Origin: OCS116 cluster bacterium AG-430-B22 | Lineage (GTDB): Bacteria > Pseudomonadota > Alphaproteobacteria > MED-G09 | Reading direction: 5' to 3' | DNA: 64,000 bases | Assembly: GCA_003209955.1 (NCBI GenBank) | Contig: QCOD01000007.1 | Span: 2,208 to 66,207, forward strand | Shown here: one piece after another, positions 1-64,000 of the stretch | How the letters are laid out: each line of letters starts with the position of its first letter | Numbering within the stretch: the stretch's first letter is position 1 | The notes under the pieces: generated by a model | What the model saw: the letters and a program-made list of their open reading frames with translations, nothing else | What the model was told of the DNA's origin: nothing | Databases searched by the model: none | Made by a program: the position numbers and the translations under genes

Positions 1-38
1 TTATTATTGATTCATAATATTCATTGGGAGAGATATTT

Positions 39-662
39 ATGAGTGCGATATTAACTTCATTAAGAAACACTGTAACAGTTGGATTTGTATTGGCTTTGTT
101 ACTTATGATTGTTTCTTTTGTCATTACAACAGGATCTATAGATATAGGCGAAGGTTTTAAATACAATCCTTTTTGGATGTTTGTTTTTAGGTGGCTTCAT
201 GTTTTATCAGGAATAATGTGGATAGGTTTACTATGGTATTTTAATTTTGTTCAGATACCTAATATGCCAAATATTCCTGATGATCAAAAACCTGCAGTTT
301 CAAAAGTAATTGCTCCTGCCGCATTATGGTGGTTCCGCTGGGGAGCTATGGCAACTATCATTACTGGTTTAATTTTAGGTTATATAAATGGTTATCTTCA
401 TACTGCGATGACTTTAACGCTTATGGGCGGTGGATCACCAAATGAATTATTTATTGGTATTGGAATGTGGTTAGGCATAATAATGTGGTTTAATGTCTGG
501 TTCGTCATTTGGCCAAATCAAAAGAAAGCACTTGGAATTGTTGAGGCTGATGCAGAAGTTAAAGCGGCTTCAGCAAGAACAGCTATGTTATTTTCAAGAA
601 CAAATACTATGTTAAGTATACCTATGCTATTTAGTATGGTAATTGCACAAAATATTTATTAA
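39..662 (+). CDS. Multi-pass integral membrane protein with a conserved-His TM motif (RWLHVLSGIMWIGLLWYFNF); resembles the N-terminal membrane domain of PuuD-type urate hydroxylases or HemJ-like proteins
   Basis: ORF 24..662. GGGAGAG lies 6 nt before the ATG at 39, so that start is preferred over the TTG at 24. Several hydrophobic helices. The family assignment rests only on motif resemblance. Confidence 0.6.
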   Translation: MSAILTSLRNTVTVGFVLALLLMIVSFVITTGSIDIGEGFKYNPFWMFVFRWLHVLSGIMWIGLLWYFNFVQIPNMPNIPDDQKPAVSKVIAPAALWWFRWGAMATIITGLILGYINGYLHTAMTLTLMGGGSPNELFIGIGMWLGIIMWFNVWFVIWPNQKKALGIVEADAEVKAASARTAMLFSRTNTMLSIPMLFSMVIAQNIY

Positions 663-665
663 TTT

Positions 666-3530
666 TTACTTGTATATTTCTTTAAGGAATTTACCGGTAT
701 AGCTTTTTTTAGTTTTGATAATTTCCTCAGGAGTACCTTGGGCAACAATTAAACCTCCATTATCACCACCTTCGGGTCCCACATCAATAATCCAATCAGA
801 TGTCTTAATTACATCAAGATTATGTTCTATTATAGCTACTGTATTTCCTTGATCTACAAGCTCATGTAAGACACTTAGTAATTTTTTCACATCATGAAAA
901 TGCAATCCCGTTGTTGGCTCATCAAGAACATAAAAAGTTCTTCCTGTAGCTTTTTTTGCAAGTTCTTTAGCTAATTTTATTCTTTGAGCTTCACCCCCTG
1001 ATAGTGTAGTTGCTTGTTGACCAACTTTTATGTAACCAAGACCAACTCTTTTTAATGTTTCCATTTTTTCTCTTATGCTTGGAACAGCTTTAAAGAGTTC
1101 ATGTGCTTCATCTACAGTCATCTCTAAAACATCAGAGATAGAGTTTTCTCTATACTTAATTTCTAAAGTCTCTCTATTATATCTTTTCCCTTTACATTGA
1201 TCACACTGAACATATACATCTGGAAGAAAATGCATTTCTATTTTTATTAAACCATCACCCTGACAAGCTTCACATCTTCCACCTTTAACATTGAATGAAA
1301 AGCGCCCAGGTTTATATCCTCTTGCCTTTGATTCAGGTAAACCACAAAACCAATCTCTTATAGGTGAGAATGCACCTGTATAGGTAGCAGGATTTGACCT
1401 TGGGGTCCTACCAATTGGTGATTGATTAATGTTTATTATTTTATCAATTAAATGCATTCCATCTATTGAATTATATTTCATAGGTGAGTCTTGAGAGTTA
1501 TTTAAGGTTCTGTTCATGGCTCTATATAGGGTTTGAAATAGTAATGTTGATTTTCCAGACCCTGAAACACCAGTAACACAAATAAATCGTCCAAGAGGAA
1601 ATTCTGCATTTATTTTTTTTAAATTATTACCTGATGCACCTTTAATTGTAATTTTTTTATCATTATCAATTTTTCTCTTTTTTCTTACTTCAATAGATTT
1701 TTTTCCTGAAAGGTATTGACCAGTGATGCTGCTTTTATTTTTTTTGATTTGCTCAATATTTCCTTCTGCAACTAAATGACCTCCATGAATACCTGCCTTT
1801 GGCCCAACATCAATAATATAATCTGCAAAGTTCATAGTTTCTTCGTCATGCTCAACAATAATGACTGTGTTTCCAAGATCTTTTAGTCTTTTTAGTGTTG
1901 ATAATAATTTTTTATTATCTCTTTGATGCAATCCTATTGATGGCTCATCCAAAACATACAAAACACCTGTTAATCCTGACCCGATTTGAGAAGCCAATCT
2001 TATTCTTTGTGATTCACCTCCAGATAGAGTTCCTGAAGTTCTTGAAAGAGTTAAATACCCTAAACCAACATTCTCCAAAAAAGATAATCTTTCCATAATC
2101 TCTTTGATAATATTTTTAGCAATTTCTTTTTCTTTTTTATTTAATTTTTTTTCTAGCTTAACAAACCAATTTTTAGCATCTTTTATGCTTAATGAGGTTA
2201 CTTGACCTATATGCATATTGTTAATTTTTACACTTAAAGCTTCATCATTTAATCTATAACCTGAGCAACTTTCACAATCTGAAATAGATTGAAATTTTTC
2301 TATTTCACTTCTCATCCAACTACTATCAGTTTCAAGATATCTTCTTTTTAAATTATTAATTATTCCCTCAAAAGGTTTTTTAGTTTTAAAAGTTCTTGAG
2401 CCATCATCATATAGAAACTCTATTTCATCATTTTCAGATCCATTGAGAATTATATTTTTAAAATCTTTTGGTAGATCTTTCCATTTAATATCTAAGGAGA
2501 CATTGTAATGCTTTGATAAGGCAAATAATGTTTGAAAATAATAGGGTGAGGGCGTAGATTTTTTTGACCAAGGAGCAATAGCGCCATCATTTATACTTAA
2601 ATTTTTGTCTGGAATAACTAATTCTTCATCAATGAAATATTGTGTTCCGAGTCCATCACACTTATTGCATGCCCCTTTAGGGTTATTAAAAGAAAAAAGT
2701 CTTGGCTCTATCTCTTCAATAGTAAAACCAGATACTGGACATGCATAATTAGCAGAAAATAATATTCTTTCAGACTCTTTTTTTTTGTCGCTTTGAATTT
2801 CTATTACAGCCAACCCATCTGATAACGAGGTGGCTAATTCAAAACTATCAGCTAATCTTGATTTAATGTCATCATTAATAACGAGTCTGTCCACCACAAC
2901 ATCAATATTATGTTTAAAATTCTTTTTTAGGTTTGGGACATCTGAAATTTCATAAAATTCACCATCAACCTTAACTCTTTGAAAGCCTTTTTTCAGTAGC
3001 TCAGAAAATTCCTTTCTGTATTCACCTTTTCTTTCTCTTATGATTGGGGCTAGTAAATATGCCTTACTATTTTTTTTTAACTTTAAGGCCTGATCAACCA
3101 TTTCAGTTATAGTTTGACTTTTAATTGGGAGGCCAGTCTCAGGTGAATGAGGAATACCTATTCTTGCAAACATTAATCTTAAGTAATCATGAATTTCTGT
3201 TACCGTCCCAACAGTAGATCTAGGATTCCGTGAAGTGGTCTTTTGTTCAATAGATATCGCTGGGGATAGTCCTTCAATTTGATCAACATCAGGTTTTTGC
3301 ATCATTTCTAAAAATTGTCTTGCATACGCAGATAAGCTTTCAACATATCTTCTTTGACCTTCAGCATATATTGTATCGAAAGCTAAGGATGATTTGCCAG
3401 ATCCAGATAAACCAGTAATTACTGTAATTTCTTCTTTAGGTATATTAACGCTAAGGTCTTTTAGATTATGCTCTCTAGATCCATAAACTTTAATAAATTT
3501 CTTGGAGTTTTTTTTAGATACTTCTTTCAC
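666..3530 (-). CDS. uvrA: Excinuclease ABC subunit A (UvrA)
   Basis: 954 aa. Two ABC ATPase modules ([10 protein letters not shown] and [10 protein letters not shown] Walker A; LSGGESQR and LSGGEAQR signatures), CxxC zinc modules, full length. Confidence 0.97.
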
Positions 3531-3622
3531 AGTTTTTCCTGTATTTAAATCAAAATAACTTATATCATAAGATTTTATGCTATCTATATCTTTTTAAAAA
3601 AAGTCATTAAATTGGAGTTATT

Positions 3623-4069
3623 ATGTCAGGAAGTTTAAATAAAGTGATGTTAATTGGTAGGTTGGGACAGGACCCAGAAGTCAGAAATACCCAAGATGGA
3701 AGATCATTATGTACCTTTTCTATTGCTACAAGTGAATCTTGGAACGATAAAAATACTGGTGAAAAAAGAGAAAAAACTGAATGGCATCGTGTAGTAGTAT
3801 TTAATGAAGGTTTGGTTAATATTATTCAACAATATGTAAAAAAAGGTTCAAATGTCTTTATTGAAGGTCAGCTTCAAACTCGTAAATGGGAAGATAAAGA
3901 TGGTATCGAAAAATATACTACTGAAGTAGTGCTTCAAGGTTTCAATTCAACTTTTAAAATGCTTGATAATAGAAATTCTGGTTCAGTTGATAATAATTTC
4001 TCACAGGATAATGCAATTTCAGACTCTAGTAATTTTGACTCTGAAATCGATGATGATATTCCCTTCTAA
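3623..4069 (+). CDS. ssb: Single-stranded DNA-binding protein
   Basis: N-terminal OB fold (LNKVMLIGRLGQDPEVR, TEWHRVVVF), disordered tail, canonical acidic C-terminus DDDIPF. Divergent from uvrA. GGAG RBS. Confidence 0.96.
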   Translation: MSGSLNKVMLIGRLGQDPEVRNTQDGRSLCTFSIATSESWNDKNTGEKREKTEWHRVVVFNEGLVNIIQQYVKKGSNVFIEGQLQTRKWEDKDGIEKYTTEVVLQGFNSTFKMLDNRNSGSVDNNFSQDNAISDSSNFDSEIDDDIPF

Positions 4070-4157
4070 CTTATTGATTATTAATAATTAATAGTTATAA
4101 AATAACATATTAATATTTTGTAGATATAGTCATAAAATGGTAAAATATTCTTTTTAG

Positions 4158-4174
4158 GAATCAATATTTGATTC
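4158..4174. promoter_or_regulatory. Perfect 7-bp inverted repeat GAATCAA-tat-TTGATTC, 20 nt upstream of the gyrA start
   Basis: Read directly from the sequence in the ssb-gyrA spacer. Function unknown: possibly an operator, a 5'-UTR hairpin or a weak ssb terminator. Confidence 0.3.
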
Positions 4175-4193
4175 GTGTTTAAAGGCGAGGTAA

Positions 4194-6914
4194 ATGTCAG
4201 ATACAACTGACGAAGATCCAATTGAAAGCAAAGATATCTCTAATACTAATTTAGATGAGGAGATGCGTCAGTCTTATCTAGATTACGCTATGAGCGTTAT
4301 AGTATCTAGAGCATTACCAGATGCCCGTGATGGTTTAAAACCTGTACACAGAAGAATTCTTTATGCAATGCATGAAGATGGTTATGACTACAATAAACAA
4401 TACAGAAAATCTGCAAGAGTTGTTGGTTCAGTTATTGGTAAATACCATCCCCACGGTGATCAAAGTATCTATGATGCACTTGTAAGAATGGCTCAACCTT
4501 TTTCGCTTCATCTTCCGTTAGTTGATGGGCAGGGAAACTTCGGATCTGTCGATGGCGATCCACCGGCTGCAATGAGGTATACAGAAGTAAGGATGGAAAA
4601 AATTGCACATCACCTTCTTAATGACATCAATCTAGATACAGTAGATTTTCAAGAAAATTATGATAATTCTGAGAGTGAACCTATTGTTCTACCTGCCGAA
4701 TTTCCAAATCTACTTGTAAATGGTGCTGGCGGAATTGCTGTGGGTATGGCTACAAATATTCCCCCTCATAATTTAAACGAAATTACAGAAGCATGCATGT
4801 TTATGATTGATAATCCTGAAACTAATGATCAGGAAATGGATCAAAGATTATGTGAAATTGTTCCAGGTCCTGATTTTCCAACCGGAGGAATAATTCTAGG
4901 AAAAAGCGGTGCCAGAAGTGCTTATACAACTGGCAGAGGTTCAGTGGTAATTAGAGCTAAAGTAGAAATTGAAGAAATACGTAAGGACAGAGAGGCACTA
5001 ATTGTTACAGAAATACCATATCAGTTAAATAAGGTATTACTAATCCAAAAAATTGCTGATTTAGTTAGAAGTAAAACAATTGAAGGTATATCTGATTTAA
5101 GAGATGAAAGCGATCGTCATGGAATGCGTATAGTTATAGAACTAAAGCGTGACTCAGTTGCAGAGGTAATTTTAAATCAACTTTATAAATTTACTCAACT
5201 TCAAACTTCTTTTGGCGCAAATATGGTTGCTTTAGATAAAGGAACTCCTAAATCAATGAAACTAAGGGAAATGCTTACCTGTTTTATTGATTTTAGAGAA
5301 GAAGTTGTAACTCGAAGATTAAAATTTAAATTAAACAAAGCTAGAGATAGAGCCCATCTTTTGGTTGGTCTTGCTATTGCAGTTTCAAATATAGATGAAA
5401 TAATAAAACTTATCAGATCTTCTAAATCACCTGCTGATGCAAGAGAGGATTTAATGGACCGTGAATGGCCTGCCAAAGATGTTAAATCTCTTATTAAACT
5501 AATTGATGATCCTAGGCATGGTATTACAGCTAAGGGCAATTGTTCTTTTACTGAAGAACAGGCTAGAGCAATTTTAGAATTAAGACTTCAAAGATTAACT
5601 GCAATGGGTATTGACGAAATCAAATCAGAATTAGATGAGTTAAAAGGAACAATAGAGAATTTATTATCAACTCTTGGTGATAAGGGGAAAATTTATGACA
5701 TCATTAAAGATGAATTAACTTATGTTAAAGACAACTTTGCCGTTGAAAGAAGAACAGAAATCCTTGGAGAATTAGATGATGTTGAAGATGAAGATTTAAT
5801 AAAGAAAGAAGATATGGCTGTTACTGTTACCAGATCAGGCTATATCAAGCGGGTACCTTTATCAACTTATCGAGCCCAAAATAGGGGCGGTAAAGGTAGG
5901 GCAGGCATGCAAACAAAAGATGATGACTTTGTAAGGCATATTTTTATTTCTAATACTCATCAACCAATTTTATTTTTCTCGTCAAAAGGAATGGTTTACA
6001 GATTAAAGACATGGAAATTACCACTTTCTAGCCCTCAAGCAAAAGGAAAGGCCATGGTTAATCTTCTTCCATTGGATGAAGACGAGAGAATAACAACAGT
6101 AATGTCTTTACCGGAAAATCAAGATGAATGGGAAAATTTATATGTAATATTCGCTACTTCCTCTGGTGGCATAAGAAGAAATTCATTAGCAGATTTTTGG
6201 CGTATTAATAAAAATGGTAAAATTGCCATGAAGTTAGATTCTAAAGAAAGAATAATTTCTGTTCAAACATGTACAGAAGATAACGACATACTTTTAGCAA
6301 GTAAGAAAGGCCAAAGCATTAGGTTTAATGTAGATAAGGTTAGAGTATTCGCATCTAGATCTTCTACAGGTGTAAGGGGTATTAGATTGTCAAAAAATGA
6401 CAGTGTTGTTGGTATGGCGGTATTAAACAGAGTAAAAGCATCAAATGATGAGCTTAGAGCTTATCTAAAGATGTCATCTATGATGCGCAAAGCGACAACA
6501 GATGATAACAATGATGATGATGATGACCTGGATTTTGAAGGAAATGATATAGAGCTTTCTACTGAAAGATATTCAGAATTAGCTGCAAGTGAAGAAATAA
6601 TTCTAACAGTTGCCTCTAATGGGCAAGGAAAAAGATCTTCTGCGTATGAGTATAGAACTACAAATAGAGGCGGGAAGGGAGTTATAGGAATTAAAATGAC
6701 TAAATCACACGGTGATTTGGTTGCTTCCTTTGTAGTTGATGAGAATGATCAAATTATGCTTATAGATAATAGTGGAAAATTAATTAGATGTCCGATTACA
6801 GATATAAGAATTATGGGAAGAACGACTCAAGGTGTGAAAATATTTAATATAGACAAAAATGCACATGTCGTTAGTGTAGAAAGAATTTTCGAAAGCGAGG
6901 GAGAGGAAGAATGA
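4194..6914 (+). CDS. gyrA: DNA gyrase subunit A
   Basis: 906 aa. Has the [26 protein letters not shown] and AAMRYTE (catalytic Tyr) motifs, a GyrA-box-like [10 protein letters not shown], and beta-pinwheel CTD repeats. Confidence 0.97.
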
Positions 6915-7393
6915 AGATAGCGGTTTATCCAGGTTCTTTCGATCCATTTACCTTAGGTCATAAAGATATATTATTAAGAAGTTCAAGAATTTTTGATAAA
7001 GTTATAGTTGCCATTGGAGAGAACCACGGTAAACAAAATCTTTTTTCTATTGAAGAAAGAATTAAAGATATATCAAATGAAATCAATGATATAGGAATTA
7101 AAGATAATGTTTTAGTTGAATCCTTTAGTGGTTTAATAGTTGATTTTGCAAGATCTAAAGATGCTAATATCTTAATTAAGGGTGTTAGGGGTCCTGTGGA
7201 TTATGACTATGAATTACAGATGGCAGGAATGAATTCAACAATGAATCCTGACATCGAGACTATTTTTCTTATATCAAGACCTGAATTTAGTTACATTTCT
7301 TCATCTTTAGTTAAACAAATTGCCTTAATGAAAGGTGATTATTCAAGTTTTGTTAGCCCGATCATTGAAAAATCTATCAAAAGTAAAATATAA
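6911..7393 (+). CDS. coaD: Phosphopantetheine adenylyltransferase
   Basis: [20 protein letters not shown] (T/HxGH nucleotidyltransferase motif), 160 aa. Its ATGA start overlaps the gyrA stop. Confidence 0.95.
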
Positions 7394-7394
7394 A

Positions 7395-7970
7395 ATGCTT
7401 ATAATTAATAGTTTTTCAATACTTAGTTTTTTTTTATTTTTTATGGGGATGTCAATGTCAGATATAAATGCAGAGAATCTTAAATCTCAAAATCTAGTGA
7501 TGGAAGTAACACAAAATTCAGAAACAACAGATCCTTCTGAGAATCCTCCAATTGGTAAGGTTCTTATAAAGCTATATCCAGATGTAGCCCCTAAACATGT
7601 TGCACAAATTACGATGTTAGCTAAAGAAGGTTTTTATGATGGAATAATTTTTCATAGAGTTATTGAAGGTTTTATGGCACAAACTGGAGATCCTACTGGA
7701 ACAGGGATGGGTGGTTCAGATCTACCAGACATTAGGGCGGAGTTTAGTGATGAGCCATTTGTAAGAGGAACTTTAGGCATGGCTCGATCACAACATCCAG
7801 ATAGCGCAAACTCTCAATTTTTTATTTGTTTTGAAGAGGCTTCATTCTTAAATGGTCAATATACTGTTTTTGGAAAAGTAGTTGAAGGGATGGAGTATAT
7901 AGATAAAGTTATGCGCGGTGAACCACCTGATTACCCTGATAAAATATTATCAATGAAGTTATCTGATTAG
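7395..7970 (+). CDS. Cyclophilin-type peptidyl-prolyl cis-trans isomerase, with signal peptide (periplasmic)
   Basis: FHRVIEGFMAQTGDPTGTGMGG and NSQFFI motifs. The ORF track starts at 7335 inside coaD. The ATG at 7395 gives a hydrophobic signal peptide directly after the coaD stop. Confidence 0.92.
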   Translation: MLIINSFSILSFFLFFMGMSMSDINAENLKSQNLVMEVTQNSETTDPSENPPIGKVLIKLYPDVAPKHVAQITMLAKEGFYDGIIFHRVIEGFMAQTGDPTGTGMGGSDLPDIRAEFSDEPFVRGTLGMARSQHPDSANSQFFICFEEASFLNGQYTVFGKVVEGMEYIDKVMRGEPPDYPDKILSMKLSD

Positions 7971-7975
7971 GGTTT

Positions 7976-9022
7976 ATGTTTCTTAAAGATTTTTCTTTTG
8001 AATTACCTGAGGATTTGATAGCAGTTAAGCCAGTCTATCCAAGAGACTCTTCAAAATTACTTGTTTTAAAATCTCTTAATTCTTATCAAAATTGTATATT
8101 TTCTGATATTTGCGATTATTTATTACCCGGAGATTTATTGGTAGTTAATAATACTAGAGTTAATGCCTCTAAAATTACAGGTTTAAAAAAAAGCGCAAAA
8201 TCAAAAATAGAATTTACTTTTATTTCAAATGAAAAAGATGGCATTTGGTTGTGCTTTGCCTTACCAGGAAAAAAAGTTTCTATAGGTAATTTGTTTAATT
8301 TTAAAGGTGTTGAAGGAAAAGTGATTAATAAAGATAAAGAAAAGATATATATAGATTTTGGAACAAAAAATAATCAATTTATAGCCATTCTTAAATCTTT
8401 TGGAGAAATTACACTTCCTCCATATATATCAAAATTAAGAAAGTTTGAAGATCAAGATAATGAAGATTATCAAACCATATATGCACAAAAAAGTGGTTCA
8501 ATAGCTGCTCCAACTGCAGGGCTTCATTTTACTGATAATCTTTTAAAAAAAATTAAACGAAAGAAAATTGATATTGAGAGTATTACCTTAAATATTGGTC
8601 CAGGCACATTTTTACCTTTGAGAAGAGATAAGGTCGAGGATAACAACCTACATTCAGAAAAATTTTATATTTCTGAGCAATCATCAGATATTCTTAATGA
8701 TGCGTATCAGAGTAAAGAAAGGCGGATTATATCTATTGGAACAACTTCTCTAAGAGCACTAGAGTCTTCCTTTGATAGCAAAAATTTTTTTAAACCTTTA
8801 GATACAGCTACTAATATATTTATTTATCCAGGTAAAAAAATTAAATCAATTGACGGTCTAATAACAAACTTTCATTTGCCTCAATCATCACTATTTTTAT
8901 TAATTTGCGCCTTAATAGGAACGAAAACAGCATTAGATATGTATAATTATGCTATAGAAAATAAATATAGATTCTACTCTTATGGAGATGCATGTTTTTT
9001 ATTAAATAAAAATTATGGCTGA
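7976..9022 (+). CDS. queA: S-adenosylmethionine:tRNA ribosyltransferase-isomerase
   Basis: FDFELPEDLIA-type N-terminus, GSIAAPTAGLHFT, TNFHLPQSSL, 348 aa. Followed by tgt. Confidence 0.94.
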   Translation: MFLKDFSFELPEDLIAVKPVYPRDSSKLLVLKSLNSYQNCIFSDICDYLLPGDLLVVNNTRVNASKITGLKKSAKSKIEFTFISNEKDGIWLCFALPGKKVSIGNLFNFKGVEGKVINKDKEKIYIDFGTKNNQFIAILKSFGEITLPPYISKLRKFEDQDNEDYQTIYAQKSGSIAAPTAGLHFTDNLLKKIKRKKIDIESITLNIGPGTFLPLRRDKVEDNNLHSEKFYISEQSSDILNDAYQSKERRIISIGTTSLRALESSFDSKNFFKPLDTATNIFIYPGKKIKSIDGLITNFHLPQSSLFLLICALIGTKTALDMYNYAIENKYRFYSYGDACFLLNKNYG

Positions 9023-10115
9023 ATTTAATTTTAAAGTTATAAAAAAAGACGGCTATGCCCGTAAAGGTCTTATTGAAACCAAAAGAGGTAATATTAAAAC
9101 ACCTGCATTTATGCCTATAGCTACTCAAGGAGCAGTTAAGTTTACTCCTATAGAGTTTATAGAGCAGATTGGTTATGAATTAACGCTTTCAAATACATAT
9201 CACTTGTTATTAAGACCAGGATTAGAAAGGCTTTCTAGTGTTGATGGTATTTCAGAGTTTATGGGATGGAATAAGCCTGTATTAACTGATTCTGGCGGTT
9301 TTCAGGTGATGTCTCTTTCAAAATTAAGAAAAATATCAGAAGAGGGAGTAAAGTTCCAATCGCATATTGATGGCGCATCACATTTTTTGACTCCTGAAAA
9401 TGTAATTGATTATCAAAACATAATTAAGTCTGATATTCAAATGGTTTTAGATGAATGCATTCAATACCCCGAAACTTACGAGAATGTTAAAAAGTCAATG
9501 GAATTATCACTCAGATGGGCTGAAAGATCTAGAAATCATTATAATAAAAATAAAATTTATGGAGCCCAATTTGGAATAATTCAAGGAGGTGTATTTGAAG
9601 ATTTAAGAGAGATATCAATTTCTGAAACAGTTAATTTTGATTTTGAGGGATATGCTATCGGCGGACTAGCTGTTGGTGAAGGTCATGAAAAAATGATTGA
9701 GGTTGTTGATTATACTGCACCCCAATTACCTGAAGATAAGGTGAGATATCTGATGGGTGTTGGAAAACCTAAGGATATTATTGAGGCAGTTTATAGAGGT
9801 GTTGATATTTTTGATTGTGTTATCCCAACCAGAGAAGGCAGACATGGTATCGCTTATATTGGTTCTAGCTCTATTAATTTAAAGAATTCTAAATTTGAGA
9901 GTGATTTAACTCCATTAGATGAAGGTAGTGATTACTTTGTTTCAAAAAAATATTCAAAAAGTTATTTAAATCATTTATTAAAAATTAAAGACCCTTTAGG
10001 ACCAATGTTAATTTCTCTTCATAATCTTAATTATTACTTTAATTTGATGGTCGACCTAGGAACATCTATTGATGAAGGTAGATTAGATATTTTTAGAGAA
10101 GATTTTTATAAGTAA
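9015..10115 (+). CDS. tgt: tRNA-guanine (queuine) transglycosylase
   Basis: TPAFMPIATQGAVK, LTDSGGFQVMSL and YLMGVGKP motifs. 8-nt overlap with queA. Confidence 0.95.
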   Translation: MAEFNFKVIKKDGYARKGLIETKRGNIKTPAFMPIATQGAVKFTPIEFIEQIGYELTLSNTYHLLLRPGLERLSSVDGISEFMGWNKPVLTDSGGFQVMSLSKLRKISEEGVKFQSHIDGASHFLTPENVIDYQNIIKSDIQMVLDECIQYPETYENVKKSMELSLRWAERSRNHYNKNKIYGAQFGIIQGGVFEDLREISISETVNFDFEGYAIGGLAVGEGHEKMIEVVDYTAPQLPEDKVRYLMGVGKPKDIIEAVYRGVDIFDCVIPTREGRHGIAYIGSSSINLKNSKFESDLTPLDEGSDYFVSKKYSKSYLNHLLKIKDPLGPMLISLHNLNYYFNLMVDLGTSIDEGRLDIFREDFYK

Positions 10116-10117
10116 AA

Positions 10118-10297
10118 TTAATTTTGTGAGGATTGATCATTATCTTCATTGTCAATTTTAGCGGCTTTTATGCATTCTTCTCTTTCAACTCCTGCAGCTG
10201 TGCAAATTAGTTCACCTGCAACAGGAATTTCTTCTTTTACTGACGAACAAGATGTTAGCAGTAAAAAAACAAAAAAAGTAAATAAGAAGCTTTTCAT
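10118..10297 (-). CDS. 59-aa predicted lipoprotein (MKSFLFTFFVFLLLTSCSSVKEEIPVAGELICTAAGVEREECIKAAKIDNEDNDQSSQN)
   Basis: Hand-translated; below the ORF-track cutoff. Lipobox LLTSC after a hydrophobic leader, GAGGG RBS 5 nt upstream. Fills the tgt/tRNA spacer, 2 nt from the tgt stop. Confidence 0.6.
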   Translation of the reverse strand: MKSFLFTFFVFLLLTSCSSVKEEIPVAGELICTAAGVEREECIKAAKIDNEDNDQSSQN

Positions 10298-10408
10298 AAA
10301 TGTCCCTCTTTTTTAAAATTAGCACATTTAAATAAAATTCAAAATATCTTAATTTTAATCGATTTTATTTGATTTGACCTAAGCAAACATTTAAAAGGTA
10401 TCTTGTGT

Positions 10409-10484
10409 GGGCCCGTAGCTCAGTAGGTAGAGCACCTCCCTTTTAAGGAGATTGTCACAGGTTCGATCCCTGTCGGGCTCACCA
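10409..10484 (+). tRNA. tRNA-Lys (anticodon UUU)
   Basis: Folded by hand into a cloverleaf: acceptor GGGCCCG/CGGGCUC, D arm GCTC/GAGC, anticodon loop CTTTTAA, T arm ACAGG-TTCGATC-CCTGT, encoded CCA. Confidence 0.88.
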
Positions 10485-10618
10485 TCCTTAAACCAAGGTC
10501 AGCCTTATTTTTAAGAGATTTTCCACTCAAATTATATTAATCTATTTTTTAAGTTGTGCCAAAAAAAATTTGTACTAGGTGAAAAAAGTATTACTCTTTG
10601 GTTAACAAGGAGGAACTT

Positions 10619-10690
10619 ATGAAAAAGGTTTTATTATGTTTAGTTATCGCCGTAATGATTACTGGTAGTGGGAATAGTTTAAGGAACTAA
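10619..10690 (+). CDS. 23-codon hydrophobic micro-ORF (MKKVLLCLVIAVMITGSGNSLRN); a leader peptide or a truncated signal-peptide remnant
   Basis: Strong RBS AAGGAGGAA 4 nt before the ATG. Ends 8 nt before the TauE start. Its first ~60 nt are about 76% identical to the start of the gene at 13457. Confidence 0.4.
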   Translation: MKKVLLCLVIAVMITGSGNSLRN

Positions 10691-10698
10691 TAAGTTAA

Positions 10699-11445
10699 AT
10701 GAGCGGAACAATAACTCTTTTAATTATTCTTCTTGCTACTCTAAGTACAGCATTTTTGTCGTCAATTTTTGGAATGTTAGGCGGCCTCATTTTAATGGGT
10801 GCATTGATTACTATAATGCCTGTAAGTCAGGCAATGGTCTTACATGGATTAATTCAATTAACATCAAATGGTTATCGAGCATGGCTTAATAAAACAGATA
10901 TTAAATGGAATATTGTTTCTACATTAATTATTGGTAATATTATCTCACTAGTTGGTTTATTCTCATTAGCTTTTGTACCTGATAAAATAACTGTACTTTT
11001 AGTACTAGGTTTATTGCCATACATAGCTTGGGCGCTTCCTAAAAATAACTCCTTAGATGTAAGCAAAAAACCAATTGGTATTTTAGCTGGCATGGTGGTG
11101 GTGGGCAGTAATCTTCTATCTGGTACAGGAGGCCCTTTATTAGATATTTTTTTCCAGCGAGTAAATATGACTCGCTATCAGGTTGTTGCAACCAAAGCTT
11201 TAGCTCAAAGTTTAGGCCATATATCTAAGATAATATTTTTTGGTTTTCTTACAACATCTAAATTTAATACTTGGCCAAGTTTTTGGCTAATTTTTTTTGC
11301 TGTGATAGCTTCTGGTATCGGAACTACTTTAGGAAAAATAATATTAGATAAAATTGACGATAGAACCTTCTTTGTATGGACACAAAGCATCTTACTAACT
11401 ATTGGTGCTGTGTTTATAGCCTATGCACTCTATCTAATGAAATGA
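10699..11445 (+). CDS. TauE/SafE (TSUP) family sulfite/organosulfonate exporter-like membrane protein
   Basis: 248 aa, about 8 TM helices, with internally duplicated glycine-rich helices (GMLGGLILMGAL, GTGGPLLDIFF) typical of DUF81/TSUP. Confidence 0.75.
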   Translation: MSGTITLLIILLATLSTAFLSSIFGMLGGLILMGALITIMPVSQAMVLHGLIQLTSNGYRAWLNKTDIKWNIVSTLIIGNIISLVGLFSLAFVPDKITVLLVLGLLPYIAWALPKNNSLDVSKKPIGILAGMVVVGSNLLSGTGGPLLDIFFQRVNMTRYQVVATKALAQSLGHISKIIFFGFLTTSKFNTWPSFWLIFFAVIASGIGTTLGKIILDKIDDRTFFVWTQSILLTIGAVFIAYALYLMK

Positions 11446-11490
11446 GTCTTAGAAAGTCTTAAAATTCTATTGAAGCAATATTGAATTCCC

Positions 11491-12168
11491 TCACTGATCA
11501 CCATCACACATCACATCAAGCAAAACACCGTTAGGTGTACCAGCTGTTGCATACATCCATACATTATCGCTTTTCTCAGATAACTCTACTTCCTCGCCAT
11601 CACCCATGAGACCTGAATAACCAAAGATACGAACTGGTCTGGCTCTAACTTTTTCGCAGTCTATTTCAAAATACATGCTTAGAGATCTGAAATCTGTTCC
11701 TTGTGTTGAGGTATCTTGCATCGTAATGACATATTTATTGTCATTACGCTCAAAGTAACTTTTGGTATCGACATAATATTTGATGCCAACATCCGTCTCT
11801 GCATAGAGCTCCCAATTTGGTGTATAGATATCTGTTTTAATCTTTAAATTATATTCTTCACTTACACTTTCAATACCACCAATATTTGTTGTATTTGTAT
11901 AGCCAAGTTCATCTAAGATTACTTTTGCTCTACCTGATCGATTACCGCTTCTACAATACAATAAAATTTCTTCATCTTTTAAAATTGCATAATTTTCGAT
12001 ATCTTTTTTAATCTCGGATAAGGGAATATGAATAGCACCTTCTATATAACCGGCTCTCCATTCTTCATCAGTTCTAACATCTATCATTACAGAATAAGCA
12101 TTCCCACTCATCACAACTGCTAAGACTAATGCTATAAGTATTTTATTTTTTATCTTGGCGCGTTTCAT
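11491..12168 (-). CDS. Secreted rhodanese-domain sulfurtransferase fused to a C-terminal domain of ~110 aa with unknown function
   Basis: Signal peptide. Rhodanese core IDVRTDEEWRAGYIEGAIHIP with active-site loop CRSGNRSG. The C-terminal half (YYVDTKSY...EIDCEK...MCDGDQ) resembles surface-adhesin-E-like domains by pattern only. Confidence 0.8.
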   Translation of the reverse strand: MKRAKIKNKILIALVLAVVMSGNAYSVMIDVRTDEEWRAGYIEGAIHIPLSEIKKDIENYAILKDEEILLYCRSGNRSGRAKVILDELGYTNTTNIGGIESVSEEYNLKIKTDIYTPNWELYAETDVGIKYYVDTKSYFERNDNKYVITMQDTSTQGTDFRSLSMYFEIDCEKVRARPVRIFGYSGLMGDGEEVELSEKSDNVWMYATAGTPNGVLLDVMCDGDQ

Positions 12169-12271
12169 AAGCTTCTTTTTTCTTTAAATATTCTTCTTCA
12201 GATAGCGCATGCCATCCTATACAATTTTCAATTGGTGATCTTCCGCATCCACATTTAGGTACTTCGTTCAT
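12143..12271 (-). CDS. 42-aa Cys3His micro-protein with a CDGSH-like motif (MNEVPKCGCGRSPIENCIGWHALSEEEYLKKKEAYETRQDKK)
   Basis: Hand-translated; not in the ORF track. CGCGRS-x4-C-x-G-x-H is close to the CDGSH 2Fe-2S signature. Overlaps the rhodanese start by 26 nt. Weak RBS. Confidence 0.4.
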   Translation of the reverse strand: MNEVPKCGCGRSPIENCIGWHALSEEEYLKKKEAYETRQDKK

Positions 12272-12437
12272 TTTATATAACCCCGTGTTTTTCTTCTATA
12301 TATTTTAATGCTTCATCTGACATTTAATTAACCCTAACTTTTTGAACTATAACATAAATAAATAAACCTGTGACAATGTTGTTTTAATAACTTACGCTGG
12401 AAGTTAAAAGTTTAATATTTTCAACATGGAGGTGTTT

Positions 12438-13430
12438 ATGAAGAAAATTTTATTAAGTTTTGTAATATCCTTAATGATTGTCGATATTTCTATTGCTAAT
12501 CTTACTGAAAGAGAAAAATTTGATAGTTTATCAAAGGAAATATCTAATTGGGGTAGATGGGGAGAGAATGACCAACTTGGAACATTAAACAATATTTCTG
12601 ATATAAGTATAATTAAAGCAAGAAAATTAGTTATTGAAGGAAAAACAATTTCTTTATCAAGAAATATGTCAAAAGATTCAAATCCTTTTAATCATGCACC
12701 AATTAAACATGAGCCTTTTATTTTTCCTAAGGATGCTTTTGGAGCTGATCCTGCTCTCGCTCAGGAAGGGGCTGGTGATATTTTTGAAATAGAATATCAT
12801 GGATATTCTCATACACATCTAGACGCAGTAAATCATTTTGGAAGAGATGGCAAAATGTATAATGGTTATCCTTTTGAAATAAACTCTAACAATGAATTTG
12901 AAAATCTAGGAGTTGATGAAATAGGAAAATCAGGAATAGTTGGAAGAGGTATTTTAATTGATTTACCTATTTTTTTTGGAGTTGATTATGTTGAGGCTGG
13001 AACTGCAATTACAATTGAGGATATTAAAAAATGGGAAGAAAAAAATAATATAAAAATTGGTAAAGGAGATATTTTGCTTCTTAGGACAGGCAGATGGGAA
13101 CAGTTGCGTCAAAAAGGATATTGGGAGATTACAAAAAAAATTACAGGATTTCATTATTCTGTTGCTTCTTTTTTAAAGGAAAGAGATGTAGCTGTAATTG
13201 GTTGCGATGGTGTATCAGATGTTTACCCTTCAGGCATTGAAAGTAAAAAAGATGCTTTGCATGAGCTAGTTTTGGTAGATTTAGGTATGCCTATTTTTGA
13301 TAATATGGATCTTGATGAATTATCTACTCATTTAGACGAGCTAGGTAGAAAAACCTTCATGTTTGTTGCAAATCCTTTGAAAATAAAAGGAGCTACAGGT
13401 GCTCCAATTAATCCAGTAGCAATATATTAA
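12438..13430 (+). CDS. Putative cyclase family protein (kynurenine-formamidase-like fold), secreted
   Basis: NWGRWGENDQLGTLN, the HxxxH region (HGYSHTHLDAVNHF) and a GCDG motif. GGAGG RBS 5 nt before the ATG at 12438. Signal peptide. Paralog at 30715. Confidence 0.8.
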   Translation: MKKILLSFVISLMIVDISIANLTEREKFDSLSKEISNWGRWGENDQLGTLNNISDISIIKARKLVIEGKTISLSRNMSKDSNPFNHAPIKHEPFIFPKDAFGADPALAQEGAGDIFEIEYHGYSHTHLDAVNHFGRDGKMYNGYPFEINSNNEFENLGVDEIGKSGIVGRGILIDLPIFFGVDYVEAGTAITIEDIKKWEEKNNIKIGKGDILLLRTGRWEQLRQKGYWEITKKITGFHYSVASFLKERDVAVIGCDGVSDVYPSGIESKKDALHELVLVDLGMPIFDNMDLDELSTHLDELGRKTFMFVANPLKIKGATGAPINPVAIY

Positions 13431-13456
13431 ACAAGATAATTAAATATGAGGAACTA

Positions 13457-13900
13457 ATGAGGAAATTTTTATTAATTTTAGTTATCACCATAATGATGAC
13501 AGAAAGTATCTATGCATGCAAAACACCTGAAGAACTAATGGATAATTATTTTAATGATTTTAGTTCAGGTGATATAAAAAAAGTTGAAAGAAATTATTCT
13601 TTTCCATTATTCGTTATTCAAAATGGCAATAAAACCATTCACGATGAAATCTCAACTTTTTTAGATTTTAAAGAAATTAAAAAAACTGGATGGAAAGAGT
13701 CGGTTATTAATTCAGTAATGATTATTATAAAAAAAGATAAATCAGCTGTTACACAAGTGAATTTTTCAAGAGTTAATAACAGAGGTAATGTATATTTAAC
13801 AACAGATGCAAATTATATTCTTATAAAAGAAGATGAAGATTGGTACATCTCAGGAGTAATTATTGATAGCGATGTTCCGCTTGGTATAGAAAATAATTAA
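13457..13900 (+). CDS. Secreted hypothetical protein, possibly NTF2-like fold
   Basis: Signal peptide MRKFLLILVITIMM. About 125-aa mature domain with an alpha+beta cone-like pattern (NYFNDFSSGD... WYISGVI). Function unsupported. Confidence 0.55.
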   Translation: MRKFLLILVITIMMTESIYACKTPEELMDNYFNDFSSGDIKKVERNYSFPLFVIQNGNKTIHDEISTFLDFKEIKKTGWKESVINSVMIIIKKDKSAVTQVNFSRVNNRGNVYLTTDANYILIKEDEDWYISGVIIDSDVPLGIENN

Positions 13901-13912
13901 TAAGAGGAACTT

Positions 13913-14029
13913 GTGAAGAAAGCTTTATTAGGTTTAGTCATTGTAATAATTATGGCACTATTATTATTATTTTTTGGTAATTGGCTGGACGAACTAAAAC
14001 ATCTAATTAATGTCAATCATGTTCACTAA
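13913..14029 (+). CDS. 38-codon membrane-anchored micro-ORF, GTG start (VKKALLGLVIVIIMALLLLFFGNWLDELKHLINVNHVH)
   Basis: AGAGGAACTT-GTG matches the RBS/start context of the 10619 and 13457 ORFs, and the first 15 codons are homologous to them. Confidence 0.4.
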   Translation: MKKALLGLVIVIIMALLLLFFGNWLDELKHLINVNHVH

Positions 14030-14055
14030 TTTTACCTTTATTATTGGAGGGTATA

Positions 14056-14304
14056 ATGAATTTATCTATAGAACTAACAGCTTATCCATTGGAAGATAAA
14101 TATCTTCCAGTAATAGAAAAATATATTGAACATTTAAGAGGTTATAAAAAAATTAAGTTAGAAGTTTTTCCGACTTGTTCAGTATTATTTGGTAAACATG
14201 ATGATGTTATGGAAGCATTAAGCTTATCAATCAAGTGGAGTGTTGAGAATAAAAATAAAGTTGTCTTTATATCTAAATTTTTACCAAATTATGAAGCAAT
14301 ATAA
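14056..14304 (+). CDS. Small MTH1187/YkoF-like (DUF77) family protein
   Basis: 82 aa. N-terminal pattern LSIELTAYPL...YIEHL...EVFPTCSVLFGKHDDVMEAL resembles the family. GGAGG RBS before the ATG at 14056. Confidence 0.45.
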   Translation: MNLSIELTAYPLEDKYLPVIEKYIEHLRGYKKIKLEVFPTCSVLFGKHDDVMEALSLSIKWSVENKNKVVFISKFLPNYEAI

Positions 14305-14315
14305 AGGAGAATAAC

Positions 14316-14666
14316 ATGAAAGGCGCTAAGGAAGTTATTAAAACATTCTGGAAAATCCAAGATGAAGGTGATTATACAAAGGTAGTAAAACTATTCGCAG
14401 AAGATGCTGTTTTACTTGATCCTTTTTTTGGGATATTTGAGGGTAAAGAAGCAATTGGTAAATTTATGAAAAAGATGAACAAAGAAATGACCTCAAGGGA
14501 AACAAGTTTTGTTGTACGTGAAATAGATGGAGGAGGGGATGTTGCTTGGGCACAATGGACTGCCAAAACTCCAAATGGTGATATAGAGGGTTGTGGTTTG
14601 TATAAAGTGAAGAATGGATTGATGACTTATTATAAGGATTATATGAATGCACCTAAGGAGAATTAA
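14316..14666 (+). CDS. SnoaL-like / NTF2 family protein
   Basis: 116 aa. FWKIQDEGDY..LFAEDAVLLDPFFGIFEGKEAIGKF is a typical SnoaL N-terminal pattern. AGGAG RBS. Confidence 0.75.
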   Translation: MKGAKEVIKTFWKIQDEGDYTKVVKLFAEDAVLLDPFFGIFEGKEAIGKFMKKMNKEMTSRETSFVVREIDGGGDVAWAQWTAKTPNGDIEGCGLYKVKNGLMTYYKDYMNAPKEN

Positions 14667-14755
14667 ATATACCCCTAAATAAATTTAATTAAACAAATAC
14701 TATCTTTAATTAGATTTTTATCCTATAAGCTTTTTAAATTTTAAGGAGATTAAAT

Positions 14756-14974
14756 ATGCCATCAGGTAAAGTTAAATGGTTTAATGCTAATAAAGGTTTT
14801 GGATTTATTGAAAATGATGAAGGTGGAGACGATGTATTCGTACATATTTCTGCTGTTCAAGAATCAGGATTAGGAACTCTAAATGATAACGATCATATAA
14901 ATTTTGAGATTGTTGAAAATAGAGGAAAAAACGCTGCTGCTAATCTAACAAGAGTAGAAACTAGCGACGAATAA
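14756..14974 (+). CDS. Cold-shock protein (CspA family)
   Basis: [15 protein letters not shown] (RNP1) and VFVHISAV (RNP2) motifs, 72 aa. AAGGAG RBS. Confidence 0.95.
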
Positions 14975-15080
14975 AACAAAATAATATAGCTAACTTTAAG
15001 AATACATTAAAATTTCAATCACTATCGGACTTACCTCCTAAAATAAATGTCAGTCAAAAGTGCTTTTACTGGAAAATTCT

Positions 15081-15419
15081 ATGAATCAATTATCAGATAT
15101 AGCTGAAGCTATCCGTAATTATAAATTAAATGCAGAAGGAGGCTATGAAGAATGGGCAAAAGTTCCATGTTCTGAAGATTATAGAATGTATGTTCCTTCA
15201 ATGGGTTTTGATGTTACTGGAGCTGATGAAGTAAAGGAAGTGATCTTTGGTTGGTTAACCGACATTGAAGCAAGGCAAGAATTAGTAAATATCATTGAAT
15301 TTGAAAACACAGTTACGACATTTCTTCATATTTCAAATAAAAATGGAGAAATATTAAATATTGTTGAAGTCTTTAAAATTGATGATGAAGGAAGGGTATT
15401 TGAAATTTGGGCGCTTTAA
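15081..15419 (+). CDS. NTF2/SnoaL-like family protein
   Basis: 112 aa from the ATG at 15081. C-terminal IVEVFKIDDEGRVFEIWAL is typical of the fold. Stop shared with the convergent gene (TTAA). Confidence 0.55.
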   Translation: MNQLSDIAEAIRNYKLNAEGGYEEWAKVPCSEDYRMYVPSMGFDVTGADEVKEVIFGWLTDIEARQELVNIIEFENTVTTFLHISNKNGEILNIVEVFKIDDEGRVFEIWAL

Positions 15420-15763
15420 TTATTCTTCCGTTTTAAATGCATTTTAAATAAATAATATGCAATTGGCTCATAAAATATATTCATTATAAATATACAAAAT
15501 CTGTTTTCTAAGAAAAAAGCTAACCATTTAAAACCTTGAGTATTTTTCCAAATTAAAATAAAAGCTGCTGCACCTACATATTCAATTCCATTTTGATAAG
15601 CGTACATTCTTCTATTGTATTTATCCTCTAGTAGTGAGGAGTCATTGTATTTAATTCCCTCAGATCTTGATTTGTAGATTTCTATCTCTCTTTTGCATAC
15701 AGGACAGGTATCATTATAATAAACATCAATTGCATTTTTTTCTCTAACCTTGTTTGTTTTCAT
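15416..15763 (-). CDS. DCC-family thiol-disulfide oxidoreductase (DUF393)
   Basis: N-terminal VYYNDTCPVCKREI (CxxC), 115 aa, hydrophobic C-terminal half as in the DCC1/DUF393 family. Confidence 0.7.
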   Translation of the reverse strand: MKTNKVREKNAIDVYYNDTCPVCKREIEIYKSRSEGIKYNDSSLLEDKYNRRMYAYQNGIEYVGAAAFILIWKNTQGFKWLAFFLENRFCIFIMNIFYEPIAYYLFKMHLKRKNN

Positions 15764-15869
15764 CTTTGTCTTCTTGTAATAAAACTTTTTTCAATAGTTT
15801 GTATTCTTCGCTATCTTCACCTAATGTTTTCTTGAAATACTCTAATGCTCTTTCTGTTTTATCAGTCAT
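15744..15869 (-). CDS. 41-aa hydrophilic micro-ORF (MTDKTERALEYFKKTLGEDSEEYKLLKKVLLQEDKDENKQG) overlapping the DCC gene start
   Basis: Hand-translated. 20-nt overlap with the downstream gene. No clear RBS. Confidence 0.25.
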   Translation of the reverse strand: MTDKTERALEYFKKTLGEDSEEYKLLKKVLLQEDKDENKQG

Positions 15870-15940
15870 TAAGTTAATATTTATAATGTTTAGAATATTT
15901 AAATCTAGTAATTATTGACAAAATTAGCTAATAGATTGTT

Positions 15941-16027
15941 ATGAAAAACTTTTATAGAAATCCTTGTGATTGCTGTACTGCAGATTGCAGTTGTAATTGC
16001 AGTTGTTGTAATTGCAGTTGTTGTTAG
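15941..16027 (+). CDS. 28-aa cysteine-rich peptide MKNFYRNPCDCCTADCSCNCSCCNCSCC (13 Cys); candidate metallothionein-like peptide or RiPP precursor
   Basis: Hand-translated. In-frame TAG 9 nt upstream. Contains an in-frame 15-nt tandem repeat. No SD and no clear promoter. Confidence 0.4.
   Translation: MKNFYRNPCDCCTADCSCNCSCCNCSCC
15983..16024 (+). repeat. Tandem repeat AATTGCAGTTGTTGT x2 preceded by the partial copy GATTGCAGTTGT
   Basis: Read directly. The 15-nt period equals 5 codons (NCSCC). Confidence 0.9.
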
Positions 16028-16033
16028 CTTTAA

Positions 16034-16056
16034 TTTATAAATAATAAATTTATAAA
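16034..16056. terminator. AT-only palindromic pair TTTATAAA-taataaa-TTTATAAA between convergent micro-ORFs
   Basis: The self-complementary octamer occurs twice, allowing an 8-bp A/T stem with a 7-nt loop. Weak energetically, so terminator function is speculative. Confidence 0.2.
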
Positions 16057-16059
16057 CTT

Positions 16060-16173
16060 TCATTTACTGCTTTTTTTTCCAAATAATTTTAATACTATCA
16101 TAGTTATGATTAATATTATTGGAACTGCGCCAAGTTTCAAAATATGAATTATGCCTTCAAATAAGTTTTCCAT
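16060..16173 (-). CDS. 37-aa single-TM micro-ORF (MENLFEGIIHILKLGAVPIILIITMIVLKLFGKKSSK)
   Basis: Hand-translated. One TM helix followed by a basic tail. Weak RBS. Confidence 0.3.
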   Translation of the reverse strand: MENLFEGIIHILKLGAVPIILIITMIVLKLFGKKSSK

Positions 16174-16249
16174 TTCATTTCTTTATTTTAGAGAATATAA
16201 ATAAATACATTATAAGAACAATGTTTTTTAAAATTAAAAGGGTGTTTTG

Positions 16250-16549
16250 ATGAGAAATATAATTATAAGTGTTTTTTTAACATTATTATTGAGTGTAGCA
16301 AGTTATGCTCAGTATAAAGAACCAAAATTAAGAAATAATCTTAATATTTATAAAAAAGAGAGAGAAAGTAAGAAAATTGCAATATCGATTAAAGATGAAT
16401 GTAAGTACTTAGAGTTAAATGCAATTAATCTTATTAAAGAAGCTTATTTATTAAATATTAATAACAAAAAAATAGTTTCAGATAAGGAAATGAAATTAAT
16501 AAAGGATGCACATTATTTTTCTGTTAATTGGTCATCATTTTGTGATTAA
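16250..16549 (+). CDS. Secreted hypothetical protein (99 aa)
   Basis: Signal peptide MRNIIISVFLTLLLSVASYA. Two Cys in the mature part. No family recognised. Confidence 0.55.
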   Translation: MRNIIISVFLTLLLSVASYAQYKEPKLRNNLNIYKKERESKKIAISIKDECKYLELNAINLIKEAYLLNINNKKIVSDKEMKLIKDAHYFSVNWSSFCD

Positions 16550-16555
16550 ATATCT

Positions 16556-16741
16556 ATGAAGAAAATAAAAAAATATATATTAAATTTAAATTATACTCAA
16601 ATTTCTATTATTATTGCTTATATCATTAATATGTTGGTTCCTCATGATTTGCTTAATATGACATCAGGTAGCTCTAATTTTTGGACCGGGCTGATATTAA
16701 TAGTTTTATTTTTACTTTTTAAAGAGAGAAAGGAAAGCTAG
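16556..16741 (+). CDS. Small membrane protein (61 aa, 2 predicted TM)
   Basis: From the ORF track. Hydrophobic segments. 1-nt gap to the next gene. Confidence 0.4.
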   Translation: MKKIKKYILNLNYTQISIIIAYIINMLVPHDLLNMTSGSSNFWTGLILIVLFLLFKERKES

Positions 16742-16742
16742 A

Positions 16743-17756
16743 ATGAAGAATTCGTATATAAATGAAAAAGTAGTTCTTTCCAAATATCCATCAGGAATTG
16801 CAAAAAAAGAAAACTTCAGCGTAATAAAAGAGGATATTAATAATATTAGTAAAAATGATTTACTTATTAAGACTAAATTTATAGGTCTTGATGCAGCTTT
16901 AAGGTTATTAATTCGTGATAGCGATGAATTTCTATTTAGAGTCAAAGAGAATGATATTTTACACGGTAATATTGTTGGTGAAGTTGTAGAAAGTAATAAT
17001 TCAGATTTTCAAATTGGGGATTATGTTGTTGGGTCTCTTGGGATTCAAACATATGCTATCTCAGATGGAAATGGTATTGAGAAGGTTGATGTAAATTTTG
17101 CTCCCCCTGAGTATTGGTTAGGAGGCATGGGCATTCCTGGTTTAACTGCATATTATGCGCTTTTAGATATATGTAAACCAACTGTAGATAAGAATGTTCT
17201 TATTACTGGAGCGGCAGGAGCAGTTGGCTCTATTGCAGGTCAAATTGCTAAAATATGTGGTTCTAAAGTATTTGGAACAACCAGCAGTCAAGAAAAATGT
17301 AATTGGTTAATCAATGAACTGGGCTATGATTATGCCTTTAATTACAATGATAACGATTGGTTTTTAAAACTTAAAGATGCTTCTGAAGGAAAACTAGATA
17401 TTATTTTTGACAATTCTGGCGGTGAAGTCATGAATCAGTCTTTAAAAATAATTGGAATGAATGGCATTGTATTATTATGTGGCTCTACTTCACAATATTA
17501 TGAAGACGAAATGAAGGGGCCGAGTAATTATATTTGGCTAGGAACTATGAGAGCAAGGTTACAGGGATTTGTAATTTTTGATTATGAAAATCGATATAAT
17601 GAAGCAAGACTTAATCTAGCAAAATGGCTAAAAGAGGATAAAATTAAAATGCCAAACTATATTATCCAGAGTTCTATTGACTCTTTTCCTTCTGCTTTTG
17701 AAGATTTGTTTTCCGGAAAGAATTTTGGGAAAATGATATTAAAGTTAAATGATTAA
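16743..17756 (+). CDS. NADP-dependent oxidoreductase, MDR superfamily (alkenal/one reductase, YncB/CurA-like)
   Basis: 337 aa. GAAGAVGSIAGQIAKICGSKVFG Rossmann motif, no catalytic Zn ligands. Overall layout resembles the leukotriene-B4 dehydrogenase/YncB subgroup. Confidence 0.8.
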   Translation: MKNSYINEKVVLSKYPSGIAKKENFSVIKEDINNISKNDLLIKTKFIGLDAALRLLIRDSDEFLFRVKENDILHGNIVGEVVESNNSDFQIGDYVVGSLGIQTYAISDGNGIEKVDVNFAPPEYWLGGMGIPGLTAYYALLDICKPTVDKNVLITGAAGAVGSIAGQIAKICGSKVFGTTSSQEKCNWLINELGYDYAFNYNDNDWFLKLKDASEGKLDIIFDNSGGEVMNQSLKIIGMNGIVLLCGSTSQYYEDEMKGPSNYIWLGTMRARLQGFVIFDYENRYNEARLNLAKWLKEDKIKMPNYIIQSSIDSFPSAFEDLFSGKNFGKMILKLND

Positions 17757-17844
17757 AAATATTTTAAGAGCTATTTTTCCTGTTTTTGTTTTAATTCTCT
17801 TCTTATTGTTAATTTTATATATAAATGGTTTAGTAAAAGAATAG
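17749..17844 (+). CDS. 31-aa hydrophobic micro-ORF (MIKNILRAIFPVFVLILFLLLILYINGLVKE)
   Basis: Hand-translated. The ATG overlaps the stop region of the oxidoreductase gene. Could arise by chance in T-rich DNA. Confidence 0.2.
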   Translation: MIKNILRAIFPVFVLILFLLLILYINGLVKE

Positions 17845-17863
17845 TTAAAAATTTGGAGAAATT

Positions 17864-18646
17864 ATGAAGAAATTATTTTTATTTTTGTTTTTATCATTTT
17901 TAATAAATGGTCATGCAAGTTCACATAGCTTATTAGAGTCTGTTAATAGTGATCATAGAATTGAAAAAAATACTCTGAGAGACAAATATAGAAACCCTTA
18001 TGAAACACTATCTTTTTTTAGAATTGAACCTGAAATGACTATAGTTGAACTTTCTCCTGGTAGAGGTTGGTATACAGAGATTTTAGCTAAGTTTATGTAT
18101 GACAAGGGTAGATATATTGTCGCTCCATACAATCCAAATTTAGGTGGGTATGCAGAACGATTATGGAAAAGCTATAATGAGTTTCTTAAGAGTAATGAGG
18201 TTTATAGCAAAGTTGAAACAACATTTTTATTTGATAAATTAGCTGAAGATAACAGTGTTGATGCGGTTTTAACTTTTAGAAATGTACATAATTGGATTAA
18301 CAATAATGACGAAAATGCAAAAAAAATATTTAAACAATCTTTTTCAGCCTTACGATCTGGTGGTTATTTGGGAATTGTTGAGCATAGGGCAAAGAAAGAA
18401 ACTTCTTTTGAGGATATGTATAAATCTGGCTATATGACAGAAAAATTTGTTATTGATCTTGCTAAAAAATCAGGTTTTTTACTTATCGATAAATCAGAGA
18501 TAAATTCAAATAGTAAAGATTTAAAAAACTATCCTAAGGGAGTATGGACTTTACCTCCATCATTGAGACTTAAAGACGAAGATAAAAGTAAATATCTTGA
18601 AATAGGTGAAAGTGATAGGATGACTTTATTATTTCAAAAGCCTTAA
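17864..18646 (+). CDS. Secreted class I SAM-dependent methyltransferase-like protein
   Basis: Signal peptide. VELSPGRGWYTEIL (motif I-like) and GGYLGIVEH. Resembles the predicted periplasmic methyltransferase family. Confidence 0.65.
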   Translation: MKKLFLFLFLSFLINGHASSHSLLESVNSDHRIEKNTLRDKYRNPYETLSFFRIEPEMTIVELSPGRGWYTEILAKFMYDKGRYIVAPYNPNLGGYAERLWKSYNEFLKSNEVYSKVETTFLFDKLAEDNSVDAVLTFRNVHNWINNNDENAKKIFKQSFSALRSGGYLGIVEHRAKKETSFEDMYKSGYMTEKFVIDLAKKSGFLLIDKSEINSNSKDLKNYPKGVWTLPPSLRLKDEDKSKYLEIGESDRMTLLFQKP

Positions 18647-18664
18647 TTTTTTTTATTAAAGTTA

Positions 18665-18736
18665 ATGAAGAGATTGATAATATTTTTAATACTCTTATTA
18701 TTAATATTCTCAATTATTTTTAAGAGGGTATTTTAA
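18665..18736 (+). CDS. 23-aa hydrophobic micro-ORF (MKRLIIFLILLLLIFSIIFKRVF)
   Basis: Hand-translated. TAATG stop/start overlap with the next gene. Could arise by chance. Confidence 0.2.
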   Translation: MKRLIIFLILLLLIFSIIFKRVF

Positions 18737-19227
18737 TGAAAAAGCTTTTTTTAACATTTTTTTTTGGATTTATAATGGCAGTAAATTTTAATGCACAAAC
18801 TCAAGACCTAGATACATATGATAGAATAAAAATTGTAGAAAATATGAATAAATATGCAATAGGTATAGATACTAAAAATTATGAGTTATTTAGATCAATT
18901 TTTTTAGATGATGTGGAAGTTACAGTTATTTATGACCCTAATTGGAAGGGCGGAGAAGAAGTAAAATTTAATGGAAAAGAAAGCTGGGTTAAGTATGTTG
19001 AAGAAGCCATAAGTCAATATAGAGCTACTCAGCACATGCTTGGTAACCCAATGATTACTTTTGATGGTGAAATTGCAATTGTAAGAACCGATTTACAAGC
19101 ATCCCATTATTATATTAAAGATCCAGAAGCCAAGACTACCTTATGGGGTTTTTATGAAACACATATGGTAAAAAAGGAAAATTGGAAAATAATTAAACAC
19201 ACTTTAACAAGCATAGGTTCAGAATAA
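18736..19227 (+). CDS. SnoaL_4-type NTF2-like protein, with signal peptide
   Basis: DRIKIVENMNKYAIGIDTKNYELFRSIFLDDVEV and ATQHMLGNP are typical of the SnoaL_4 subgroup. Confidence 0.75.
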   Translation: MKKLFLTFFFGFIMAVNFNAQTQDLDTYDRIKIVENMNKYAIGIDTKNYELFRSIFLDDVEVTVIYDPNWKGGEEVKFNGKESWVKYVEEAISQYRATQHMLGNPMITFDGEIAIVRTDLQASHYYIKDPEAKTTLWGFYETHMVKKENWKIIKHTLTSIGSE

Positions 19228-19233
19228 ATTTAT

Positions 19234-19350
19234 ATGTCTAAAAAGGATCAAAAGAAAAAACGACCAATTAGACAAAAACAAGGGACTTATGAAAGAGTTG
19301 TAGAAAGTAAAAAAAAATATAATCGAAAAAAAAGTAAAATTAATCTATAA
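19234..19350 (+). CDS. 38-aa highly basic micro-protein (MSKKDQKKKRPIRQKQGTYERVVESKKKYNRKKSKINL)
   Basis: Hand-translated. About 45% Lys/Arg. Starts 6 nt after the previous stop. Confidence 0.35.
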   Translation: MSKKDQKKKRPIRQKQGTYERVVESKKKYNRKKSKINL

Positions 19351-19373
19351 ATTCTATTTTTATAGGAGTTAAA

Positions 19374-19535
19374 ATGAATCTGTTTAATATGGCTAAAGAC
19401 CTTAAGGGTATGGAAAAAATGATGAAACCAGCACTTGAAAAATTTATGAAAGACTCTGGTTTCGTAAAAAAAGATGAATTAACAAAACTAGAAAATAAAA
19501 TTAAAGAATTAGAAGATAAAATTAATAAAATTTAA
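19374..19535 (+). CDS. 53-aa coiled-coil protein, BMFP/UbiK-like (MNLFNMAKDLKGMEKMMKPALEKFMKDSGFVKKDELTKLENKIKELEDKINKI)
   Basis: Hand-translated. AGGAG RBS 5 nt upstream. The GFVKKDEL...LE..I..LE pattern resembles UbiK/BMFP family C-termini. Confidence 0.55.
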   Translation: MNLFNMAKDLKGMEKMMKPALEKFMKDSGFVKKDELTKLENKIKELEDKINKI

Positions 19536-19940
19536 TTATATTTTTTTTAAGATACCACTAAAAGAAGCTATTATACCTTCATTATTGAAAATTTTTCCTT
19601 TTAAAAACAATAATGATTTTGTTGCTTTCGTGATTTTTCCATTTGAGAATATAATTCCTTTTTCATATGAGGCCATTAAAAATTCAGTTGAACAGCTAAT
19701 AGTTACATAATTACTTTTTGAAGTGTATTTATGTCCAATTATAAACAATGCATAATCTGCAAAACTCATTATCATCCCTCCATGTAATGAATTAATTGAA
19801 TTTATATGATGGTCTTTAAAGTCAAAAGCGGCAATAGGTTTATCATCTTCAATCTTAAAATAGAAAGGACCAACAAAATTTTCATAAGGTTCTTCTACAT
19901 GCCATGTTTGAAAATTTTTTAAATCTTCTGATTTCTTCAT
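19536..19940 (-). CDS. PaaI-family hotdog-fold thioesterase
   Basis: 134 aa with the HGGMIMSFADYAL motif. Abuts the convergent 53-aa gene with no gap. Confidence 0.8.
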   Translation of the reverse strand: MKKSEDLKNFQTWHVEEPYENFVGPFYFKIEDDKPIAAFDFKDHHINSINSLHGGMIMSFADYALFIIGHKYTSKSNYVTISCSTEFLMASYEKGIIFSNGKITKATKSLLFLKGKIFNNEGIIASFSGILKKI

Positions 19941-20000
19941 TTTGTTACCTATAAGTAAATTTACATATAATCAATTTTTATTTATCATAAGATTAAATAT

Positions 20001-20534
20001 ATGGAGAAAAATGAAATTATGACAGATGAAAATCAACTATCTTCAGAAGAAATTAAAAAACTAAGAAACCTTATTGATACAGAAGAAATTAAAAAACTAA
20101 GGCTTAAATATTCATATCATATGGATGCAAGGGAGCTAGATGAACTAATGAATGTTTTTGCAGATGGTGCAGTGTGTGGATATGGTCCATATGGTGATTG
20201 GGAAGGCAAGGAGACTATATACAACAACTATAAGGAAACCTTTAAAGACACAATTGATACACCTTTTGTGAGCATGCATGTTAATACAAATCATTTAGTT
20301 GAAATCACTGGTCCAGATACAGCAAAAGGTAGAGTATATCTTTTGGACGTAATAACTAAAAATATGGATGGATCTGATATCGAAGAAGGTAAAAGTAATT
20401 TTTTATGGTTTGCTTTATATGATGAGGAATATGTCAAAATTAATGATGAATGGAAGGTTAAGAGAATGGATTTGCATTTCTTCTGGCCAGAAAGACATAT
20501 TGCTAAAGACTTTTCAACTAAGTTTTTATTATAA
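20001..20534 (+). CDS. SnoaL_4-type NTF2-like protein with a duplicated N-terminal heptad segment
   Basis: IKKLRLKYSYHMDARELDELMNVFADGAV and WKVKRMDLHF. The start is ambiguous (ATG at 20001 or 20019). Confidence 0.7.
   Translation: MEKNEIMTDENQLSSEEIKKLRNLIDTEEIKKLRLKYSYHMDARELDELMNVFADGAVCGYGPYGDWEGKETIYNNYKETFKDTIDTPFVSMHVNTNHLVEITGPDTAKGRVYLLDVITKNMDGSDIEEGKSNFLWFALYDEEYVKINDEWKVKRMDLHFFWPERHIAKDFSTKFLL
20044..20101 (+). repeat. 22-nt perfect direct repeat CAGAAGAAATTAAAAAACTAAG at a 36-nt (12-codon) spacing
   Basis: Read directly. Gives the EEIKKLR...EEIKKLR duplication in the encoded protein. Confidence 0.85.
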
Positions 20535-20535
20535 A

Positions 20536-21105
20536 ATGATTAAATTATTCCATAAAATATTATTTTTCTTTTTATTCAATTTTATAATTCAGACAAATTC
20601 TTATGCTTTTATAACAGTATTGGGTAAAGGCGATGCATCATTATGTTTTCAGTCAGCCAAAACTGGCACAGGTGGTGTAACAGCTGTTAACACATGTCTT
20701 TCAGCTATTAATGATGTTGGTTTAACTCAGAAAGATTTATATGCCACATATGTTAATTTAGGAATAATTTATAATAATTCTAAAAAACCTGATAACGCTA
20801 TAAAATATTTAAATAAAGGTCTTGAATACAAAAATACAATCCCTGAATCACTCTTAAGCCTTGGTAATAGCTTTTATTTAAAAAAAAATTATAAAAAAGC
20901 TATTGAGCTATACGATCAATCATTAGATAAAGGGCTAAATGATGTATCAGCAGTATATTTTAACAAGGGTTTAGTATACGAGAGATTACGAAATGTCGAT
21001 TTAGCACTTCAATTCTATAAGAAAGCTATTGAATTAAAACCTCAATATTACGATTATTTTGAAAAAAGAGCCCGACTTCAGAAGTCCGGTGAGTGGTTAA
21101 ATTAA
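20536..21105 (+). CDS. Secreted tetratricopeptide (TPR) repeat protein
   Basis: Signal peptide from the ATG at 20536; the track ORF at 20368 overlaps the upstream gene. TPR-like repeats (NLGIIYNNSKKPDNAIKYLNKGLE; YFNKGLVYERLRNVDLALQFYKKAIELKP). Confidence 0.8.
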   Translation: MIKLFHKILFFFLFNFIIQTNSYAFITVLGKGDASLCFQSAKTGTGGVTAVNTCLSAINDVGLTQKDLYATYVNLGIIYNNSKKPDNAIKYLNKGLEYKNTIPESLLSLGNSFYLKKNYKKAIELYDQSLDKGLNDVSAVYFNKGLVYERLRNVDLALQFYKKAIELKPQYYDYFEKRARLQKSGEWLN

Positions 21106-21109
21106 ATAA

Positions 21110-21226
21110 ATGATAAAGTTCTTAGCAGGAATCTTGTTTGGGATAATTTTGTCAATTTATTTTCAAAAAGATATAACCAGTTTGATAAATAGTTTAGATA
21201 AAATCCTTAATTTTTTTACAAATTAG
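21110..21226 (+). CDS. 38-aa micro-ORF with an N-terminal TM helix (MIKFLAGILFGIILSIYFQKDITSLINSLDKILNFFTN)
   Basis: Hand-translated. Starts 4 nt after the TPR gene stop. Confidence 0.3.
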   Translation: MIKFLAGILFGIILSIYFQKDITSLINSLDKILNFFTN

Positions 21227-21230
21227 TTAG

Positions 21231-21974
21231 TTAAAACTCGTAACCAATTTTAAATCCATATATTGAATTCTTTTTATCTGTTCCAATTGGGGGAGATGAG
21301 TCATGAATATATTCATAATTAATATTAATAAAAAAACTGTCTGTCGCTTTTACTCTTAAGCCTAATCTTAATAGTGATCTTATTTCAGATAAATCCTCAA
21401 TATCCGGTTGAAAATATATTAATGTATTAAATGATGTATTTTCCGAGATATTAAATAAATAATTTAAGTAAGTATTAATTCTAACTGTATTTCGTTCATC
21501 AAGATCAATTCTTTTTTCATTTTCATCAAATACGCCAACTCCAAGTCTTAAATTTTTTAAGGGACTTAGCCTGATACCTATTCCAAATAGATTTCTCTCT
21601 TCAATTTTTTCTAGAGGCTTCTCATTTGTTTGAATAAAGAATTCTGTTGCTATTAATGATGTAATTTCTCTAGCAAATCTTATATGAAAAAATGTATTAT
21701 CTTCATTTACTCTTTCATCTTTTTCTCTTCTAGAATAATTAAATATTAGGAATCTATTCCATACTTCATTATTAAAATCAAATCTTGTTCCAATTGAATA
21801 ATTTGTTCTATCGACTGTTCCACTTGATCCATCAAAGCCAAGATTAAGCGATATCTTAGTTCCAATTAAATCTTCTTTACGAGATGTTTCTATGTCAATA
21901 ATTTGACTCTCCAAGGTAATGCTAAAGATAATAAAAGATAAAAATGTTAAAAATTTTGTATTATTAAAATTCAT
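21231..21974 (-). CDS. Outer-membrane beta-barrel protein (DUF481/YdiY-like)
   Basis: Signal peptide, alternating-hydrophobic beta strands, C-terminal beta-signal GFKIGYEF. ATGA overlap with the upstream MscS gene. Confidence 0.65.
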   Translation of the reverse strand: MNFNNTKFLTFLSFIIFSITLESQIIDIETSRKEDLIGTKISLNLGFDGSSGTVDRTNYSIGTRFDFNNEVWNRFLIFNYSRREKDERVNEDNTFFHIRFAREITSLIATEFFIQTNEKPLEKIEERNLFGIGIRLSPLKNLRLGVGVFDENEKRIDLDERNTVRINTYLNYLFNISENTSFNTLIYFQPDIEDLSEIRSLLRLGLRVKATDSFFININYEYIHDSSPPIGTDKKNSIYGFKIGYEF

Positions 21975-22954
21975 TTTATATTTTCTTTAATGTAGATATC
22001 TCTTTGTGGAAAAGGAATTTCAATATTATTTTCTTTAAACTTATTCCATATATCAAACATTACTTCACTTTGAGGTCCAAATCTTCCTTCATCTACATCG
22101 CCAATCCAAAAATGAAGTAAAAAATTAACGGAGCTATCAGCAAATTCTCTCAAAAAACAATTTGGTTTTGGATCTTTGAGTGTTCTTGGATGCTCTAATG
22201 CAGCCTCCAATATTAGTTTTTTTACTAAATCGAGATCAGATGAATAAGCAACACCAATGGTTATTTCTATTCTCGAGTCAGTATCTGAATGTGTATAATT
22301 TATGACTTTACTTGTAATGAGATCTTCATTTGGGACCATAACCTCTTTGCCATCAAAAGTTCTTATTCTTGAGTTCCTTTGCCCAGTATTTTTAAGAGTA
22401 CCTAAAGTTCCATCATTTAATTGAATAATATCTTCATTTTCTATTGTGTTATCAAAAAGGAGAATAATACCGCTTACATAATTAGATATAATTTTTTGTA
22501 ATCCAAATCCAATCCCTACTACCAGAGCAGAAGTTAGGAATGCTAAACTTGATAAATCTACACCAAGTATATTTAGGCCAATAATAATAAATAAAATAAA
22601 CAAAAATATCTTAGATATTAAAGAGATCCTATTGATTGTATTTGAATTAAATATTGTGGAATTTAATTTTGAAAGTTTATTTATGCCTTTATCAGCCAAA
22701 TCAATCACAAAACCAGTTATTGAAAAGAAGGCTGTTGAAAGTAAAAGAAATCTTATCCCATCGTAAACAGTGTAATTATCTTCATTAATTGTTATTGATA
22801 ATGTCTCAGAGTCTAGAACATTTTTAATTGGCTGAAGAAATAAAAGATTATCTAATGAAAATAAAATTAATAACGAAAATACTAAAATGGAAATAGCCAA
22901 AAATAATCTTGGTATAAAGATAGCAAGAATTAATCTTTGAAAAAAAGTTTTCAT
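21971..22954 (-). CDS. Mechanosensitive ion channel family protein (MscS-like)
   Basis: VGIGFGLQKIISNYVSGIILLFD pore-helix motif followed by a beta domain (RIRTFDGKEVMVPNEDL). Confidence 0.88.
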   Translation of the reverse strand: MKTFFQRLILAIFIPRLFLAISILVFSLLILFSLDNLLFLQPIKNVLDSETLSITINEDNYTVYDGIRFLLLSTAFFSITGFVIDLADKGINKLSKLNSTIFNSNTINRISLISKIFLFILFIIIGLNILGVDLSSLAFLTSALVVGIGFGLQKIISNYVSGIILLFDNTIENEDIIQLNDGTLGTLKNTGQRNSRIRTFDGKEVMVPNEDLITSKVINYTHSDTDSRIEITIGVAYSSDLDLVKKLILEAALEHPRTLKDPKPNCFLREFADSSVNFLLHFWIGDVDEGRFGPQSEVMFDIWNKFKENNIEIPFPQRDIYIKENIK

Positions 22955-23071
22955 TTAAATTTAATTATCAGATTCGCAGTATTTATTTATTATTATTATT
23001 ATATTAGTGTTAAAAAAATATCTGCTATTATTAAGTAGACTGATAGAATATTAACAATTGGAGTAATTATT

Positions 23072-23425
23072 ATGGAAAACACTGATATTATTATTACCGC
23101 TACATTTGATGTAGATCCAAATGAATTGGATGATTTAATGGCGAAATGTAAACCACTTATAGATGGGGCCCTTGAAGAGGAGGGTTGTCAAGATTATAGT
23201 TGGACTTTAGATCCATATGTTCCTGGACGTATATGGGTAATGGAAAGATGGGAAAGTGAAGAATCATTAAAAAAACACTTTGAAGATGAGTGGTATAAAA
23301 ATATGGGCGCTACCTTGAATGAAGTAGGTCTTTTGAATGCTTTCTCAGCAAAATATAAAATAGTAAAACAGGAACCTGTTTATGATGATTCAGGAACTCC
23401 AAGAGCTGATTTTTTTAGTAATTAA
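23072..23425 (+). CDS. ABM (antibiotic biosynthesis monooxygenase)-fold protein, YgiN-like
   Basis: 117 aa. EGCQDYSWTLDP...WVMERWESEESLKKHF is typical of the ABM domain. Confidence 0.7.
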   Translation: MENTDIIITATFDVDPNELDDLMAKCKPLIDGALEEEGCQDYSWTLDPYVPGRIWVMERWESEESLKKHFEDEWYKNMGATLNEVGLLNAFSAKYKIVKQEPVYDDSGTPRADFFSN

Positions 23426-23461
23426 TTAAAATAATAAGAAATAAATTATAGGAAAAAAGAT

Positions 23462-23920
23462 ATGAGTGATGATTATGCAATTAGACAATTAGTGGAAAAA
23501 TACGCCGATGCCGTAAATAGAGTTGATAAAGATGATTGGGGTTCTACTTGGTGTGAAGATTCAGAATGGGATTTAAGTAGTATGCCTGCTGTAAAAGGAA
23601 AAGATGCTATTGTTGAGCTATGGGTTAATGCTATGGCCGGTTTTCCTTTTGTTGCCCAGTTAATTCAAAATGGGACAACTGAAATTAATGGTGATACAGC
23701 AACTGGTAGATGGTATATAGTTGAGCACATACAAACTACAGAGAAAGACTCTGAAGGAAATCCTGTAGGTTTTTTTAATGTTGGAGTTTATCAAGATAAA
23801 TATATTAAAGAAAATGGTAAATGGTTATTTAAATTAAGAAAATATGCTGTTCTTTATAATGATAATGGAACAGGAAATATGACTGGAACTGCCAATCCTT
23901 ACCCTGAATTAATAAAATAA
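23462..23920 (+). CDS. SnoaL_4-type NTF2-like protein
   Basis: IRQLVEKYADAVNRVDKDDWGSTW and GKWLFKLRKY patterns, 152 aa. Confidence 0.75.
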   Translation: MSDDYAIRQLVEKYADAVNRVDKDDWGSTWCEDSEWDLSSMPAVKGKDAIVELWVNAMAGFPFVAQLIQNGTTEINGDTATGRWYIVEHIQTTEKDSEGNPVGFFNVGVYQDKYIKENGKWLFKLRKYAVLYNDNGTGNMTGTANPYPELIK

Positions 23921-23956
23921 TACGATGAGATAGCTCTTAAAGATAAAAAAATAAAG

Positions 23957-24823
23957 CTAGAATTCAGGAAAATCCTTTCCAAAAGGAATATCAAAATTAT
24001 CTAATAAAGGATTTAAACTATATGTTATTTTTCTAAGATAATTTGATAATTCATCATTTGTCATAGACTCATCCAGTGAGTCAAATTTTATTGGATCGCC
24101 AATTTTTAATGGAACTGATGAATTTATCCTTCTTCTCACCTCATGAAAGAGCAATGCAGATCTTAAAGTTTGACTAATGTGGCTTGCAACATGAAATAAA
24201 CGACTGTTTTGTCCGTAAAAATATATTGGCAGAATAGTAGCTTTACTTCGTTTAATTAATCTAGCTGTAAAATTTCTCCATTTTGGATCATAAGCTTCTT
24301 TAGTAAATACAGTATTAGTAGTAGAAACAGTCCCACCTGGAAAAATTACTACAGCACCGCCATCATTAAGAAAGTTTCTGGCAATTTTTCTTGTTTCAAT
24401 ATTTGTGTTTAATGCTTCCTTAGTTCCAGAAAAATCAATAGGCAAGAGATAGCCTTTAGTTTCAGGAGCTCTTAATAATAAAGCATGAGTTAAAACTTTA
24501 AATTCTTTTCTTATTTTTTTAGATAACCAACAAATAACTAGACCATCAAGCACACCAAAAGGGTGATTAGCTACAATAACCAATGGTCCATCTTTCGGTA
24601 TTTTTGCAATTTTTTCTTCATTATATTTCACATTTAATTCTAATATATCAATACATCCATCCCAAAAGTCCTCCCAATTCTCTGGATGAGTTTGATAATT
24701 TCTATAAAGGTTATACAATTTTGGTTGGCCAGAAAAAAATTCAATGGATCGAATAAAAGCTTTTCTTGGAAAAGAATCTTCTGGATTCGCATAACTAAAA
24801 TATTTTGTGTCTAAATATTCCAT
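23957..24823 (-). CDS. Lysophospholipid (PlsC-type) acyltransferase family protein
   Basis: HX4D motif (NHPFGVLDG) and FPGGTVS motif, 288 aa. Confidence 0.8.
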   Translation of the reverse strand: MEYLDTKYFSYANPEDSFPRKAFIRSIEFFSGQPKLYNLYRNYQTHPENWEDFWDGCIDILELNVKYNEEKIAKIPKDGPLVIVANHPFGVLDGLVICWLSKKIRKEFKVLTHALLLRAPETKGYLLPIDFSGTKEALNTNIETRKIARNFLNDGGAVVIFPGGTVSTTNTVFTKEAYDPKWRNFTARLIKRSKATILPIYFYGQNSRLFHVASHISQTLRSALLFHEVRRRINSSVPLKIGDPIKFDSLDESMTNDELSNYLRKITYSLNPLLDNFDIPFGKDFPEF

Positions 24824-25579
24824 TTATTTATCTTTATCTTTTATTTTAACAATTGTAGGCATATGTTTTAAATAATCTTTATCACCAATTTTTATAAGAG
24901 TATATTTTGTATTTGTGGACGGAGCAAAAAGAGGTTTATTTCTTTTCTTTAATATTGGAGCAAGAATCATTCCTGCTATAAAACCACCAATATGTGCCGA
25001 ATAAGCTACACCTGATTGCCCTTGATCTATAACATTAACTAATTGAAGACCCATCCATATTCCAAGTACTATAAAAGCAGGAACAGTTATTAATCTAACA
25101 ATAAAAACTATCCACATAAATACCCAAATTTTTGCTCTTGGGTACATAATTAAATATGCTCCTAATACACCTGCAATTGCTCCGCTAGCGCCTATCATTG
25201 GGATAGGGCTATTTGGATCATATAAAATTTGAGCAAAAACTGCTGCAAAACCACATAACAAGTAAAATATTATAAATCTAACTTTTCCAAAGCTATCCTC
25301 AATATTATCTCCAAATATCCATAAATAGACCATGTTACCTATCAGATGCGATAAATTACCATGTACAAACATTGAACTTATTATTGTAAACCATTGATTA
25401 TTAATATTATTTAATAGTTTAACCGGTGTTATCCCGAATGATCTTACAAAATTATTAAAATCTATTTGATTTAAACCCATTTGATAGAAAAATGTTAAAG
25501 AACAAAGGGTTATTAAAAGCCAGGATATATATGGCTTCATTGAAGTTGGATTATCATCTCTGAATGGAAAAAAGAACAT
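24824..25579 (-). CDS. Rhomboid family intramembrane serine protease
   Basis: HGNLSHLIGNM, catalytic GASGAIAGVLGAY and AHIGGFIAG motifs, 6-7 TM. Confidence 0.92.
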   Translation of the reverse strand: MFFFPFRDDNPTSMKPYISWLLITLCSLTFFYQMGLNQIDFNNFVRSFGITPVKLLNNINNQWFTIISSMFVHGNLSHLIGNMVYLWIFGDNIEDSFGKVRFIIFYLLCGFAAVFAQILYDPNSPIPMIGASGAIAGVLGAYLIMYPRAKIWVFMWIVFIVRLITVPAFIVLGIWMGLQLVNVIDQGQSGVAYSAHIGGFIAGMILAPILKKRNKPLFAPSTNTKYTLIKIGDKDYLKHMPTIVKIKDKDK

Positions 25580-25686
25580 TTAATAAATACCTACCTATCC
25601 ATATTTTTAGTTACATAGAGATACAAGAGTTGATTTCAAATATACAGCAAAATCAGTCATTTTATCCATTCATTATAACTTTAACT

Positions 25687-27015
25687 ATGACAAAAAAAAT
25701 AACATCAATAGTTCTTGCCGCTGGAAAAGGGACAAGAATGAATTCAACTTTACCTAAACCTTTACATTCTGTAGCAGGAAAGCCTATGTTGACTCATATA
25801 ATAGAAAATATTAATGCAGCTAATATTAATGATATTATAGTCGTTATTAATAATGATAGTAATGATTTAAAAAATTATCTTAATAAAAACCATCCTGATG
25901 TAAGAACTTCCGTTCAAGAAAATCAAAATGGAACTGGTGATGCGGTTAAATCTGTATTTAATAATTATGACTTATCAGATAGTGATGGGGTAGTAGTTAT
26001 TTTTGGTGATACGCCTTTACTTAAGTTAGAAACAATTCAGAAACTGTCAGATTTTTCCTTAAAAAATGACTTAACAATTATGGTTTTTGAGGCTGAAAAC
26101 CCAAAAGGATATGGAAGAATTATTTTAAAGGATGGCAAGCTTCATTCAATCATTGAAGAAATTGATACTACTGAAGAAAATAAAAATATCAAACTCTGCA
26201 ATGGTGGGGTAATGGCATTTAAAAATAATGATTTAAAAAAACTTTTAGGATTACTTAAAAACAACAACCCAAAAAAAGAATTTGTTTTATCGGATATGGT
26301 TGAAGTTATAAATGATCAAGGTGGTTCATCCGAATATATTCAATGTGAAGAACTTGAAATTTTTGGAGTTGATACAAAAATTGGTCTAGCAAAGGCTGAG
26401 AAAGAATTTCAAAATAGATTAAGAAAAAAATTTATGTCCGAAGGCGTGACTCTGCTTGATCCTGAGTCTGTCTTTTTTCAATCTGATACTGTTATTGAGG
26501 AAAATGTTATAATTCAAAATAATGTCTTTTTTGGAAAAAATGTACATTTAAAAAGTGGTGTTACTGTAAGGTCATTTTCATATGTAGAGGAAGCAATCAT
26601 TCATGAAAATGCCACAATTGGACCATTTTCTCGTCTTAGAGGAAATGTAAGTATTGGTATGGATTGTAAAATAGGAAATTTCGTTGAGGTTAAAAACTCT
26701 ATTTTAGATAAGGATGTTAAGGCTAGTCACCTTTCTTATCTGGGGGATAGTCAAATTGAAGAAAATTCAAATATTGGGGCAGGAACAATTACTTGTAATT
26801 ATGATGGTGTAAATAAAAATAAAACCCATATTGGAAAAAATACTTTTATTGGATCAAATACATCTCTTGTTGCACCTGTTGAAATTGGTGATGATGCCCA
26901 TATTGGTGCTGGTTCAGTAATTACAAAAAATGTTGAAAAAGAAAGTTTAGTTTTAACAAGAGCCCCTTTGAAGACTGTTTCAAATTGGGCAAAGAAATTT
27001 TTGGGTAATAACTAG
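25687..27015 (+). CDS. glmU: Bifunctional UDP-N-acetylglucosamine diphosphorylase / glucosamine-1-phosphate N-acetyltransferase
   Basis: LAAGKGTRM motif and C-terminal left-handed beta-helix hexapeptide repeats. The track ORF at 25564 overlaps the divergent rhomboid gene, so the ATG at 25687 is preferred. Confidence 0.93.
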   Translation: MTKKITSIVLAAGKGTRMNSTLPKPLHSVAGKPMLTHIIENINAANINDIIVVINNDSNDLKNYLNKNHPDVRTSVQENQNGTGDAVKSVFNNYDLSDSDGVVVIFGDTPLLKLETIQKLSDFSLKNDLTIMVFEAENPKGYGRIILKDGKLHSIIEEIDTTEENKNIKLCNGGVMAFKNNDLKKLLGLLKNNNPKKEFVLSDMVEVINDQGGSSEYIQCEELEIFGVDTKIGLAKAEKEFQNRLRKKFMSEGVTLLDPESVFFQSDTVIEENVIIQNNVFFGKNVHLKSGVTVRSFSYVEEAIIHENATIGPFSRLRGNVSIGMDCKIGNFVEVKNSILDKDVKASHLSYLGDSQIEENSNIGAGTITCNYDGVNKNKTHIGKNTFIGSNTSLVAPVEIGDDAHIGAGSVITKNVEKESLVLTRAPLKTVSNWAKKFLGNN

Positions 27016-27024
27016 GAGATTGTT

Positions 27025-28857
27025 ATGTGTGGTATTTTTGGTGTTATAGCAAATAATGATAATGTAAAAGATCAAATTTTCGATGGACTAAGAAGACTTG
27101 AATATAGAGGATATGACTCTTCCGGTATTGCAACCATTCACAATGATCAGATCAATTGCATAAAATCACAAGGTAATTTAGACCAGCTTCAAAAAAAATT
27201 AATTAATGAAGAGTTATTAGGTAATGTTGGGATAGGTCATACCAGATGGGCTACTCATGGAGTTCCTAACGAAGCTAATGCTCATCCTCATATAACTGAT
27301 GAAGTTGCAGTTGTTCATAATGGTATTATTGAAAATTTTTCTATACTTAAAAATCAGATTTCTGAAACAGGTATAAGCTTTAAGAGTGAAACTGACACAG
27401 AAGCAATTGCACACCTTATTACTCTTTATATAAAATCAGGGATGGGAAGTTATGAGGCTATAAGAGCTACAACTGAAGATATTAAAGGATCTTATGCATT
27501 AGCAATTATATTAAGATCAGAACCAAATAAATTATACGCTGTCAGAAAAGGAAGCCCTCTTGCTATTGGATCATCAAATAGTAAAAATTATATTGGGTCA
27601 GATGGTTATTCTTTAGGTAATTATTGTAATGAAGTTACCTATTTAAAAGATGGAGACATCGCAATCATAAAAAATGACACTTTTGAGATATTTGATAATC
27701 AAAATGAATTTATAAATAGAAAATCTCAAATAATAGATAAGACCGTTACCTTAGCAGAAAAAGGTGTATTTAAGCACTTTATGTCAAAAGAAATTCATGA
27801 ACAACCGAGTGTTATTCAAGATTCTATTAGTCATTATATTAATAACGAAGACTTAACAGTGAATTTACCAAAATTCCCATTTAATATTACTAATTTAAAA
27901 AATATCACTTTAGTTGCATGTGGAAGCTCATATTATTCTGGATTAGTTGCCCGTGAATGGTTTGAGAAACTTGCTCGCGTGAAGGTTGATGTTGAAATTG
28001 CTTCTGAGTTTAGGTATCGAGAAACTCCAATGGATTCAAGCGGGCTAACTGTATTTATTTCTCAATCAGGTGAAACAGCTGATACTTTGGCAGCGTTGAA
28101 GCATTGTAAAAAACTTAATCAAAAAACTATTTCAATAGTGAATGTTCCAAATTCTTCTATGTGTAGAAACTCAGACTCATCTCTTAAAATTTATGCTGGA
28201 CCTGAGATAGGTGTTGCATCGACCAAGGCATTTACATGTCAGCTTGTTGTTTTAGCATCTTTAGCTATTCATATTGGAAGGATTAATGGCAACCTATCAG
28301 ATGATGATGAAAATAATTATGTAAAATCATTACTTGATATTCCAAGATTAATTTCTAATGTTTTGGATCAGGAAGAAGACCTTATTAAAATTGTAAAAGA
28401 ACTAAATCCAATTAAAAATGCTTTATATCTTGGAAGAGGGCAAATGTATCCTGTTGCTCTTGAGGGAGCATTAAAACTAAAGGAAATTTCTTATATTCAT
28501 GCGGAAGGTTATCCTGCTGGAGAAATGAAGCATGGTCCAATAGCTCTTTTGGAAAAGGGTCTTCCAGTAATAATTGGTGCGCCATCATTTAACTTATTTG
28601 ATAAAACAGCATCTAATCTTTATGAAGTTATAGCAAGAGATGGAAATGTTTTACTGATTACTGATCAAGAAGGTTTAATTCATCTTGGGGATACCGCAAA
28701 AAAAATAAAAGCATTTATTGTTGATGAGGCTAATATTATTACTGCACCATTTATTTATACTATTCCTTACCAACTTTTTGCATATCATACAGCTCTTCTT
28801 AAAGGGACTGATGTTGATCAACCAAGGAATTTGGCTAAATCAGTAACTGTGGAGTAG
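27025..28857 (+). CDS. glmS: Glutamine--fructose-6-phosphate aminotransferase (isomerizing)
   Basis: MCGIFG N-terminal nucleophile, two SIS domains, C-terminal AKSVTVE, 610 aa. Confidence 0.97.
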   Translation: MCGIFGVIANNDNVKDQIFDGLRRLEYRGYDSSGIATIHNDQINCIKSQGNLDQLQKKLINEELLGNVGIGHTRWATHGVPNEANAHPHITDEVAVVHNGIIENFSILKNQISETGISFKSETDTEAIAHLITLYIKSGMGSYEAIRATTEDIKGSYALAIILRSEPNKLYAVRKGSPLAIGSSNSKNYIGSDGYSLGNYCNEVTYLKDGDIAIIKNDTFEIFDNQNEFINRKSQIIDKTVTLAEKGVFKHFMSKEIHEQPSVIQDSISHYINNEDLTVNLPKFPFNITNLKNITLVACGSSYYSGLVAREWFEKLARVKVDVEIASEFRYRETPMDSSGLTVFISQSGETADTLAALKHCKKLNQKTISIVNVPNSSMCRNSDSSLKIYAGPEIGVASTKAFTCQLVVLASLAIHIGRINGNLSDDDENNYVKSLLDIPRLISNVLDQEEDLIKIVKELNPIKNALYLGRGQMYPVALEGALKLKEISYIHAEGYPAGEMKHGPIALLEKGLPVIIGAPSFNLFDKTASNLYEVIARDGNVLLITDQEGLIHLGDTAKKIKAFIVDEANIITAPFIYTIPYQLFAYHTALLKGTDVDQPRNLAKSVTVE

Positions 28858-28866
28858 AGAGAAACA

Positions 28867-29232
28867 GTGAACAAAATTGTTTATGGGGGATGTTTTTGCG
28901 GCTCAATTCGTTACAGTTTTAAATTTGATAAATATCCATCAGCAAATTGTTATTGTTCGATATGTAGGAGGACCTCGGGAGCCCCATTTGTTTCTTGGTT
29001 AGCTATTCCAGTTAATATTTTTAAATACATTAATAATAAACCTAAAAAAATAAAATCTTCTTCTCATGGAAATCGATTTTTTTGTGAAGAGTGTGGCACT
29101 CCTATAGCCTGTATTCTTGATGAAGATCCAAAAAATATTAATATTACTATTGCCAGTCTCGATAAGCCGGAAGAATTTGAACCAAGAGCTAGAATATATG
29201 TTGATGATATGCTTGATTGGCTTAAAAAATAA
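28867..29232 (+). CDS. GFA (glutathione-dependent formaldehyde-activating enzyme/CENP-V) family protein
   Basis: GGCFCGSIRY ... CYCSICRRTSGAPF ... CEECGTP Zn-Cys motifs. GTG start. Confidence 0.82.
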   Translation: MNKIVYGGCFCGSIRYSFKFDKYPSANCYCSICRRTSGAPFVSWLAIPVNIFKYINNKPKKIKSSSHGNRFFCEECGTPIACILDEDPKNINITIASLDKPEEFEPRARIYVDDMLDWLKK

Positions 29233-29376
29233 TGAGTAATGAATTTTATTTATTACTTTTGTAATTTTTATCTTTGGATTCATTTGTCTTTTGCAAATAA
29301 ATATATTTATACTCTTCTATTAAGTTTTAATATTGTATTTTTATATCAATAACTTTTCATTTATGGAGATTAAGTT

Positions 29377-29799
29377 ATGAAAAAACTTTTTTGCATTATT
29401 TTACTAATACCCACATTTGCATTTTCTATGCATCATAAATCTGATTCAATAATTTTTTATTTAGATCTTAATATATCAAGTAATTCCGTGAATGTTGAAG
29501 AGTTTCTTGAAAGCGTTGTTAAATCTGTAAATGAAACTGAACCAGGAACTATGCTTTATGAATACTATTTGTCAGAAGATAGAAAAAAGGTTTCGTTAAT
29601 TGAAATCTATAAATCAGATAACGATGCAATAACTCATATGAAAAATTTTTTAGCTGCCCCTCATAGTGGACCATTTCTTGAAACTTTTGAGATTGAAAGT
29701 TTTAAGGTTATGGGAAATTCTAGTAATGAATTAAAGAATATTCTAAATGATTTTACTAGAGATCATAGAAAATTAATTCATGGATTTAAGAGAAAATAA
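29377..29799 (+). CDS. Secreted ABM-fold protein
   Basis: Signal peptide. EPGTMLYEYYLSEDRKKVSLIEIYKSDNDAITHMKNF is an ABM pattern. Confidence 0.6.
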   Translation: MKKLFCIILLIPTFAFSMHHKSDSIIFYLDLNISSNSVNVEEFLESVVKSVNETEPGTMLYEYYLSEDRKKVSLIEIYKSDNDAITHMKNFLAAPHSGPFLETFEIESFKVMGNSSNELKNILNDFTRDHRKLIHGFKRK

Positions 29800-29857
29800 A
29801 TTCGTTATTCTTGAATTATTAATAATTATTATAGACTTATTTTTAAAGGAGAAAATT

Positions 29858-30304
29858 ATGTTATCAAAATTAGTCACAATTAAATCTTATGTTTTTACTT
29901 TTATAGTCTTAACATTTTTTACAATCAGTAACCTAAACGCTTTTGATATAAGTAAGAGTGCATCTGAAGGAAACTTTGATGTAACTTCATGGAAAGCTGG
30001 AGGTGGATATAGCGTAATTACCTCTGAAGGTTTTGTTGATGGTTATGGAAAAGTTTATCTTACCCATAAGTTTAAAGCTAATAGTGGTGAAGCGTTAACC
30101 GGTGATTTCACAGGCGGAGCAAGAGCAATTAGTAAAGATGGAAGTATGGCTTTTGCAAGTCTTCAAGGAATTTGGAAGCGTGAAGGAAAAACCTTAACTA
30201 TACATACATTAGATTCTCTTACTGATGGTACTGCTAATTATGCTAAAGGCACATTTGATCTTTATGAAGGCACACTTAAATTCGATGTTTTTGCAATTGA
30301 ATAA
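29858..30304 (+). CDS. Secreted hypothetical protein (148 aa)
   Basis: AAGGAGAAAATT-ATG RBS, signal peptide. Gly/Thr-rich beta pattern. No family recognised. The track start at 29780 overlaps the upstream gene. Confidence 0.55.
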   Translation: MLSKLVTIKSYVFTFIVLTFFTISNLNAFDISKSASEGNFDVTSWKAGGGYSVITSEGFVDGYGKVYLTHKFKANSGEALTGDFTGGARAISKDGSMAFASLQGIWKREGKTLTIHTLDSLTDGTANYAKGTFDLYEGTLKFDVFAIE

Positions 30305-30325
30305 TTAGAATTTTAGGAGAAAATT

Positions 30326-30715
30326 ATGTTTAGTCATGTAATGGTTGGAACGAACGATATAGAAGAAACTAAAATCTTTTATGATAAATTATTAGGAGTT
30401 TTAGGAGCTTCACCAGGAGTTCTTTCACCAAACCTAACTGGTCAGAAGAGATATTTTTATGCACATGATAATTCTATGTTTGTTATAACTGAGCCTATTG
30501 ATGGAAAGGAAGCAACCACTGGAAATGGTTTAACAATAGCTTTTAATGTTAATAGTGAAGAAGAAGGCGATCTATGGCATCAAACAGGAATTGAAAATGG
30601 TGGAACAACTATTGAAGAACCGCCTGGCGTTAGAGATTATGGTGAGATGAAAATATATCTTGCATATTTGAGAGATCCTTCAGGTAATAAACTTTGCGCA
30701 ATTAAGAGAATGTAA
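30326..30715 (+). CDS. VOC (glyoxalase/bleomycin resistance/dioxygenase) family protein
   Basis: MFSHVMVGTNDIEETKIFYDKLLG and LRDPSGNKL patterns, 129 aa. Confidence 0.8.
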   Translation: MFSHVMVGTNDIEETKIFYDKLLGVLGASPGVLSPNLTGQKRYFYAHDNSMFVITEPIDGKEATTGNGLTIAFNVNSEEEGDLWHQTGIENGGTTIEEPPGVRDYGEMKIYLAYLRDPSGNKLCAIKRM

Positions 30716-31659
30716 TGTTTACAAGGTATTTTCTCTTAGCAGTATTTTCACTTAGTTTTATTTCTACTTATGCTGATGATTGCCAATACTCTAAATGGGG
30801 AAAAGATGATGAAATTGGGTCTGCAAATTATGTAAATCCTGATCAAGTCTTAATGGCTTCTAAGCTTATTAAAAAAGGTAAAACTCAAAGTTTGGGTATA
30901 GTTATAGAGCCTGGAATGCCTGCCTATCCGCCAAGATATGTTGAATTACAAGTTGTTCAACCAGGTCAACAACATGGTTATGATACAGTAAAGACCTTTA
31001 ATTGGCCTGCAACAGTAAATGACGATCTTGTTCAAATGTGGCTCGGTGTCGGGCCTCAGCTTGATGGGTTTGGTCATATGGGTGAGAAGGGTGTTTTTTA
31101 TAATTGTAATGATGCGTCTGAAGTAACAGACATAACAGGGATGAAGAAACTTGGAACTGAAAAGATACCACCTTTAGTTGGACGAGGAGTCCTATTGGAT
31201 ATGACTAAACATTTCAATGTCGAATATATGCAACTAGGCCAACCAATAACTACTGATGATATTAAATTAGCCGCAAAATCTCAAAACATTAAATTTCAAA
31301 AAGGGGATGTTATATTATTCTATACTGGATGGACTGATAAAATGTTAAAAAGTGATCCTGACTTATGGAATTCTGGAGAACCTGGAATTACTAATGATGC
31401 AGCAAAATATTTAAGCTCACTAAACCCTATGGCTGTAGGTGCAGATACATGGGGAGTTGAAGTTGTTCCAGCTATAGAAGGGGACAAGTTATTTTATGGC
31501 CATATTACGCTCCTAAAAGAAAATGGTATCCTTATATTAGAAACAATGAATACAGGTGAACTCGTTCGTGAGAATGTAGATGAATTTATGTTTGTATTAG
31601 GTCAACCAAAAATTAAAGGTACCGTTCAAATGATTATCAATCCTGTCGCGTTGTGGTAG
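30715..31659 (+). CDS. Putative cyclase family protein, secreted (paralog of 12438..13430)
   Basis: KWGKDDEIGSANYV, QLDGFGHMG and GADTWG motifs. Signal peptide. TAATG overlap with the VOC gene. Confidence 0.8.
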   Translation: MFTRYFLLAVFSLSFISTYADDCQYSKWGKDDEIGSANYVNPDQVLMASKLIKKGKTQSLGIVIEPGMPAYPPRYVELQVVQPGQQHGYDTVKTFNWPATVNDDLVQMWLGVGPQLDGFGHMGEKGVFYNCNDASEVTDITGMKKLGTEKIPPLVGRGVLLDMTKHFNVEYMQLGQPITTDDIKLAAKSQNIKFQKGDVILFYTGWTDKMLKSDPDLWNSGEPGITNDAAKYLSSLNPMAVGADTWGVEVVPAIEGDKLFYGHITLLKENGILILETMNTGELVRENVDEFMFVLGQPKIKGTVQMIINPVALW

Positions 31660-31665
31660 TATTTG

Positions 31666-32622
31666 ATGATTAATCCAAAATTTTATCCATTTTTTGTTGC
31701 TTTACTTTTATCTGCTCTTTTTTTCATTATTTATATATTCCTTGGTAATCGAGGCATTATTTTGTCTCTTGAGCCAAATGAGAGTATTGGTGATATTTCA
31801 AGATGGTGTGAAAGAGTTAGTGGAAGTATTTTTAGAGAGCCATCTAATGCATTAAGCAATATAGGCTTCATTATACTCGGACTTTATATGTTCTGGGTTT
31901 TAGGAAAGGATATAAAATCTGATACTTCAAATCAATTTACTGGATTAAACTCTATTTCAATATTATATGCTGGTGCAGCAATATTTCTTGGTCCAGGTTC
32001 ATTATTGATGCATGGAACGCATACAGAATGGGGTGAGTGGGCCGATAATTTAAGTATGATAATGTATATTATTATTCCATGGCTTTTAAACATCAAAGAA
32101 ATGGGTCGTTGGTCACTTAAGACATTTTTTTCATCATATTTCCTAATTGTTTTTGTTTATGCATTAACAAGATGGTTATTTGGATCAGAGCTAGGTATTA
32201 ACCTTGATTTATTTGGTCTATCTATCGGTTTATGGGTCATTTCTGAGACGCTTTTTCGATTTTGGTCTCCATTATTTAGATGGATTTCAGGTTTTATTGG
32301 TTTTTTTGTAGCGGCAATATTTGGAATATTTCCAGCAGAAATATTCTTAAATTTTAATGAATTTTGGTGGGTCATTCTATTTTGGATTCCAGCTATATTT
32401 TCTCATCATCCACCACGCGTAAAGAGAGATTACTCACCTTGGTTTTACTTGGGAATGGGATCTTATGTTCTCGCTTTTGTTATATGGCTTCAAGGTTATC
32501 CAAATACACCATTTTGTTATCCTGACTCTATTATTCAACCACATGCAATTTGGCATTTGATGACAGCGTTTTCTACTTGGTGTTTCTTTAAGTTTTTTAG
32601 AACTGAAAAGAAATTTATATAA
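31666..32622 (+). CDS. Alkaline ceramidase (ACER/phytoceramidase)-like 7-TM membrane hydrolase
   Basis: RWCE...REPSNALSNIGFI parallels the eukaryotic WCE...E..N..SN motif. Later HGTHTEW and HAIWHLMTA histidine motifs. Confidence 0.5.
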   Translation: MINPKFYPFFVALLLSALFFIIYIFLGNRGIILSLEPNESIGDISRWCERVSGSIFREPSNALSNIGFIILGLYMFWVLGKDIKSDTSNQFTGLNSISILYAGAAIFLGPGSLLMHGTHTEWGEWADNLSMIMYIIIPWLLNIKEMGRWSLKTFFSSYFLIVFVYALTRWLFGSELGINLDLFGLSIGLWVISETLFRFWSPLFRWISGFIGFFVAAIFGIFPAEIFLNFNEFWWVILFWIPAIFSHHPPRVKRDYSPWFYLGMGSYVLAFVIWLQGYPNTPFCYPDSIIQPHAIWHLMTAFSTWCFFKFFRTEKKFI

Positions 32623-32696
32623 ATTAAAAAAACCCTTTCAATATTAAGATTAATTTGCTGTAAATAAACTTCGTAAATTTAATTCCGGGAGTAATT

Positions 32697-33392
32697 ATGA
32701 AAAATTTATTATTTATTTTAGTATTATTAGTTTCAGTTAATACACTTGCTGATGGTCATGTAAAACCTGAAGAGGGTGCATTTACATCTTTATATGTAGC
32801 AGCTGCGGATGTAGATAAGTATACAGACTTTCTTAGAGAGAATAGTGATGCCTTCAAATCTATAGGTTCAAGTGATGCTGGAGTTTGTATAACTAGATCT
32901 GGAAATCAATATCCTGGACAAATGATGGTTTGGAATGCTTTCCCAAGTGTAGAAGCAGCTATGATTGGTTCTTTAAAGTATGATCCTAATACAGCAACTG
33001 GTCAAATAACAAAAATGAGAGAATTAAAACATTCTACAATATGGAAATCATTAAAATCATTTCGTTTAGAACCTGGACACGAAGTTGTAGCAAGATTTAA
33101 AATCCAACAAAATAATATTAATGCTTTTGTTGAGATTATGGCAAAATTAGAGAAAGAAGTTCAGAAAAACGGTCATCCTAATTTTTTTAATGGTGTTTTT
33201 GTGTCTATAGCTGGCGGTAAAGAATCGCAAACAATAAAAGTTAGAAATATTACTAATAGTGCATCTGACCAAGGTAAAATCGTTGATGAGTATTTTTCAG
33301 GTAAATATAAATTATTTGATGAGGCTGTAGCACTTACAGAAGGTTTTGTTGATGAACAAATACAAGTTTGTGAACAAATTTATAAACAATAA
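32697..33392 (+). CDS. Secreted hypothetical protein (231 aa)
   Basis: Signal peptide. Appears to consist of two ~100-aa alpha+beta halves. No family recognised. Confidence 0.55.
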   Translation: MKNLLFILVLLVSVNTLADGHVKPEEGAFTSLYVAAADVDKYTDFLRENSDAFKSIGSSDAGVCITRSGNQYPGQMMVWNAFPSVEAAMIGSLKYDPNTATGQITKMRELKHSTIWKSLKSFRLEPGHEVVARFKIQQNNINAFVEIMAKLEKEVQKNGHPNFFNGVFVSIAGGKESQTIKVRNITNSASDQGKIVDEYFSGKYKLFDEAVALTEGFVDEQIQVCEQIYKQ

Positions 33393-33406
33393 AATAGGTT
33401 CTTATT

Positions 33407-34861
33407 ATGAGTGAAGTCGGTATTTCATCTATAGTTGGTTATATACCAAAATTAAGATTATTAAGAAAAAGTGTTGCAGAGTCTAATGCTTGGCTTGCTC
33501 CAAACCTTATGGGAAAGGGCAAAGGAACAAGATCTATGGCTAATTGGGATGAAGATAGTGTAACTATGTCTGTTGAAGCTGCTAGAAGATTGCTTGGTCC
33601 AGAAGACGATAGATCACATGTTGATAATGTATTTTTAGCCTCCACTACAATGCCATTTGCAGATAGGTTAAATTCAGGAATAGTTAGAGCAGCACTAACA
33701 TTGGAAGAATCAACGCAATGTACTGATATATCATCAACTTTGAAATGCGGTACGACAGCCTTAATAAATGCTATTTCATCAGTTCAATCAGGTAAAAGCG
33801 ATTATTCTCTTGTTTTATCTTCTGATAAAAGAAAGTCTAGAGTTGGAAGCTCACAGGAACTTGATTTTGGTGATGCGTCAGCTGCTATTGGAATAAGTAA
33901 TAAAGATATTATTGCAAAAGTATTGGCCACATCATCAGTTTCTGTTGATTTTGTTGATCATTTTCGAGCTCCAAATGAAGAATTTGATTATAATTGGGAA
34001 GAAAGGTGGATCAGAGATGAGGGTTATTTAAAAATTATTCCGAAACTAATTAATAATTTACTTAAAGAAAATGATATAAACCCTTCAGAAATAAAGAAAT
34101 TTATACTCCCATGTATTTTTCCTAGAGTACCACAAACAATTTCTAAGATATGTGGTATAGACCCTGAAAATGTTGTTGATAATTTAGCTTTAAATGTTGG
34201 CGATTCCGGATCAGCTCATCCTTTATTAATGTTAACTCATGTTCTAGAGAATGCTGAACCAAATGAAAAAATACTAGTTTGTTCGTTTGGAGGAGGTGGG
34301 GATGCAATTCTTCTTGAAACTACTAAATTAATTAGCAAATTTAAAAATGAAGAGTCTATTTCAGTGTTATTAGACAACGGCATTGAAGAGACTAACTATA
34401 TGAAATATTTAACTTTTAATGATCTAGTTAAATGGGAAAAAGGTATGCGTGGAGAAATTGATAGAAAAACTGCCCTAACAACTCTTTATAGGCATAATGA
34501 TGCTATTATAGGTCTTGTTGGAGGTAAATGCTCTAAAACAGGAACAATACAATTTCCTGCATCAAGAGTGTCTGTAAGCCCCAATAGCCCTGATATCGAT
34601 ACACAAGAACCTTATAAACTTGCAGAAAAGAGAGCAAACATACTTTCTTGGTCTGCAGATTACCTTTCATTTTCAGTAAATCCACCTAATTATTATGGAA
34701 TAGTATCTTTTGAAGAGGGTGGAAGGATTATGATGGATTTCACAGATGTTGGAGAAGGTGAAATAGAATCAGGCAAAGATGTTAAAATGGTTTTCCGAAT
34801 TAAGGCTATTGATGAAGCAAGAGGCTTCACAAGATATTTTTGGAAAGCTGTACCTATTTAA
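33407..34861 (+). CDS. Fusion protein: thiolase-fold condensing enzyme (HMG-CoA synthase/KAS III/PhlA-like) with a C-terminal DUF35 OB-fold domain
   Basis: 484 aa. The N-terminal ~340 aa have a Cys in a condensing-enzyme context (STLKCGTTALINA). The C-terminal ~120 aa match the DUF35 pattern (GGKCSKTGTIQFP ... YYGIVSFEEGGRIM) with a degenerate Zn ribbon. Confidence 0.65.
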   Translation: MSEVGISSIVGYIPKLRLLRKSVAESNAWLAPNLMGKGKGTRSMANWDEDSVTMSVEAARRLLGPEDDRSHVDNVFLASTTMPFADRLNSGIVRAALTLEESTQCTDISSTLKCGTTALINAISSVQSGKSDYSLVLSSDKRKSRVGSSQELDFGDASAAIGISNKDIIAKVLATSSVSVDFVDHFRAPNEEFDYNWEERWIRDEGYLKIIPKLINNLLKENDINPSEIKKFILPCIFPRVPQTISKICGIDPENVVDNLALNVGDSGSAHPLLMLTHVLENAEPNEKILVCSFGGGGDAILLETTKLISKFKNEESISVLLDNGIEETNYMKYLTFNDLVKWEKGMRGEIDRKTALTTLYRHNDAIIGLVGGKCSKTGTIQFPASRVSVSPNSPDIDTQEPYKLAEKRANILSWSADYLSFSVNPPNYYGIVSFEEGGRIMMDFTDVGEGEIESGKDVKMVFRIKAIDEARGFTRYFWKAVPI

Positions 34862-34903
34862 AGTGAATTATGATAATAAAAATTAAACGAAACGGAGAAT
34901 TTT

Positions 34904-36100
34904 ATGGCTTCAGGAATTAAGGATAAGGTTGCAATCTTAGGAATGGGTTGTTCAAAATTTGGTGAAAGATGGGATACTAGCCCAGATGATCTTATGGTCG
35001 AGGCTTATATTGAAGCTCTTGATGATGCTGGAATAGAACCAAATCAACTTGATGCTGCATGGTTTTCTCATCATATAGATGATATTGGTGCCGGTAAGGG
35101 TGGTACACCTATGTCAATAGCTTTAAGGCTTCCAAATATTTCTGTAACTAGAGTTGAAAACTATTGTGCATCTGGGTCTGAGGCTTTTAGAGGCGCTGTT
35201 TATGCAGTTGCAGCTGGTGCTGCTGATATAGCAATTGCGCTTGGTATGGAAAAATTAAAAGATACAGGTTACGGAGGCTTACCAGCAACTAATTATGGTA
35301 CTTTTGGCCCACAAATTGGACCATCAGGGTCTGCACCTGGTAATTTTGCTCAATTGGCTTCAGCTTATAGAGCTAAACATGGTGTTTCAGCTGAAGATAT
35401 GAAAAGGGCTATAGCTCATGTATCTGTAAAAAGTCATGCTAATGGAGCAAAAAACCCAAAAGCCCATCTTCAAAAGGAAGTTACTGAAGAACAAGTATTA
35501 AACGCACCAATGATTGCAGAGCCTCTTGGACTTTTTGATTGTTGTGGTGTTTCAGATGGAGCTGCTGCAGCGATTGTAACAACTCCAGAAATAGCTAAAA
35601 GTCTTGGTAAAGATAACCTTATTAGTGTTAAGGCTCTTCAATTATCAGTTTCTAATGGTCTAGAATCTCATCACAATACTTGGGATGGTTCTTATTTTCA
35701 TACAGTTAGAATAGCTGCAAAAAAGGCCTATGCTGAGGCTGGCATTACAAAACCAAGAGAAGAAGTATCAATGATGGAAGTACATGATTGTTTCTCTGTT
35801 ACTGAATTGGTGACTATGGAAGACCTTTTCATATCTGAAGAAGGACAGGCTGTAAAAGATGTTATGGATGGCTTTTATGACGCTGATGGCCCTGTTCCTT
35901 GTCAAATAGACGGTGGATTAAAATGTTTTGGACATCCTATAGGTGCTTCAGGTTTAAGAATGCTCTATGAAATGTATCTTCAGCTTCAAGGTAGAGCAGA
36001 TAAGAGACAGTTAAAGAATCCTTCAATAGGATTGACTCATAATCTTGGCGGGCAACCAGCTAACAATGTTTGTTCAGTAGCAATTATAGGATCTTTATAA
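34904..36100 (+). CDS. SCP-x/lipid-transfer-type thiolase (acetyl-CoA C-acyltransferase-like)
   Basis: 398 aa. VENYCASGSEAF active-site Cys region, HDCFS, and C-terminal GHPIGASG ... NLGG. Confidence 0.85.
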   Translation: MASGIKDKVAILGMGCSKFGERWDTSPDDLMVEAYIEALDDAGIEPNQLDAAWFSHHIDDIGAGKGGTPMSIALRLPNISVTRVENYCASGSEAFRGAVYAVAAGAADIAIALGMEKLKDTGYGGLPATNYGTFGPQIGPSGSAPGNFAQLASAYRAKHGVSAEDMKRAIAHVSVKSHANGAKNPKAHLQKEVTEEQVLNAPMIAEPLGLFDCCGVSDGAAAAIVTTPEIAKSLGKDNLISVKALQLSVSNGLESHHNTWDGSYFHTVRIAAKKAYAEAGITKPREEVSMMEVHDCFSVTELVTMEDLFISEEGQAVKDVMDGFYDADGPVPCQIDGGLKCFGHPIGASGLRMLYEMYLQLQGRADKRQLKNPSIGLTHNLGGQPANNVCSVAIIGSL

Positions 36101-36595
36101 CTAATCCTGCGAATACCCATCATTAATTGCTTTGAGGTAACCTGAATAATTAGGTTGATCAATAGATAGTTTTGCCATTGTTGTTCTAATCAAATGATCC
36201 TTTAATTCATTATCATCTCTATCTAGCTCTTTATCACTTATTCTTTTACATAAGATTTTATTAAGATCTTTAATATCGCCTTTTTCATTTAATAATTTTT
36301 CTAGTCTAATAATTTCCTTTTCTTCATAACCATTTATTAGATTTATTTCTCTTTGGATAATTTGAAGAGAATTCCTAGCTACAAAAGCATAAAACCTATT
36401 ATGACCTGTAAGATTTGAAATTAAATCATCGTTAATAAATTGTACTATTTCGTTAATTTTAGAATCATCAATTTCATTAATATTTTTTAGAGTATCAATA
36501 TGTTTTTTTAAATTTCGAAAAACTTCTAAATTTAAATCCTCTAAAAAACTTCTAATTGAAATTAATAATTCTTTTCTAGTTGGCTCGCTTCTCAT
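36101..36595 (-). CDS. Helical hypothetical protein translationally coupled to the upstream phosphotransferase
   Basis: 164 aa. ATGA overlap with 36592..37584. Its stop abuts the thiolase stop with no gap. Confidence 0.55.
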   Translation of the reverse strand: MRSEPTRKELLISIRSFLEDLNLEVFRNLKKHIDTLKNINEIDDSKINEIVQFINDDLISNLTGHNRFYAFVARNSLQIIQREINLINGYEEKEIIRLEKLLNEKGDIKDLNKILCKRISDKELDRDDNELKDHLIRTTMAKLSIDQPNYSGYLKAINDGYSQD

Positions 36596-37584
36596 GACAC
36601 TATTAACTTCCTAATTAAATCTATTTCTGTTTCTGAAGACCTTCTTCCTATAGATGCTCTATCAATAGATTTGTCATATCCAGATCTATAGATTTCAATC
36701 ATATTTAAACACATAATTCCCCATTTAAGCGTTCCAAGTACTTCCCAAAATTTTAATCTTTCTTTATCAAGTTTTTTACCTAAAACTTTTTCGTAAGATA
36801 AATACATATCTTCTCTCTTTCCAAAACCTCCAACAGGAAGTTCTATCTTATTAAATCTCCAACTATTAACACAAATCCAGGATAAATCTTCATAAGGATC
36901 ACCAAGATGAAATAATTCCCAATCCAAAACTCCAGGAATTAAATTATCATTAGATATTATTAAATTTCCATTTCTGAAGTCTCCATGTATTAATTTTTTA
37001 GTAATTTTTTTTGGAATATTGTCCTTAAGCCAACTAATTGTATATTCAAATACAGGTATATCTTGATTATGGGTTCTATAAACTTCTTCATATTTTAATA
37101 ATTCATCTTCTGCTTCTGATGTTTTAATATTATCAAATTTTGATATTGGAATTTTATGGATATTTGCAATTATTTCACCACACTTTTTTGCAAGTCTTGG
37201 TCTAATTATTTTAAATTTATCACTATTAACTATTCTATTACCTAATGTTTCTCCCTCAATGAAATCCATAAAGAAACCTTTTCCAATATTGTTATTATTA
37301 ATAACTTTGATAATTTTAGGAACAGGAACATTATAATCATTAGCAATATTCATTACTTTTGCTTCATCTGCTATATCTACAAAATTATTACTTTCTTCAT
37401 CTTTAAGATTTCCTCCAGGCGTTCTTCTAAAAACTATTTTCTTTTTATTTTCTTTTGTATTTAGAGTTATCTTCCAAGACTCATTGCTAGAACCTCCTGA
37501 AAGTCTTGAGATATTTGCAATAGATATAAAATCAGGAATAAAATCAGTTATAATTTCACTTAATATTTTTTGTAAGTTTTCCAT
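36592..37584 (-). CDS. Phosphotransferase (APH/choline-kinase-like) family protein
   Basis: HGDFRNGNLII catalytic loop and DWE motif, 330 aa. Confidence 0.82.
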   Translation of the reverse strand: MENLQKILSEIITDFIPDFISIANISRLSGGSSNESWKITLNTKENKKKIVFRRTPGGNLKDEESNNFVDIADEAKVMNIANDYNVPVPKIIKVINNNNIGKGFFMDFIEGETLGNRIVNSDKFKIIRPRLAKKCGEIIANIHKIPISKFDNIKTSEAEDELLKYEEVYRTHNQDIPVFEYTISWLKDNIPKKITKKLIHGDFRNGNLIISNDNLIPGVLDWELFHLGDPYEDLSWICVNSWRFNKIELPVGGFGKREDMYLSYEKVLGKKLDKERLKFWEVLGTLKWGIMCLNMIEIYRSGYDKSIDRASIGRRSSETEIDLIRKLIVS

Positions 37585-37641
37585 TATGAAAAAATTTTAA
37601 ATTACTATTATCAATAATTATTTTTATGCTACAAGGTAAAT

Positions 37642-38271
37642 ATGTCTAATGATACACAACAAAAAATACCTTTAATCAGGAGATTGCGAACTTATTTCTT
37701 AACTGGTCTGGTTGTCGCTGCCCCAATTGCTATAACTATATGGGTAGCTATCTGGTTTATTGAAAGTGTTGATTCCTGGTTTTCACCATTTATACCAAAC
37801 GCATTACAAGACTCTCCTTATAGTTTACCGGGACTTGGAGTTATTGCTTCATTAATTATTTTAACCGGTCTTGGTGCTTTAACAGCTAACATTTTTGGAA
37901 AAACAATTCTTCAATTTGGAGAAAGTCTTCTAGACAGAGTTCCAGTTATAAGAAATATATATGGAGCTCTTAAACAAATATTTGAAACTGTTGCCACACA
38001 ATCGAATAAGAATTTTAAGGGTGTGGTCTTATTTGAGTATCCTAGAAAAGATATATGGGCGCTTGGTTTTGTTACTACTGACGCTAAAGGTGAAATAGCA
38101 GATAAAAAAGGTGACGATCTCCTGTGTATTTTTGCTCCAACTACACCTAATCCAACATCTGGTTATTTACTATTTGTGCCACGTGAAGATACTATTCAAA
38201 TGGATATGACCGTTGAGGAGGCTGCCAAATTGATTATATCTGCTGGAATTGTTGTGCCAGATCAGGATTAA
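37642..38271 (+). CDS. DUF502 domain membrane protein
   Basis: LRTYFLTGLVVAAPIAITIWV, PGLGVI..L and PTTPNPTSGYLLFVP motifs typical of DUF502. Confidence 0.8.
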   Translation: MSNDTQQKIPLIRRLRTYFLTGLVVAAPIAITIWVAIWFIESVDSWFSPFIPNALQDSPYSLPGLGVIASLIILTGLGALTANIFGKTILQFGESLLDRVPVIRNIYGALKQIFETVATQSNKNFKGVVLFEYPRKDIWALGFVTTDAKGEIADKKGDDLLCIFAPTTPNPTSGYLLFVPREDTIQMDMTVEEAAKLIISAGIVVPDQD

Positions 38272-40337
38272 CCTGCATCAAGATATTTTAAAGCCTCATC
38301 TTTACTAAATAATTGAAGCAATAATCTTATGTTCTCGTTTAATCCATTATTTTCTACAATTTCTTTAGCATTTTTATTTGCTATATCAAGTAAATCAGTA
38401 TCTTCATTTAGATTAGCCATTTTAAAAATATGAAAACCTGATTGCCTAGTACCTAATATTTCTCCAGACCCTCTGAGTAATAAATCTTGTTCCGCTATAA
38501 TAAATCCGTCATTTGTTTTACGTAATGTCTCAATTCTTTTTTTTGCATTATCCCCCAAAGGGGTTTGGTATAATAATAAACAACTAGATTGATCTGATCC
38601 ACGACCAACTCTTCCTCTTAATTGATGAAGCTGTGATAAGCCAAATCTTTCGGCATGTTCAATTATCATTACTGTTGCTTCAGGTATATCAATTCCAACT
38701 TCAATAACTGTTGTAGAAACAAGAATTTTTGTATCTCCATACTTAAATTCATCCATTATTTGTTCCCTTTCATCAGCTTTCATTTTTCCATGTATAAGAA
38801 GTACATTATCTGAATAATGTTTTTTTAAAGATTTATACCTATCTTGTGCAGCAGCCAAATCTATTTTTTCGGATTCTTCTATAAGAGGGCACACCCAATA
38901 TATCTTTTTATTTTCATTAATTGTTTTTTCTAGAGATATAATTGTTTCATTTAATTTGATTAATGGTTTAGCTGCAGTTTTAATATTTTGTCTTCCAATA
39001 GGTTTTTCTGTAATTTTTGAAACTGACATTGATCCATATGTTGTTAACTCAAGAGTTCTTGGAATTGGAGTTGCAGTCATTAACAATACATGGGGAGGTA
39101 ATTTATTATTTTTTGAGGTTAATAAAAGTCTTTGATGAACTCCAAATTTATGTTGCTCATCAATTGCAACAAATCCAAGATCAAGAAATTTTACCTTTTC
39201 TTGAAACAAAGAATGAGTTCCAATTATGATATCGATATTACCAGTTTCTATATCTCTATATATTTTTTCTTTTTCTTTTTGTGATGTTTTACCTGTTAAG
39301 ACATCAATTTTATAATTTTCTGATAATAATTTTTTAAAGGACTCATAATGCTGATTTGCTAATATCTCTGTTGGCACCATTAATGCTGCTTGCTTCTTAT
39401 CGTTTACAGCTATCAAAATACTTACAAGTGCAACTAATGTTTTTCCAGAACCTACATCACCTTGAAGAAGTCTTAACATTCTGTAGGGTTTTTCCATATC
39501 CATAGCAATTTCTTCAATACATTCTTTTTGTGAATTTGTAAGATTATATGGCAATGATTCAATAAAGCTTTTAATTTGTGCTTCATTTCTTTTTATTGGT
39601 GCTCCTTTTTGATAATTTAATTCTTTAGAGATTAGTTGCATTGAAATTTGATGCGCTAAAAGCTCATCATAAATTATTCTTTGTTTTGATAAGTTTTGCG
39701 ATGTAAGATCTTTTTCATTATTTGGATTATGAGCATCAAAAATTGCCTGATTAAAGGATGGCCAATTCATATCTTCAAGAAATGTACTATTATGCCATTC
39801 ATTGATATTAGGCATATTTTTTAAAATTCTTTCTATATTTCCTCTAACAACTTTATTAGTTAATCCTTGTGTAAGAGAATATGTAGCCTCAATATTTGGT
39901 ATTGTATCCGTTGCTTCTGCGCTAACTATATACTCAGGGTGTGTAATTTGCTTAGTATCTTTATAAAAATCAATTTTTCCACTAATTATAATTTCTTTGT
40001 TTAAGGGAAGTAGTTTTTCTAAATAATCCTTTCGAGAATTAAACCAAACCAAATTTATTTTACCAGTATTATCTTCGCACATTACTCTATATGGAATATT
40101 TCTTCTGAATGATGGAGTGTGTTTTATTACTTTGCATTGAATTGAAGCTACTCTACCAACTTCAGCGTCATTTATATTTGGTCTATAGGATCTATCTATA
40201 AATCCATTTGGAAGATGCCAAATTAGATCAATAACATAATTTCCAACCAAATATTTTAAACGTGATTTAAGTTTTGGTCCTATTCCTTTAAGGGTATCTA
40301 ATGGGCGAAATAACTGATATAGAGACTCTGAATTCAT
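38268..40337 (-). CDS. recG: ATP-dependent DNA helicase RecG
   Basis: 689 aa. Wedge domain followed by helicase motifs (GDVGSGKT, DEQHKFG, TATPIPRT, QLRGRVGRG). Confidence 0.96.
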   Translation of the reverse strand: MNSESLYQLFRPLDTLKGIGPKLKSRLKYLVGNYVIDLIWHLPNGFIDRSYRPNINDAEVGRVASIQCKVIKHTPSFRRNIPYRVMCEDNTGKINLVWFNSRKDYLEKLLPLNKEIIISGKIDFYKDTKQITHPEYIVSAEATDTIPNIEATYSLTQGLTNKVVRGNIERILKNMPNINEWHNSTFLEDMNWPSFNQAIFDAHNPNNEKDLTSQNLSKQRIIYDELLAHQISMQLISKELNYQKGAPIKRNEAQIKSFIESLPYNLTNSQKECIEEIAMDMEKPYRMLRLLQGDVGSGKTLVALVSILIAVNDKKQAALMVPTEILANQHYESFKKLLSENYKIDVLTGKTSQKEKEKIYRDIETGNIDIIIGTHSLFQEKVKFLDLGFVAIDEQHKFGVHQRLLLTSKNNKLPPHVLLMTATPIPRTLELTTYGSMSVSKITEKPIGRQNIKTAAKPLIKLNETIISLEKTINENKKIYWVCPLIEESEKIDLAAAQDRYKSLKKHYSDNVLLIHGKMKADEREQIMDEFKYGDTKILVSTTVIEVGIDIPEATVMIIEHAERFGLSQLHQLRGRVGRGSDQSSCLLLYQTPLGDNAKKRIETLRKTNDGFIIAEQDLLLRGSGEILGTRQSGFHIFKMANLNEDTDLLDIANKNAKEIVENNGLNENIRLLLQLFSKDEALKYLDAG

Positions 40338-40364
40338 AATTTAAATTACTAGTATAAATGAAAA

Positions 40365-40601
40365 ATGGAAATTTATTTGAAAAAATTATTATTTAAAGCA
40401 TCTCATAGAGGCACAAAAGAGATGGATATAATTCTTGGTAATTTTGCTAAGAAACATTTAGATTCTATGAATAGTGATAATTTAAAGTTATTTGAAGAGC
40501 TTCTTGAGGTTCCAGATCCCGATCTTTACAAATGGTTTACTTCTGATGATATCAGTATTCCTGAAAAATTTCTTAATCTCGTAAAAGAGATATCTAAATA
40601 A
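40365..40601 (+). CDS. sdhE: Succinate dehydrogenase flavinylation factor SdhE (SDHAF2/DUF339)
   Basis: 78 aa. RGTKEMDIILGNF ... DPDLYKW pattern. Lies between recG and mfd. Confidence 0.8.
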   Translation: MEIYLKKLLFKASHRGTKEMDIILGNFAKKHLDSMNSDNLKLFEELLEVPDPDLYKWFTSDDISIPEKFLNLVKEISK

Positions 40602-40608
40602 AACATTT

Positions 40609-43600
40609 ATGATGTTAGATGATTTCATAAAAGAATTTTCTAAAGATAAAGAAAAAAAGAAAAAAGTTAGTGACTTAGGAAATATTCCCCATGGCTCTGA
40701 AGCATTAATTATTTCAAAAATTTCTGAATATATTAAAAAAGATATTTTATTCATTTGTGAGAATAAAAAAAAATATAATCAAATTAAGGATGTGTTAAAT
40801 TTTCTTGAAATTAAAAACGTATATTTTTTTCCTGAATATGACACTAATACTTACGATAGAATATCTCCAAATAAGAACATTACATCAGAAAGAGTAAAAA
40901 CCTTAATTGAATTAAAGTTTTCTCAAGGAAATAAAATTATATTAACAACAGCAAAAGCATCATCACAATTTATTGCAGAAAAACAATCGAGTTATTACAA
41001 AAATCTTAACTTAGAAACAGGAAATGAATACGATTTAGTTGAAATTAAATCTTTTCTTGTTGAACATGGTTACACTAATACATCTTATGTTCGCGAAGTA
41101 GGGGAGTTTGCCATAAGAGGAGGTATTGTTGATTTTTATCCTTTTAATTATTCATCTCCAGTAAGATTAGATTTTTTTGGTAATAAATTAGATTTTATAA
41201 AAACCTTTGATGCCAATACACAGCTTTCTCACGATCAAAATTTAGATGATATTAATATTTATCCTTGCGATGAAATTATTTTAAATAATGAATTAGTTAA
41301 TAATTTTAGGAGTAATTTCAATCTAGAATTTGGCTCTGAAAGTAAAAACTCTAAACTATACGAAAGTGTATCAAGTAAAATAACTTATCCTGGGATAGAG
41401 AGTTGGTTACCATTTTTTTATAATAGCAAATCTACTATTATTGATTACTGCAATGATCCAGTAATTATTTTAGATAATAGTATATTTGAAATCATAAATG
41501 ATTTTGAAGAAACCTTAATTGCACAATATAAAACAAGAATAGAATTTGACTCTGAGAAAGAAAATACAGAAAAATATTATTCACTAAGTCCAGATCAATT
41601 ATTTTTAGGTAAAGAAGAGTATATAAATATTGTAAATAATCACAAAAAATTACAATTTTCTTCATTAAAAAACCCTAAAGGAGTTAACTTAAATGCAAAT
41701 AATATTCAGGGATTTTACTCATCAGATAAACTAAATAAAATTGATTATCAAAGCCTAAAAAATACTATCAATAAAAATATTAATGATAACAATAGTGTAT
41801 TTCTTGCTTGTTCAAGCGAGGGATCAAGATTAAGACTTTCTAAAATTTTCAAAAATCAAAATATAGATTCATATCTTTTTGATAAATTTTCAGATTTACA
41901 AAATATAAATAAAAAGGGAATAGGGATTTGCGTTCTTAATCTTTCCAATGGCTTTTTTCTTGAAAAATCAATGTTCATTTCAGAACAGGATATTTTTGGT
42001 GAGAAATTTTATAGATCTAGAAAAGTTGAAAATAAGAATTTTCTTAAGGATCTATCATCAATTAATCCAGGTGACTTTATTATTCATGTTGATCATGGAT
42101 TAGGTAAATTTATAAATTTAACAAACCTTAAAATTGAAAATTCTTATCATGAATGTTTAATGCTCGAATATAGAAATAATGATCGTTTATATTTACCTGT
42201 TGAAAATCTTGAAATGCTCTCAAAATATAATTCTGATAATGAAAACATAATTTTAGATAAACTTGGAAGCAATGTTTGGAAAATTAAAACCGAGAAAATA
42301 AAAAAAGATATTATGCATTTAGCAAAAGATTTAATCGATGTTGCAGCTAAAAGAAAATTAGCAAACGCAAGTAAATATGATATCAAAAACGAGTTTTATG
42401 ATGATTTTTGCTCACGATTTTCTTACGAAGAAACAGATGATCAATTAACCTCAATTGATAATGTTCTTGAGGATTTATCTAAAGGCACCCCTATGGATAG
42501 GCTAGTTTGTGGGGATGTTGGGTTTGGTAAGACAGAAGTTGCTATTAGAGCATCATTTGTTGTAGCGTTAGAGGGTAAACAAGTTGGAATTCTATCTCCA
42601 ACAACATTATTAGCTAGACAACATTTTGAAACATTTAAAAAAAGATTTTCTGGTTTGCCAATTAATATTGTTGAATTATCAAGATTAACAAAGAATAAGA
42701 AGGAAGTTATTGAAAAAATAAATGATGGTTTTGCTGATATTGTTATAGGTACACATGCTTTATTATCTGACAAAATAGAGTTTAAAAACTTGGGATTATT
42801 AATAGTCGATGAAGAACAGCACTTTGGAGTTAAGCATAAGGAGAAGTTAAAAAAACTAAAATCAGATATTCATGTTCTTACTTTAACTGCAACACCAATC
42901 CCAAGAACAATGCAATTAGCAATGACTGGTGTAAAAGATCTATCAATAATAGCATCCCCTCCAATAGATAGAAGATCGATAGAAACATTTATTTTTAAAA
43001 GAGACTCAATCGTTATTAAAGAAGCTCTATTAAATGAAAAGAAAAGAGGAGGGCAAAGTTTTTATATTGTTCCAAGGATCAAAGATATTTCAACAATAGA
43101 AGAATTTATAAAAGAAAAAATTCCTGAAATTAATTATGTTGTTGCTCACGGACAAATGTCATCAACAAATTTAGAAAATAGAATGCATGATTTTTATGAA
43201 GGAAATTATGATGTTTTAATTTCCACAAGCATTATTGAATCTGGATTAGACCTACCGAACGCAAATACAATAATTATTCATAAGGCTAATTTATTCGGTC
43301 TATCACAATTATATCAAATAAGAGGAAGAGTTGGACGATCAAATATTAGAGCTTATGCATATATTACATATGAAAATGATTTTCAACTTGGAAGCAATGC
43401 TCTTAAAAGATTAGAAGCAATTCAATCACTGAATTCTCTTGGAGCAGGCTTTAATTTAGCTAGTTACGATCTTGATATAAGGGGCTCAGGGAATATTCTT
43501 GGAGAACAACAATCAGGACACATAAAGGAAGTCGGTGTTGAGCTATATCAAGATATGCTTGAAGAGACGATATCCTTACTTAAAAATGATAATACTAAAT

Positions 43601-44058
43601 TTATAAATGAAAAATGGTCTCCAAAAATTACCTTGGATTTACCTGTGTTAATTCCTTCAGAATACTTGGAAGATGTAAACATTAGAATGGAAATATATAG
43701 AAAATTATCAAATTTAAATAATATTTCTGATTTAGAATTATTTGAAGTTGAACTTGTCGATAGATTTGGAGCTTATCCTAGTGAAGTTAGTATTCTGCTA
43801 AGAGTTATTTCTATAAAAATAAGATGTAAGCTTCTTAATATTGAATCAATTAAGAAAACTAAAAATGGTTTTGTAATCCAATTTAAAAATAATATATTTA
43901 ATAACCCTGAAGCTTTACTTAATTATATTTCTCAATCTCATGAAATTAAGCTTAAACCAGATGAAAAGCTATCTTACGAAGGTTTAGATAATAATGAAAT
44001 TTTAAATTATATCGATAAAAAATTAGATGATCTTGAATTACTACATAAATTAAATTAG
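40609..44058 (+). CDS. mfd: Transcription-repair coupling factor
   Basis: 1149 aa. UvrB-homology N-terminus, CarD/RID region (GDFIIHVDHGLGKF), helicase motifs (GDVGFGKTE, DEEQHFG, TATPIPRT, QIRGRVGRS), TRG/D7. Confidence 0.96.
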   Translation: MMLDDFIKEFSKDKEKKKKVSDLGNIPHGSEALIISKISEYIKKDILFICENKKKYNQIKDVLNFLEIKNVYFFPEYDTNTYDRISPNKNITSERVKTLIELKFSQGNKIILTTAKASSQFIAEKQSSYYKNLNLETGNEYDLVEIKSFLVEHGYTNTSYVREVGEFAIRGGIVDFYPFNYSSPVRLDFFGNKLDFIKTFDANTQLSHDQNLDDINIYPCDEIILNNELVNNFRSNFNLEFGSESKNSKLYESVSSKITYPGIESWLPFFYNSKSTIIDYCNDPVIILDNSIFEIINDFEETLIAQYKTRIEFDSEKENTEKYYSLSPDQLFLGKEEYINIVNNHKKLQFSSLKNPKGVNLNANNIQGFYSSDKLNKIDYQSLKNTINKNINDNNSVFLACSSEGSRLRLSKIFKNQNIDSYLFDKFSDLQNINKKGIGICVLNLSNGFFLEKSMFISEQDIFGEKFYRSRKVENKNFLKDLSSINPGDFIIHVDHGLGKFINLTNLKIENSYHECLMLEYRNNDRLYLPVENLEMLSKYNSDNENIILDKLGSNVWKIKTEKIKKDIMHLAKDLIDVAAKRKLANASKYDIKNEFYDDFCSRFSYEETDDQLTSIDNVLEDLSKGTPMDRLVCGDVGFGKTEVAIRASFVVALEGKQVGILSPTTLLARQHFETFKKRFSGLPINIVELSRLTKNKKEVIEKINDGFADIVIGTHALLSDKIEFKNLGLLIVDEEQHFGVKHKEKLKKLKSDIHVLTLTATPIPRTMQLAMTGVKDLSIIASPPIDRRSIETFIFKRDSIVIKEALLNEKKRGGQSFYIVPRIKDISTIEEFIKEKIPEINYVVAHGQMSSTNLENRMHDFYEGNYDVLISTSIIESGLDLPNANTIIIHKANLFGLSQLYQIRGRVGRSNIRAYAYITYENDFQLGSNALKRLEAIQSLNSLGAGFNLASYDLDIRGSGNILGEQQSGHIKEVGVELYQDMLEETISLLKNDNTKFINEKWSPKITLDLPVLIPSEYLEDVNIRMEIYRKLSNLNNISDLELFEVELVDRFGAYPSEVSILLRVISIKIRCKLLNIESIKKTKNGFVIQFKNNIFNNPEALLNYISQSHEIKLKPDEKLSYEGLDNNEILNYIDKKLDDLELLHKLN

Positions 44059-44864
44059 TTTTTTATATCTTTAAAATTAGGTTTTCTTTTTTCAAGAAAT
44101 GCTCTCACACCTTCCTTAAACTCTTCTTTATTACAAAAAATTTCTTGTGTATCTCTTTCATAATTTAATTGTTCATCTAAAGTAGATACTAGAGCTTTAT
44201 CATGAGCTTTAACTACAGCTTTAAGACCTGTTATTGCGCTATCAGCAATACGTTTCGCTATTTTAGTGGCTTCAGATAATAAATCTTCATTTTTTACAAC
44301 TTGCCAAATTAAACCCCAGTCATATGCTTGTTTTGCACCTAAATCATCTCCAAGCAAAGCTAAACCATTTGCTTTTGCTCTTCCAATTAAATTAGGAACT
44401 AACCAAGATGCACCAACATCAGGAATGATACCTAGTTGAGGTCCAAAAACTAATTTAAATTTAGCTTTTTCAGAGGCAATTACTATGTCCCCACATAGAG
44501 CAAGTCCAACGCCACCACCAGCAGCTATGCCATTTATAGCGTTTATTATAGGTTTTTTTGAATTAACAATTTTTCTTACGAGGGGATTAAAACCAATCTC
44601 CATAGCATTTGCTGTTGCTTTACCAGCTGACCAACCATCTTCCGCTGGCCAACCTCCATTAGCAAGATCAGCTCCGGCACAGAAACCTCTACCATTTCCT
44701 GTTATAATAATAGATCTTATAGAATCATTTTTTTCGCATTCATCTATAGAGTTATAAAGGCCATCAACTAATGTCTTATTAAGGCTATTTAATGTGTCTG
44801 GCCTATTTAATTTAATTAAACATATTTCTTGATCAATTATTTCGCTTGTAATTACCTCAGTCAT
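44055..44864 (-). CDS. Enoyl-CoA hydratase/isomerase (crotonase) family protein
   Basis: FCAGADL oxyanion motif and INGIAAGGG, 269 aa. Confidence 0.88.
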   Translation of the reverse strand: MTEVITSEIIDQEICLIKLNRPDTLNSLNKTLVDGLYNSIDECEKNDSIRSIIITGNGRGFCAGADLANGGWPAEDGWSAGKATANAMEIGFNPLVRKIVNSKKPIINAINGIAAGGGVGLALCGDIVIASEKAKFKLVFGPQLGIIPDVGASWLVPNLIGRAKANGLALLGDDLGAKQAYDWGLIWQVVKNEDLLSEATKIAKRIADSAITGLKAVVKAHDKALVSTLDEQLNYERDTQEIFCNKEEFKEGVRAFLEKRKPNFKDIKN

Positions 44865-45496
44865 TTTGTTTTCCTCGAGTTAATTTTATTAAATACATTT
44901 ACAAATGTGTCAGATGATTGTGATCCAGTTATAATCATATTATCTTCTAATATATATGTTGGAACACCTGCAATACCAAGATCTCTATAAGACCATTCTT
45001 CCAACTCAATTTTCTTAACATCAATATCAGTTTCTAAATCTTTTTTAATTTTTTCTGAATTTAGGTTAAGTTTTTTAGAAATTTTTATTAATTCTTCATT
45101 ATCTCCAATATCTTTACCTTCAGTAAAGTATGAATAAAACAATAATTCCAGAGTTTCATTTTGTTTATTGTCTTTTTCTGCCCATTTTAAAATTCTATGA
45201 CTATTTAAAGTATTTGGAGTTCTGGCTATTTTTTCATAATTAAAGTCTATACCAACTAGCTTTCCTGCCTCTTTAATTTTATTTCCAACATCTTTAGCGG
45301 TATCTTCTCCAAATTTTCTATTAATATATCTTTTTCTATCAACACCATTTACAGGCATTGTAGGGTCAAGTTGAAAAGGTTTATATGAAATACTAAATTC
45401 AATATTATTTAATTTTTTAATAGCTTTTTCTAATTCTTTTTTACCTATGTAACACCATGGGCATATTGTATCTGAAATAACTTTTATATTTATCAT
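44861..45496 (-). CDS. DsbA-family oxidoreductase (FrnE/2-hydroxychromene-2-carboxylate isomerase-like)
   Basis: N-terminal DTICPWCYIGK and C-terminal GVPTYIL, 211 aa. ATGA overlap with the hydratase gene. Confidence 0.85.
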   Translation of the reverse strand: MINIKVISDTICPWCYIGKKELEKAIKKLNNIEFSISYKPFQLDPTMPVNGVDRKRYINRKFGEDTAKDVGNKIKEAGKLVGIDFNYEKIARTPNTLNSHRILKWAEKDNKQNETLELLFYSYFTEGKDIGDNEELIKISKKLNLNSEKIKKDLETDIDVKKIELEEWSYRDLGIAGVPTYILEDNMIITGSQSSDTFVNVFNKINSRKTK

Positions 45497-45564
45497 AATA
45501 TCTTAATTTATATAATAGCTTGTAAATTTTAGAATCGAAAGGCATAACTGTCTAGGATAGAAAA

Positions 45565-46356
45565 ATGTCATATTTAGTAGATACACATTGTCATTTAATA
45601 TTTAAGGATTTTAGAGAAGATCTAGATTCTGTAATAAACAACGCTTTTAATTCTGGCGTAAAAGGAATGTTAGTTATTTCTACACAGGAAGAAGAGTTTA
45701 ATCCTTTACTTACCCTAACTCAAAAATATAGTAATATTTTTTGCTCTATTGGTATTCACCCGCATTCTGCGCATTTACATGGCAATATAAGTGAAAAAAC
45801 AATCATTAAATATGCCGATAACGACAGAGTTATAGGAATAGGGGAGACTGGTCTCGATTTCTACTACGAGAATTCTGAAAAAGATATTCAAATTCAATTG
45901 TTTAAAAGACATATTAATGCCTCAAGAGAAACACAGCTTCCGATTATTATTCATACAAGAGATGCAGATGATGCAACAATTGATATACTTAAGAAAGAAA
46001 GTAAAAAAGGGCACTTTCCTGGAGTTATTCATTGCTTTACTGCAGGTCCAGAATTAGCAAAAGCAGCTCTAGAATTAGGTTTTTATATTTCTTTATCTGG
46101 AATAGTTACTTTTAAGAATGCTGGAGAATTAAGAGAAACTATAAAAAATATTCCTTTAGAAAGAATATTAGTTGAGACTGACTCACCATACTTATCGCCA
46201 GAACCAGTTAGAGGAGGCAGAAATGAACCCGCCAATGTTGTTCATACTGCAAATTATTTAGCTAAATTTTATGATATTGATCAACATTCTTTTTATAAAA
46301 AAACTACAGATAATTTTCTTAAATTATTTAATAAAGCTAAAATTATCAATGAATAG
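45565..46356 (+). CDS. tatD: TatD family metal-dependent hydrolase
   Basis: DTHCHL, GETGLDFYY, HTRDA and ETDSPYL motifs. Confidence 0.93.
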   Translation: MSYLVDTHCHLIFKDFREDLDSVINNAFNSGVKGMLVISTQEEEFNPLLTLTQKYSNIFCSIGIHPHSAHLHGNISEKTIIKYADNDRVIGIGETGLDFYYENSEKDIQIQLFKRHINASRETQLPIIIHTRDADDATIDILKKESKKGHFPGVIHCFTAGPELAKAALELGFYISLSGIVTFKNAGELRETIKNIPLERILVETDSPYLSPEPVRGGRNEPANVVHTANYLAKFYDIDQHSFYKKTTDNFLKLFNKAKIINE

Positions 46357-47155
46357 TGTTATAAAAACAACAATTCTTGGTTGTGGATCATCAGGTGGAG
46401 TTCCCAGAATTGATGGTGATTGGGGTGTTTGTGACCCAAATAATGTTAAAAATATTAGATCTAGGTGTTCAATACTTGTAGAAAAAATTACAAATGATAA
46501 GAAAACCGTTGTTTTAATAGATACATCACCAGATATGAGACAGCAATTATTAAAAGCTGGTGTTACAAATATAGACGCAGTTTTGTATACACATGATCAT
46601 GCTGATCAATCTGGTGGAATAGATGATTTACGAGTATTTGCTCTAAGAAAAAGAGAAAGAGTAAATGTTTATTTAGACAAAGACACAGCATCAAGATTAA
46701 TACCAAGATTTAATTATTGCTTTAAAAGTGGAGAAGAAAGCGGATATCCATCAATATTGTCTGAAAATATAATTGATCCATATAAAGAATTAATAATTAG
46801 TGGTCCTGGTGGAGAAGTATCATTTATACCTTTTTTACAACACCATGGATCTATTTTTTCATTAGGATTCAAATATAATAACATAGCATATTCAAGTGAT
46901 GTTGTAGATTTTCCCAGTAAATCATTAAATTACTTATCAAATTTAGATTATTGGATTGTCGATGCTCTTAGAGTTACTCCGCATCCAACACATGCTCACT
47001 TAGATAAAACTTTGCAATGGATCAAAGATTTTAATTGTAAAAATGCATTATTAACAAATATGCATATTGATTTAGATTATGAACAACTATGTAATGAATT
47101 ACCAAATAATATAAAACCTTCCTATGATGGATATAGCTTTAGTATTGATGTTTAA
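46349..47155 (+). CDS. MBL-fold metallo-hydrolase (PhnP-like)
   Basis: ILGCGSSGGVPR and HDHADQSGG motifs. The ATG at 46349 overlaps the tatD stop by 8 nt; the track start at 46271 lies inside tatD. Confidence 0.85.
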   Translation: MNSVIKTTILGCGSSGGVPRIDGDWGVCDPNNVKNIRSRCSILVEKITNDKKTVVLIDTSPDMRQQLLKAGVTNIDAVLYTHDHADQSGGIDDLRVFALRKRERVNVYLDKDTASRLIPRFNYCFKSGEESGYPSILSENIIDPYKELIISGPGGEVSFIPFLQHHGSIFSLGFKYNNIAYSSDVVDFPSKSLNYLSNLDYWIVDALRVTPHPTHAHLDKTLQWIKDFNCKNALLTNMHIDLDYEQLCNELPNNIKPSYDGYSFSIDV

Positions 47156-47187
47156 AAAAGATTATACATAATATATATTATGCGCAA

Positions 47188-48111
47188 ATGATACAACTTA
47201 TAATAAAAAGATTAGCAATAGCTATACCTACCCTAATAATAATAATAGCTTTCGTTTTTGGCTTAATGAGAGTTGCTCCAGGTGGCCCTTTTACTAATGA
47301 AAGAGCTTTACCTCCAGAGATTGAACAGAAGATTAATGAAGCCTATGACCTGGATAAACCATTAATTCAACAATTTGGTATTTATTTATCTAAAATAGCA
47401 AAAGGAGATTTAGGGCCATCCTATAAATATAAAGATTTTACTGTTAATGAGTTAATTTTAAGTGGTTTTCCTATTAGCTTAACTTTAGGAATATCTGCCA
47501 TAATTATATCACTACTTTTAGGAAGTTTATTAGGGATTATCGCTGCTATAAAGAGAAATACTATATTTGATTACGCTGTAATGGGTGTCTCTCTTATTGG
47601 TATTTGTGTTCCTAGTTTTGTTTTAGCGCCTATTTTATCATTGTTTTTTGGACTTTATTTAGGTTTTCTGCCTATATCTGGATGGAATGGAGGTAATATT
47701 TATAACCTTATTTTACCTGTTGTTTCATTATCTTTACCTCAGATTGCTATTATTTCAAGGATGATGCGGTCTAGTACAATTGAAACCTTAAATTCAAATT
47801 TTATTCGTACTGCTAGAGCTAAAGGGATTCCTAAAAGACGAATTATTACCAAACATGTTATAAGATCATCAATATTACCTATAATAGATTACTTAGCTCC
47901 TGCAACAGCAGGATTGATGACTGGATCAATTATAATTGAGCAAATATTTGGACTTCCTGGAATTGGAAGATACTTTGTTGTTGGGGCACTTCAAAGAGAT
48001 TACACCCTTGTAAGTGGTGTTATGATTTTATATGCATCTTTACTTATGTTTCTTATTCTTTTGTCAGATATATTAAGAGCTATTCTTGATCCAAGAGTTA
48101 AAATCAAATGA
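47188..48111 (+). CDS. Peptide/nickel (Opp/Dpp-type) ABC transporter permease, subunit B-like
   Basis: MIQLIIKRLAIAIPTLIIII N-terminus and the EAA-like loop (IRTARAKGI). Confidence 0.9.
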   Translation: MIQLIIKRLAIAIPTLIIIIAFVFGLMRVAPGGPFTNERALPPEIEQKINEAYDLDKPLIQQFGIYLSKIAKGDLGPSYKYKDFTVNELILSGFPISLTLGISAIIISLLLGSLLGIIAAIKRNTIFDYAVMGVSLIGICVPSFVLAPILSLFFGLYLGFLPISGWNGGNIYNLILPVVSLSLPQIAIISRMMRSSTIETLNSNFIRTARAKGIPKRRIITKHVIRSSILPIIDYLAPATAGLMTGSIIIEQIFGLPGIGRYFVVGALQRDYTLVSGVMILYASLLMFLILLSDILRAILDPRVKIK

Positions 48112-49007
48112 ATATAAAGCATTATAGTAAAGATGATTTGGATAACATTCTATCCGTAAAAGGTAATTCTTTGTATTCTGATGCCTTTAAAAGATTACTT
48201 AAAAACAAAGCATCATTAACAAGTTTAATTATTTTATCACTTATCACCCTCCTCTCCGTTTTTGGGCCCTATTTTCTTCAATATGACTTTTATGAAACTG
48301 ATTGGAATTCTATTTATCTGCCTCCAAGCTTAGAAAGCGGTCATTATTTTGGAACAGATGGAAATGGAAGAGATTTATTGGTAAGAATTTTATATGGAGG
48401 CAGATTAAGTCTTTCGATTGGTATTATTGCAACTCTAGTTAGTGTGATTATAGGTGTAACCTATGGAACTATTGCCGGTTATTTTGGTGGAAAACTAGAC
48501 ACTATAATGATGAGAATTGTAGAAATATTATATGCAATGCCATATCTTATATTTGTAATTATTTTAATGGTAGTGTTTGGAAGAAACATATACCTACTAT
48601 TTCTAGCGATTGGTGCGGTTGAATGGTTAACCATGGCTAGAATTGTAAGAGGTCAAACAATATCAATCAAAGAAAAGGAATTTATTGAGGCAAGCAAGTC
48701 GCTTGGACAATCATCTTTTTTGATAATAATTAAACACATTATACCTAATTTAGCTGGAACAATAATTGTTTACATAACATTAATGGTTCCATCAGTAATA
48801 ATTTTAGAGAGCTTTTTATCTTTTCTTGGCTTAGGTGTTCAGGAACCTTTAACATCATGGGGTGTACTAATTTCTGAAGGCTCAAGGGAAATGGAAACCG
48901 CCTGGTGGTTGTTAATATTTCCGGGCTTATTTATGGTTCTTACCCTAGCATCCCTTAATTTTATTGGTGATGGCCTAAGAGATGCTCTTGATCCTAAGGA
49001 ATATTAA
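48108..49007 (+). CDS. Peptide/nickel ABC transporter permease, subunit C-like
   Basis: GTDGNGRDLLVRILYG motif and an EAA loop. ATGA overlap with the B subunit gene. Confidence 0.9.
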   Translation: MNIKHYSKDDLDNILSVKGNSLYSDAFKRLLKNKASLTSLIILSLITLLSVFGPYFLQYDFYETDWNSIYLPPSLESGHYFGTDGNGRDLLVRILYGGRLSLSIGIIATLVSVIIGVTYGTIAGYFGGKLDTIMMRIVEILYAMPYLIFVIILMVVFGRNIYLLFLAIGAVEWLTMARIVRGQTISIKEKEFIEASKSLGQSSFLIIIKHIIPNLAGTIIVYITLMVPSVIILESFLSFLGLGVQEPLTSWGVLISEGSREMETAWWLLIFPGLFMVLTLASLNFIGDGLRDALDPKEY

Positions 49008-49796
49008 ATGCAAACAATATTAAATGTAAATGATTTGAGTGTTAATTTTGATACATCACAGGGTTTAATTAAAGCTGTTGATAATATATCTTTCTCTATA
49101 AAGAAAGGTGAATGTCTTGGCATAGCTGGGGAGTCAGGATCTGGTAAAACACAAACTTTTTTTTCTATAACAGGTATTTTATCTGATAATGGAAGTGCAA
49201 CAGGAATAGCAGATTTTAATAATGTCGATTTATTAAAACTTACTGAAAAAGAACTTTCCGAAATTAGAGGTAAAAAAATAGGATTTATATTTCAAGATCC
49301 AATGACCTCTCTTACACCTCATATGAATATTGGAAATCAATTGATCGAAGTATCAATGATTCATAAAAAAAATACTAAAAAAGATGCATTAAAGAAAGCT
49401 AAAGAAGTTCTAGACATAGTAAAGTTACCTAGAATAGAGAATTTACTTAAGAAATATCCTCATGAACTTTCTGGAGGAATGCGGCAAAGGGTTATGATTG
49501 GTATATCATTAATGTGCGACCCTCTTTTTATTGTTGCCGATGAACCAACTACAGCTCTTGATGTAACTACTCAAAAAGAAATTTTGAAAATATTCAATGA
49601 TTTAAAAAAATATAAAGATATAACAATTGCTCTTATATCTCATGATATTGGCGTTATTTCTGAAGTATCGGATACAATTCTAATTATGAATGAGGGAAGA
49701 ATAATTGAAAAAGGTAATTGTAAGGAAGTTTTAACCTCACCAAAGCATGAGTATACCAAACATCTTCTTTCATGTGTTCCTGAATGGATGAAATAA
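49008..49796 (+). CDS. Peptide/nickel ABC transporter ATP-binding protein (OppD-like)
   Basis: GESGSGKT Walker A, LSGGMRQR signature, ADEPTTALD Walker B. Confidence 0.92.
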   Translation: MQTILNVNDLSVNFDTSQGLIKAVDNISFSIKKGECLGIAGESGSGKTQTFFSITGILSDNGSATGIADFNNVDLLKLTEKELSEIRGKKIGFIFQDPMTSLTPHMNIGNQLIEVSMIHKKNTKKDALKKAKEVLDIVKLPRIENLLKKYPHELSGGMRQRVMIGISLMCDPLFIVADEPTTALDVTTQKEILKIFNDLKKYKDITIALISHDIGVISEVSDTILIMNEGRIIEKGNCKEVLTSPKHEYTKHLLSCVPEWMK

Positions 49797-50597
49797 ATGA
49801 GCCATTATTTATTAGAAGTAAAAGATTTAAATTGCAGATTTGAAATTGAACGAAATTTATTTAGCAAAAACAAATACCTTCATGTTTTAAAGGATATTAA
49901 TTTTAATCTCAAACAAGGGTCAACATTAGGTATTGTTGGTGAGTCTGGTTGTGGGAAATCTACTCTTTGTAGAACAATTTTATCTCTTAATAATAAGGAA
50001 AGAGGAAATATAAAATGGTTTAATAAAGATATTGATCAATTCAGTAATAAAGAACTTAAAAATTTTAGAAAAAAAGTTCAAATAATTTTTCAAGATCCAT
50101 ATGGAAGTTTAAATCCTCGAATGACTATAGGTAATATTATATCTGAGCCAATAGAAATTTATAAAAAAGAAAATGACCGAAAATTAAAAACTTTAAAAGT
50201 TTTAGATGTTATGGAAAAAGTTGGATTATCTGATCTATTATTTAATAGATTTCCTCATGAATTATCTGGCGGTCAATGTCAAAGAGTTGGGATAGCACGA
50301 TCAATCATAAATAAACCAGATGTTTTAATATGCGATGAACCAGTTTCATCACTTGATCTATCTGTTCAATCTCAAATACTAGAGCTTTTAAAATCACTAA
50401 AAAATACATTTAATATTACTATGATATTTGTTAGCCATGATTTGGCGGTTGTTAAAAGTATTAGCGATGAAGTAATGGTCTTAAAACAGGGTGAAATAGT
50501 TGAGAAGAGTTCTGCGGAAGAAGTTTTTAATAATCCTAAAGATGAATATACAAAAAAATTAATATCTTCAGTTCCAAGAATTAATAATATAGAATAA
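49797..50597 (+). CDS. Peptide/nickel ABC transporter ATP-binding protein (OppF-like)
   Basis: GESGCGKST, LSGGQCQR and CDEPVSSLD motifs. Confidence 0.92.
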   Translation: MSHYLLEVKDLNCRFEIERNLFSKNKYLHVLKDINFNLKQGSTLGIVGESGCGKSTLCRTILSLNNKERGNIKWFNKDIDQFSNKELKNFRKKVQIIFQDPYGSLNPRMTIGNIISEPIEIYKKENDRKLKTLKVLDVMEKVGLSDLLFNRFPHELSGGQCQRVGIARSIINKPDVLICDEPVSSLDLSVQSQILELLKSLKNTFNITMIFVSHDLAVVKSISDEVMVLKQGEIVEKSSAEEVFNNPKDEYTKKLISSVPRINNIE

Positions 50598-50602
50598 GTA
50601 AT

Positions 50603-50812
50603 ATGGAAGTTAAATCCCAAATAAAAGCAATTGTATGGAAAGTTTTAAAAAAAACAGGAGATGCAGTTAAAATAGATGATGAAATTGTTATACTTGAGTC
50701 CATGAAAATGGAAATTCCAATATCATCAGAATTTAATGGAAAAATTAAATCAATAGAAGTAAGCGAAGGTGACGAAGTTGATGAAGGTCAGATTGTAGCT
50801 ATACTTGAGTAA
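50603..50812 (+). CDS. Stand-alone biotinyl/lipoyl carrier domain protein (69 aa)
   Basis: Biotinylation motif ILESMKMEIPI within a ~70-aa hammerhead-domain pattern. Starts 5 nt after the oppF-like stop. Confidence 0.8.
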   Translation: MEVKSQIKAIVWKVLKKTGDAVKIDDEIVILESMKMEIPISSEFNGKIKSIEVSEGDEVDEGQIVAILE

Positions 50813-50815
50813 ATA

Positions 50816-51271
50816 CTAATTTAATCCTGCTCGTGGACCTACAGCCATTGTTGCTTTTGATCCTCTTTTATTTCTTGAAATATTTAAAATTGCTACTCTG
50901 TTATCTTTTTCATACACTAGAAAACTTTGTTTGGTTTGTTGTTCCATTATTAAAAACCAACCCGTATCTGGCATATGTTCTTTAAAGTAAGCAAATACCT
51001 CATTTGCATCGAGTTCCGAAATAAAGAACAATTGTCCAAACCAATTTTCGTCACTACCCATTATTAATGAGCTTGGAATATCAATTACAGTATTAGGAGG
51101 AAATGCAATATCATTGATTTGATTAAAAATATCCTCTTGTGTTACTTCAGGAGAAACATCATCACTTAATTGTTCAGTCATAGGATCGTTAGAATTTAGG
51201 AAAGAACCATCAAACTGAGCACAAGCAGTTAGAGAAAAAACTATAAAAATTATAGAAATATTCTTGAACAT
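50816..51271 (-). CDS. Hypothetical lipoprotein (151 aa)
   Basis: Lipobox SLTAC after a hydrophobic leader. No family recognised. Confidence 0.6.
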   Translation of the reverse strand: MFKNISIIFIVFSLTACAQFDGSFLNSNDPMTEQLSDDVSPEVTQEDIFNQINDIAFPPNTVIDIPSSLIMGSDENWFGQLFFISELDANEVFAYFKEHMPDTGWFLIMEQQTKQSFLVYEKDNRVAILNISRNKRGSKATMAVGPRAGLN

Positions 51272-51334
51272 AACAAACCCCTAAAAATATAACTTATCTT
51301 CTATTGATTCGGTGGATGTATAAAATAAATTAAA

Positions 51335-51715
51335 TTAAAAAATACAAGCTAAAGCAGCTAATGCCATTAATGCCCAAGAACCTATAGCCCCTCCTGCCCT
51401 TGCAGGATTTTCTTTTGGACCAAAACCATCTTGATATAAAATCCCATAAACATGAGCTAATCTGCAAAGAAAAAATAAGAAACCTAATAATGTTACGAAG
51501 CCTTCTGACCCATCATTTTCCAACATCATCATCATAATTAGCATTAAAGGAGCATGCTCAGCTAAATTAGCAAGTACACGAGATTTTTTTAAAAGTTCTC
51601 CGGTACCTTCACCAACAGCTGAATTTTCATCTCTTGCCATTGCAGTTTGAAATGCTAGATAAATAAATAATAAAGCAAGTAAACCTGCCCATAACATAGT
51701 TCTTTCTATATCCAT
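51335..51715 (-). CDS. MAPEG family membrane protein
   Basis: 126 aa, 3-4 TM. R..NL.E..P and RLAHVYGI patterns are typical of MAPEG. Confidence 0.65.
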   Translation of the reverse strand: MDIERTMLWAGLLALLFIYLAFQTAMARDENSAVGEGTGELLKKSRVLANLAEHAPLMLIMMMMLENDGSEGFVTLLGFLFFLCRLAHVYGILYQDGFGPKENPARAGGAIGSWALMALAALACIF

Positions 51716-51820
51716 AATAATTCTCCTATATAAAGTTCGCTATAATTTTATGATTCGTTAATAATCACAATAATTCAGGTTTTTTTTATAAGTATTAGTT
51801 TTTGTGTTTATAATAGATAT

Positions 51821-53053
51821 ATGAGTCTTACTTCAAAAATTCTAATTGGAATGTTTTCTGGTCTTTTGCTAGGATCTATCATTAGTTCTTTAGGACTTGA
51901 ATCTAATCAATATATAAAGGCCTATTTAATAGATGGTCTTTTATATACCGGTGGTCAGATTTTTATCTCTTTATTAAAACTTATGGTTGTCCCTTTAGTT
52001 TTCTTTTCTTTAACTAGTGGTGTTTCATCTTTAGATAAAAATTTAAGCTTAGGTAGAATTGCTGGTAAAACACTTGTCTTATATTTAATCACTACTGCAA
52101 TTGCTATATCAATTGGTTTAACGCTTGCAGTACTTTTTAATCCTGGAAATAATTTAGATTTAGAAACCTCAATTTCTTTATCTATACCAGAAAGTCCAAA
52201 CATTAAGGATATTATATTAGGCATTATTCCTTCTAACCCGATCAAAGCAATGGCAGATGGAAACATGTTGCAGATAATTGTTTTTTCTATTCTTTTTGGT
52301 ATTGCGATTAGATCATTAGGGGATTCTGTTAAATTAATTAAAGATGCTGTAAATAGCATTACTGAAATTGTATTAAAGTTAGTTATGTTTATTATTAATA
52401 TAGCTCCTTTCGGTGTATTTTGTTTGATGTCAGTCATATTTGCTGAAAAAGGATTAACAGTATTAGGAGATTTATCTTTTTACTTCTTTATTGTTGTATC
52501 AGCTTTATTACTGCATGGTTTTTTGACTTATTCTTTGTTTTTAATTTTATTTGTCAAAGTTAATCCTTTTAAGTTTTTTAATAAAATTAAATCTCTGATG
52601 TTATTTGCATTTTCGACATCATCATCAAATGCAACAATACCAGTAACATTAAAAACTGTTGTTGATAATATTGGTGTAAATAGAAAAATTGCATCATTTA
52701 CTGTTCCTTTAGGAGCTACAATTAATATGGATGGAACAGCGATAATGCAAGGCGTTGCAACAGTATTTATTGCAAATGCGTATTCAATAGACCTATTATT
52801 TATTGATTATTTAATGGTAATACTTACAGCTACTCTAGCATCAATAGGAACTGCCGGTGTTCCAGGCGTAGGATTAATAATGTTAGCAATGGTTTTAAAT
52901 CAAGTTGGATTACCAGTTGAAGGTATTGCATTAATAATTGGAGTAGATAGATTATTGGATATGTTAAGAACAGTTGTTAATGTTACTGGAGATAGTACAA
53001 TTTCTACTATAGTAGCTAATTCTGAAAATCAGTTGGAACGAACAAATTTATAG
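51821..53053 (+). CDS. Dicarboxylate/amino acid:cation symporter (DAACS family)
   Basis: 410 aa. SSSNATIPV and GATINMDGTA hairpin motifs, VNVTGDS. Confidence 0.92.
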   Translation: MSLTSKILIGMFSGLLLGSIISSLGLESNQYIKAYLIDGLLYTGGQIFISLLKLMVVPLVFFSLTSGVSSLDKNLSLGRIAGKTLVLYLITTAIAISIGLTLAVLFNPGNNLDLETSISLSIPESPNIKDIILGIIPSNPIKAMADGNMLQIIVFSILFGIAIRSLGDSVKLIKDAVNSITEIVLKLVMFIINIAPFGVFCLMSVIFAEKGLTVLGDLSFYFFIVVSALLLHGFLTYSLFLILFVKVNPFKFFNKIKSLMLFAFSTSSSNATIPVTLKTVVDNIGVNRKIASFTVPLGATINMDGTAIMQGVATVFIANAYSIDLLFIDYLMVILTATLASIGTAGVPGVGLIMLAMVLNQVGLPVEGIALIIGVDRLLDMLRTVVNVTGDSTISTIVANSENQLERTNL

Positions 53054-53082
53054 GTATAATTTATCAATAAAATGGAGAAATC

Positions 53083-54132
53083 ATGGAAAGTGAAGCACTA
53101 GTTGAATTTGGCAAACCATTAAAAAGAATTAAAACAGATACCCCTACCCCGCAAGGAAAAGAAGTTTTAATAAAAGTAACATATGGTGGCGTATGTCATT
53201 CGGATGTTCATATTCATGATGGTTATTTTGATCTTGGTGGTGGAAACCAACTACCTTTAGGCGGGACTATGAGTTTACCTCATACTCTAGGTCATGAAAT
53301 TGAGGGTGAAGTAGTGAGTTTTGGAAATGAGGTCAAGAATATTAAGGTAGGAGAAAATGTTGTCGCATTTCCTTGGATAGGATGTGGTAAATGCCCTACT
53401 TGCCATGCTGGCGATGAGCATTTATGTAATGCTCCAAGGCAGTTAGGTATTCAACTTGCTGGTGGTTTTTCTGACTATTGTCTTGTTCCAGATGAAAAAT
53501 ATCTTTTAGATTATTCTGGTATAAAGCCCGGTTTGGCAGCGACTTATATGTGTTCGGGGCTTACAGCATTTGGTGCATTAAAAAAAATAAATAATGTAAA
53601 TAAAGATGATCATATTTTAATTCTTGGTTTAGGTGGTGTTGGTATGATGGGATTACAATTTGCTAGAGCTATATTTGATTGTAAAATTTTAGCTGCAGAT
53701 ATTGACCCAAATAAATTACAAGCTGCTCAAGGTGGTGGTGCTGATGAAGTTTACAATACTAGCGATGAACTCTCTTTAATGAAACTAATTGAAGATACTA
53801 AAGGTGGTGTTAAAGCCGCAGTAGATTTTGTTGGTGCAGAAAATACTATTGATTATGCTTTTAATGGGGCTAAAAAAGGCGGACAAATTGTTGTTGTTGG
53901 CCTATTTGGAGGAGCATTTCAAAAACCAATACCAATGTTTCCTTTAACTGCTAAAAGTATATGTGGAAGTTTTGTAGGCAACCTTGAAGAAACAAAAGAA
54001 ATGCTTGAGCTTGTTAAATCAGGAAAAGTTGATCCTATCCCTGTTGAAACAAGAGATCTTAAAGAGGCAACAAAAACTCTTGATGATTTAAGAGAAGGAA
54101 ATATTACAGGACGAGTAGTTTTAGAGCCATAA
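53083..54132 (+). CDS. Zinc-dependent alcohol dehydrogenase family oxidoreductase
   Basis: GVCHSDVH, GHEIEGEV, structural Zn Cys cluster (CGKCPTCHAGDEHLC), GLGGVG Rossmann motif. Confidence 0.92.
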   Translation: MESEALVEFGKPLKRIKTDTPTPQGKEVLIKVTYGGVCHSDVHIHDGYFDLGGGNQLPLGGTMSLPHTLGHEIEGEVVSFGNEVKNIKVGENVVAFPWIGCGKCPTCHAGDEHLCNAPRQLGIQLAGGFSDYCLVPDEKYLLDYSGIKPGLAATYMCSGLTAFGALKKINNVNKDDHILILGLGGVGMMGLQFARAIFDCKILAADIDPNKLQAAQGGGADEVYNTSDELSLMKLIEDTKGGVKAAVDFVGAENTIDYAFNGAKKGGQIVVVGLFGGAFQKPIPMFPLTAKSICGSFVGNLEETKEMLELVKSGKVDPIPVETRDLKEATKTLDDLREGNITGRVVLEP

Positions 54133-54154
54133 TTTACTGAAATTAGGGGTAATA

Positions 54155-54922
54155 ATGACTGAGAAGTGGAAACATATCAGACCAAGCGAATATGATTGGG
54201 ATTATTTTAAGGATGTTAATGGTAGAGAAACATCTATGGTTAGGACATTAATTACAGGTGATGAATATATTTGGGAAGCCTCACTAAGACCTAATTATGT
54301 GGCGGAATCGCATTGGCATCCATATGATATAGTCCAAATATTTCTTCAAGGAGAATTTACTGCAGAAGGAGAAGGATCTTTTTATCCTGGTGATGTTCGA
54401 TGGGTTAAGGCTGGTGCTTCTACAATTGAAGGCGCTGGTAATGATGGATGTAGGTTTTATCTTATAGCTTTAGGTGGAGATATACCTCTTATGTGGGATG
54501 ATATATATGAGCTACCAGATGATTTAAAAGATGAATTATCGAAAAGAGGTAATCCAGTAGGTTCGGCAAATATAAATAAACTTGAATCTGAATTATTTCA
54601 TGATCCCGATGGGAGACCAACCCAACCTGTTAAAATAATATGTGATGAATCACCCTGGGTTATTGAGACAACATTTGAACCAGATTATATTGCAACAGAC
54701 CATTGGCACGCACATAACACTTTATATTTTATTATGGATGGAGAAATGCAATTTGGTGAGAATGAACCAATCTATAGGAAAGGTGATATTAGAGTTGTAA
54801 AAGCTGGTTATTCTTATGGGCCTGAAAAGCCAGGTAAAGATGGAGTAAAATTTATACTTATATCTAATGGAGGGCCAGTTGATTTGAACTGGTCTGATAT
54901 TACCCCTCCTCCACAACAGTAG
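54155..54922 (+). CDS. Two-domain cupin-like protein (internally duplicated)
   Basis: The halves share ESHWHPYDIVQIFLQGEF...GDVRWVKAG and TDHWHAHNTLYFIMDGEM...GDIRVVKAG. Confidence 0.6.
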   Translation: MTEKWKHIRPSEYDWDYFKDVNGRETSMVRTLITGDEYIWEASLRPNYVAESHWHPYDIVQIFLQGEFTAEGEGSFYPGDVRWVKAGASTIEGAGNDGCRFYLIALGGDIPLMWDDIYELPDDLKDELSKRGNPVGSANINKLESELFHDPDGRPTQPVKIICDESPWVIETTFEPDYIATDHWHAHNTLYFIMDGEMQFGENEPIYRKGDIRVVKAGYSYGPEKPGKDGVKFILISNGGPVDLNWSDITPPPQQ

Positions 54923-56177
54923 ATTTATTCATTTCTTCTTTATATTTTACTCCTGCAAACCAAAATAATGGTATTGAGAAACCAGATAAAATAGTAAAAG
55001 ATAATAATGTTTTTGTATAAGGAAACTCTACACCATTATTAATTAGCGTATCTATTATAACTCCTGCCCCAGTTGTTCCTAAAAACATACCAATCATATT
55101 CAAATTCAATATAAAAAAAGCTATTACAGTTGCTTTTAAATGTGGAGGGGCAAGTTCCTGTACTGTCGAAAATGTTGGACCATACATAGCCCCTAACTGC
55201 ATAGAGCCAATAGCCATTGATATCCAGAAAATAATATTATCTGGCATAACTAATCTTCCAGCAATATTAATTGGTAAAAGAAAAATCATAAACCAGAATA
55301 AAAACATTGGTCTTCCAAGTTTATATTTTTTTGTAAACCAGTCAGATCCAATGCCCCCAATAAGATTACCTAATATTCCAAAAACAACTATTATATATCC
55401 AGTGTATTGAGCAATTTCAGCCCTATCAAACCCTCTTTCCTTTACATACCAAACTTGATCATATACTGCTGCACCAAGTACAAAATGAAATACAACACCT
55501 CCATATATACATAAAGTTAATGCTGGTGAGTCTTTAAGGGCTTTAATAAGTTCTCTAGCGACAGATTTAAATCTAAGCTTTTTATTTGTCTCAATAATAT
55601 TTTTTCTTGGAGTATCCTTAATAAAAAACATTATTAGAGCAAAAACAACACCTATACCTCCAAGTATATAAAAACACATTCTCCAACCAATCAAAGGGCC
55701 TAGATATCCTGCAATAATTAAACTTAGACCAGCACCGATAGGTATGCCTAAGTAATATGCTCCTGATATAAATCCCATTTGTTCTTTAGGAAAACGATCA
55801 CCAAGTATAGATAATGATGTTGGGGTAAGAATAGACTCACCAACACCTATAAACATGCGGGGGATAAGTAAACCAATAAAATTTTTAGCAAGTCCAGATA
55901 CAGAAGTTAGTATACTCCACAACGCAACGCCAAAAGATATAAGTTTAGGTCTATTAAAACGATCTGCAAGAAAGCCCATAAAGAGTCCCATTATCGAGTA
56001 AAAGAATAAAAAGCCAAATCCAGTTAATAATCCAAATTGAGTATTTGTTAATCCCAGATCAGGTATAATAAAATTTGCGAAACTGGCAAGAAGTTGCCTA
56101 TCAACAAAATTCATAATATTTAGGATTATTAGGAATCCTAAAAATATATAATTTGATGTATTATTTATTTCTTTCAT
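54900..56177 (-). CDS. MFS transporter
   Basis: 425 aa, 12 TM. The GFLADRFNRPK motif lies between TM2 and TM3. The 3' end overlaps the convergent cupin gene by 23 nt. Confidence 0.9.
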   Translation of the reverse strand: MKEINNTSNYIFLGFLIILNIMNFVDRQLLASFANFIIPDLGLTNTQFGLLTGFGFLFFYSIMGLFMGFLADRFNRPKLISFGVALWSILTSVSGLAKNFIGLLIPRMFIGVGESILTPTSLSILGDRFPKEQMGFISGAYYLGIPIGAGLSLIIAGYLGPLIGWRMCFYILGGIGVVFALIMFFIKDTPRKNIIETNKKLRFKSVARELIKALKDSPALTLCIYGGVVFHFVLGAAVYDQVWYVKERGFDRAEIAQYTGYIIVVFGILGNLIGGIGSDWFTKKYKLGRPMFLFWFMIFLLPINIAGRLVMPDNIIFWISMAIGSMQLGAMYGPTFSTVQELAPPHLKATVIAFFILNLNMIGMFLGTTGAGVIIDTLINNGVEFPYTKTLLSFTILSGFSIPLFWFAGVKYKEEMNKSTVVEEG

Positions 56178-56212
56178 TTGATTTTTTTATAATTTCTTAT
56201 TAATTAATAAAT

Positions 56213-56569
56213 ATGAAGTTATATTTGGAATATACATTTTTCTTATTTTTTGTACTTATGATTACTTTTTCAGTAATTATACTAGCAGATGAAAAAGAAA
56301 TTGTATGTTTAAAATCCGATAAAATTCGTTCAGTTGATTTCAAAAAAGATTATATGATTTTTGAAATGCAAAAAAGAGACAAGTATAATATTACTTGTAA
56401 GGGTTCTGGTTATTTAAATTTTCAAAATCCTGTGATCATAGAACCTCGAAAGATGGGCAATAAAATTTGTTCAAATGATGCTTTAAAACTCAGAAATAAA
56501 ACTTGTTTTATAGATAAAATAGAACTAGTAAAAAAAGATTCTGAAGTAGATTCTCAATTAATAAACTAG
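56213..56569 (+). CDS. Secreted or membrane-anchored hypothetical protein (118 aa)
   Basis: N-terminal hydrophobic segment, 4 Cys in the mature part. No family recognised. Confidence 0.5.
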   Translation: MKLYLEYTFFLFFVLMITFSVIILADEKEIVCLKSDKIRSVDFKKDYMIFEMQKRDKYNITCKGSGYLNFQNPVIIEPRKMGNKICSNDALKLRNKTCFIDKIELVKKDSEVDSQLIN

Positions 56570-56579
56570 CTTATTAATT

Positions 56580-57800
56580 TTATTTATTATTATTTGTTTT
56601 AGAGAATAATGAATTAAGGTCTTTATCGTTATCTGAATTAAGAACTTTATCAATCCATTTATGAAAATGTTGATTACCCTGTTCATTTCGTCCGAATAAA
56701 ATATGATCAAGCCCACCCTCCTTTAAGGCTGGTTCAGCTGAGCTTCCCATAGCATAATCTTCTTGCATTACGACTTTTTGAAAAAAATCAAATTGTTCCT
56801 CTGCTCCTTCTGGATCAATAGGAGGTTTTTCCATAATGTAATATTGTGTAGTTATGCTTTCTCCAACTGATTTTCCAGGAAGAATTTGCGATATTAATAC
56901 ACCACGTCCTCCAGCATCAAAGGATGCAATAGATGTTGTGGGAAATACTGTCCAAACTCCATATGTAAGTGTCTCAGTATCCCATTCATCCTCTGGCTTA
57001 TCTATTAAATTAGACATATAACCCAAAGTTTCTGTTGCAAGATGTCCCTTTTCTGTAGCGGGTGATTTAATATGTTGGTGAGGTCCCCAAGCATAATAAA
57101 GACCTTGATTAGTGGCATCAACTCCAAATGTATCCCGATGTAAAACAGGAACATGATAATATTCAAGATAACCGTCATATGCTATTTTCCAATTTGGACC
57201 AGAAAATTCTCGCTTAGAAACATAAACCCAATCACAAAAAGAAAAAGTATCAAGCATTTTATCATAACCTGATAAAAAATTAGGAATATCAACTTTAGAT
57301 TTTGGGTTTAATATTGCCCATATCAGTCCTGCTGACTCATAAACTGGAAGCGAAATCAATCCATAATCTTTTTTATTAATAGAACCAAAATCTTTTTCAG
57401 CACTAACTGCCAATAAATCACCAATATTTGAAAAACTCCAACCGTGATAAGGACAAGTAAATCTCTTTTTATTTCCACTTTCTTCTTTGGTAAGACATGC
57501 ACCACGATGGGAGCATGCATTAATAACAGCATGCGCTTTACCATCATCTGCTCTGCTAACTATTAATGATATACCAGCAACAGATAAGGTTTTAAAATCT
57601 CCAGGGTTTGGAATTTCACAAGAAGGTCCTAGTACAATAGGAACTCTTTTTATAAGTTTTTCTACCTCAGTGTTAAATCGATTTGAATCTGTATAATGAG
57701 TTGCAGGCAATCGCATAACTTCTTTAGCTTGTTTTATAGTCCCTGCTTTTGCATGTTCAACCACATCACGTGCAATAGGAATTAATAATTCTCTTGTCAT
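56580..57800 (-). CDS. Rieske [2Fe-2S] aromatic-ring-hydroxylating oxygenase, alpha subunit-like
   Basis: CSHRGACL ... CPYHGWSF Rieske motif. The catalytic domain has a YHVPVLH region. GAGGAG RBS. Confidence 0.88.
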   Translation of the reverse strand: MTRELLIPIARDVVEHAKAGTIKQAKEVMRLPATHYTDSNRFNTEVEKLIKRVPIVLGPSCEIPNPGDFKTLSVAGISLIVSRADDGKAHAVINACSHRGACLTKEESGNKKRFTCPYHGWSFSNIGDLLAVSAEKDFGSINKKDYGLISLPVYESAGLIWAILNPKSKVDIPNFLSGYDKMLDTFSFCDWVYVSKREFSGPNWKIAYDGYLEYYHVPVLHRDTFGVDATNQGLYYAWGPHQHIKSPATEKGHLATETLGYMSNLIDKPEDEWDTETLTYGVWTVFPTTSIASFDAGGRGVLISQILPGKSVGESITTQYYIMEKPPIDPEGAEEQFDFFQKVVMQEDYAMGSSAEPALKEGGLDHILFGRNEQGNQHFHKWIDKVLNSDNDKDLNSLFSKTNNNK

Positions 57801-57867
57801 TCACTTATCTCCTCTAGAGATGTTAATGCATATTAAGATACAATATTAATTATATAAGAATCAAATT

Positions 57868-58266
57868 TTACTCAATTAATTCAACTTCCGATACAACCAG
57901 AGAATTATTTTCTTGAGTACTTAAATTCAACAAAAGTTTTATAATTATAGATTCATTTTTATTTGAAATATTAGTAATTTTTCCAGATACAGTAACTAAA
58001 TCATTAACAAATACATTTCCATTTAATCTATTTTTGATTTTTAAAATCTTACATTTAGGAAAATTATAAAAAATTGTATTAATTATATAAGCAATATTAG
58101 CTGGTCCTTGATTAATACATTTATCCCCTTGTCCAATTTTTTTAACAGCATTAGCATCAAAATGTATTGGATTTGGATCATTTAAAATCTTAGACCAAGA
58201 ATTTAAATCCTCTTGTCTAACATGATGAGACCATTGATTTATTCTATGACCAATTTTCAAATTCAT
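57868..58266 (-). CDS. MaoC-like hotdog-fold dehydratase subunit
   Basis: 132 aa. DPNPIHFD hydratase-2 motif region. Confidence 0.75.
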   Translation of the reverse strand: MNLKIGHRINQWSHHVRQEDLNSWSKILNDPNPIHFDANAVKKIGQGDKCINQGPANIAYIINTIFYNFPKCKILKIKNRLNGNVFVNDLVTVSGKITNISNKNESIIIKLLLNLSTQENNSLVVSEVELIE

Positions 58267-58270
58267 TTAA

Positions 58271-58696
58271 TTAAATAGGTAAAATCCATTTGTAATTAAT
58301 TTTAGAAACAATCATATTTTTAAAAGTAATTTCTAATTTAAAATTCATAATATCAAAATTACCAATTTTTTTTGATACCTTGCTTTCAAATGATTCTATA
58401 TAACCATTAACCTTATAATTTCTATCTAAACTAAAATTATCTAATAAATTGAATTCACATTCACCTAGCATTGGTCCTTTTCGAACATCATAGTTTAGTA
58501 AATTAAATAATTCCTCAAGAGTATATCCAATGCTATTAAGGGCCACCATAGAAAATATAGGATGGGCGATATCTTCATTTAATGTTTTTTTATTTATATC
58601 TAATCCTGTAGATAATTTTATTAAGTTATTAATTTCTTCATCAATAGTAAATGTACCACCAGGAAATTTATGATTTATTAAATCTTTATTTAGCAA
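58271..58696 (-). CDS. Hotdog-fold protein, N-terminal-type partner of the MaoC dehydratase
   Basis: 141 aa, located directly upstream (4-nt gap) of the MaoC-like gene. Layout resembles split (R)-hydratases. No catalytic motif seen. Confidence 0.5.
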   Translation of the reverse strand: MLNKDLINHKFPGGTFTIDEEINNLIKLSTGLDINKKTLNEDIAHPIFSMVALNSIGYTLEELFNLLNYDVRKGPMLGECEFNLLDNFSLDRNYKVNGYIESFESKVSKKIGNFDIMNFKLEITFKNMIVSKINYKWILPI

Positions 58697-59434
58697 TTAC
58701 ATTTCCTGTGCAATAGGTCTAATAACTATTTCATTTGCAGACACACCCTTATCTTGTTGTAACGAGTAGATAATAGCATCAGCAATTCTTTCAGGGTTTT
58801 CTGCTATAGATGCTAAATTACCTTTCATTAGGGTTTCTAACATAGATTCATCTTTTATTGACGCACCTAATTCAGTCTGAAAGGCCCCTGGGTAAATACA
58901 AGTTACCTGAAGTTTTCCTGCGCTTTCCATCCTTAAACCCTCTGATATTGCACCAACAGCAAATTTAGTAGCTGAATATACAGCACTACCAGGCATTAAT
59001 CTTTTTCCAGCAGTAGATGCAATATTTATTATTTGGCCCTCGCCTCTTTGTAACATATGTGAATAAACCGCATTAATTCCATAAAGAACTCCCTTTATAT
59101 TAATATCAATCATTTGATCCCATTCTTCAGTTCTTCCTTTTTCTAATAATGATAAGGGCATTATTCCCGCATTATTAATTAATGAATCAATTTGACCAAA
59201 CGCTTCAATTCCTTTTGAAGCTAAATTATCTACTGTTTCTTTTTTTGAAACATCTGTTACCTCATAAATTGAATTCTCAGATCCCAATTTATTACATAAT
59301 TCTTCTAATCTATCTTTTCTTCTAGCTCCAAGAATAACTTTAGCTCCTAAGGAAACACATTTTTCTGCTGTTATCTTACCAAAACCTGAACTTGCACCAG
59401 TTATCATAATGACTTTATCTTTAATACTATTCAT
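58697..59434 (-). CDS. Short-chain dehydrogenase/reductase (SDR) family oxidoreductase
   Basis: TGASSGFG, NNAG and YSATK motifs, 245 aa. Confidence 0.93.
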   Translation of the reverse strand: MNSIKDKVIMITGASSGFGKITAEKCVSLGAKVILGARRKDRLEELCNKLGSENSIYEVTDVSKKETVDNLASKGIEAFGQIDSLINNAGIMPLSLLEKGRTEEWDQMIDINIKGVLYGINAVYSHMLQRGEGQIINIASTAGKRLMPGSAVYSATKFAVGAISEGLRMESAGKLQVTCIYPGAFQTELGASIKDESMLETLMKGNLASIAENPERIADAIIYSLQQDKGVSANEIVIRPIAQEM

Positions 59435-59462
59435 AATCGCCTCTTTAATAATTAATAGATTT

Positions 59463-59876
59463 CTATATAAAAAATAATAATTCTCTAATTATAAGCATAA
59501 TTAAACATATACCTGAAAAAATAAATGGAACTACGCGCATAGAAACATTATTTAATGTTAATTGAATTATTGTATGAATTGAACGTAGTCCTACATAAGC
59601 CCAAGCAAGTATATAATTTGTCATATCTCCATGCCCCATCAAATAAATATAAATAATGGTTGCATAGAAAAGAGTTGGTTGTTCAAAGATATGATTATAA
59701 TTAGCGGTGATATTTCTTAAATTCTTTGGTAATTGAGATCTAAATTCATCAGAATACCTTGCAGATTCTAGATTTCCAAAATTTTTTATTACTGGAATAA
59801 GGCGAGACAAATACAGAGCAACAACGACAAAACACGATAAAAGTATCATACCAAACATGGGATATAATATATTCAT
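59463..59876 (-). CDS. MAPEG family membrane protein (second copy)
   Basis: 137 aa, 4 TM. N..EQP.LFY pattern and a RSIHT motif. Confidence 0.6.
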   Translation of the reverse strand: MNILYPMFGMILLSCFVVVALYLSRLIPVIKNFGNLESARYSDEFRSQLPKNLRNITANYNHIFEQPTLFYATIIYIYLMGHGDMTNYILAWAYVGLRSIHTIIQLTLNNVSMRVVPFIFSGICLIMLIIRELLFFI

Positions 59877-59895
59877 AAATAGCCTTAATAAAAAA

Positions 59896-59972
59896 TGGTG
59901 ATCCGGGCAGGATTCGAACCTGCGACCTACAGATTAGAAATCTGTTGCTCTATCCAGCTGAGCTACCGGACC
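59896..59972 (-). tRNA. tRNA-Arg (anticodon UCU)
   Basis: The reverse complement folds by hand: acceptor GGTCCGG/CCGGATC, D arm GCTC-AGCTGGATA-GAGC, anticodon arm ACAGA-TTTCTAA-TCTGT, T arm GCAGG-TTCGAAT-CCTGC, encoded CCA. Confidence 0.88.
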
Positions 59973-60049
59973 ACATAAGCTTTGTTAATTATTAATCTAA
60001 ATACAATTCATAAACAAGTCGATAAAAGCCCTTTATGATAATGAGATCA

Positions 60050-60607
60050 TTATAATTTAATTTTACTGATGATATCTGATAACTCCGGCTTAAAATCAAG
60101 TATTTCTTGTTTTGTTAATCCCTCTAACTCATGAGGAAAAACAAGCCACTTATCAGTTTTGTATAAATAATAATCTGGTTCTCTGTCTGTTTTGTTTTTA
60201 TCTGGTTTAAAATATGGAGTTGCCACTTTTATATTTGGTGTATTCTTTCTACAAGCATTATTTAGGTCCTTTACAATTTGGTCAATAGATAGGCCAGTAT
60301 CATGAACATCATCAACAATTAGCAAAGAATCCTCGGACTCAACTTTATTAATTACATAATTGAGACCATGTACTTGAACATCCTTGCCTTGCTTTCCCAA
60401 TGATTCATATGAAGATGTCCTAATTGCAATATGATCTGATTTGACACCCATTATATCTAATAATTCTTGAACAGCGATACCAATTGGCGCACCTCCCCTC
60501 CAAACACCAACTATATAATTTGGTCTAAAACCACTCTCATATACATTTAAAGCAAGTTTAAATGAATCCTCAAGCAGTTGATTGGATTTTATAAATAATT
60601 TCTCCAT
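60050..60607 (-). CDS. Purine phosphoribosyltransferase family protein (hypoxanthine/xanthine-guanine PRT-like)
   Basis: PRPP-binding motif LLIVDDVHDTGLS, 185 aa. Confidence 0.8.
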   Translation of the reverse strand: MEKLFIKSNQLLEDSFKLALNVYESGFRPNYIVGVWRGGAPIGIAVQELLDIMGVKSDHIAIRTSSYESLGKQGKDVQVHGLNYVINKVESEDSLLIVDDVHDTGLSIDQIVKDLNNACRKNTPNIKVATPYFKPDKNKTDREPDYYLYKTDKWLVFPHELEGLTKQEILDFKPELSDIISKIKL

Positions 60608-60635
60608 AACTATCCTTTAAAGAATTAGCAATAGC

Positions 60636-60659
60636 AATTTAGTATAACAATACTAAATT
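60636..60659. terminator. 10-bp perfect hairpin AATTTAGTAT-aaca-ATACTAAATT between the TonB-dependent receptor stop and the PRT start
   Basis: Read directly. No downstream T-run on the minus strand, so a terminator role is uncertain; it could be an operator. Confidence 0.3.
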
Positions 60660-60690
60660 AAAATTAAAAAAATTAATTAAGTGTTATTTT

Positions 60691-63060
60691 TTAAAAAGTA
60701 TAACCAATTCTTGCCATGATTTGTCTTGGCGGTATTAGCTCAATACCTGTTCCCGCAACACCAAAAACATCTGTCATGCTTGAATTCATCCCATCTTTAT
60801 CTGTTATGTTTAAAGCTATAAGATTTAAATCAATATTATCAGAAACTTCATAACTAAGGCTTAAATTATAAATAGTATATTCATCAACTACATCAACAAA
60901 TGGGTTGTTAAAAACTCTTTGTTGAAAATCACCTCTGTGGACAACCTCACCAGTCGCGGTTAACAATTTACCGTTATTAAGTATAGTCTCATACATAAGG
61001 CCAAAATTAGCATTAAATTCTGGGCTTTTAGCGAGTTTATTACCTTTTAAATTTTCTCTTAAACTATATCTCATTGGTTCTTCACCAAAGAAATATAATT
61101 CAGCCCTGACATTATCTAAGGCTTGATAATCTGATGTTATTTCTGTTTCTAAGAATGATAATCGTAAATCAAAAGAGAGGCTTTCAGAGATAAGGCCTAT
61201 TAATTCAACTTCTAAACCGCTCATTTCTGATTCAGGGATATTGGCAACCCCACCTCGATAAACATCTGGATCAGTAGATTGGAATTGAAGATTTTGATAC
61301 TCATAGTAAAAAGCAGATATATTTGCTCTTAATCTACTATTAAGTAGGTCTGTTTTTATTCCAATTTCATAAGCATCAATTGTTTCACTATCAAAAAATG
61401 GAAAAACAAGTTGTGGTGCAGGTTGAGCACCAAAATTTTGTTCATCATCAACAGGAAATCCAAATGTTAAATTACTTCCGCCAGGTTTGAATCCTTTCGT
61501 AAAAGAGGCATATGTCATAGTGTCAGAATTTAAATCGTACTCAATAGCAAATCTACCTGTTGTTTTTTCAAGATCATCTTCGATTAAATATGACTGTAAT
61601 CCAAAGAAATTAGTTACATCACTTGAAAAAGTATCTTCAGTGTATCTAAAACCTGCAATAAGCCTTAAATTATCAAGAGCATTAAATGTTGCTTGACCAT
61701 ACAAAGATTTTGACTCTCTTGTTGGATATGCATCTGAAACAAAGCCTAATTCTGCTCCATATGCAGCAAAACAAATTCCTTCAAATGGATTTGTTGCACA
61801 AATTGGTGCATGCACATAAGGTGTGAATTGACCATCCATTAAATCTATTAATTTAACATTATTAACATCTTTAACTTCATATATGTGATTTTCGATCTCA
61901 TGATCAAAATAAAGAGCACCAACAATCCAATCAATCGAACCAAATAAAGGTTCATTTGAAACAATATTTATTTCAAAAGTTTTTGTTTCAACAATAGAGG
62001 TTTCTGGACGAAACTCAGCAGCAATATAAGGAAGGCCTTCTAAAGGTCCACTTGCATGAACATCACCAAAATTATGTCTATCATTATCTCTAACAACATA
62101 AATATCATCTTCTTGGGTACTTGCTAAAATTTTTAAATTCGCCGCACCAAGATCTACTTCGAAGATAGCACCAAAAATTTCGGATGAAAGTTTATAATCA
62201 GAAGCTGAATCTTGAGCTAATTTTCTAGGATTAGGTGTTTTATCGTCTAAACCTTTCATAGCAGCACCATTATTATCTGCATCAAAATATTGAAAAAATA
62301 AGCGTAAACTGGAAGAATCTCCTGTTTCAATTAACCAATCTGATCTTAAGCTTATGTGGCTAGCATCATCAAGATCTTGTCCATTTATAACATTATCACT
62401 AAAGCCATCTCTCTCTGTAATAACAAATGAATTTCTTGTAGAAACATTATCTGAAATAGGAAAATTAAAAGATCCTCTTGATTTAACTAAACCATAATTT
62501 CCAACAGTTAGATCTGCTTTACCTTCAAAACCATCAGAGGAAGGAAGTTTACTAATAACATTTATTGTACCTCCAGTTGAGTTTTGTCCAAACAATGTAC
62601 CTTGTGGTCCCCTTAACACTTCTACTCTTTCAATATCTATAAAATCTGTTCTAAGAGAAAACTTTGAAGCAACAAAAATACCATCCATATGTAAAGCTAC
62701 TGATGGTGCAGCAATTGCATTTTGATTTGTTTCATCGCCTACACCTCTTATTGAAATAACTGTTTTATAGCCTTCATTTTTTGCTACAGTTAAACCAGGT
62801 GTTATTGCACTTAAACCAACGAAATCTATAATATTTTTAGTTTCTAATTCATCAGAGCTTAGTGCAGTTACTGATTTAGAAACATCTTGCAGACTTTCGC
62901 TTCTTTTCTCAGCTGTAACAATAATTTCCTCAATTGAAAAAGAATTATTAAGTGATGATTGATTATTTGTTTCAATAGCTTCATCTGCCTTGATTGTATT
63001 TGAAATTAAGATTGAAAATAAAAAAAGTAGAGTAGAATTTTTAAGAATTTTGTATGTCAT
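60691..63060 (-). CDS. TonB-dependent outer-membrane receptor
   Basis: Signal peptide from the ATG at 63060 (GGGGA RBS), TonB-box-like IIVTA, plug motifs (RGPQGTLFGQNSTGGTINV), 22-strand barrel pattern, C-terminal YTF. Confidence 0.92.
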   Translation of the reverse strand: MTYKILKNSTLLFLFSILISNTIKADEAIETNNQSSLNNSFSIEEIIVTAEKRSESLQDVSKSVTALSSDELETKNIIDFVGLSAITPGLTVAKNEGYKTVISIRGVGDETNQNAIAAPSVALHMDGIFVASKFSLRTDFIDIERVEVLRGPQGTLFGQNSTGGTINVISKLPSSDGFEGKADLTVGNYGLVKSRGSFNFPISDNVSTRNSFVITERDGFSDNVINGQDLDDASHISLRSDWLIETGDSSSLRLFFQYFDADNNGAAMKGLDDKTPNPRKLAQDSASDYKLSSEIFGAIFEVDLGAANLKILASTQEDDIYVVRDNDRHNFGDVHASGPLEGLPYIAAEFRPETSIVETKTFEINIVSNEPLFGSIDWIVGALYFDHEIENHIYEVKDVNNVKLIDLMDGQFTPYVHAPICATNPFEGICFAAYGAELGFVSDAYPTRESKSLYGQATFNALDNLRLIAGFRYTEDTFSSDVTNFFGLQSYLIEDDLEKTTGRFAIEYDLNSDTMTYASFTKGFKPGGSNLTFGFPVDDEQNFGAQPAPQLVFPFFDSETIDAYEIGIKTDLLNSRLRANISAFYYEYQNLQFQSTDPDVYRGGVANIPESEMSGLEVELIGLISESLSFDLRLSFLETEITSDYQALDNVRAELYFFGEEPMRYSLRENLKGNKLAKSPEFNANFGLMYETILNNGKLLTATGEVVHRGDFQQRVFNNPFVDVVDEYTIYNLSLSYEVSDNIDLNLIALNITDKDGMNSSMTDVFGVAGTGIELIPPRQIMARIGYTF

Positions 63061-63224
63061 TTTTCCCCGAATAAAAAATAAGTTCATAAGAGATTAAGCA
63101 AAAACTATGCCATAAATTTAAAATTTTTCAAATTATATTAATTCTAATTCTTAAAATAATTTCATTTTATTTTTTCACAAAAAAATATGTTTTATTTACT
63201 TAATTTTCTAAATATTATTTATTA

Positions 63225-64000
63225 ATGATTGATATGTTAGATAATGTCTTCAAACTTAATATAAATGGCACAAATATTAAAAAAGAAATCTTAGCAGGTT
63301 TCACAACTTTTATAACAATGTCTTATATAATTTTTGTAAACCCACAAATCATGTCCACTACAGGAATGGATTTTGGAGCAGTTTTTGTTGGGACTTGTTT
63401 AGCTGCATCAATTGCATGTTTTATTATGGGTTTTGTTGCTAATTGGCCTGTGGGATTAGCCCCAGGTATGGGTCTTAATGCTTTTTTTACATATTCAGTA
63501 GTAGGTGAGATGGGCTATTCATGGGAAACAGCTCTTGGTGCTGTTTTCTTATCGGGTATCTTATTTTTTATTATGAGTGTAACCCCATTAAGAAAATGGA
63601 TGATTGATAGTATTCCAACAAACTTAAGAATAGCCATGGCTTCAGGAGTTGGTTTTTTTATTGGTTTTATTGGTTTGAAAAATGGAGGAATTATTATTTC
63701 TAATGATGCAACTTTCTTAAGTCTTGGAGATTTTTCTAATATAGAAACATTACTATCAGCATTAGGTTTCTTATTAATAGCAATTTTAACAATTAGAAAT
63801 ATTAAAGGATCAATTATTATTAGTATACTAGTAATTACACTTATATCGTTAACTTCGGGTCTTGTAGAATTTAATGGAGTAATTTCTTATCCGCCAAGCT
63901 TGAGTCCTGTATTTTTAAAATTAGATATTATTGGAGCAATTGATATTACTATGATTTCCATAATTGCATCATTTTTGTTTGTTAATCTCTTTGATACTAC
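63225..64000 (+). CDS. NCS2/AzgA-type purine (adenine/guanine/hypoxanthine) permease, 3'-truncated by the window edge
   Basis: Hand-translated: MIDMLDNVFKLNINGTNIKKEILAGFTTFITMSYIIFVNPQIM...GLAPGMGLNAFF, typical of the AzgA/PurP family. The open frame runs to the window end. The start is 63225 or 63234. Confidence 0.8.
   Translation, partial: MIDMLDNVFKLNINGTNIKKEILAGFTTFITMSYIIFVNPQIMSTTGMDFGAVFVGTCLAASIACFIMGFVANWPVGLAPGMGLNAFFTYSVVGEMGYSWETALGAVFLSGILFFIMSVTPLRKWMIDSIPTNLRIAMASGVGFFIGFIGLKNGGIIISNDATFLSLGDFSNIETLLSALGFLLIAILTIRNIKGSIIISILVITLISLTSGLVEFNGVISYPPSLSPVFLKLDIIGAIDITMISIIASFLFVNLFDT

Follow-up and report, generated by a model that had tools for sequence, protein, structure and literature searches.

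NTF2-like genes behind tRNA-Lys in a PS1-clade alphaproteobacterium: a variable islet beside a conserved core segment

Does a dense group of NTF2-like genes directly behind a tRNA gene represent a single functional or mobile unit? The question is raised by a 13.4-kb block (10485-23920) of the window, the 64,000-nucleotide stretch of OCS116 cluster bacterium AG-430-B22 DNA analysed here. The host is a PS1-clade alphaproteobacterium with a genome bin of ~1.24 Mb and ~30% G+C; titles of related records mention the PS1 clade, Rhodobiaceae or OCS116. The original prediction, made from the sequence alone, rightly placed the block directly behind tRNA-Lys. It proposed either a periplasmic or peripheral toolkit for transforming dissolved organic compounds or a hypervariable accessory region. 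The block can be divided in two parts, which are probably unrelated neighbours: a small additive flexible genomic islet (10485-17863) between tRNA-Lys(UUU) and core gene 17864, and a conserved core segment (17864 to ~27000) with three anciently diverged SnoaL_4 genes (Table 1).

Table 1. Features of the block and its left anchor (window coordinates).
Feature	Position	Strand	Remarks
tRNA-Lys(UUU)	10409-10484	+	ARAGORN; left anchor of the islet
Conserved post-tRNA spacer, then leader copy 1 (10602-10669) and truncated 23-codon ORF (10619-10690)	10485-10690	+	
TauE/SafE-family membrane protein	10699-11445	+	Pfam PF01925; islet cargo
Exported PspE-like rhodanese fused to Adhesin_E-like domain	11491-12168	-	Pfam and NCBIfam; islet cargo
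42-codon Cys-rich ORF overlapping the rhodanese gene	12143-12271	-	Islet cargo
Leader copy 2 and exported PF04199 "putative cyclase" family protein	12421-13430	+	Pfam, 72 bits; islet cargo
Leader copy 3 and DUF6841-like (probable NTF2-like) lipoprotein-type exported protein	13440-13900	+	Islet cargo
Leader copy 4 and conserved 38-codon small membrane peptide (GTG at 13913)	13896-14029	+	
82-86-aa protein, no family match	14044-14304	+	Islet cargo
Cytoplasmic SnoaL_2 NTF2-like protein	14316-14666	+	PF12680, 52 bits; recurrent islet resident
Cold-shock protein	14756-14974	+	Pfam CSD
112-aa NTF2-like (ketosteroid-isomerase-like fold) protein	15081-15419	+	Predicted structure; islet cargo
DCC1-like thiol-disulfide oxidoreductase (15416-15763) and 41-codon ORF	15416-15869	-	Pfam PF04134
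Exported 100-aa protein and 61-aa membrane protein	16247-16741	+	No significant family
MDR enone (CurA/PTGR1-type) reductase	16743-17756	+	Pfam ADH_N_2 and ADH_zinc_N; single-gene indel
Exported 260-aa protein, weakly SAM-methyltransferase-like	17864-18646	+	First core gene; right boundary of the islet
Exported SnoaL_4 protein, group A	18736-19227	+	Pfam, 67 bits
53-aa coiled-coil-like ORF (+) and PaaI/4HBT hotdog thioesterase (19536, -)	19374-19940		Pfam and NCBIfam
Cytoplasmic SnoaL_4 protein, group A, core	20001-20534	+	Pfam, 78 bits
Exported TPR protein (+), DUF481 outer-membrane protein (-), MscS channel (-)	20530-22954		Pfam; core housekeeping
ABM protein	23072-23425	+	Pfam, 48 bits
SnoaL_4 protein, group B	23462-23920	+	Pfam, 85 bits

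The NTF2-like genes and their clustering

The block holds ~24 substantial ORFs and several micro-ORFs (23-42 codons); the predicted count of roughly 30 genes is reached only if the latter are included. Four NTF2-like genes pass their Pfam cut-offs: 14316 (SnoaL_2) and 18736, 20001 and 23462 (SnoaL_4, cut-off 24 bits). The match of 15081 is sub-threshold. Its AlphaFold (AF2) model, with a pLDDT of 95, matches ketosteroid isomerase and SnoaL-like structures in Foldseek (TM ~0.8, probability 1.0), and the NTF2-like fold is confirmed at the level of this predicted structure. The five genes named with confidence at the outset are thus retained, four by Pfam and one by predicted fold. A 70%-identity relative of 15081 is labelled Luminiphilus (a gammaproteobacterial MAG). 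The sixth gene, 13457, formerly a possible member, is now a probable one: it scores 22.8 bits against the NTF2-like family DUF6841 (cut-off 27), which 12 of its 16 relatives match, while its structure model is poor (pLDDT 52). The assignments of the ABM, PF04199 cyclase-family, PaaI/4HBT, MDR and DCC1-like proteins are borne out by Pfam.

The genome carries at least 14 NTF2-like genes. The six in the block fall into five or more deeply diverged subfamilies and follow three different patterns of inheritance, and every PS1 genome is rich in NTF2-like genes (~1% of genes in the lineage). Both facts would suit a reading in which the density has no meaning in itself, a rich islet and a rich core adjoining by chance. 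We consider this distinctly unlikely. Under uniform placement, six of 14 genes would fall within 13.4 kb with a simulated P of ~5e-6, and three SnoaL_4 genes inside 5.2 kb with P = 0.006; NTF2-like clusters also occur on contigs C1, C5 and C3. The concentration noted originally is therefore unusual indeed, and clustering is a property of NTF2-like genes across this genome. The division of the block into two unrelated parts leaves the clustering of the three deeply diverged SnoaL_4 genes in the core unexplained.

A variable islet between tRNA-Lys and gene 17864

The tRNA-Lys gene follows tgt in every relative examined. In genus g3 (G015, G013), the site is empty and the 17864 orthologue lies directly after the tRNA, while in the same-genus G011 wholly different cargo occupies the interval. 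Among the informative metagenome contigs that share this tRNA flank, eight in number, at least six different first cassettes occur. Segments 10648-13907, 14046-14301 and 15140-15408 are missing from the same-genus G008, which has the MDR gene (16770-17745) that is missing from G002 and L015. Of 18 genomes, nine have a contig end no more than 2.5 kb downstream of tgt, where 2.45 would be expected (P ~1e-4); two of these ends lie inside the leader described below. The comparison genomes are mostly MAGs or SAGs, in which absences and contig ends are imperfect evidence. For this left half, the predicted hypervariability holds.

The cargo is drawn from a pool common to the PS1 genera, with a bias to small exported or membrane proteins, two of them NTF2-like. 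The TauE/SafE gene, missing from G008 and G002, has a 97%-identical copy in G005 that is flanked by tRNA-fragment repeats. The rhodanese segment (11491-12271) is found in G002, G004, G005 and metagenome contig L038, at differing positions relative to the tRNA. The PF04199 gene 12426 is missing from G008, G002 and G005; its product matches that of a copy in G019, from another genus, with 88% identity over the mature part, but the signal peptides cannot be aligned. Characterised members of PF04199 include metal hydrolases. A flavodoxin-like cargo protein shows 87% identity between genera, compared with 62% for the core gene tgt. Gene 13457 is carried by two of 12 same-genus genomes. The 14044 protein, which has no Pfam or NCBIfam match, is present in G005 and missing from G008 and G002, as is 15081 from the latter two.

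Other residents recur more widely. The 38-aa ORF at 13913 is found in G008, G002, G005 and metagenome contig L037, the cold-shock gene in G008, G002 and G005, and the DCC1-like gene in G008 and G002. The two proteins of 16247-16741, with no significant Pfam or NCBIfam family, are kept in G008, G002 and L015. Copies of the SnoaL_2 gene 14316 near tRNA-Lys are 87% identical within the genus and 69-72% identical in genus g2; metagenome contigs L041 and L043 also carry the gene, and none was found near the tRNA in G011 or genus g3. The MDR reductase scores 266 bits against an NCBIfam CurA-like model, below that model's cut-off.

Two kinds of repeated sequence mark the islet. In the sister genome G005, the last 45 nt of tRNA-Lys are present in three copies, each followed by at least 159 nt of common sequence; an HNH-type cassette and the TauE cassette are enclosed by these copies. 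In G019, the tRNA 3'-terminal 33 nt occur twice. No second tRNA fragment was found within the window, so the insertion mechanism rests on the sister genomes. The first ~55 nt of the post-tRNA spacer are nearly invariant across seven same-genus copies. The second element is a leader of 50-70 nt, which spans an RBS, a start codon and the initial ~17 signal-peptide codons. A repeat search gave four window copies of this family (D1) with 56-76% mutual identity; 95 signal-peptide starts genome-wide give a background of 42 +/- 8%, and none outside the islet exceeds 59%. In every genome with a placeable contig, strong matches to the leader (E < 1e-4) map to contigs of the tRNA-Lys islet. The leader precedes at least six unrelated ORF types as well as stubs of 14-23 codons, such as the ORF at 10619-10690 (MKKVLLCLVIAVMITGSGNSLRN, then stop), which is also present in G005. 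Paralogous exported proteins may have inherited their signal peptides from a common ancestor, which could account for part of the leader similarity. The truncated stubs, together with the tRNA 3'-end repeats of the relatives, are marks of past insertions.

From this anatomy, we infer that mostly single-gene cassettes would be gained, lost and reordered, most likely through recombination at a pair of anchors that can be used repeatedly: the tRNA 3' end with the conserved spacer behind it, and the leader at the head of many cassettes. A crossover within the leader would place a new coding body behind a resident leader and could leave a truncated stub.

A tRNA-targeting site-specific integrase acting in trans might instead move the cassettes, as in integrative or tycheposon-like elements, the leader being a mere signal-peptide resemblance with no role in exchange. 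Direct repeats of a tRNA 3' end bracketing cassettes, as in G005 and G019, are the classical integrase signature, and a defence-like GIY-YIG-like/HNH pair, a typical mobile cargo, makes up the first cassette of G005. However, no integrase was found in any islet examined, and no integrase or recombinase in or adjoining the present one; the genome has only two tyrosine recombinase genes, both on other contigs. The repeat unit of 159-240 nt extends through spacer and leader, whereas usual att cores are much shorter. The leader stubs and the leader swap of the cyclase gene place breakpoints within the leader, where MAG contigs also break. An integrase is thus unlikely, though it is the strongest of the competing explanations, and recombination at the two anchors is preferred.

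The core segment and the SnoaL_4 expansion

The region 17746-28000 is collinear with same-genus genomes at ~90% DNA identity. The right half of the block (17864-23920), and on to glmU, is syntenic within the genus (87-98% amino acid identity) and across genera (49-77%), which contradicts its predicted hypervariability. Of 25 family genomes, 20 carry gene 20001, with all three genera represented, and the adjacency of this gene to the divergent PaaI gene is kept in 12 of 13 related loci. The TPR, DUF481 and MscS genes are syntenic in all related loci, and the ABM-SnoaL_4 pair (23072-23920) is kept in 13 of 13; contig C3 bears a second adjacent SnoaL_4/ABM pair. Orthologues of 18736 are present in G008 and G011. 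The 17864 protein, predicted as a periplasmic methyltransferase, is of the exported type. It has no Pfam or NCBIfam match, and a single PDB match to a SAM methyltransferase (3dh0, E = 0.009) weakly suggests that activity.

Acquisition of the entire 10.5-24 kb at tRNA-Lys as one hypervariable island is extremely improbable in view of this collinearity, of gene-for-gene synteny of the right half directly after the tRNA in another genus, and of the wide distribution of 20001. Such an island would agree with the tRNA at the start of the block, with a G+C content of 0.23-0.30 over 13-26 kb, slightly under that of the flanks, and with genus g2, where the 20001-glmU segment lies elsewhere, inverted, on the same contig as tgt.

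The three SnoaL_4 proteins of the core share only 18-21% pairwise identity. In the tree, each groups with its own cross-genus orthologues with 99-100% support, and they are therefore not local duplicates. The nearest paralog of 18736 (C1_65811, 41% identity) adjoins an epoxide hydrolase gene. SnoaL_4 copies number 5-14 per PS1-family genome (0.9-1.6 Mb) and occur in 25 of 25 genomes searched; none were found in 22 of 22 other alphaproteobacterial genomes of at most 2.5 Mb. The three genes of the block are part of this lineage-wide expansion. The present genome has 10 SnoaL_4 and 14 Rieske oxygenase alpha genes. Elsewhere in it, SnoaL_4 is found beside Rieske oxygenase genes, and P450, epoxide hydrolase and ABM genes adjoin several copies; the three in the block are those that do not adjoin oxygenases. 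No description of a SnoaL_4/Rieske-type paralog expansion in the PS1 clade was found in the literature searched.

A toolkit for dissolved organics is thus plausible genome-wide. That the whole 13 kb forms one co-inherited, partly periplasmic set of cofactor-free enzymes directed at a single class of dissolved organic compounds is very unlikely. Such a unit would account for the local NTF2-like density far above chance, for the ABM, enone reductase, thioesterase and PF04199 hydrolase-type genes, and for the signal-peptide-like N-termini that were judged by eye in eight block proteins; SnoaL_4 genes elsewhere in the genome do occupy catabolic clusters. However, only two of the six NTF2-like proteins (13457 and 18736) look exported, so that among proteins of this fold the predicted periplasmic character applies to these two. 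Co-inheritance is not observed: close strains differ in single genes of the left half, whereas the right half is core. Both strands carry genes of the supposed set, Csp, MscS, DUF481 and TPR genes are mixed in among them, and no transporter-regulator-enzyme architecture was seen in the block.

Comparison with known systems

The best solved relatives of 18736, 20001 and 23462 are NTF-2-like dehydratases and lyases, i.e. BaiE, LinA, a scytalone-dehydratase-like protein and LdpA (PDB 4l8p, 3a76, 3ef8, 8abt; PMC9942872); Rv3472 is a further PDB relative. The predicted link to aromatic polyketides came from family names only, and the closest characterised relatives are these cofactor-free enzymes. 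The group A proteins 18736 and 20001 retain the columns of a Tyr, an Asp-His dyad and a second Tyr. The role ascribed here to the His-Asp dyad and to the Tyr oxyanion hole follows PMC9942872. Identity is just ~20-25%, and 18736, unlike those enzymes, has a signal peptide. LdpA is closest to 20001 (8abt, E = 1e-8), but the LdpA-specific Glu143 aligns to a gap. In 23462 (group B), Asn replaces the dyad Asp and no His is aligned. From these residues we infer that the reactions of 18736 and 20001 are probably acid-base eliminations, with hydrophobic and possibly CoA-activated substrates.

Additive flexible islands beside tRNA genes are known in marine bacteria, as in Alteromonas and in Prochlorococcus, where repeated tRNA 3' ends and tycheposon remnants occur. 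The present islet shares their position directly at a tRNA 3' end, cassettes whose presence differs between close strains, inserted units bracketed by partial tRNA 3' repeats (in the sister genomes), cargo common to lineages at an identity above that of the core, and assemblies that break there. It differs in its very small size (0.2-7.4 kb), its mostly single-gene cassettes, the lack of an integrase in its variants, its long repeated unit and the common RBS and signal-peptide leader inside the coding region of many cassettes. As in integron cassette arrays and CALINs, single-gene cassettes of promoterless appearance build up at one place and pass from genome to genome. However, the islet shows neither IntI nor attC-type 3' recombination sites, the common element is 5' and partly coding, and cassettes lie on both strands.

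In the variable surface-lipoprotein loci of mycoplasmas (vlp, vsp, vsa), the members have a conserved 5' leader and signal peptide. The islet likewise joins a conserved 5' untranslated region and signal-peptide sequence to different mature bodies, but these are unrelated (hydrolase, NTF2-like, small peptides) rather than one repeat-rich antigen family, and inversion or phase-variation machinery is not evident in it. Lineage-specific paralog expansions of oxidative enzymes are known in oligotrophic marine bacteria such as SAR202. Although PS1 is another lineage and other families are involved, it presents the same picture of a small-genome marine heterotroph with many paralogs of a few catabolic folds.

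Gene content of the block behind tRNA-Lys

The genome bin (1.24 Mb in 34 contigs, 80% complete; the window lies on its contig C7) belongs to the PS1 clade, a marine alphaproteobacterium with a small genome. The block directly behind the tRNA-Lys gene (10485-23920) holds about 24 substantial ORFs, along with several micro-ORFs of 23-42 codons each. Most of the gene list of the original prediction was confirmed by Pfam.

Features of the tRNA-Lys block; genes are named in the text by their start coordinate in the window
Feature	Position	Strand	Evidence	Remark
tRNA-Lys(UUU)	10409-10484		ARAGORN	downstream of queA and tgt
TauE	10699		Pfam	
exported rhodanese fused to Adhesin_E-like domain	11491	(-)	Pfam	
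PF04199 'putative cyclase'	12426		Pfam	
SnoaL_2 (PF12680)	14316		Pfam, 52.1 bits	
cold-shock protein	14756		Pfam	
DCC1-like oxidoreductase	15416	(-)	Pfam	
MDR reductase, CurA/PTGR1-like	16743		Pfam, NCBIfam	
SnoaL_4 (PF13577)	18736		Pfam, 66.9 bits	
PaaI-type hotdog thioesterase	19536	(-)	Pfam	
SnoaL_4 (PF13577)	20001		Pfam, 78.2 bits	
TPR, DUF481 and MscS genes	between 20001 and ABM		Pfam	
ABM	23072		Pfam	
SnoaL_4 (PF13577)	23462		Pfam, 84.8 bits	

Five genes had been predicted with confidence to be NTF2-like, and all five hold. The SnoaL_2 gene and the three SnoaL_4 genes exceed the Pfam gathering cut-offs (27 and 24 bits, respectively), and 15081 is recognized by its predicted fold. The Pfam score of the latter (15081-15419) stays below the cut-off; its model (pLDDT 95) adopts the NTF2-like alpha+beta cone, with ketosteroid isomerase and SnoaL-like structures as top Foldseek matches (TMq 0.7-0.8, probability 1.0). 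The closest named relative of 15081 (70% identity) is annotated as coming from a Luminiphilus (gammaproteobacterial) MAG, suggesting either cargo that crosses classes or a mis-binned MAG. Protein 13457 is probably NTF2-like, judging from sequence similarity: it scores 22.8 bits against the NTF2-like family DUF6841 (PF20795), under the cut-off of 27, and 12 of 16 of its relatives match that family at E <= 0.01 (best 8e-6). Its AlphaFold model is unreliable (pLDDT 52). The search for encoding contigs returned no exact record of the 14316 protein. For the 17864 protein, nothing was found in Pfam or NCBIfam, and the one PDB match to a SAM methyltransferase (3dh0, E = 0.0087, residues 42-138) is weak.

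At least 14 recognizable NTF2-like genes are present in the genome, six of them within this 13.4-kb block (P about 5e-6 under random placement), and the three SnoaL_4 genes lie within 5.2 kb (P = 0.006). Because these probabilities are so low, the predicted concentration of NTF2-like genes is real and non-random. The dense SnoaL, ABM and cyclase names look like a pathway but are not one. No polyketide synthase domain (KS/CLF/ACP) or other scaffold-forming enzyme was detected by Pfam in any ORF between 7976 and 27015; with the synthase absent, a polyketide tailoring cluster was rejected, and nothing supports the suggested association with aromatic polyketides. Characterized members of PF04199 include metal hydrolases of the kynurenine formamidase or isatin hydrolase type.

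Among the micro-ORFs, a Cys-rich one of 42 codons (12143-12271, minus strand) overlaps with the beginning of the rhodanese gene. Copies with 62-98% identity are found at five or more other loci (L007, L008, L021, L031, L038), also outside the genus, and the ORF is therefore probably a real gene.

The syntenic core and its SnoaL_4 proteins

The DNA located 3' of tgt was compared among the 40 relatives in which this gene was found, by tblastn for gene content and by blastn for DNA. The block splits into a flexible part (10485-17863, the islet) and a core part (from 17864 to about 27000). The proposal of a hypervariable accessory region thus stands for the left 7.4 kb, where the cargo differs among relatives, but falls for the right part, which is syntenic across genera.

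This right part is core. Over 17746-28000, the window aligns collinearly with genomes of its own genus, the DNA being about 90% identical (blastn). The order is an exported 260-aa protein, SnoaL_4 (18736), a 53-aa ORF, PaaI, SnoaL_4 (20001), TPR, DUF481, MscS, ABM, SnoaL_4 (23462), an acyltransferase, rhomboid and glmU. The same order is found in other genera at 49-77% protein identity, except in G015, which lacks 18736. In genus g3 (genomes G015 and G013), the 17864 orthologue directly follows tRNA-Lys and the islet site is empty. Gene 20001 is found in 20 of 25 family genomes.

Three further observations concern this segment and its surroundings. The core acyltransferase (23957-24823, minus strand) is of the OlsF-N-terminal/GlsA-like type of amino-acid lipid synthesis (NCBIfam, below the equivalog cut-offs). 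Relatives carry, further downstream, a remote paralog (28-30% identity) of the PF04199 cyclase, around window position 28.8-33.4 kb. Finally, in two genomes from another lineage, L020 (MAG SP193) and L021, the ABM/SnoaL_4 (23462) pair is 86-90% identical to window 23072-23920, with flanking genes at 53-77%; in the tree, the SP193 copy of 23462 joins the genus of the window and its copy of 20001 does not. The two genes seem to have passed between lineages together.

The three SnoaL_4 genes of the block share only 18-21% mutual identity. A maximum-likelihood tree places each of them with its own orthologues from other genera (support 99-100), and the branches separating the three groups measure 1.5-3 substitutions per site. 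A local tandem duplication was rejected on these identities and this grouping; given the tree and its long branches, the genes are neither local duplicates nor recent acquisitions. Their nearest paralogs lie on contig C1 (18736 versus C1_65811, 41%; 23462 versus C1_69975, 41% identity). Anciently diverged as they are, all three have stayed within 5 kb of each other in core DNA.

Elsewhere in the genome, SnoaL_4 genes reside in oxygenase-rich clusters (C1 61-84 kb, C5 74-89 kb and C3 32-42 kb; L034-L036). Of the ten, five have a Rieske oxygenase alpha gene at a distance of 3 kb or less, and for two of them it is the immediate neighbor: the stop of C1_69975 overlaps the start of the alpha gene C1_70409, and C5_86285 is 23 nt from the alpha gene C5_86841. 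Other neighbors encode epoxide hydrolase, PhyH, P450, an FAD_binding_2-family flavoprotein and ABM proteins. The copies in the block are exceptions, none being adjacent to an alpha gene and the nearest Rieske gene lying 33 kb away. Each has a conserved partner instead: 18736 the exported 260-aa protein, 20001 the divergent PaaI thioesterase and 23462 the ABM protein. A second adjacent SnoaL_4/ABM pair is located on contig C3.

Alignment of the SnoaL_4 proteins separates seven members, including 18736 and 20001, in which one Asp, one His and two Tyr are conserved (group A), from three, including 23462, in which the Asp column holds Asn or Ser and no His aligns (group B). In BaiE, LinA, scytalone dehydratase and LdpA, those residues form the His-Asp acid-base dyad and the Tyr oxyanion hole (PMC9942872). 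By alignment columns, the predicted dyad and oxyanion hole are present in 18736 and 20001 and not in 23462, which has Asn at the Asp position of the dyad. Proteins 18736 and 20001 look like catalytic NTF-2-like dehydratases or lyases. The best solved relative of 20001 is the diarylpropane lyase LdpA (8abt, E = 1e-8), in which Glu143 of motif II is essential for dehydroxylation (PMC9942872). In the HMMER alignment with 8abt, this Glu143 falls in an insertion without counterpart in 20001, and 20001 as an LdpA orthologue was rejected for its absence. Since BaiE acts on a CoA thioester (PMC9942872), the pairing of 20001 with PaaI hints that its substrate might be CoA-activated.

The genome encodes 14 Rieske alpha proteins (PF00848) and no canonical beta subunit; the sole PF00866 match, at a marginal 27.1 bits, is to a SnoaL_4 gene. 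The best PDB match of group B is Rv3472. Speculatively, group B proteins could be beta-like partners of Rieske oxygenases.

All 25 PS1-family genomes (0.9-1.6 Mb) carry 5-14 SnoaL_4 genes. None is present in any of the 22 further genomes of the class, each no larger than 2.5 Mb, that were searched. Such numbers are otherwise reached by only a few genomes of 3.7-5 Mb. SnoaL_2 is likewise enriched in the PS1 family. For this abundant yet little-studied marine lineage, the unusually large SnoaL_4 set, together with 14 Rieske alpha genes in about 1.2 Mb, points to a specialization in oxidizing organic matter that is hydrophobic or alicyclic. The toolkit for dissolved organic matter that was predicted for the block fits the genome as a whole but not the block as a unit. 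A search of the literature on PS1-clade genomics and on SnoaL in bacterioplankton gave nothing relevant, and both the PS1-wide SnoaL_4 expansion and the 14 Rieske alpha genes of this genome appear undescribed in the literature searched.

Variability of the islet

The left 7.4 kb (10485-17863) is an inserted, hypervariable islet. Compared with G008, whose tgt is 96% identical, the window has the extra segments 10648-13907, 14046-14301 and 15140-15408. The MDR gene is missing from G002 and L015. In G005 the cargo is the same but rearranged, with further genes added, and the same-genus genome G011 has a completely different cargo. Gene 13457 is present in two of 12 same-genus genomes. One more variable patch is the spacer 15872-16072, which is without DNA match in G008.

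The same variability is seen in the metagenome, in which 10 contigs carry the exact tRNA flank, the eight informative ones showing at least six different first cassettes. Nine of 18 genomes have a contig end no more than 2.5 kb downstream of tgt, where 2.45 such genomes would be expected (P about 1e-4); assembly breaks are the usual behavior of a population-variable site. The PF04199 cyclase and a flavodoxin-like protein are 88% and 87% identical, respectively, between genera whose tgt proteins are only 62% identical. To judge from these identities, islet cargo moves between genera.

Leader and tRNA-end repeats as candidate exchange anchors

A repeat search revealed a 68-nt element in four window copies (10602, 12421, 13440 and 13896). 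This leader consists of a ribosome-binding site of the GGAGG type, a start codon and some 17 initial codons of a signal peptide (MKKxLLxLVI...). The four copies share 56-76% mutual identity. Convergence of generic ribosome-binding sites and signal peptides was considered and rejected, as the 95 other signal-peptide-like gene starts of the genome show a lower background of 42 +/- 8% identity to the leaders and, outside the islet, reach 59% at most. The resemblance is therefore not explained by generic constraints.

In the PS1 family, strong leader matches (E < 1e-4) occur on tRNA-Lys islet contigs wherever the contig can be placed, and the G001 and G009 contigs end inside a leader. The leader heads the PF04199 cyclase, a DUF6841-like lipoprotein, a second DUF6841-like family, a conserved 38-aa membrane peptide and several other exported proteins. 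It is also found on dead stubs of 14-23 codons (including 10619-10690 in the window). A leader has been swapped as well: the mature region of the cyclase is 88% identical to a copy from another genus, and the signal peptides do not align at all. As for the short ORFs, that of 38 codons at 13913-14029 has a leader and one hydrophobic helix followed by GNWLDELKHLINVNHVH; it is conserved in G008, G002, G005 and one metagenome contig, and probably encodes a genuine small membrane protein whose tail is rich in His.

A second type of repeat involves the tRNA end. In G005, the last 45 nt of tRNA-Lys and the shared sequence behind them (no less than 159 nt and up to about 240 nt, as far as the leader) are present in three copies, which bracket a GIY-YIG-like/HNH cassette and a TauE cassette. 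In another genus (G019), a second tRNA 3' fragment follows the first cassette. The window itself has no second tRNA 3'-end repeat. The first cassette of G005 (L003 2881-5177), between two tRNA 3'-end copies, encodes a 202-aa GIY-YIG-like and a 444-aa HNH-motif protein, and this pair looks like a defense or restriction unit. Diverged HNH homologues (38-58% identity) are found at the same position in the metagenome loci L039 and L046.

Within the spacer 10485-10600, the ~55 nt that directly follow tRNA-Lys hardly vary in the genus (aligned with G001, G002, G005 and G008). In the relatives, a tandem 11-mer (GTTTCCGCAAA, twice) follows, which is shortened in the window and may be a regulatory or recombination site. 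A promoter and terminator scan of 10380-14400 gave counts not above those of shuffled sequence.

Repeats, stubs, polymorphism and a leader swap are all observed. We infer that recombination takes place at two reusable homology anchors, one being the tRNA end with its spacer and the other the leader; the enzymology of the exchange and the form of the incoming DNA are likewise inferred. No integrase was found in the window block nor in the G005, G019 and G011 islets, which were read by eye, and the genome has only two tyrosine recombinase (PF00589) genes, located on contigs C10 and C5. A classical tRNA integrase mechanism supplied in trans is a live rival, which we rate below homologous exchange at two anchors. 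It is possible, if on balance doubtful, that the islet is an integrase-less cassette-exchange slot for the exported proteome. A resident expression head by the tRNA, made up of the conserved spacer, a ribosome-binding site and some 17 initial signal-peptide codons, would then act as a homology handle that is portable, and any coding body recombining within the leader would be instantly expressed and exported. Leader-bearing cassettes would circulate among PS1 genera and stack in tandem. The islet may illustrate single-gene exchange in streamlined genomes without dedicated mobile-element machinery.

Additive flexible genomic islands have been described next to tRNA genes in marine bacteria. The islet resembles them in its tRNA 3'-end site and in its presence/absence polymorphism among relatives, but differs in its very small size, in having no integrase and in cassettes that share a leader lying partly inside the coding region. 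It does not look like an integron either: there is no integrase (IntI) nearby, the shared element is located at the 5' ends of the cassettes, and cassettes lie on both strands. This kind of island is already known, and the leader-sharing cassettes are what is new. If the leader is truly an exchange handle, the islet would represent a new form of cassette shuffling, comparable to integron cassettes but with the handle at the 5' end.

Follow-up and report, generated by a model that had tools for sequence, protein, structure and literature searches.

The 42-codon open reading frame (ORF) on the minus strand at 12143..12271 of the window, which is the whole stretch of 64,000 nucleotides that was analysed, is a genuine gene under strong purifying selection, and its product belongs to a large, unnamed family of Cys3-His proteins of ~40 residues that has members in T4-like phages as well as in pelagic bacteria and Marine Group II archaea. 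The best explanation, held with modest confidence, is that the product is a self-contained, cytoplasmic, metal-binding mini-protein, probably with an Fe-S or redox role, and that its pairing with a rhodanese gene in the window is the outcome of a rearrangement.

The gene is unannotated. The initial annotation had picked it out as a minus-strand ORF, and both its position and its length of 42 aa (MNEVPKCGCGRSPIENCIGWHALSEEEYLKKKEAYETRQDKK) were confirmed. The encoded protein carries the motif C-x-C-x2-S-x4-C-x-G-x-H, in which the candidate metal ligands are C7, C9, C17, and H21; among the other residues, R11, P13, G19, W20, and L23 are listed as invariant, and the N-terminus is without a signal peptide. 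Ahead of the ATG, at 12272..12284 (-), there is a Shine-Dalgarno-like GGGG (12281–12284) followed by a 9-nt spacer, TTATATAAA, and an alignment of eight copies from the same genus shows this segment kept along with the gene where the flanks differ. Further upstream, at 12346..12374 (-), a consensus scan alone predicts a TG-extended promoter-like site, GTCACA-17-TATAGT. A block of ~33 nt, GTC(G/A)CAGGTTTATTT(T/A)TTTATG(C/T)TATA, is found 5' of the mini-protein gene in the window and 5' of the rhodanese gene in the sister genome G004, and one promoter-like block is thus common to the two genes in this genus, whichever gene comes first. The mini-protein gene of the window may be transcribed from its own promoter-like site, with the rhodanese gene as the next member of the same transcription unit.

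The window mini-protein is matched by 82 clusters at 90% identity, and the family comprises 663 representatives at 50% identity (E ≤ 1e-3). Relatives are encoded by 152 stretches of species-representative genomes and by at least 544 viral contigs, the viral carrier contigs exceeding the cellular carrier genomes in number. Members are stand-alone proteins of about 37–60 aa with the core (K)CGCGRSPtG-x-C(I/V)GWH-x-L(S/T)EE-x-(Y/F), which is followed by a Lys/Glu-rich helix; P0083 is a rare tandem variant with two motifs. Among 150 distinct cores, C7 and C17 are retained in all and C9 and H21 in 149 each, while R11, G19, and W20 are likewise retained in 149–150. The pN/pS of the gene is 0.19, at a pS of about 0.8, i.e., with synonymous sites near saturation, and a chance ORF is ruled out by this value together with the conservation. 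Interruption or lack of conservation of the ORF in relatives, or loss of the ligand residues, had been named in the initial annotation as speaking against it; a large conserved family with a near-invariant Cys3-His site was found instead.

Among cellular organisms, the gene is carried by Rhodocyclaceae, by pelagic Alpha- and Gammaproteobacteria, and, on the archaeal side, by Marine Group II; five of five large viral carrier contigs encode the T4 Gp23 capsid protein. A tblastn search of GenBank phages with three family members gave zero matches, so the viral carriers are uncultivated. The gene is an accessory gene, patchy across the genomes of the window's own family and present in only 5 of 401 sampled genomes of the class. 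Family members are labelled "hypothetical protein" in the source records. The mini-protein falls in no family of Pfam or NCBIfam and in no PHROG with a functional name; the sole PHROG match, to a PHROG of unknown function, was marginal (E = 0.008) and concerned only the tandem P0083. A literature search returned nothing relevant on the motif CGCGRSP or on small proteins associated with DoxX or LysR.

The motif had been likened to the CDGSH 2Fe-2S signature, from which it was said to differ by one residue of spacing, and this likeness stands in part. The 17-residue CDGSH motif is phi-C-X-C-X2-(S/T)-X3-P-phi-C-D-G-(S/T/A)-H (PMC3174974); the mini-protein core, K/E/D-C-G-C-G-R-S-P-T-G-x-C-I-G-W-H, is one residue shorter, phi1, P11, and phi12 are replaced, Asp gives way to I/V/K and Ser to Trp, and alignment of the two requires exactly one 1-residue gap. 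The invariant three Cys plus His of CDGSH proteins are present in the family, at the frequencies given above. Aligned with hhalign against 56 alphaproteobacterial CDGSH motifs, the family pairs all four ligands, across 18–23 columns with a probability of 65–77% and a P value between 2e-5 and 6e-5, values that belong to a one-to-one and not a database-wide comparison; the score of 24.0 lies above all of 150 column shuffles (mean 9.5, maximum 21.6). C-x-C-G-R-S is shared with many bacterial CDGSH proteins, an element that goes past the ligands alone. What did not hold is membership of the CDGSH family itself: the proposed profile search of the 42-aa sequence against zf-CDGSH and the other Pfam families found no match, the zf-CDGSH model matched none of 29 members even at E ≤ 10, and the N-strand and the P-motif strand of the CDGSH fold are both missing from the family in sequence and in AF2 models, with only 0–6 residues ahead of the first Cys in the cellular proteins. 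Lacking the strands by which the CDGSH fold is defined, the mini-protein is no member of that family, and judged from sequence the resemblance is real only at the level of the motif. A six-frame scan of the window's own genome with PF09360 found nothing at E ≤ 1e-3. On the idea that the mini-protein might stand in for canonical CDGSH proteins where genomes are streamlined, these proteins are missing in the carriers G000, G012, and G032, but Amylibacter carries both, and the 5 carriers among 401 class genomes are too few to support a correlation.

The AF2 model (pLDDT 82) predicts that residue 6 bridges to residue 16, with a turn at 20–22 and a charged helix at 25–41, the C-terminal part being one helix in the AF2 models; Foldseek comparison of two such models with the PDB gave no matches, and a sequence profile search of the PDB gave nothing relevant. 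A short knuckle would hold C7 and C9, and a helical turn would carry C17 and H21 at its N-cap, the four residues jointly forming one Cys3-His metal site, most likely a CDGSH-like Fe-S centre with Zn as the alternative, and helix 25–41 may serve dimerisation or docking. Taken as a whole, the protein would be a small, self-contained redox or metal-handling accessory that acts outside any fixed enzyme complex.

The gene neighbourhoods elsewhere are varied. A divergent LysR gene, belonging to one orthologous cluster and associated with a GTTAT-N7-ATAAC box, lies upstream in 20 of 69 loci, and a DoxX gene lies downstream in 13 of 70; further neighbours are cytochrome b561, YceI, nitroreductase, and flavin reductase genes, and in Amylibacter the order is mini-protein, DoxX, and a type-5 CDGSH-glutamate-synthase protein. 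Marine Group II archaea show two arrangements, one with a NifU-like gene divergent from mini-SufC-SufB and the other with a divergent gene for an HxlR-type regulator that has a weak RrpA/B match; an archaeal ArcTGT gene lies about 0.7 kb from the mini-protein gene. Of 80 phage loci, 46 have a gene for GTP cyclohydrolase I (FolE) and 43 have one for a QueE-like radical-SAM protein no more than 4 kb away; in L212, L234, and L238, the QueE-like gene overlaps the mini-protein stop. A tgt-queA pair lies 0.5–2 kb away in the window and in G004, G012, and G014. Because these contexts are heterogeneous and numerous copies are solitary, the redox/Fe-S theme rests on association. A more specific picture can be put forward tentatively: the family may be a hitherto unrecognised descendant or a convergent twin of the CDGSH Fe-S cradle in minimal form (~40 residues), a stand-alone Cys3-His [2Fe-2S] protein that T4-like phages have dispersed among marine hosts, both bacteria and archaea of Marine Group II. 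The Fe-S-dependent processes that it would serve are SufBC/NifU in the archaea, deazaguanine synthesis by QueE-type radical-SAM proteins in the phages, and stress systems linked to quinones in the bacteria.

A Zn site in place of the Fe-S centre is given a minority share of credence. The Cys3-His residues would then form a structural Zn knuckle followed by a helix, and the protein would act as an adaptor or as a Zn-holding or Zn-buffering factor without a redox role, possibly serving Zn-dependent enzymes in Zn-poor seawater. C-x-C plus C-x3-H is able to coordinate Zn, Hsp33 uses CxC plus CxxC for this purpose, and knuckle or treble-clef sites typically show the topology predicted here, a hairpin-like bridge (6–16) with a helix after it; FolE, the phage neighbour, and TGT, encoded nearby in the window's genome family and in Marine Group II archaea, are Zn enzymes, and the carriers are iron-poor pelagic lineages. 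However, C-x-C-G-R-S and the C-x-G-x-H end match the bacterial CDGSH Fe-S cradle past the ligands, the SufCB, NifU, radical-SAM, and CDGSH-glutamate-synthase neighbours favour Fe-S, and no Pfam Zn-finger family is matched by the mini-protein family.

It is improbable that the main role lies in 7-deazaguanine (preQ0/queuosine/archaeosine) metabolism, with the protein as an accessory of QueE, FolE, or TGT and the cellular copies derived from phages. The frequencies of FolE and QueE-like genes in viral loci, the three overlapped stops, the tgt-queA pairs, the archaeal ArcTGT, and the excess of viral carrier contigs all agree with such a role, but most cellular contexts (LysR-DoxX, HxlR, SDR, and solitary copies) are without queuosine genes, the tgt-adjacent loci go back to only about two independent events, and the viral association may be synteny inherited inside one T4-like phage clade.

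The genes beside the mini-protein gene in the window were as described in the initial annotation, which had reported a rhodanese with a signal peptide, an overlap of 26 nt with its start, and a convergent exporter-like gene. The rhodanese gene at 11491..12168 (-) encodes a PspE-like protein of 225 aa, predicted to be exported, with an additional Adhesin_E-like C-terminal domain. Its N-terminus, MKRAKIKNKILIALVLAVVMSGNAYS, combines a K/R-rich n-region with a hydrophobic core and AYS, and was judged by eye to be a Sec signal peptide (aa 1–26; 12091–12168 (-)); the rhodanese domain (aa 27–103; 11860–12090 (-)) contains the active-site loop CRSGNRSG and matches PF00581 with E = 9.6e-16 and 58.5 bits against a cut-off of 22.2, and the C-terminal domain (aa 119–222; 11503–11814 (-)) matches PF16747 with E = 8.9e-13. 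PspE profiles are its best NCBIfam matches, with the alignment beginning at residue 9; it scores 77.4 bits with NF007627, under the cut-off of 102, and likewise misses another PspE cut-off (75.7 vs 126.3 bits). Its ATG lies within the mini-protein ORF, the overlap being 12143–12168. The TauE/SafE (TSUP) membrane protein gene, at 10699..11445 (+), is convergent with it and scores 47 bits with PF01925 (cut-off 32.6), over profile positions 2–235 of 237. The variable region comprising these three genes begins beside a tRNA-Lys(TTT) gene at 10409..10484 (+); general adjacency of the mini-protein gene to tRNA genes was considered and rejected, since a tRNA gene within 1.5 kb was seen at about 8 of 80 loci, close to the background rate of small genomes.

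This grouping is a local rearrangement and not a conserved sulfur module. In G004, a 98% identical mini-protein is encoded in the reversed order, rhodanese then mini-protein, no TauE is present at this position, and the mini-protein gene ends about 120 nt from tRNA-Lys(TTT). The 12-mer AATAAAATACTT, which lies at the junction of the mini-protein end and the rhodanese start (12136..12147 (-)), has a single copy in the window and two in G004, one where the rhodanese gene starts and the other where the mini-protein gene ends. The spacer that runs from rhodanese to mini-protein in G004 is represented on both sides in the window: its second half is kept upstream of the mini-protein gene at about 12272..12319 (-), and its first half is kept 3' of the rhodanese stop at about 11435..11490 (-), where it overlaps the 3' end of TauE. 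The order mini-protein then rhodanese would have arisen in the window's lineage by duplication-deletion or circular permutation at the 12-nt microhomology, and the same recombination would have created the 26-nt overlap and put the rhodanese ATG in the last codons of the mini-protein gene. The 12-mer was also tried as a recurrent cassette-boundary motif and rejected, 59 matches being found against 61 expected at two mismatches.

It had been proposed that the mini-protein, as an Fe-S or Zn protein, is dedicated to partnership with the periplasmic rhodanese and the TauE exporter, the three forming a compact sulfur-handling module, and a check for conserved co-occurrence with rhodanese orthologs had been suggested. 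The two genes do adjoin in the window and in G004 with the common promoter-like block, two further relatives encode PspE-like rhodaneses 1.3–3.2 kb from the mini-protein gene, and DoxX, the frequent neighbour elsewhere, works with the rhodanese SseA in Mycobacterium. Against this, of 80 species loci only 3, all from the window's own family, have a gene for a PspE-like rhodanese within 5 kb, and only 1 has TauE at such a distance; the gene order is swapped between genomes whose mini-proteins are 98% identical, the overlap is accounted for by microhomology recombination, and G011 lacks a rhodanese gene beside its 98% identical mini-protein gene, whose neighbours are TetR, dehalogenase, and efflux genes. 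As the rhodanese is predicted to be exported and the mini-protein has no signal peptide, a direct partnership is also topologically unlikely. The module is largely refuted by these comparative data, and very little credence is left to it.

Hardly any credence goes to a RiPP or metallophore precursor matured with a DoxX-type partner, as in HvfA and bufferin systems: the product is small and Cys-rich, DoxX is next to it at the frequency given above, one DoxX neighbour has a weak match to the HvfX maturation family (39.7 bits vs a cut-off of 80), and a radical-SAM/SPASM gene adjoins it in one viral locus, but this reading is rejected since no recurrent maturase, MNIO/DUF692, or DUF2063 was found among the neighbours in 80 genome loci and the pre-annotated contigs, the SPASM gene occurs in 1 of 160 loci, the signal peptide is missing, and conservation extends over the full length and across domains of life, which does not fit a leader with a variable core.

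For the window, then, an attractive yet unsupported sulfur-module reading is corrected, and the preferred explanation, a self-contained metal-binding protein that is probably of the Fe-S or redox kind, has a wider bearing. Small proteins are systematically missed by annotation, and this one is abundant in ocean metagenomes, with a near-invariant Cys3-His site that spans the boundaries between bacteria, archaea, and viruses. Should it bind an Fe-S cluster, no smaller CDGSH-like module would be known, and the cluster cradle would be functional without the beta-sandwich that was thought obligatory; if it binds Zn, it would be a new metal-handling mini-protein of trace-metal-poor oceans. At ~40 aa it is a cheap target, with cultivable carriers in the Rhodobacterales isolates HTCC2083, HTCC2255, and IMCC1909, where the genes are arranged LysR-mini-DoxX/YceI, and its ties to archaeal SUF operons and to the 7-deazaguanine gene clusters of phages can be tested.

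Several known systems can be set beside these proteins. PspE, a periplasmic thiosulfate sulfurtransferase, shares with the window rhodanese a signal peptide, a single rhodanese domain, and the active-site Cys loop, whereas the window protein scores below the PspE cut-offs and carries the Adhesin_E-like domain in addition. The SecA-type SEC-C motif (PF02810), which binds one metal, either Zn or Fe, resembles the mini-protein in its short C-x-C-G-S/R knuckle of ~20 residues; however, its spacing is C-x-C-x8-C-(C/H) with no C-x3-H, against C-x-C-x7-C-x3-H in the mini-protein, it is basic and appended to larger proteins, and neither its spacing nor its Pfam model matches the mini-protein. Proteins of the desulforedoxin and rubredoxin type are stand-alone metalloproteins (36–55 residues) with one Cys-ligated metal centre, a build proposed for the mini-protein as well, and their genes are often beside oxidative-stress genes and mobile among genomes, but they have four Cys in CxxC pairs, another fold, and no His ligand, and no sequence similarity to the mini-protein was detected. 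The CDGSH proteins (CISD, mitoNEET, PF09360) differ by a loop one residue longer, by dimer-interface residues (phi1, P11, phi12), Asp, and Ser/Thr/Ala that are replaced in the mini-protein, and by an N-strand, a P-motif (G-P-phi-x-phi, with the lid proline), and a beta-sandwich dimerisation module that it does not have. Shared with it are the arrangement C-x-C ... C-x3-H of the three Cys and the His, C-x-C-G-R-S in many bacterial representatives, a Gly two residues before the His, and a helix beginning at the His; their tandem CISD types are paralleled by the two-motif variant, and a type-5 CISD protein is encoded as its neighbour in Amylibacter.

The locus is confirmed as the initial annotation had it: in the window, the mini ORF (12143..12271, minus strand; product MNEVPKCGCGRSPIENCIGWHALSEEEYLKKKEAYETRQDKK) overlaps by 26 nt a 225-aa rhodanese ORF (11491..12168, minus strand), which has a signal-peptide-like N-terminal segment and a rhodanese domain (PF00581, E = 9.6e-16) with the loop CRSGNRSG, while a TauE/SafE gene (10699..11445; PF01925, 47 bits) is convergent with the rhodanese ORF. 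The top NCBIfam matches of the rhodanese are PspE profiles, with scores under their cut-offs, and its C-terminal domain is Adhesin_E-like (PF16747, E = 8.9e-13). This rhodanese–Adhesin_E-like fusion occurs only in the window (11491-12168, minus strand) and in G004, a sister genome of the same genus (locus L047, 71-724); stand-alone PspE-like proteins of 110-113 aa are found in other relatives (L021 2434-2775; L050 4341-4673). In addition, a 16-codon upstream ORF (MSDEALKYIEEKHGVI; 12272-12322, minus strand) has its stop one base before the mini ATG, and its start is not kept in G004.

The mini-ORF is a real gene, and the micro-ORF first proposed from the sequence is genuine. A word-indexed search found 82 matching clusters of 34-74 aa with E down to 1e-21, and among 1.84 billion representatives searched by profile, 663 matched at E ≤ 1e-3 and 313 at E ≤ 1e-10; longer entries are mostly read-through or alternative start calls. 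Among 150 distinct cores, C7, C17, R11, and G19 are invariant and C9, H21, and W20 are conserved in 149, so that the putative Cys3-His ligands C7, C9, C17, and H21 are each kept in at least 149/150. Over 24 core codons in 79 genomic copies, mean pS is 0.82 and mean pN 0.16 (ratio 0.19); the core codons are under protein-level purifying selection, with synonymous sites saturated. Sources name the product only "hypothetical protein", searches of Pfam and NCBIfam models gave no match, and the sole PHROG match was marginal, to a PHROG of unknown function; the family appears to be undescribed so far. One member recovered by the profile search, P0083 (92 aa), is a natural tandem of two complete CGCGRSPTG-x-C-x-GWH motifs about 25 residues apart, and a freshwater and viral subfamily (L106, L107, L110, L112, and protein P0082; viral loci L198, L212, L216, and L229) bears a C-terminal extension ending LW(F/N/S)-x-(D/E)(G)SCT(G/S)G, which adds one more conserved Cys.

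The window's genome is an alphaproteobacterial assembly of about 1.2 Mb, with relatives that carry the labels OCS116, Rhodobiaceae, and MED-G09. The mini gene is present in 13/25 genomes of this family and missing from several that are at least 95% complete; in an even sample of 401 genomes from the class, it occurs in only 5 (3 genera). Carriers among species-representative genomes include Rhodobacterales (HTCC2083, HTCC2255, IMCC1909, Amylibacter, Planktomarina), SAR116 and Pelagibacterales, Gammaproteobacteria (Litorivicinus, Halieaceae/Luminiphilus, OM182, Woeseiaceae), freshwater Rhodocyclaceae, one Kiritimatiellaceae MAG, and, in the archaea, Marine Group II (MGII; Poseidoniales). Some labels look wrong for their mini loci, with apparent mis-binning among the L068, L071, and L135 MAGs; contigs labelled Verrucomicrobia and Gammaproteobacteria bear Rhodobacterales-type and OCS116-type loci, and a MAG contig labelled Salipiger bermudensis bears the MGII archaeal HxlR-mini arrangement. 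The protein is also encoded on at least 544 IMG/VR contigs, usually with an N-terminal extension MQVRVKEN..(I/V)GKCGCG; T4 Gp23 capsid is encoded on all five tested mini contigs of 185-331 kb (E ≤ 1e-82), and none of the GenBank phages searched has the gene. Viral neighbours are co-directional in 198/218 cases, with HNH and homing endonucleases, endonuclease V, and dCMP deaminase among them. In T4-like phages the gene lies amid PRTase, GMP reductase, GTP cyclohydrolase I, and QueE-like radical-SAM genes (e.g., L177 2231-5989), with GTP cyclohydrolase I within 4 kb in 46/80 viral loci and the QueE-like gene in 43/80, in three loci overlapping the mini stop (L212 3983-5025, L234 918-1963, L238 3980-4988); 2OG-Fe(II) oxygenases, ferrochelatase, and cysteine dioxygenase are further recurrent neighbours of the phage copies.

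In cells, one orthologous LysR regulator lies divergently upstream of the gene in 20/69 loci (Rhodobacterales, SAR116, and a Litorivicinus), and the intergenic region holds a conserved box, GTTA(T/A)-N7-(T/A)TAAC, adjoining the LysR start, an inverted repeat that looks like a LysR T-N11-A box. A TATTAACAT-like half-site follows this repeat (e.g., L084, L086, and L093, at about 4900-5000). The same-strand downstream gene is DoxX in 13/70 loci and elsewhere cytochrome b561 (3), YceI (2), nitroreductase (2), flavin reductase, or SDR; the Amylibacter operon runs on into a CDGSH-glutamate-synthase (type 5 CISD) gene. MGII shows two arrangements: in one, an HxlR-type regulator weakly matching the redox regulators RrpA/B is divergent from the mini gene and a gene for an 86-aa protein that gave no family matches; in the other, ArcTGT (TGT+PUA) and NifU-like genes are divergent from mini, SufC, and SufB (L249-L253, e.g., L250 2266-7624; L126, L134). 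Remaining copies are solitary or close to proteorhodopsin (3/80), which lies within 5 kb in different lineages (L075 1935-2627, L078 3817-4527, L121 5716-6396), at L121 together with a carotenoid/blh cluster. Iron, Fe-S, and redox chemistry is the flavour common to these neighbours. No partner gene is universal across the contexts examined, and the gene has moved between domains of life and viruses; therefore, its product must be functionally self-contained. The compact sulfur-handling module of mini-protein, rhodanese, and TauE proposed in the initial annotation is not supported: 3/80 species loci have a PspE-like rhodanese within 5 kb of the mini gene, all three in the window's family and, among those relatives, with the two genes adjoining in G004 only; 1/80 has TauE within that distance; and the rhodanese has an exported-type, signal-peptide-like N-terminus, whereas the mini-protein has no signal peptide. 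Likely co-transcription of mini and rhodanese in the window's genus is the sole part of the coupling idea to survive.

Comparison with G004, whose mini-protein is 98% identical, bears on the overlap. There the promoter block is followed by rhodanese, spacer, and mini, and in the window by mini, rhodanese, and TauE; tRNA-Lys, lipoprotein, tgt, and queA come next, in that order, in both genomes. The two genes are thus circularly permuted behind one promoter-like block of about 33 nt (GTCACA-17-TATAGT in the window), which precedes whichever gene leads. The 12-mer AATAAAATACTT flanks the G004 unit as a microhomology, at the rhodanese start (L047 74-85) and the mini end (964-975), and occurs once in the window (12136-12147), exactly at the mini-end/rhodanese-start junction; in the window the G004 spacer is divided into a first half after the rhodanese stop and a second half before the mini gene. 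Such a pattern would result from a tandem duplication at the 12-mer and two subsequent deletions, or else from excision of a circle that re-opened within the spacer. From the 12-mer and spacer pattern, the 26-nt overlap is therefore a by-product of rearrangement. The window rhodanese ATG is formed from the mini codons for A-Y-E in another frame, and at the position corresponding to the G004 rhodanese start (MNKIL) the window has no ATG. In other same-genus genomes the gene retains its GGGG-N9-ATG ribosome-binding site with unrelated flanks (TetR, dehalogenase, and efflux; MaoC). In three MAGs the assembly breaks inside the gene (L055 end, L058 start, L056 start, L057 end; contigs C50 and C17 of G003, C94 of G009, and C14 of G007), which is consistent with one gene having several alternative flanks in the sampled populations.

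As for function, the supported features are the conserved Cys3-His pattern, phage carriage, and regulator-linked units in several lineages. The predicted fold is a knuckle plus helix, in which C7, C9, C17, and H21 would ligate one metal centre. A CDGSH-like [2Fe-2S] cluster is the leading guess, held at somewhat less than even confidence; Zn comes second and is rather unlikely, and other options share the remaining probability. The amphipathic helix may serve dimerisation or docking, a dimeric unit being hinted at by the tandem P0083; the protein could act as a small donor or sensor of redox state, cluster, or metal.

The CDGSH likeness noted initially holds at the level of the motif and fails at that of family membership. 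C-x-C-G-R-S is common to the mini family and many bacterial CDGSH proteins, and hhalign of the family profile against 56 CDGSH motifs extracted from alphaproteobacterial genomes gave a probability of 77% (P = 2e-5, score 24.0, 18 columns), above all of 150 column shuffles of the CDGSH alignment (mean 9.5, SD 2.7, maximum 21.6); viral and pooled profiles gave 65-72%. Against human mitoNEET, C7, C9, C17, and H21 were paired with the four cluster ligands across one 1-residue gap, in a non-significant alignment (E = 0.065). On the other side, Pfam zf-CDGSH did not match the family, and the AF2 model (82 sequences, pLDDT 82) contains only a bridge 6–16, a turn 20-22, and a helix 25-41. Lin et al. 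defined CISD proteins by the motif, the phi1/P11/phi12 interface, the Asp, the Ser/Thr/Ala, the N-strand, and the lid-proline P-motif (PMC3174974); the mini motif is one residue shorter than the CISD motif, the interface, Asp, and Ser/Thr/Ala are substituted, and the N-strand and P-motif have no counterpart. The family is best filed as related to, but outside, the CDGSH family as defined; its likeness may reflect either descent or convergence, and it plausibly works like a CDGSH cluster cradle.

Follow-up and report, generated by a model that had tools for sequence, protein, structure and literature searches.

Cys28, a cysteine-rich open reading frame (ORF) of 28 codons in the 64-kb window (the whole stretch of DNA analyzed here), is very probably a genuine micro-gene, translated in marine alphaproteobacteria of the OCS116/PS1 clade, an abundant group. 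The ORF exists, is conserved under purifying selection, varies by an in-frame module, keeps its synteny and has been lost from particular lineages; it was missed by gene callers and is absent from the protein databases searched. Judged from its composition only, the likeliest reading of the product, with a probability of about 0.45, is a metallothionein-like peptide of the cytoplasm that would bind metal through its thiolates and might be coupled by redox chemistry to the protein of the neighbouring DCC gene.

The Cys28 open reading frame and its peptide

The original prediction had described an ATG-to-TAG frame of 28 codons with an in-frame TAG shortly before its start, and both were found (Table 1); in-frame stops also lie near the ATG, on its 5' side, in most of the other lineages. 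The predicted number of 13 cysteines was too high: the peptide has 11, which is also the sum of the motifs given in the prediction (3+5+3). Their confinement to the last 20 residues (residues 9-28) and their order, CxCC / CxCxCxCC / CxCC, were described correctly. Cysteine makes up 11 of the 28 residues (39%), with three CC doublets, and the mass is approximately 3 kDa. No His is present; F4 and Y5 are found in the variable head of the peptide, and the core is free of aromatic residues in most lineages. This cysteine density is unusual, since the other stop-free segments in the six frames of the window contain at most 6 Cys per 25 residues. In the explanation that fits best, Cys28 would be a cytoplasmic peptide without a signal peptide.

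Table 1. Features of the Cys28 locus, in coordinates of the window.
Feature	Position	Strand	Description
Cys28 micro-gene	15941..16027	+	28 codons + TAG (ATG at 15941, TAG at 16025-16027); encodes MKNFYRNPCDCCTADCSCNCSCCNCSCC, 11 Cys
In-frame TAG	15932..15934	+	9 nt 5' of the ATG; fixes the start codon
Two identical 15-nt units, AATTGCAGTTGTTGT	15995..16024	+	each encodes NCSCC; TRF
Partial repeat copy	15984..15994	+	11 nt; directly 5' of the full units
Antisense ORF	16063..15905	-	52 aa, ATG-started; complementary to Cys28
Divergent intergenic region, common to p41 and Cys28	15870..15940		71 nt; alignments
Conserved block AAAATTAGCTA (consensus AAAATCAGyTA)	15920..15930	+	11-21 nt 5' of the ATG; alignments
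Promoter-like site	15859..15887	+	TTATCA-17-TATAAT
Promoter-like site	15921..15894	-	TTGTCA-16-AATATT
p41, acidic 41-aa protein gene, divergent	15744..15869	-	overlaps DCC start by 20 nt
DCC1-like thiol-disulfide oxidoreductase	15416..15763	-	PF04134, E=2.5e-10; CxxC motif TCPVC; synteny
Spacer to the convergent gene	16028..16059		32 nt; direct repeat AATTTATAAA at 16032-16041 and 16047-16056
mem37, convergent hydrophobic micro-protein, 37 aa	16060..16173	-	conserved; genetically independent of Cys28

Conservation and purifying selection

Orthologues of Cys28 are present in nine lineages of OCS116/PS1-clade marine alphaproteobacteria, namely that of the window and eight further ones. The orthologue of lineage L002 was located by synteny, those of L043, L048, L057 and L060 by a pattern scan, and those of L166-170, L171 and L172-176 through homologues of the DCC protein, the peptide itself not being used. 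The pattern fixed codon positions 1 and 2 in eight codons (8-12, 15, 16 and 18) and thus preset part of the result; for this reason, statistics were taken from the unconstrained part of the ORF and from the synteny-derived lineages.

All orthologues are exactly 28 codons long from ATG to TAG and occupy the same locus, and the adjacent DCC proteins are 67-100% identical across the lineages bearing Cys28. Two checks put forward with the original prediction, retention of the reading frame in relatives and of the position beside the DCC gene, came out in favour of a gene: frame, length, start and TAG are kept in every lineage with the locus, where changes are mainly synonymous, and Cys28 lies in the same place in all nine.

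Among the five lineages found by synteny only, variable sites at codon positions 1, 2 and 3 numbered 7/13/21 for the whole ORF and 2/8/16 for codons 8-28. A separate count for codons 19-28, which are free of the pattern constraint, gave 0/3/8. The cores of L048 and L057 differ by 10 synonymous and 0 nonsynonymous changes, and the excess of synonymous over nonsynonymous changes between the window and L002 gave p=3e-6 in Fisher's test. Between lineages dS is saturated, with dN at 0.06-0.2, and TGT and TGC alternate in 7 of the 11 Cys columns. The conserved core reads P-C-[DE]-C-C-N-x-[DN]-C-x-C-x-C-x-C-C-x-C-x-C-C, so that features other than cysteine are also kept (P8, the acidic residue 10 and small polar spacers); the 7-residue head is the most variable part. 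This pattern of substitution suggests that Cys28 is translated in vivo.

The same data bear on the reading that Cys28 is not a gene, the locus being a non-coding 15-nt minisatellite or antisense RNA element lying between convergent genes, or else the site of a true 52-aa antisense gene. The 15-nt units of the window are indeed perfect and their copy number varies in the population, a G-U-rich hairpin scored as terminator-like, and the complementary frame, which the prediction had held to be without a start codon, does contain an ATG-started ORF. The antisense frame is, however, interrupted by stops in L048, L002 and L060 and is thus not conserved. The hairpin scored as terminator-like consists of the coding repeat, and RNA folding gave no significant result (z=-1.5). 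No Rfam family matched at the gathering threshold over Cys28, and at E<=10 the sole match over the repeat was a sub-threshold miRNA model. Together with the third-position bias, the saturated dS at low dN, the conserved start, stop and length, and a repeat that has diverged in DNA and is kept in peptide in other lineages, these comparisons have largely refuted the non-gene reading, which we regard as extremely improbable.

Cys28 is dispensable: it has been deleted in the sub-lineage L001/L153/L165, and the SDR-DCC-FAA lineage, an abundant one, has no copy beside DCC. Tyr or Phe takes the place of two cysteines in the P0013 lineage, at positions that differ between contigs, which indicates either that not all 11 thiols are strictly needed or that the P0013 copy is decaying.

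The 15-nt repeat and its alleles

TRF analysis of the repeat gave a period of 15, 2.3 copies and 100% identity, in agreement with the in-frame tandem repeat that had been predicted; the two full units are preceded by an 11-nt partial copy. In the other lineages 2-3 of the 15 nt differ between the two units, for the most part through synonymous changes, which indicates that the two-unit design is old.

Within the species of the window the 28-aa allele predominates, and some variants are purely synonymous. A one-unit allele (23 aa, 8 Cys), short of one 15-nt NCSCC unit, was seen in two independent samples (L031/L069 and L066). It was the sole variant of repeat number found and, as had been predicted for such variants, it stays in frame; no frameshifted copies were seen among the contigs of this species. 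A phase-variable contingency locus was considered and rejected, since the unit is 15 nt long and the sole variant drops 5 codons in frame.

Searches for relatives

Pfam and NCBIfam families, metallothionein models included, gave no match to Cys28 at E<=10, and neither did PDB chains, among them the solved metallothionein sequences. A phmmer search of 1.84 billion protein representatives, with the translation from stop to stop (30 aa) as query, returned nothing at E<=0.001, and a word-index protein search with a query artificially lengthened by extra NCSCC units yielded no candidate. Viral contigs searched with the peptide alignment gave 600 pattern matches, none of which was confirmed; the 82 matches to the pattern CxCxCxCCxCxCC-stop were (TGY)n microsatellites or the reverse of poly-Q/T coding sequence, none of them related. 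Literature searches on the peptide motifs, on DUF393/DCC function and on the OCS116/PS1 clade found nothing relevant.

Gene neighbourhood and control region

The neighbour on the divergent side is a thiol-disulfide oxidoreductase gene, as had been predicted, and p41 accompanies Cys28 in every lineage that bears it. The length of the divergent spacer between p41 and Cys28 is constant across lineages, at about 72 nt. This fixed-length control region, divergent from p41-DCC, suggests that Cys28 and DCC may be co-expressed. Consensus scans for promoters and terminators at the locus, including the two promoter-like sites of Table 1, gave matches no commoner than in shuffled sequence. The conserved upstream block does not resemble a Shine-Dalgarno sequence and, in the form AAAATyAGyTA, does not recur within the window, which gives no support to its being a regulon operator; no metal-regulator operator was recognized in the shared promoter region. 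AGGA, GGAG and GAGG are absent ahead of the ATG, in line with the original prediction, in which no Shine-Dalgarno sequence had been seen; this does not disqualify Cys28, since just 24 of the 57 long ORFs of the window have one.

On the 3' side, the direct repeat of the spacer carries a 15-nt indel polymorphism within the population, and alignments of the spacer showed no conserved terminator hairpin. The convergent gene mem37 has become a pseudogene in L057 beside an intact Cys28, and L001 has kept mem37 after deletion of Cys28; a type I toxin-antitoxin pair was rejected because of these independent losses. Exact look-ups of mem37 and of the downstream p100 found no record.

A GST gene adjoins DCC in one lineage, and rhodanese and TauE-like genes lie 4-5 kb away. 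No gene for a metal sensor, efflux pump or chaperone was found within about 8 kb.

Comparison with known metallothioneins

Cys28 falls below the 10 kDa size limit of the operational definition of metallothioneins and has the high content of Cys in CxC/CC motifs that this definition specifies, kept in the eight further lineages. The small fungal Cu(I) metallothioneins, of which Neurospora crassa CuMT (26 aa, 7 Cys) is an example, resemble it in form: they have 25-30 aa and no His, CxC dominates their Cys spacing, the spacer residues are small and polar (S, N, G), and they are cytoplasmic and lack a signal peptide. They differ in that Cys28 is bacterial, has 11 Cys instead of 7 and three CC doublets, and shares no detectable sequence relationship with them; its metal binding is putative. 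The alpha-domain of vertebrate metallothionein, of about 31 residues, holds 11 Cys that bind metal as an M(II)4Cys11 cluster. Both peptides have 11 Cys in some 20-30 residues, with CC, CxC and a terminal CSCC-type motif; the alpha-domain, however, is part of a two-domain 61-aa protein without homology to Cys28, and any stoichiometry for Cys28 is suggested by analogy.

Among bacterial proteins, the mycobacterial Cu(I) metallothionein MymT was likewise a small ORF overlooked by annotation, for which Cu induction and Cu(I) binding have been demonstrated (PMC7558416). Like Cys28 it is Cys-rich, cytoplasmic and lineage-restricted; it is an actinobacterial protein of 4.9 kDa (about 53 aa) (PMC7558416), whereas Cys28 is alphaproteobacterial, of about 3 kDa, known from sequence alone and without a sequence match to MymT. 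The Cys-rich, metal-buffering SmtA/BmtA proteins (PF02069) also occur in marine picoplankton (cyanobacteria), and SmtA has about 55 aa, Cys and His ligands and a zinc-finger-like fold (PMC10612145). Cys28 is half the size of SmtA, has no His and did not match PF02069 at E<=10. Mollusc and tunicate metallothioneins gain and lose modules that are whole domains of 30-40 aa (PMC7826182, PMC8476144). In-frame duplication or loss of a Cys-rich module would likewise change the number of ligand Cys in Cys28; its module, in contrast to those of the animals, is just NCSCC, 5 residues long, and its number differs among members of one bacterial population.

On the metallothionein-like reading, already put forward in the original prediction, a small metal cluster would be enclosed by the 11 thiolates; analogy suggests roughly 6-8 Cu(I), or Zn or Cd in a cluster of the M(II)4Cys11 type. 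The peptide would thereby serve to buffer trace metals or to detoxify them. Metal capacity would be set by the NCSCC modules at the C-terminus, and slippage by 15 nt would convert between alleles of 23 aa (8 Cys) and 28 aa (11 Cys) with the frame unbroken. The DCC protein could maintain the thiols in reduced form, or it could control the release of metal by oxidizing them. Both the metal binding and the functional link with DCC are deduced from sequence. A bolder form of this reading, in which Cys28 would be the founder of an unseen family of ultra-small bacterial metallothioneins and, with 28 aa and 11 Cys, the smallest known in bacteria, acting with the DCC1-like protein and the 41-aa partner in streamlined oligotrophic marine cells as a redox-gated buffer whose capacity natural populations tune by NCSCC gain or loss, seems to us rather doubtful.

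Alternative roles of the peptide

The same thiols could act without a metal cluster, a role that, like the cysteine sensing discussed below, had no place in the original prediction. Cys28 would then be a cytoplasmic polythiol cycling between reduced and disulfide forms, as substrate or partner of the DCC1-like protein, oxidant scavenger, persulfide carrier or cysteine/sulfur reserve. The strictly kept divergent pairing with p41-DCC across a constant spacer, the CxxC motif of the DCC protein, the GST, rhodanese and TauE-like neighbours and a vicinity without metal genes would all suit such a peptide. Its geometry, however, does not: adjacent CC and CxC are poor at forming stable intramolecular disulfides and are typical metal-thiolate ligands. 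Moreover, DCC survives in L001, where Cys28 is deleted, and no Cys-rich short ORF lies near the distant DCC homologues of SAR116 and other lineages. We consider this alternative unlikely.

It is also conceivable, with a distinctly lower probability, that Cys28 senses cysteine, ribosomes pausing on its 11 Cys codons at low Cys-tRNA and thereby altering gene expression in cis, in the downstream p100-p61 operon or in overlapping convergent or divergent transcripts. Such a mechanism is documented for mycobacterial polycysteine leaderless short ORFs, which stand first in operons for cysteine metabolism on the same strand and attenuate through an RNA duplex (bioRxiv 10.1101/834739). Cys28 resembles them in being an unannotated short ORF without a Shine-Dalgarno sequence and with at least two consecutive Cys codons, as the 5'-proximal short ORF of a polycysteine attenuator has; its Cys codons are very dense, with three CC doublets. 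The A/T-rich conserved block near the ATG would be compatible with a very short leader, and one lineage tolerates the change of Cys to Tyr or Phe. In L057 the next intact gene is p100, on the same strand and 177 nt away. In eight of the nine lineages, however, convergent mem37 follows, not a same-strand target; the same-strand genes beyond it (a secreted 100-aa protein, p100; a 61-aa membrane protein, p61; and an ADH-like reductase) carried no cysteine-metabolism signature in the domain scan, and no significant or conserved RNA structure was found 3' of the ORF, where the spacer is unconserved and just 5-35 nt in length. L001 retains all neighbours after deletion of Cys28. Unlike what a pure codon sensor needs, P8, the acidic residue 10, the spacers, the 28-codon length and the TAG are kept, and purifying selection acts on the sequence of the peptide.

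Finally, Cys28 could be the precursor of a RiPP, on which enzymes from other parts of the genome would install groups such as a thioether, thioamide or oxazolone; it is small and Cys-rich, its N-terminus varies and the core at its C-terminus is conserved. The original prediction had found no maturase nearby and gave this idea little support, and we concur: none lies within about 8 kb, and a Pfam scan of all ORFs over 8.0-23.4 kb, like the gene lists of the syntenic loci, contained no RiPP enzyme (radical-SAM, YcaO, LanB/C/M, DUF692/MNIO), peptidase or exporter. The would-be leader has just 7 unconserved residues, and the host genomes are streamlined (about 1.45 Mb). We hold a RiPP precursor to be highly unlikely.

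Significance

Whatever its function, Cys28 is a clean case of strong conservation in a gene too short for gene callers, whose lower limit is 30 codons, and the lack of any relative among 1.84 billion representatives of predicted proteins shows that entire families can escape protein databases. If Cys28 does bind metals, no buffer of the metallothionein type would have been recognized before it in the streamlined heterotrophic bacterioplankton of the sea, and SmtA/BmtA and MymT would both be far larger. The DCC1-like oxidoreductases, which are poorly understood, would then have a first candidate for a physiological partner, and Cys28 would offer a handle on how cells of the surface ocean cope with Cu, Zn and Cd; the 23- and 28-aa alleles and the presence or absence of the gene could then be mapped against trace-metal data.

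Cys28 and its neighborhood

Cys28, a Cys-rich micro-gene of 28 codons, lies between the convergent gene mem37 and a divergent pair formed by p41 and the DCC oxidoreductase gene. Inspection of the encoded peptide confirmed the CxCC, CxCxCxCC and CxCC motifs of the original prediction, and the in-frame TAG 9 nt upstream from the ATG was found at 15932-15934. The number of Cys residues is 11, not 13 as had been counted, and the complementary strand, which had been described as having no start codon, contains an ATG-started ORF of 52 aa (16063..15905). The peptide (39% Cys, ~3 kDa) has neither His nor a signal peptide, and its spacers are small polar or acidic residues. All other stop-free segments in the six frames of the 64-kb window have at most 6 Cys per 25 residues.

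The predicted tandem repeat was recovered by TRF (period 15, 2.3 copies, 100% identity, 15990-16024): two full units, each encoding NCSCC (15995-16024), are preceded by an 11-nt partial copy.

Features of the Cys28 locus and its surroundings
Feature	Position	Strand	Description
Cys28	15941-16027	+	ATG...TAG, 28 codons, encodes MKNFYRNPCDCCTADCSCNCSCCNCSCC
mem37	16060-16173	-	37-aa hydrophobic micro-protein, MENLFEGIIHILKLGAVPIILIITMIVLKLFGKKSSK
p41	15744-15869	-	41-aa acidic, highly charged protein
DCC	15416-15763	-	DCC1-like thiol-disulfide oxidoreductase (PF04134, E=2.5e-10)
DUF4904-like protein	15060-15419		
Putative cyclase	12426-13430		
TauE/SafE-type gene	10699-11445	+	Sulfite-exporter-like
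Rhodanese + Adhesin_E protein	11491-12168	-	Adjoins the TauE/SafE-type gene
Small NTF2-like/SnoaL-like proteins	13457-13900, 14316-14666, 18736-19227, 20001-20534		DUF6841, SnoaL_2, SnoaL_4 x2

The G+C content of the window is ~30%. Among the genomes of the collection, those closest to it come from single cells of marine Alphaproteobacteria and bear the label OCS116 cluster or PS1 clade. A Pfam scan of the genes between 8.0 and 23.4 kb identified QueA, Tgt, a TauE-like exporter, a rhodanese fusion and a cyclase upstream from the locus; a thioesterase, a TPR protein, DUF481, MscS and an ABM monooxygenase downstream; and a cold-shock protein and an ADH-like reductase around it. Several NTF2/SnoaL-like proteins flank the locus on either side, at an unusual density. 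The sulfur-related TauE/SafE-type and rhodanese genes are 4-5 kb from Cys28. No RiPP maturase, peptide exporter or metal-homeostasis gene was detected in the scanned region. The lack of a maturase, anticipated in the original prediction, and the variability of the 7-residue head both argue against a RiPP precursor, which we consider improbable.

The 3' end of p41 overlaps the start of DCC by 20 nt. Proteins of the p41 type (39-51 aa) showed no family match; they accompany every case of this DCC synteny type and are absent from the SDR-DCC-FAA-hydrolase type. The mem37 protein is similar to small membrane or type-I-toxin-like peptides. Most related lineages have a conserved copy (75-97% identity), which is often not called as a gene.

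Relatives carrying Cys28

Relatives were gathered by three independent routes. DCC synteny in species genomes gave MINFYKKPCECCNSDCSCSCSCCNCSCC at the same position in L002 (DCC 72% identical). When metagenomes were scanned for P-C-[DE]-C-C-x-x-D-C-x-C by means of a degenerate DNA pattern, five true matches emerged, every one on a contig of 27-29% G+C: MDKFYKNPCDCCNKDCVCNCSCCSCSCC (L043), MKIFYKNPCDCCNSDCNCNCSCCNCSCC (L048), MNETTKNPCDCCNSDCNCNCSCCNCSCC (L057), MCNLIKNPCDCCNSDCNCSCSCCSCTCC (L060) and a copy identical to that of the window (L056). Retrieval of the contigs of DCC homologues, a route blind to the Cys28 peptide, added MKVIIKNPCDCCNANCNCSCNCCTCNCC (lineage P0005, DCC 74%), a peptide identical to that of L060 (P0006, DCC 71%) and MINSYEKPCECCNSD[F/C]SCS[C/Y][S/N]CCNCSCY (P0013, DCC 67%).

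In the P0013 lineage (L172-L176), Cys-to-Phe/Tyr changes occur at positions 16, 20 and 28, with two Cys replaced, and the positions affected vary among contigs with identical DCC protein. This may reflect either relaxed constraint in this lineage or tolerance of fewer thiols. A glutathione S-transferase gene follows DCC in these contigs.

The scan pattern also matched a (PCDCC)n repeat in L042 (71% G+C) and, in a single metagenome (Ga0099364), predicted lipoproteins of ~460-540 aa (N-terminus ...IIAISxIIAIGLVAC; L034, L036, L037, L039, L045, L050, L052, L054, L058), which contain the motif once or twice and are unrelated to Cys28. A set of 82 viral/giant-virus contigs (L071-L152) matching CxCxCxCCxCxCC-stop was discarded, because these matches were merely (TGY)n trinucleotide runs.

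Evidence for coding

In each lineage the reading frame is exactly 28 codons long, from ATG to TAG, and starts ~72 nt from p41 or its counterpart p39, so that both the frame and the synteny next to DCC are conserved, two checks that the original prediction had called for.

The scan pattern constrained positions 1-2 of eight codons (8-12, 15, 16 and 18) and had served to ascertain four lineages; statistics were therefore drawn from data free of that bias. For the five lineages found by synteny only, variable sites at the first, second and third codon positions numbered 7/13/21 when all codons were counted and 2/8/16 when codons 8-28 were; for codons 19-28 in six lineages the numbers were 0/3/8. 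Comparison of the window with L002 gave 9.5 synonymous differences per 11 sites versus 7.5 nonsynonymous per 73 sites (Fisher p=3e-6). Between the cores of L048 and L057 there are 10 synonymous changes and no nonsynonymous one, and TGT and TGC alternate in 7 of the 11 Cys columns.

The antisense 52-aa ORF was rejected as coding: it is interrupted by stops in L048, L002 and L060, and antisense coding cannot be reconciled with the substitution pattern, since third positions of the forward frame are antisense first positions. Folding of the RNA gave nothing remarkable (z=-1.5), and the one Rfam result was a miRNA model below threshold that lay over the repeat. We conclude that the peptide itself is under purifying selection. 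On these sequence comparisons Cys28 is very probably a real coding gene, and a non-coding repeat is very unlikely.

A cysteine-sensing regulatory sORF, comparable to the mycobacterial polycysteine attenuators (bioRxiv 10.1101/834739), is doubtful: in 8 of 9 lineages Cys28 is followed by a convergent gene, neither Cys-metabolism genes nor a significant RNA fold were found downstream, and length, stop codon and non-Cys residues are conserved.

Repeat units and alleles

The two NCSCC units are identical in the DNA of the window (15/15). Elsewhere, 2-3 of the 15 positions distinguish one unit from the other, and most of these differences are synonymous. It follows that the design with two units is old and is kept at the protein level, and that it is no recent microsatellite expansion.

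Identity of the DCC or p41 protein served to recognize contigs of the window's own species. The 28-aa allele is present in most of them, with synonymous-only variants in four. Two independent samples (L031/L069 and L066) have an allele that is shorter by exactly one 15-nt unit (MKNFYRNPCDCCTADCSCNCSCC, 23 aa, 8 Cys), and no out-of-frame variant occurred among these contigs, as expected from the claim that changes in repeat number preserve the frame. A direct repeat in the 3' spacer, AATTTATAAA(TAATA)AATTTATAAA (16032-16056), shows a 15-nt presence/absence polymorphism in the same species (absent in L027/L065, L061, L064, L067 and L068), independent of the coding indel.

Presence and absence of Cys28

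Cys28 is missing from the locus in the sub-lineage L001, L153 and L165 (DCC 83-85%). The mem37-p39 gap is 12 nt there (L001 3882-3895), as if ~175 bp comprising Cys28 and its upstream region had been deleted, and mem37, p39 and DCC form a tight co-directional array. It is also missing next to DCC in an abundant lineage (L003/L004, L154-L164), where DCC lies between SDR and FAA-hydrolase genes without p41, and next to distant DCC homologues (SAR116 and others). In L057, mem37 is a pseudogene and Cys28 is intact. Thus, the linkage is between Cys28 and p41-DCC, mem37 is independent of Cys28, and some lineages can do without Cys28.

Three contigs with a related DCC gene (L155-L157, ENA ERZ285480xx) are 1.44-1.47 Mb long, which suggests near-complete and very small genomes for this clade.

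Expression signals and database status

As originally noted, the window copy has no Shine-Dalgarno motif and no convincing promoter; promoter-like hexamers are no more frequent than in shuffled sequence. Shine-Dalgarno motifs precede just 24 of the 57 long ORFs of the window, versus 9% of random 17-mers; in lineage P0005, GGGAG or GGGGC stands directly 5' of the ATG. A block AAAATCAGyTA, 11-21 nt upstream from the ATG, is conserved in all lineages and has no second occurrence in the window. No conserved terminator was found 3' of Cys28 in the spacer of 5-35 nt to the convergent gene.

Searches with Cys28 gave no Pfam or NCBIfam family and no PDB chain at E<=10, no candidate in a 5.8-billion word index (extended probe) and no match among 1.84 billion cluster representatives; no relevant publication on its motifs was found. 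The ORF has 87 nt including the stop, and the usual floor of gene callers is 90 nt, which explains why it is invisible in databases.

A metallothionein-like peptide as the best-supported reading

The best-supported reading, to which we give a probability of roughly 0.45 on arguments of composition, is that Cys28 would be a cytoplasmic metallothionein-like peptide. Its Cys content in CxC and CC motifs, its spacers, its small size and the lack of His and of a signal peptide favor this reading; the lack of homology with any metallothionein (MT) family, the absence of linked metal genes, the dispensability of the gene and the loss of Cys in one lineage stand against it. For comparison, the 26 aa of the Neurospora CuMT include 7 Cys, and the vertebrate MT alpha-domain, with 11 Cys, forms an M(II)4 cluster.

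That Cys28 is always found in divergent orientation to a thiol-disulfide oxidoreductase gene suggests that Cys28 and DCC may be co-regulated, with a redox link; that the peptide is a metal-free polythiol or a redox partner of DCC is rather unlikely.

Tested by sequence, Cys28 belongs to no MT family and hence cannot be filed in any; it lies outside both the SmtA/BmtA family, as had been claimed, and the MymT family. MymT was likewise a small unannotated ORF (PMC7558416), and MT families are described as evolving through module gain and loss (PMC7826182, PMC8476144).

We would rate Cys28 among the Cys-rich metal or thiol peptides, and in its working it would be most like a minimal metallothionein. 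It is distinguished by its extreme smallness, by an in-frame module of five residues that is variable in a natural population, by its constant association with p41 and a DCC1-like oxidoreductase, and by its restriction to one clade of streamlined marine bacteria.
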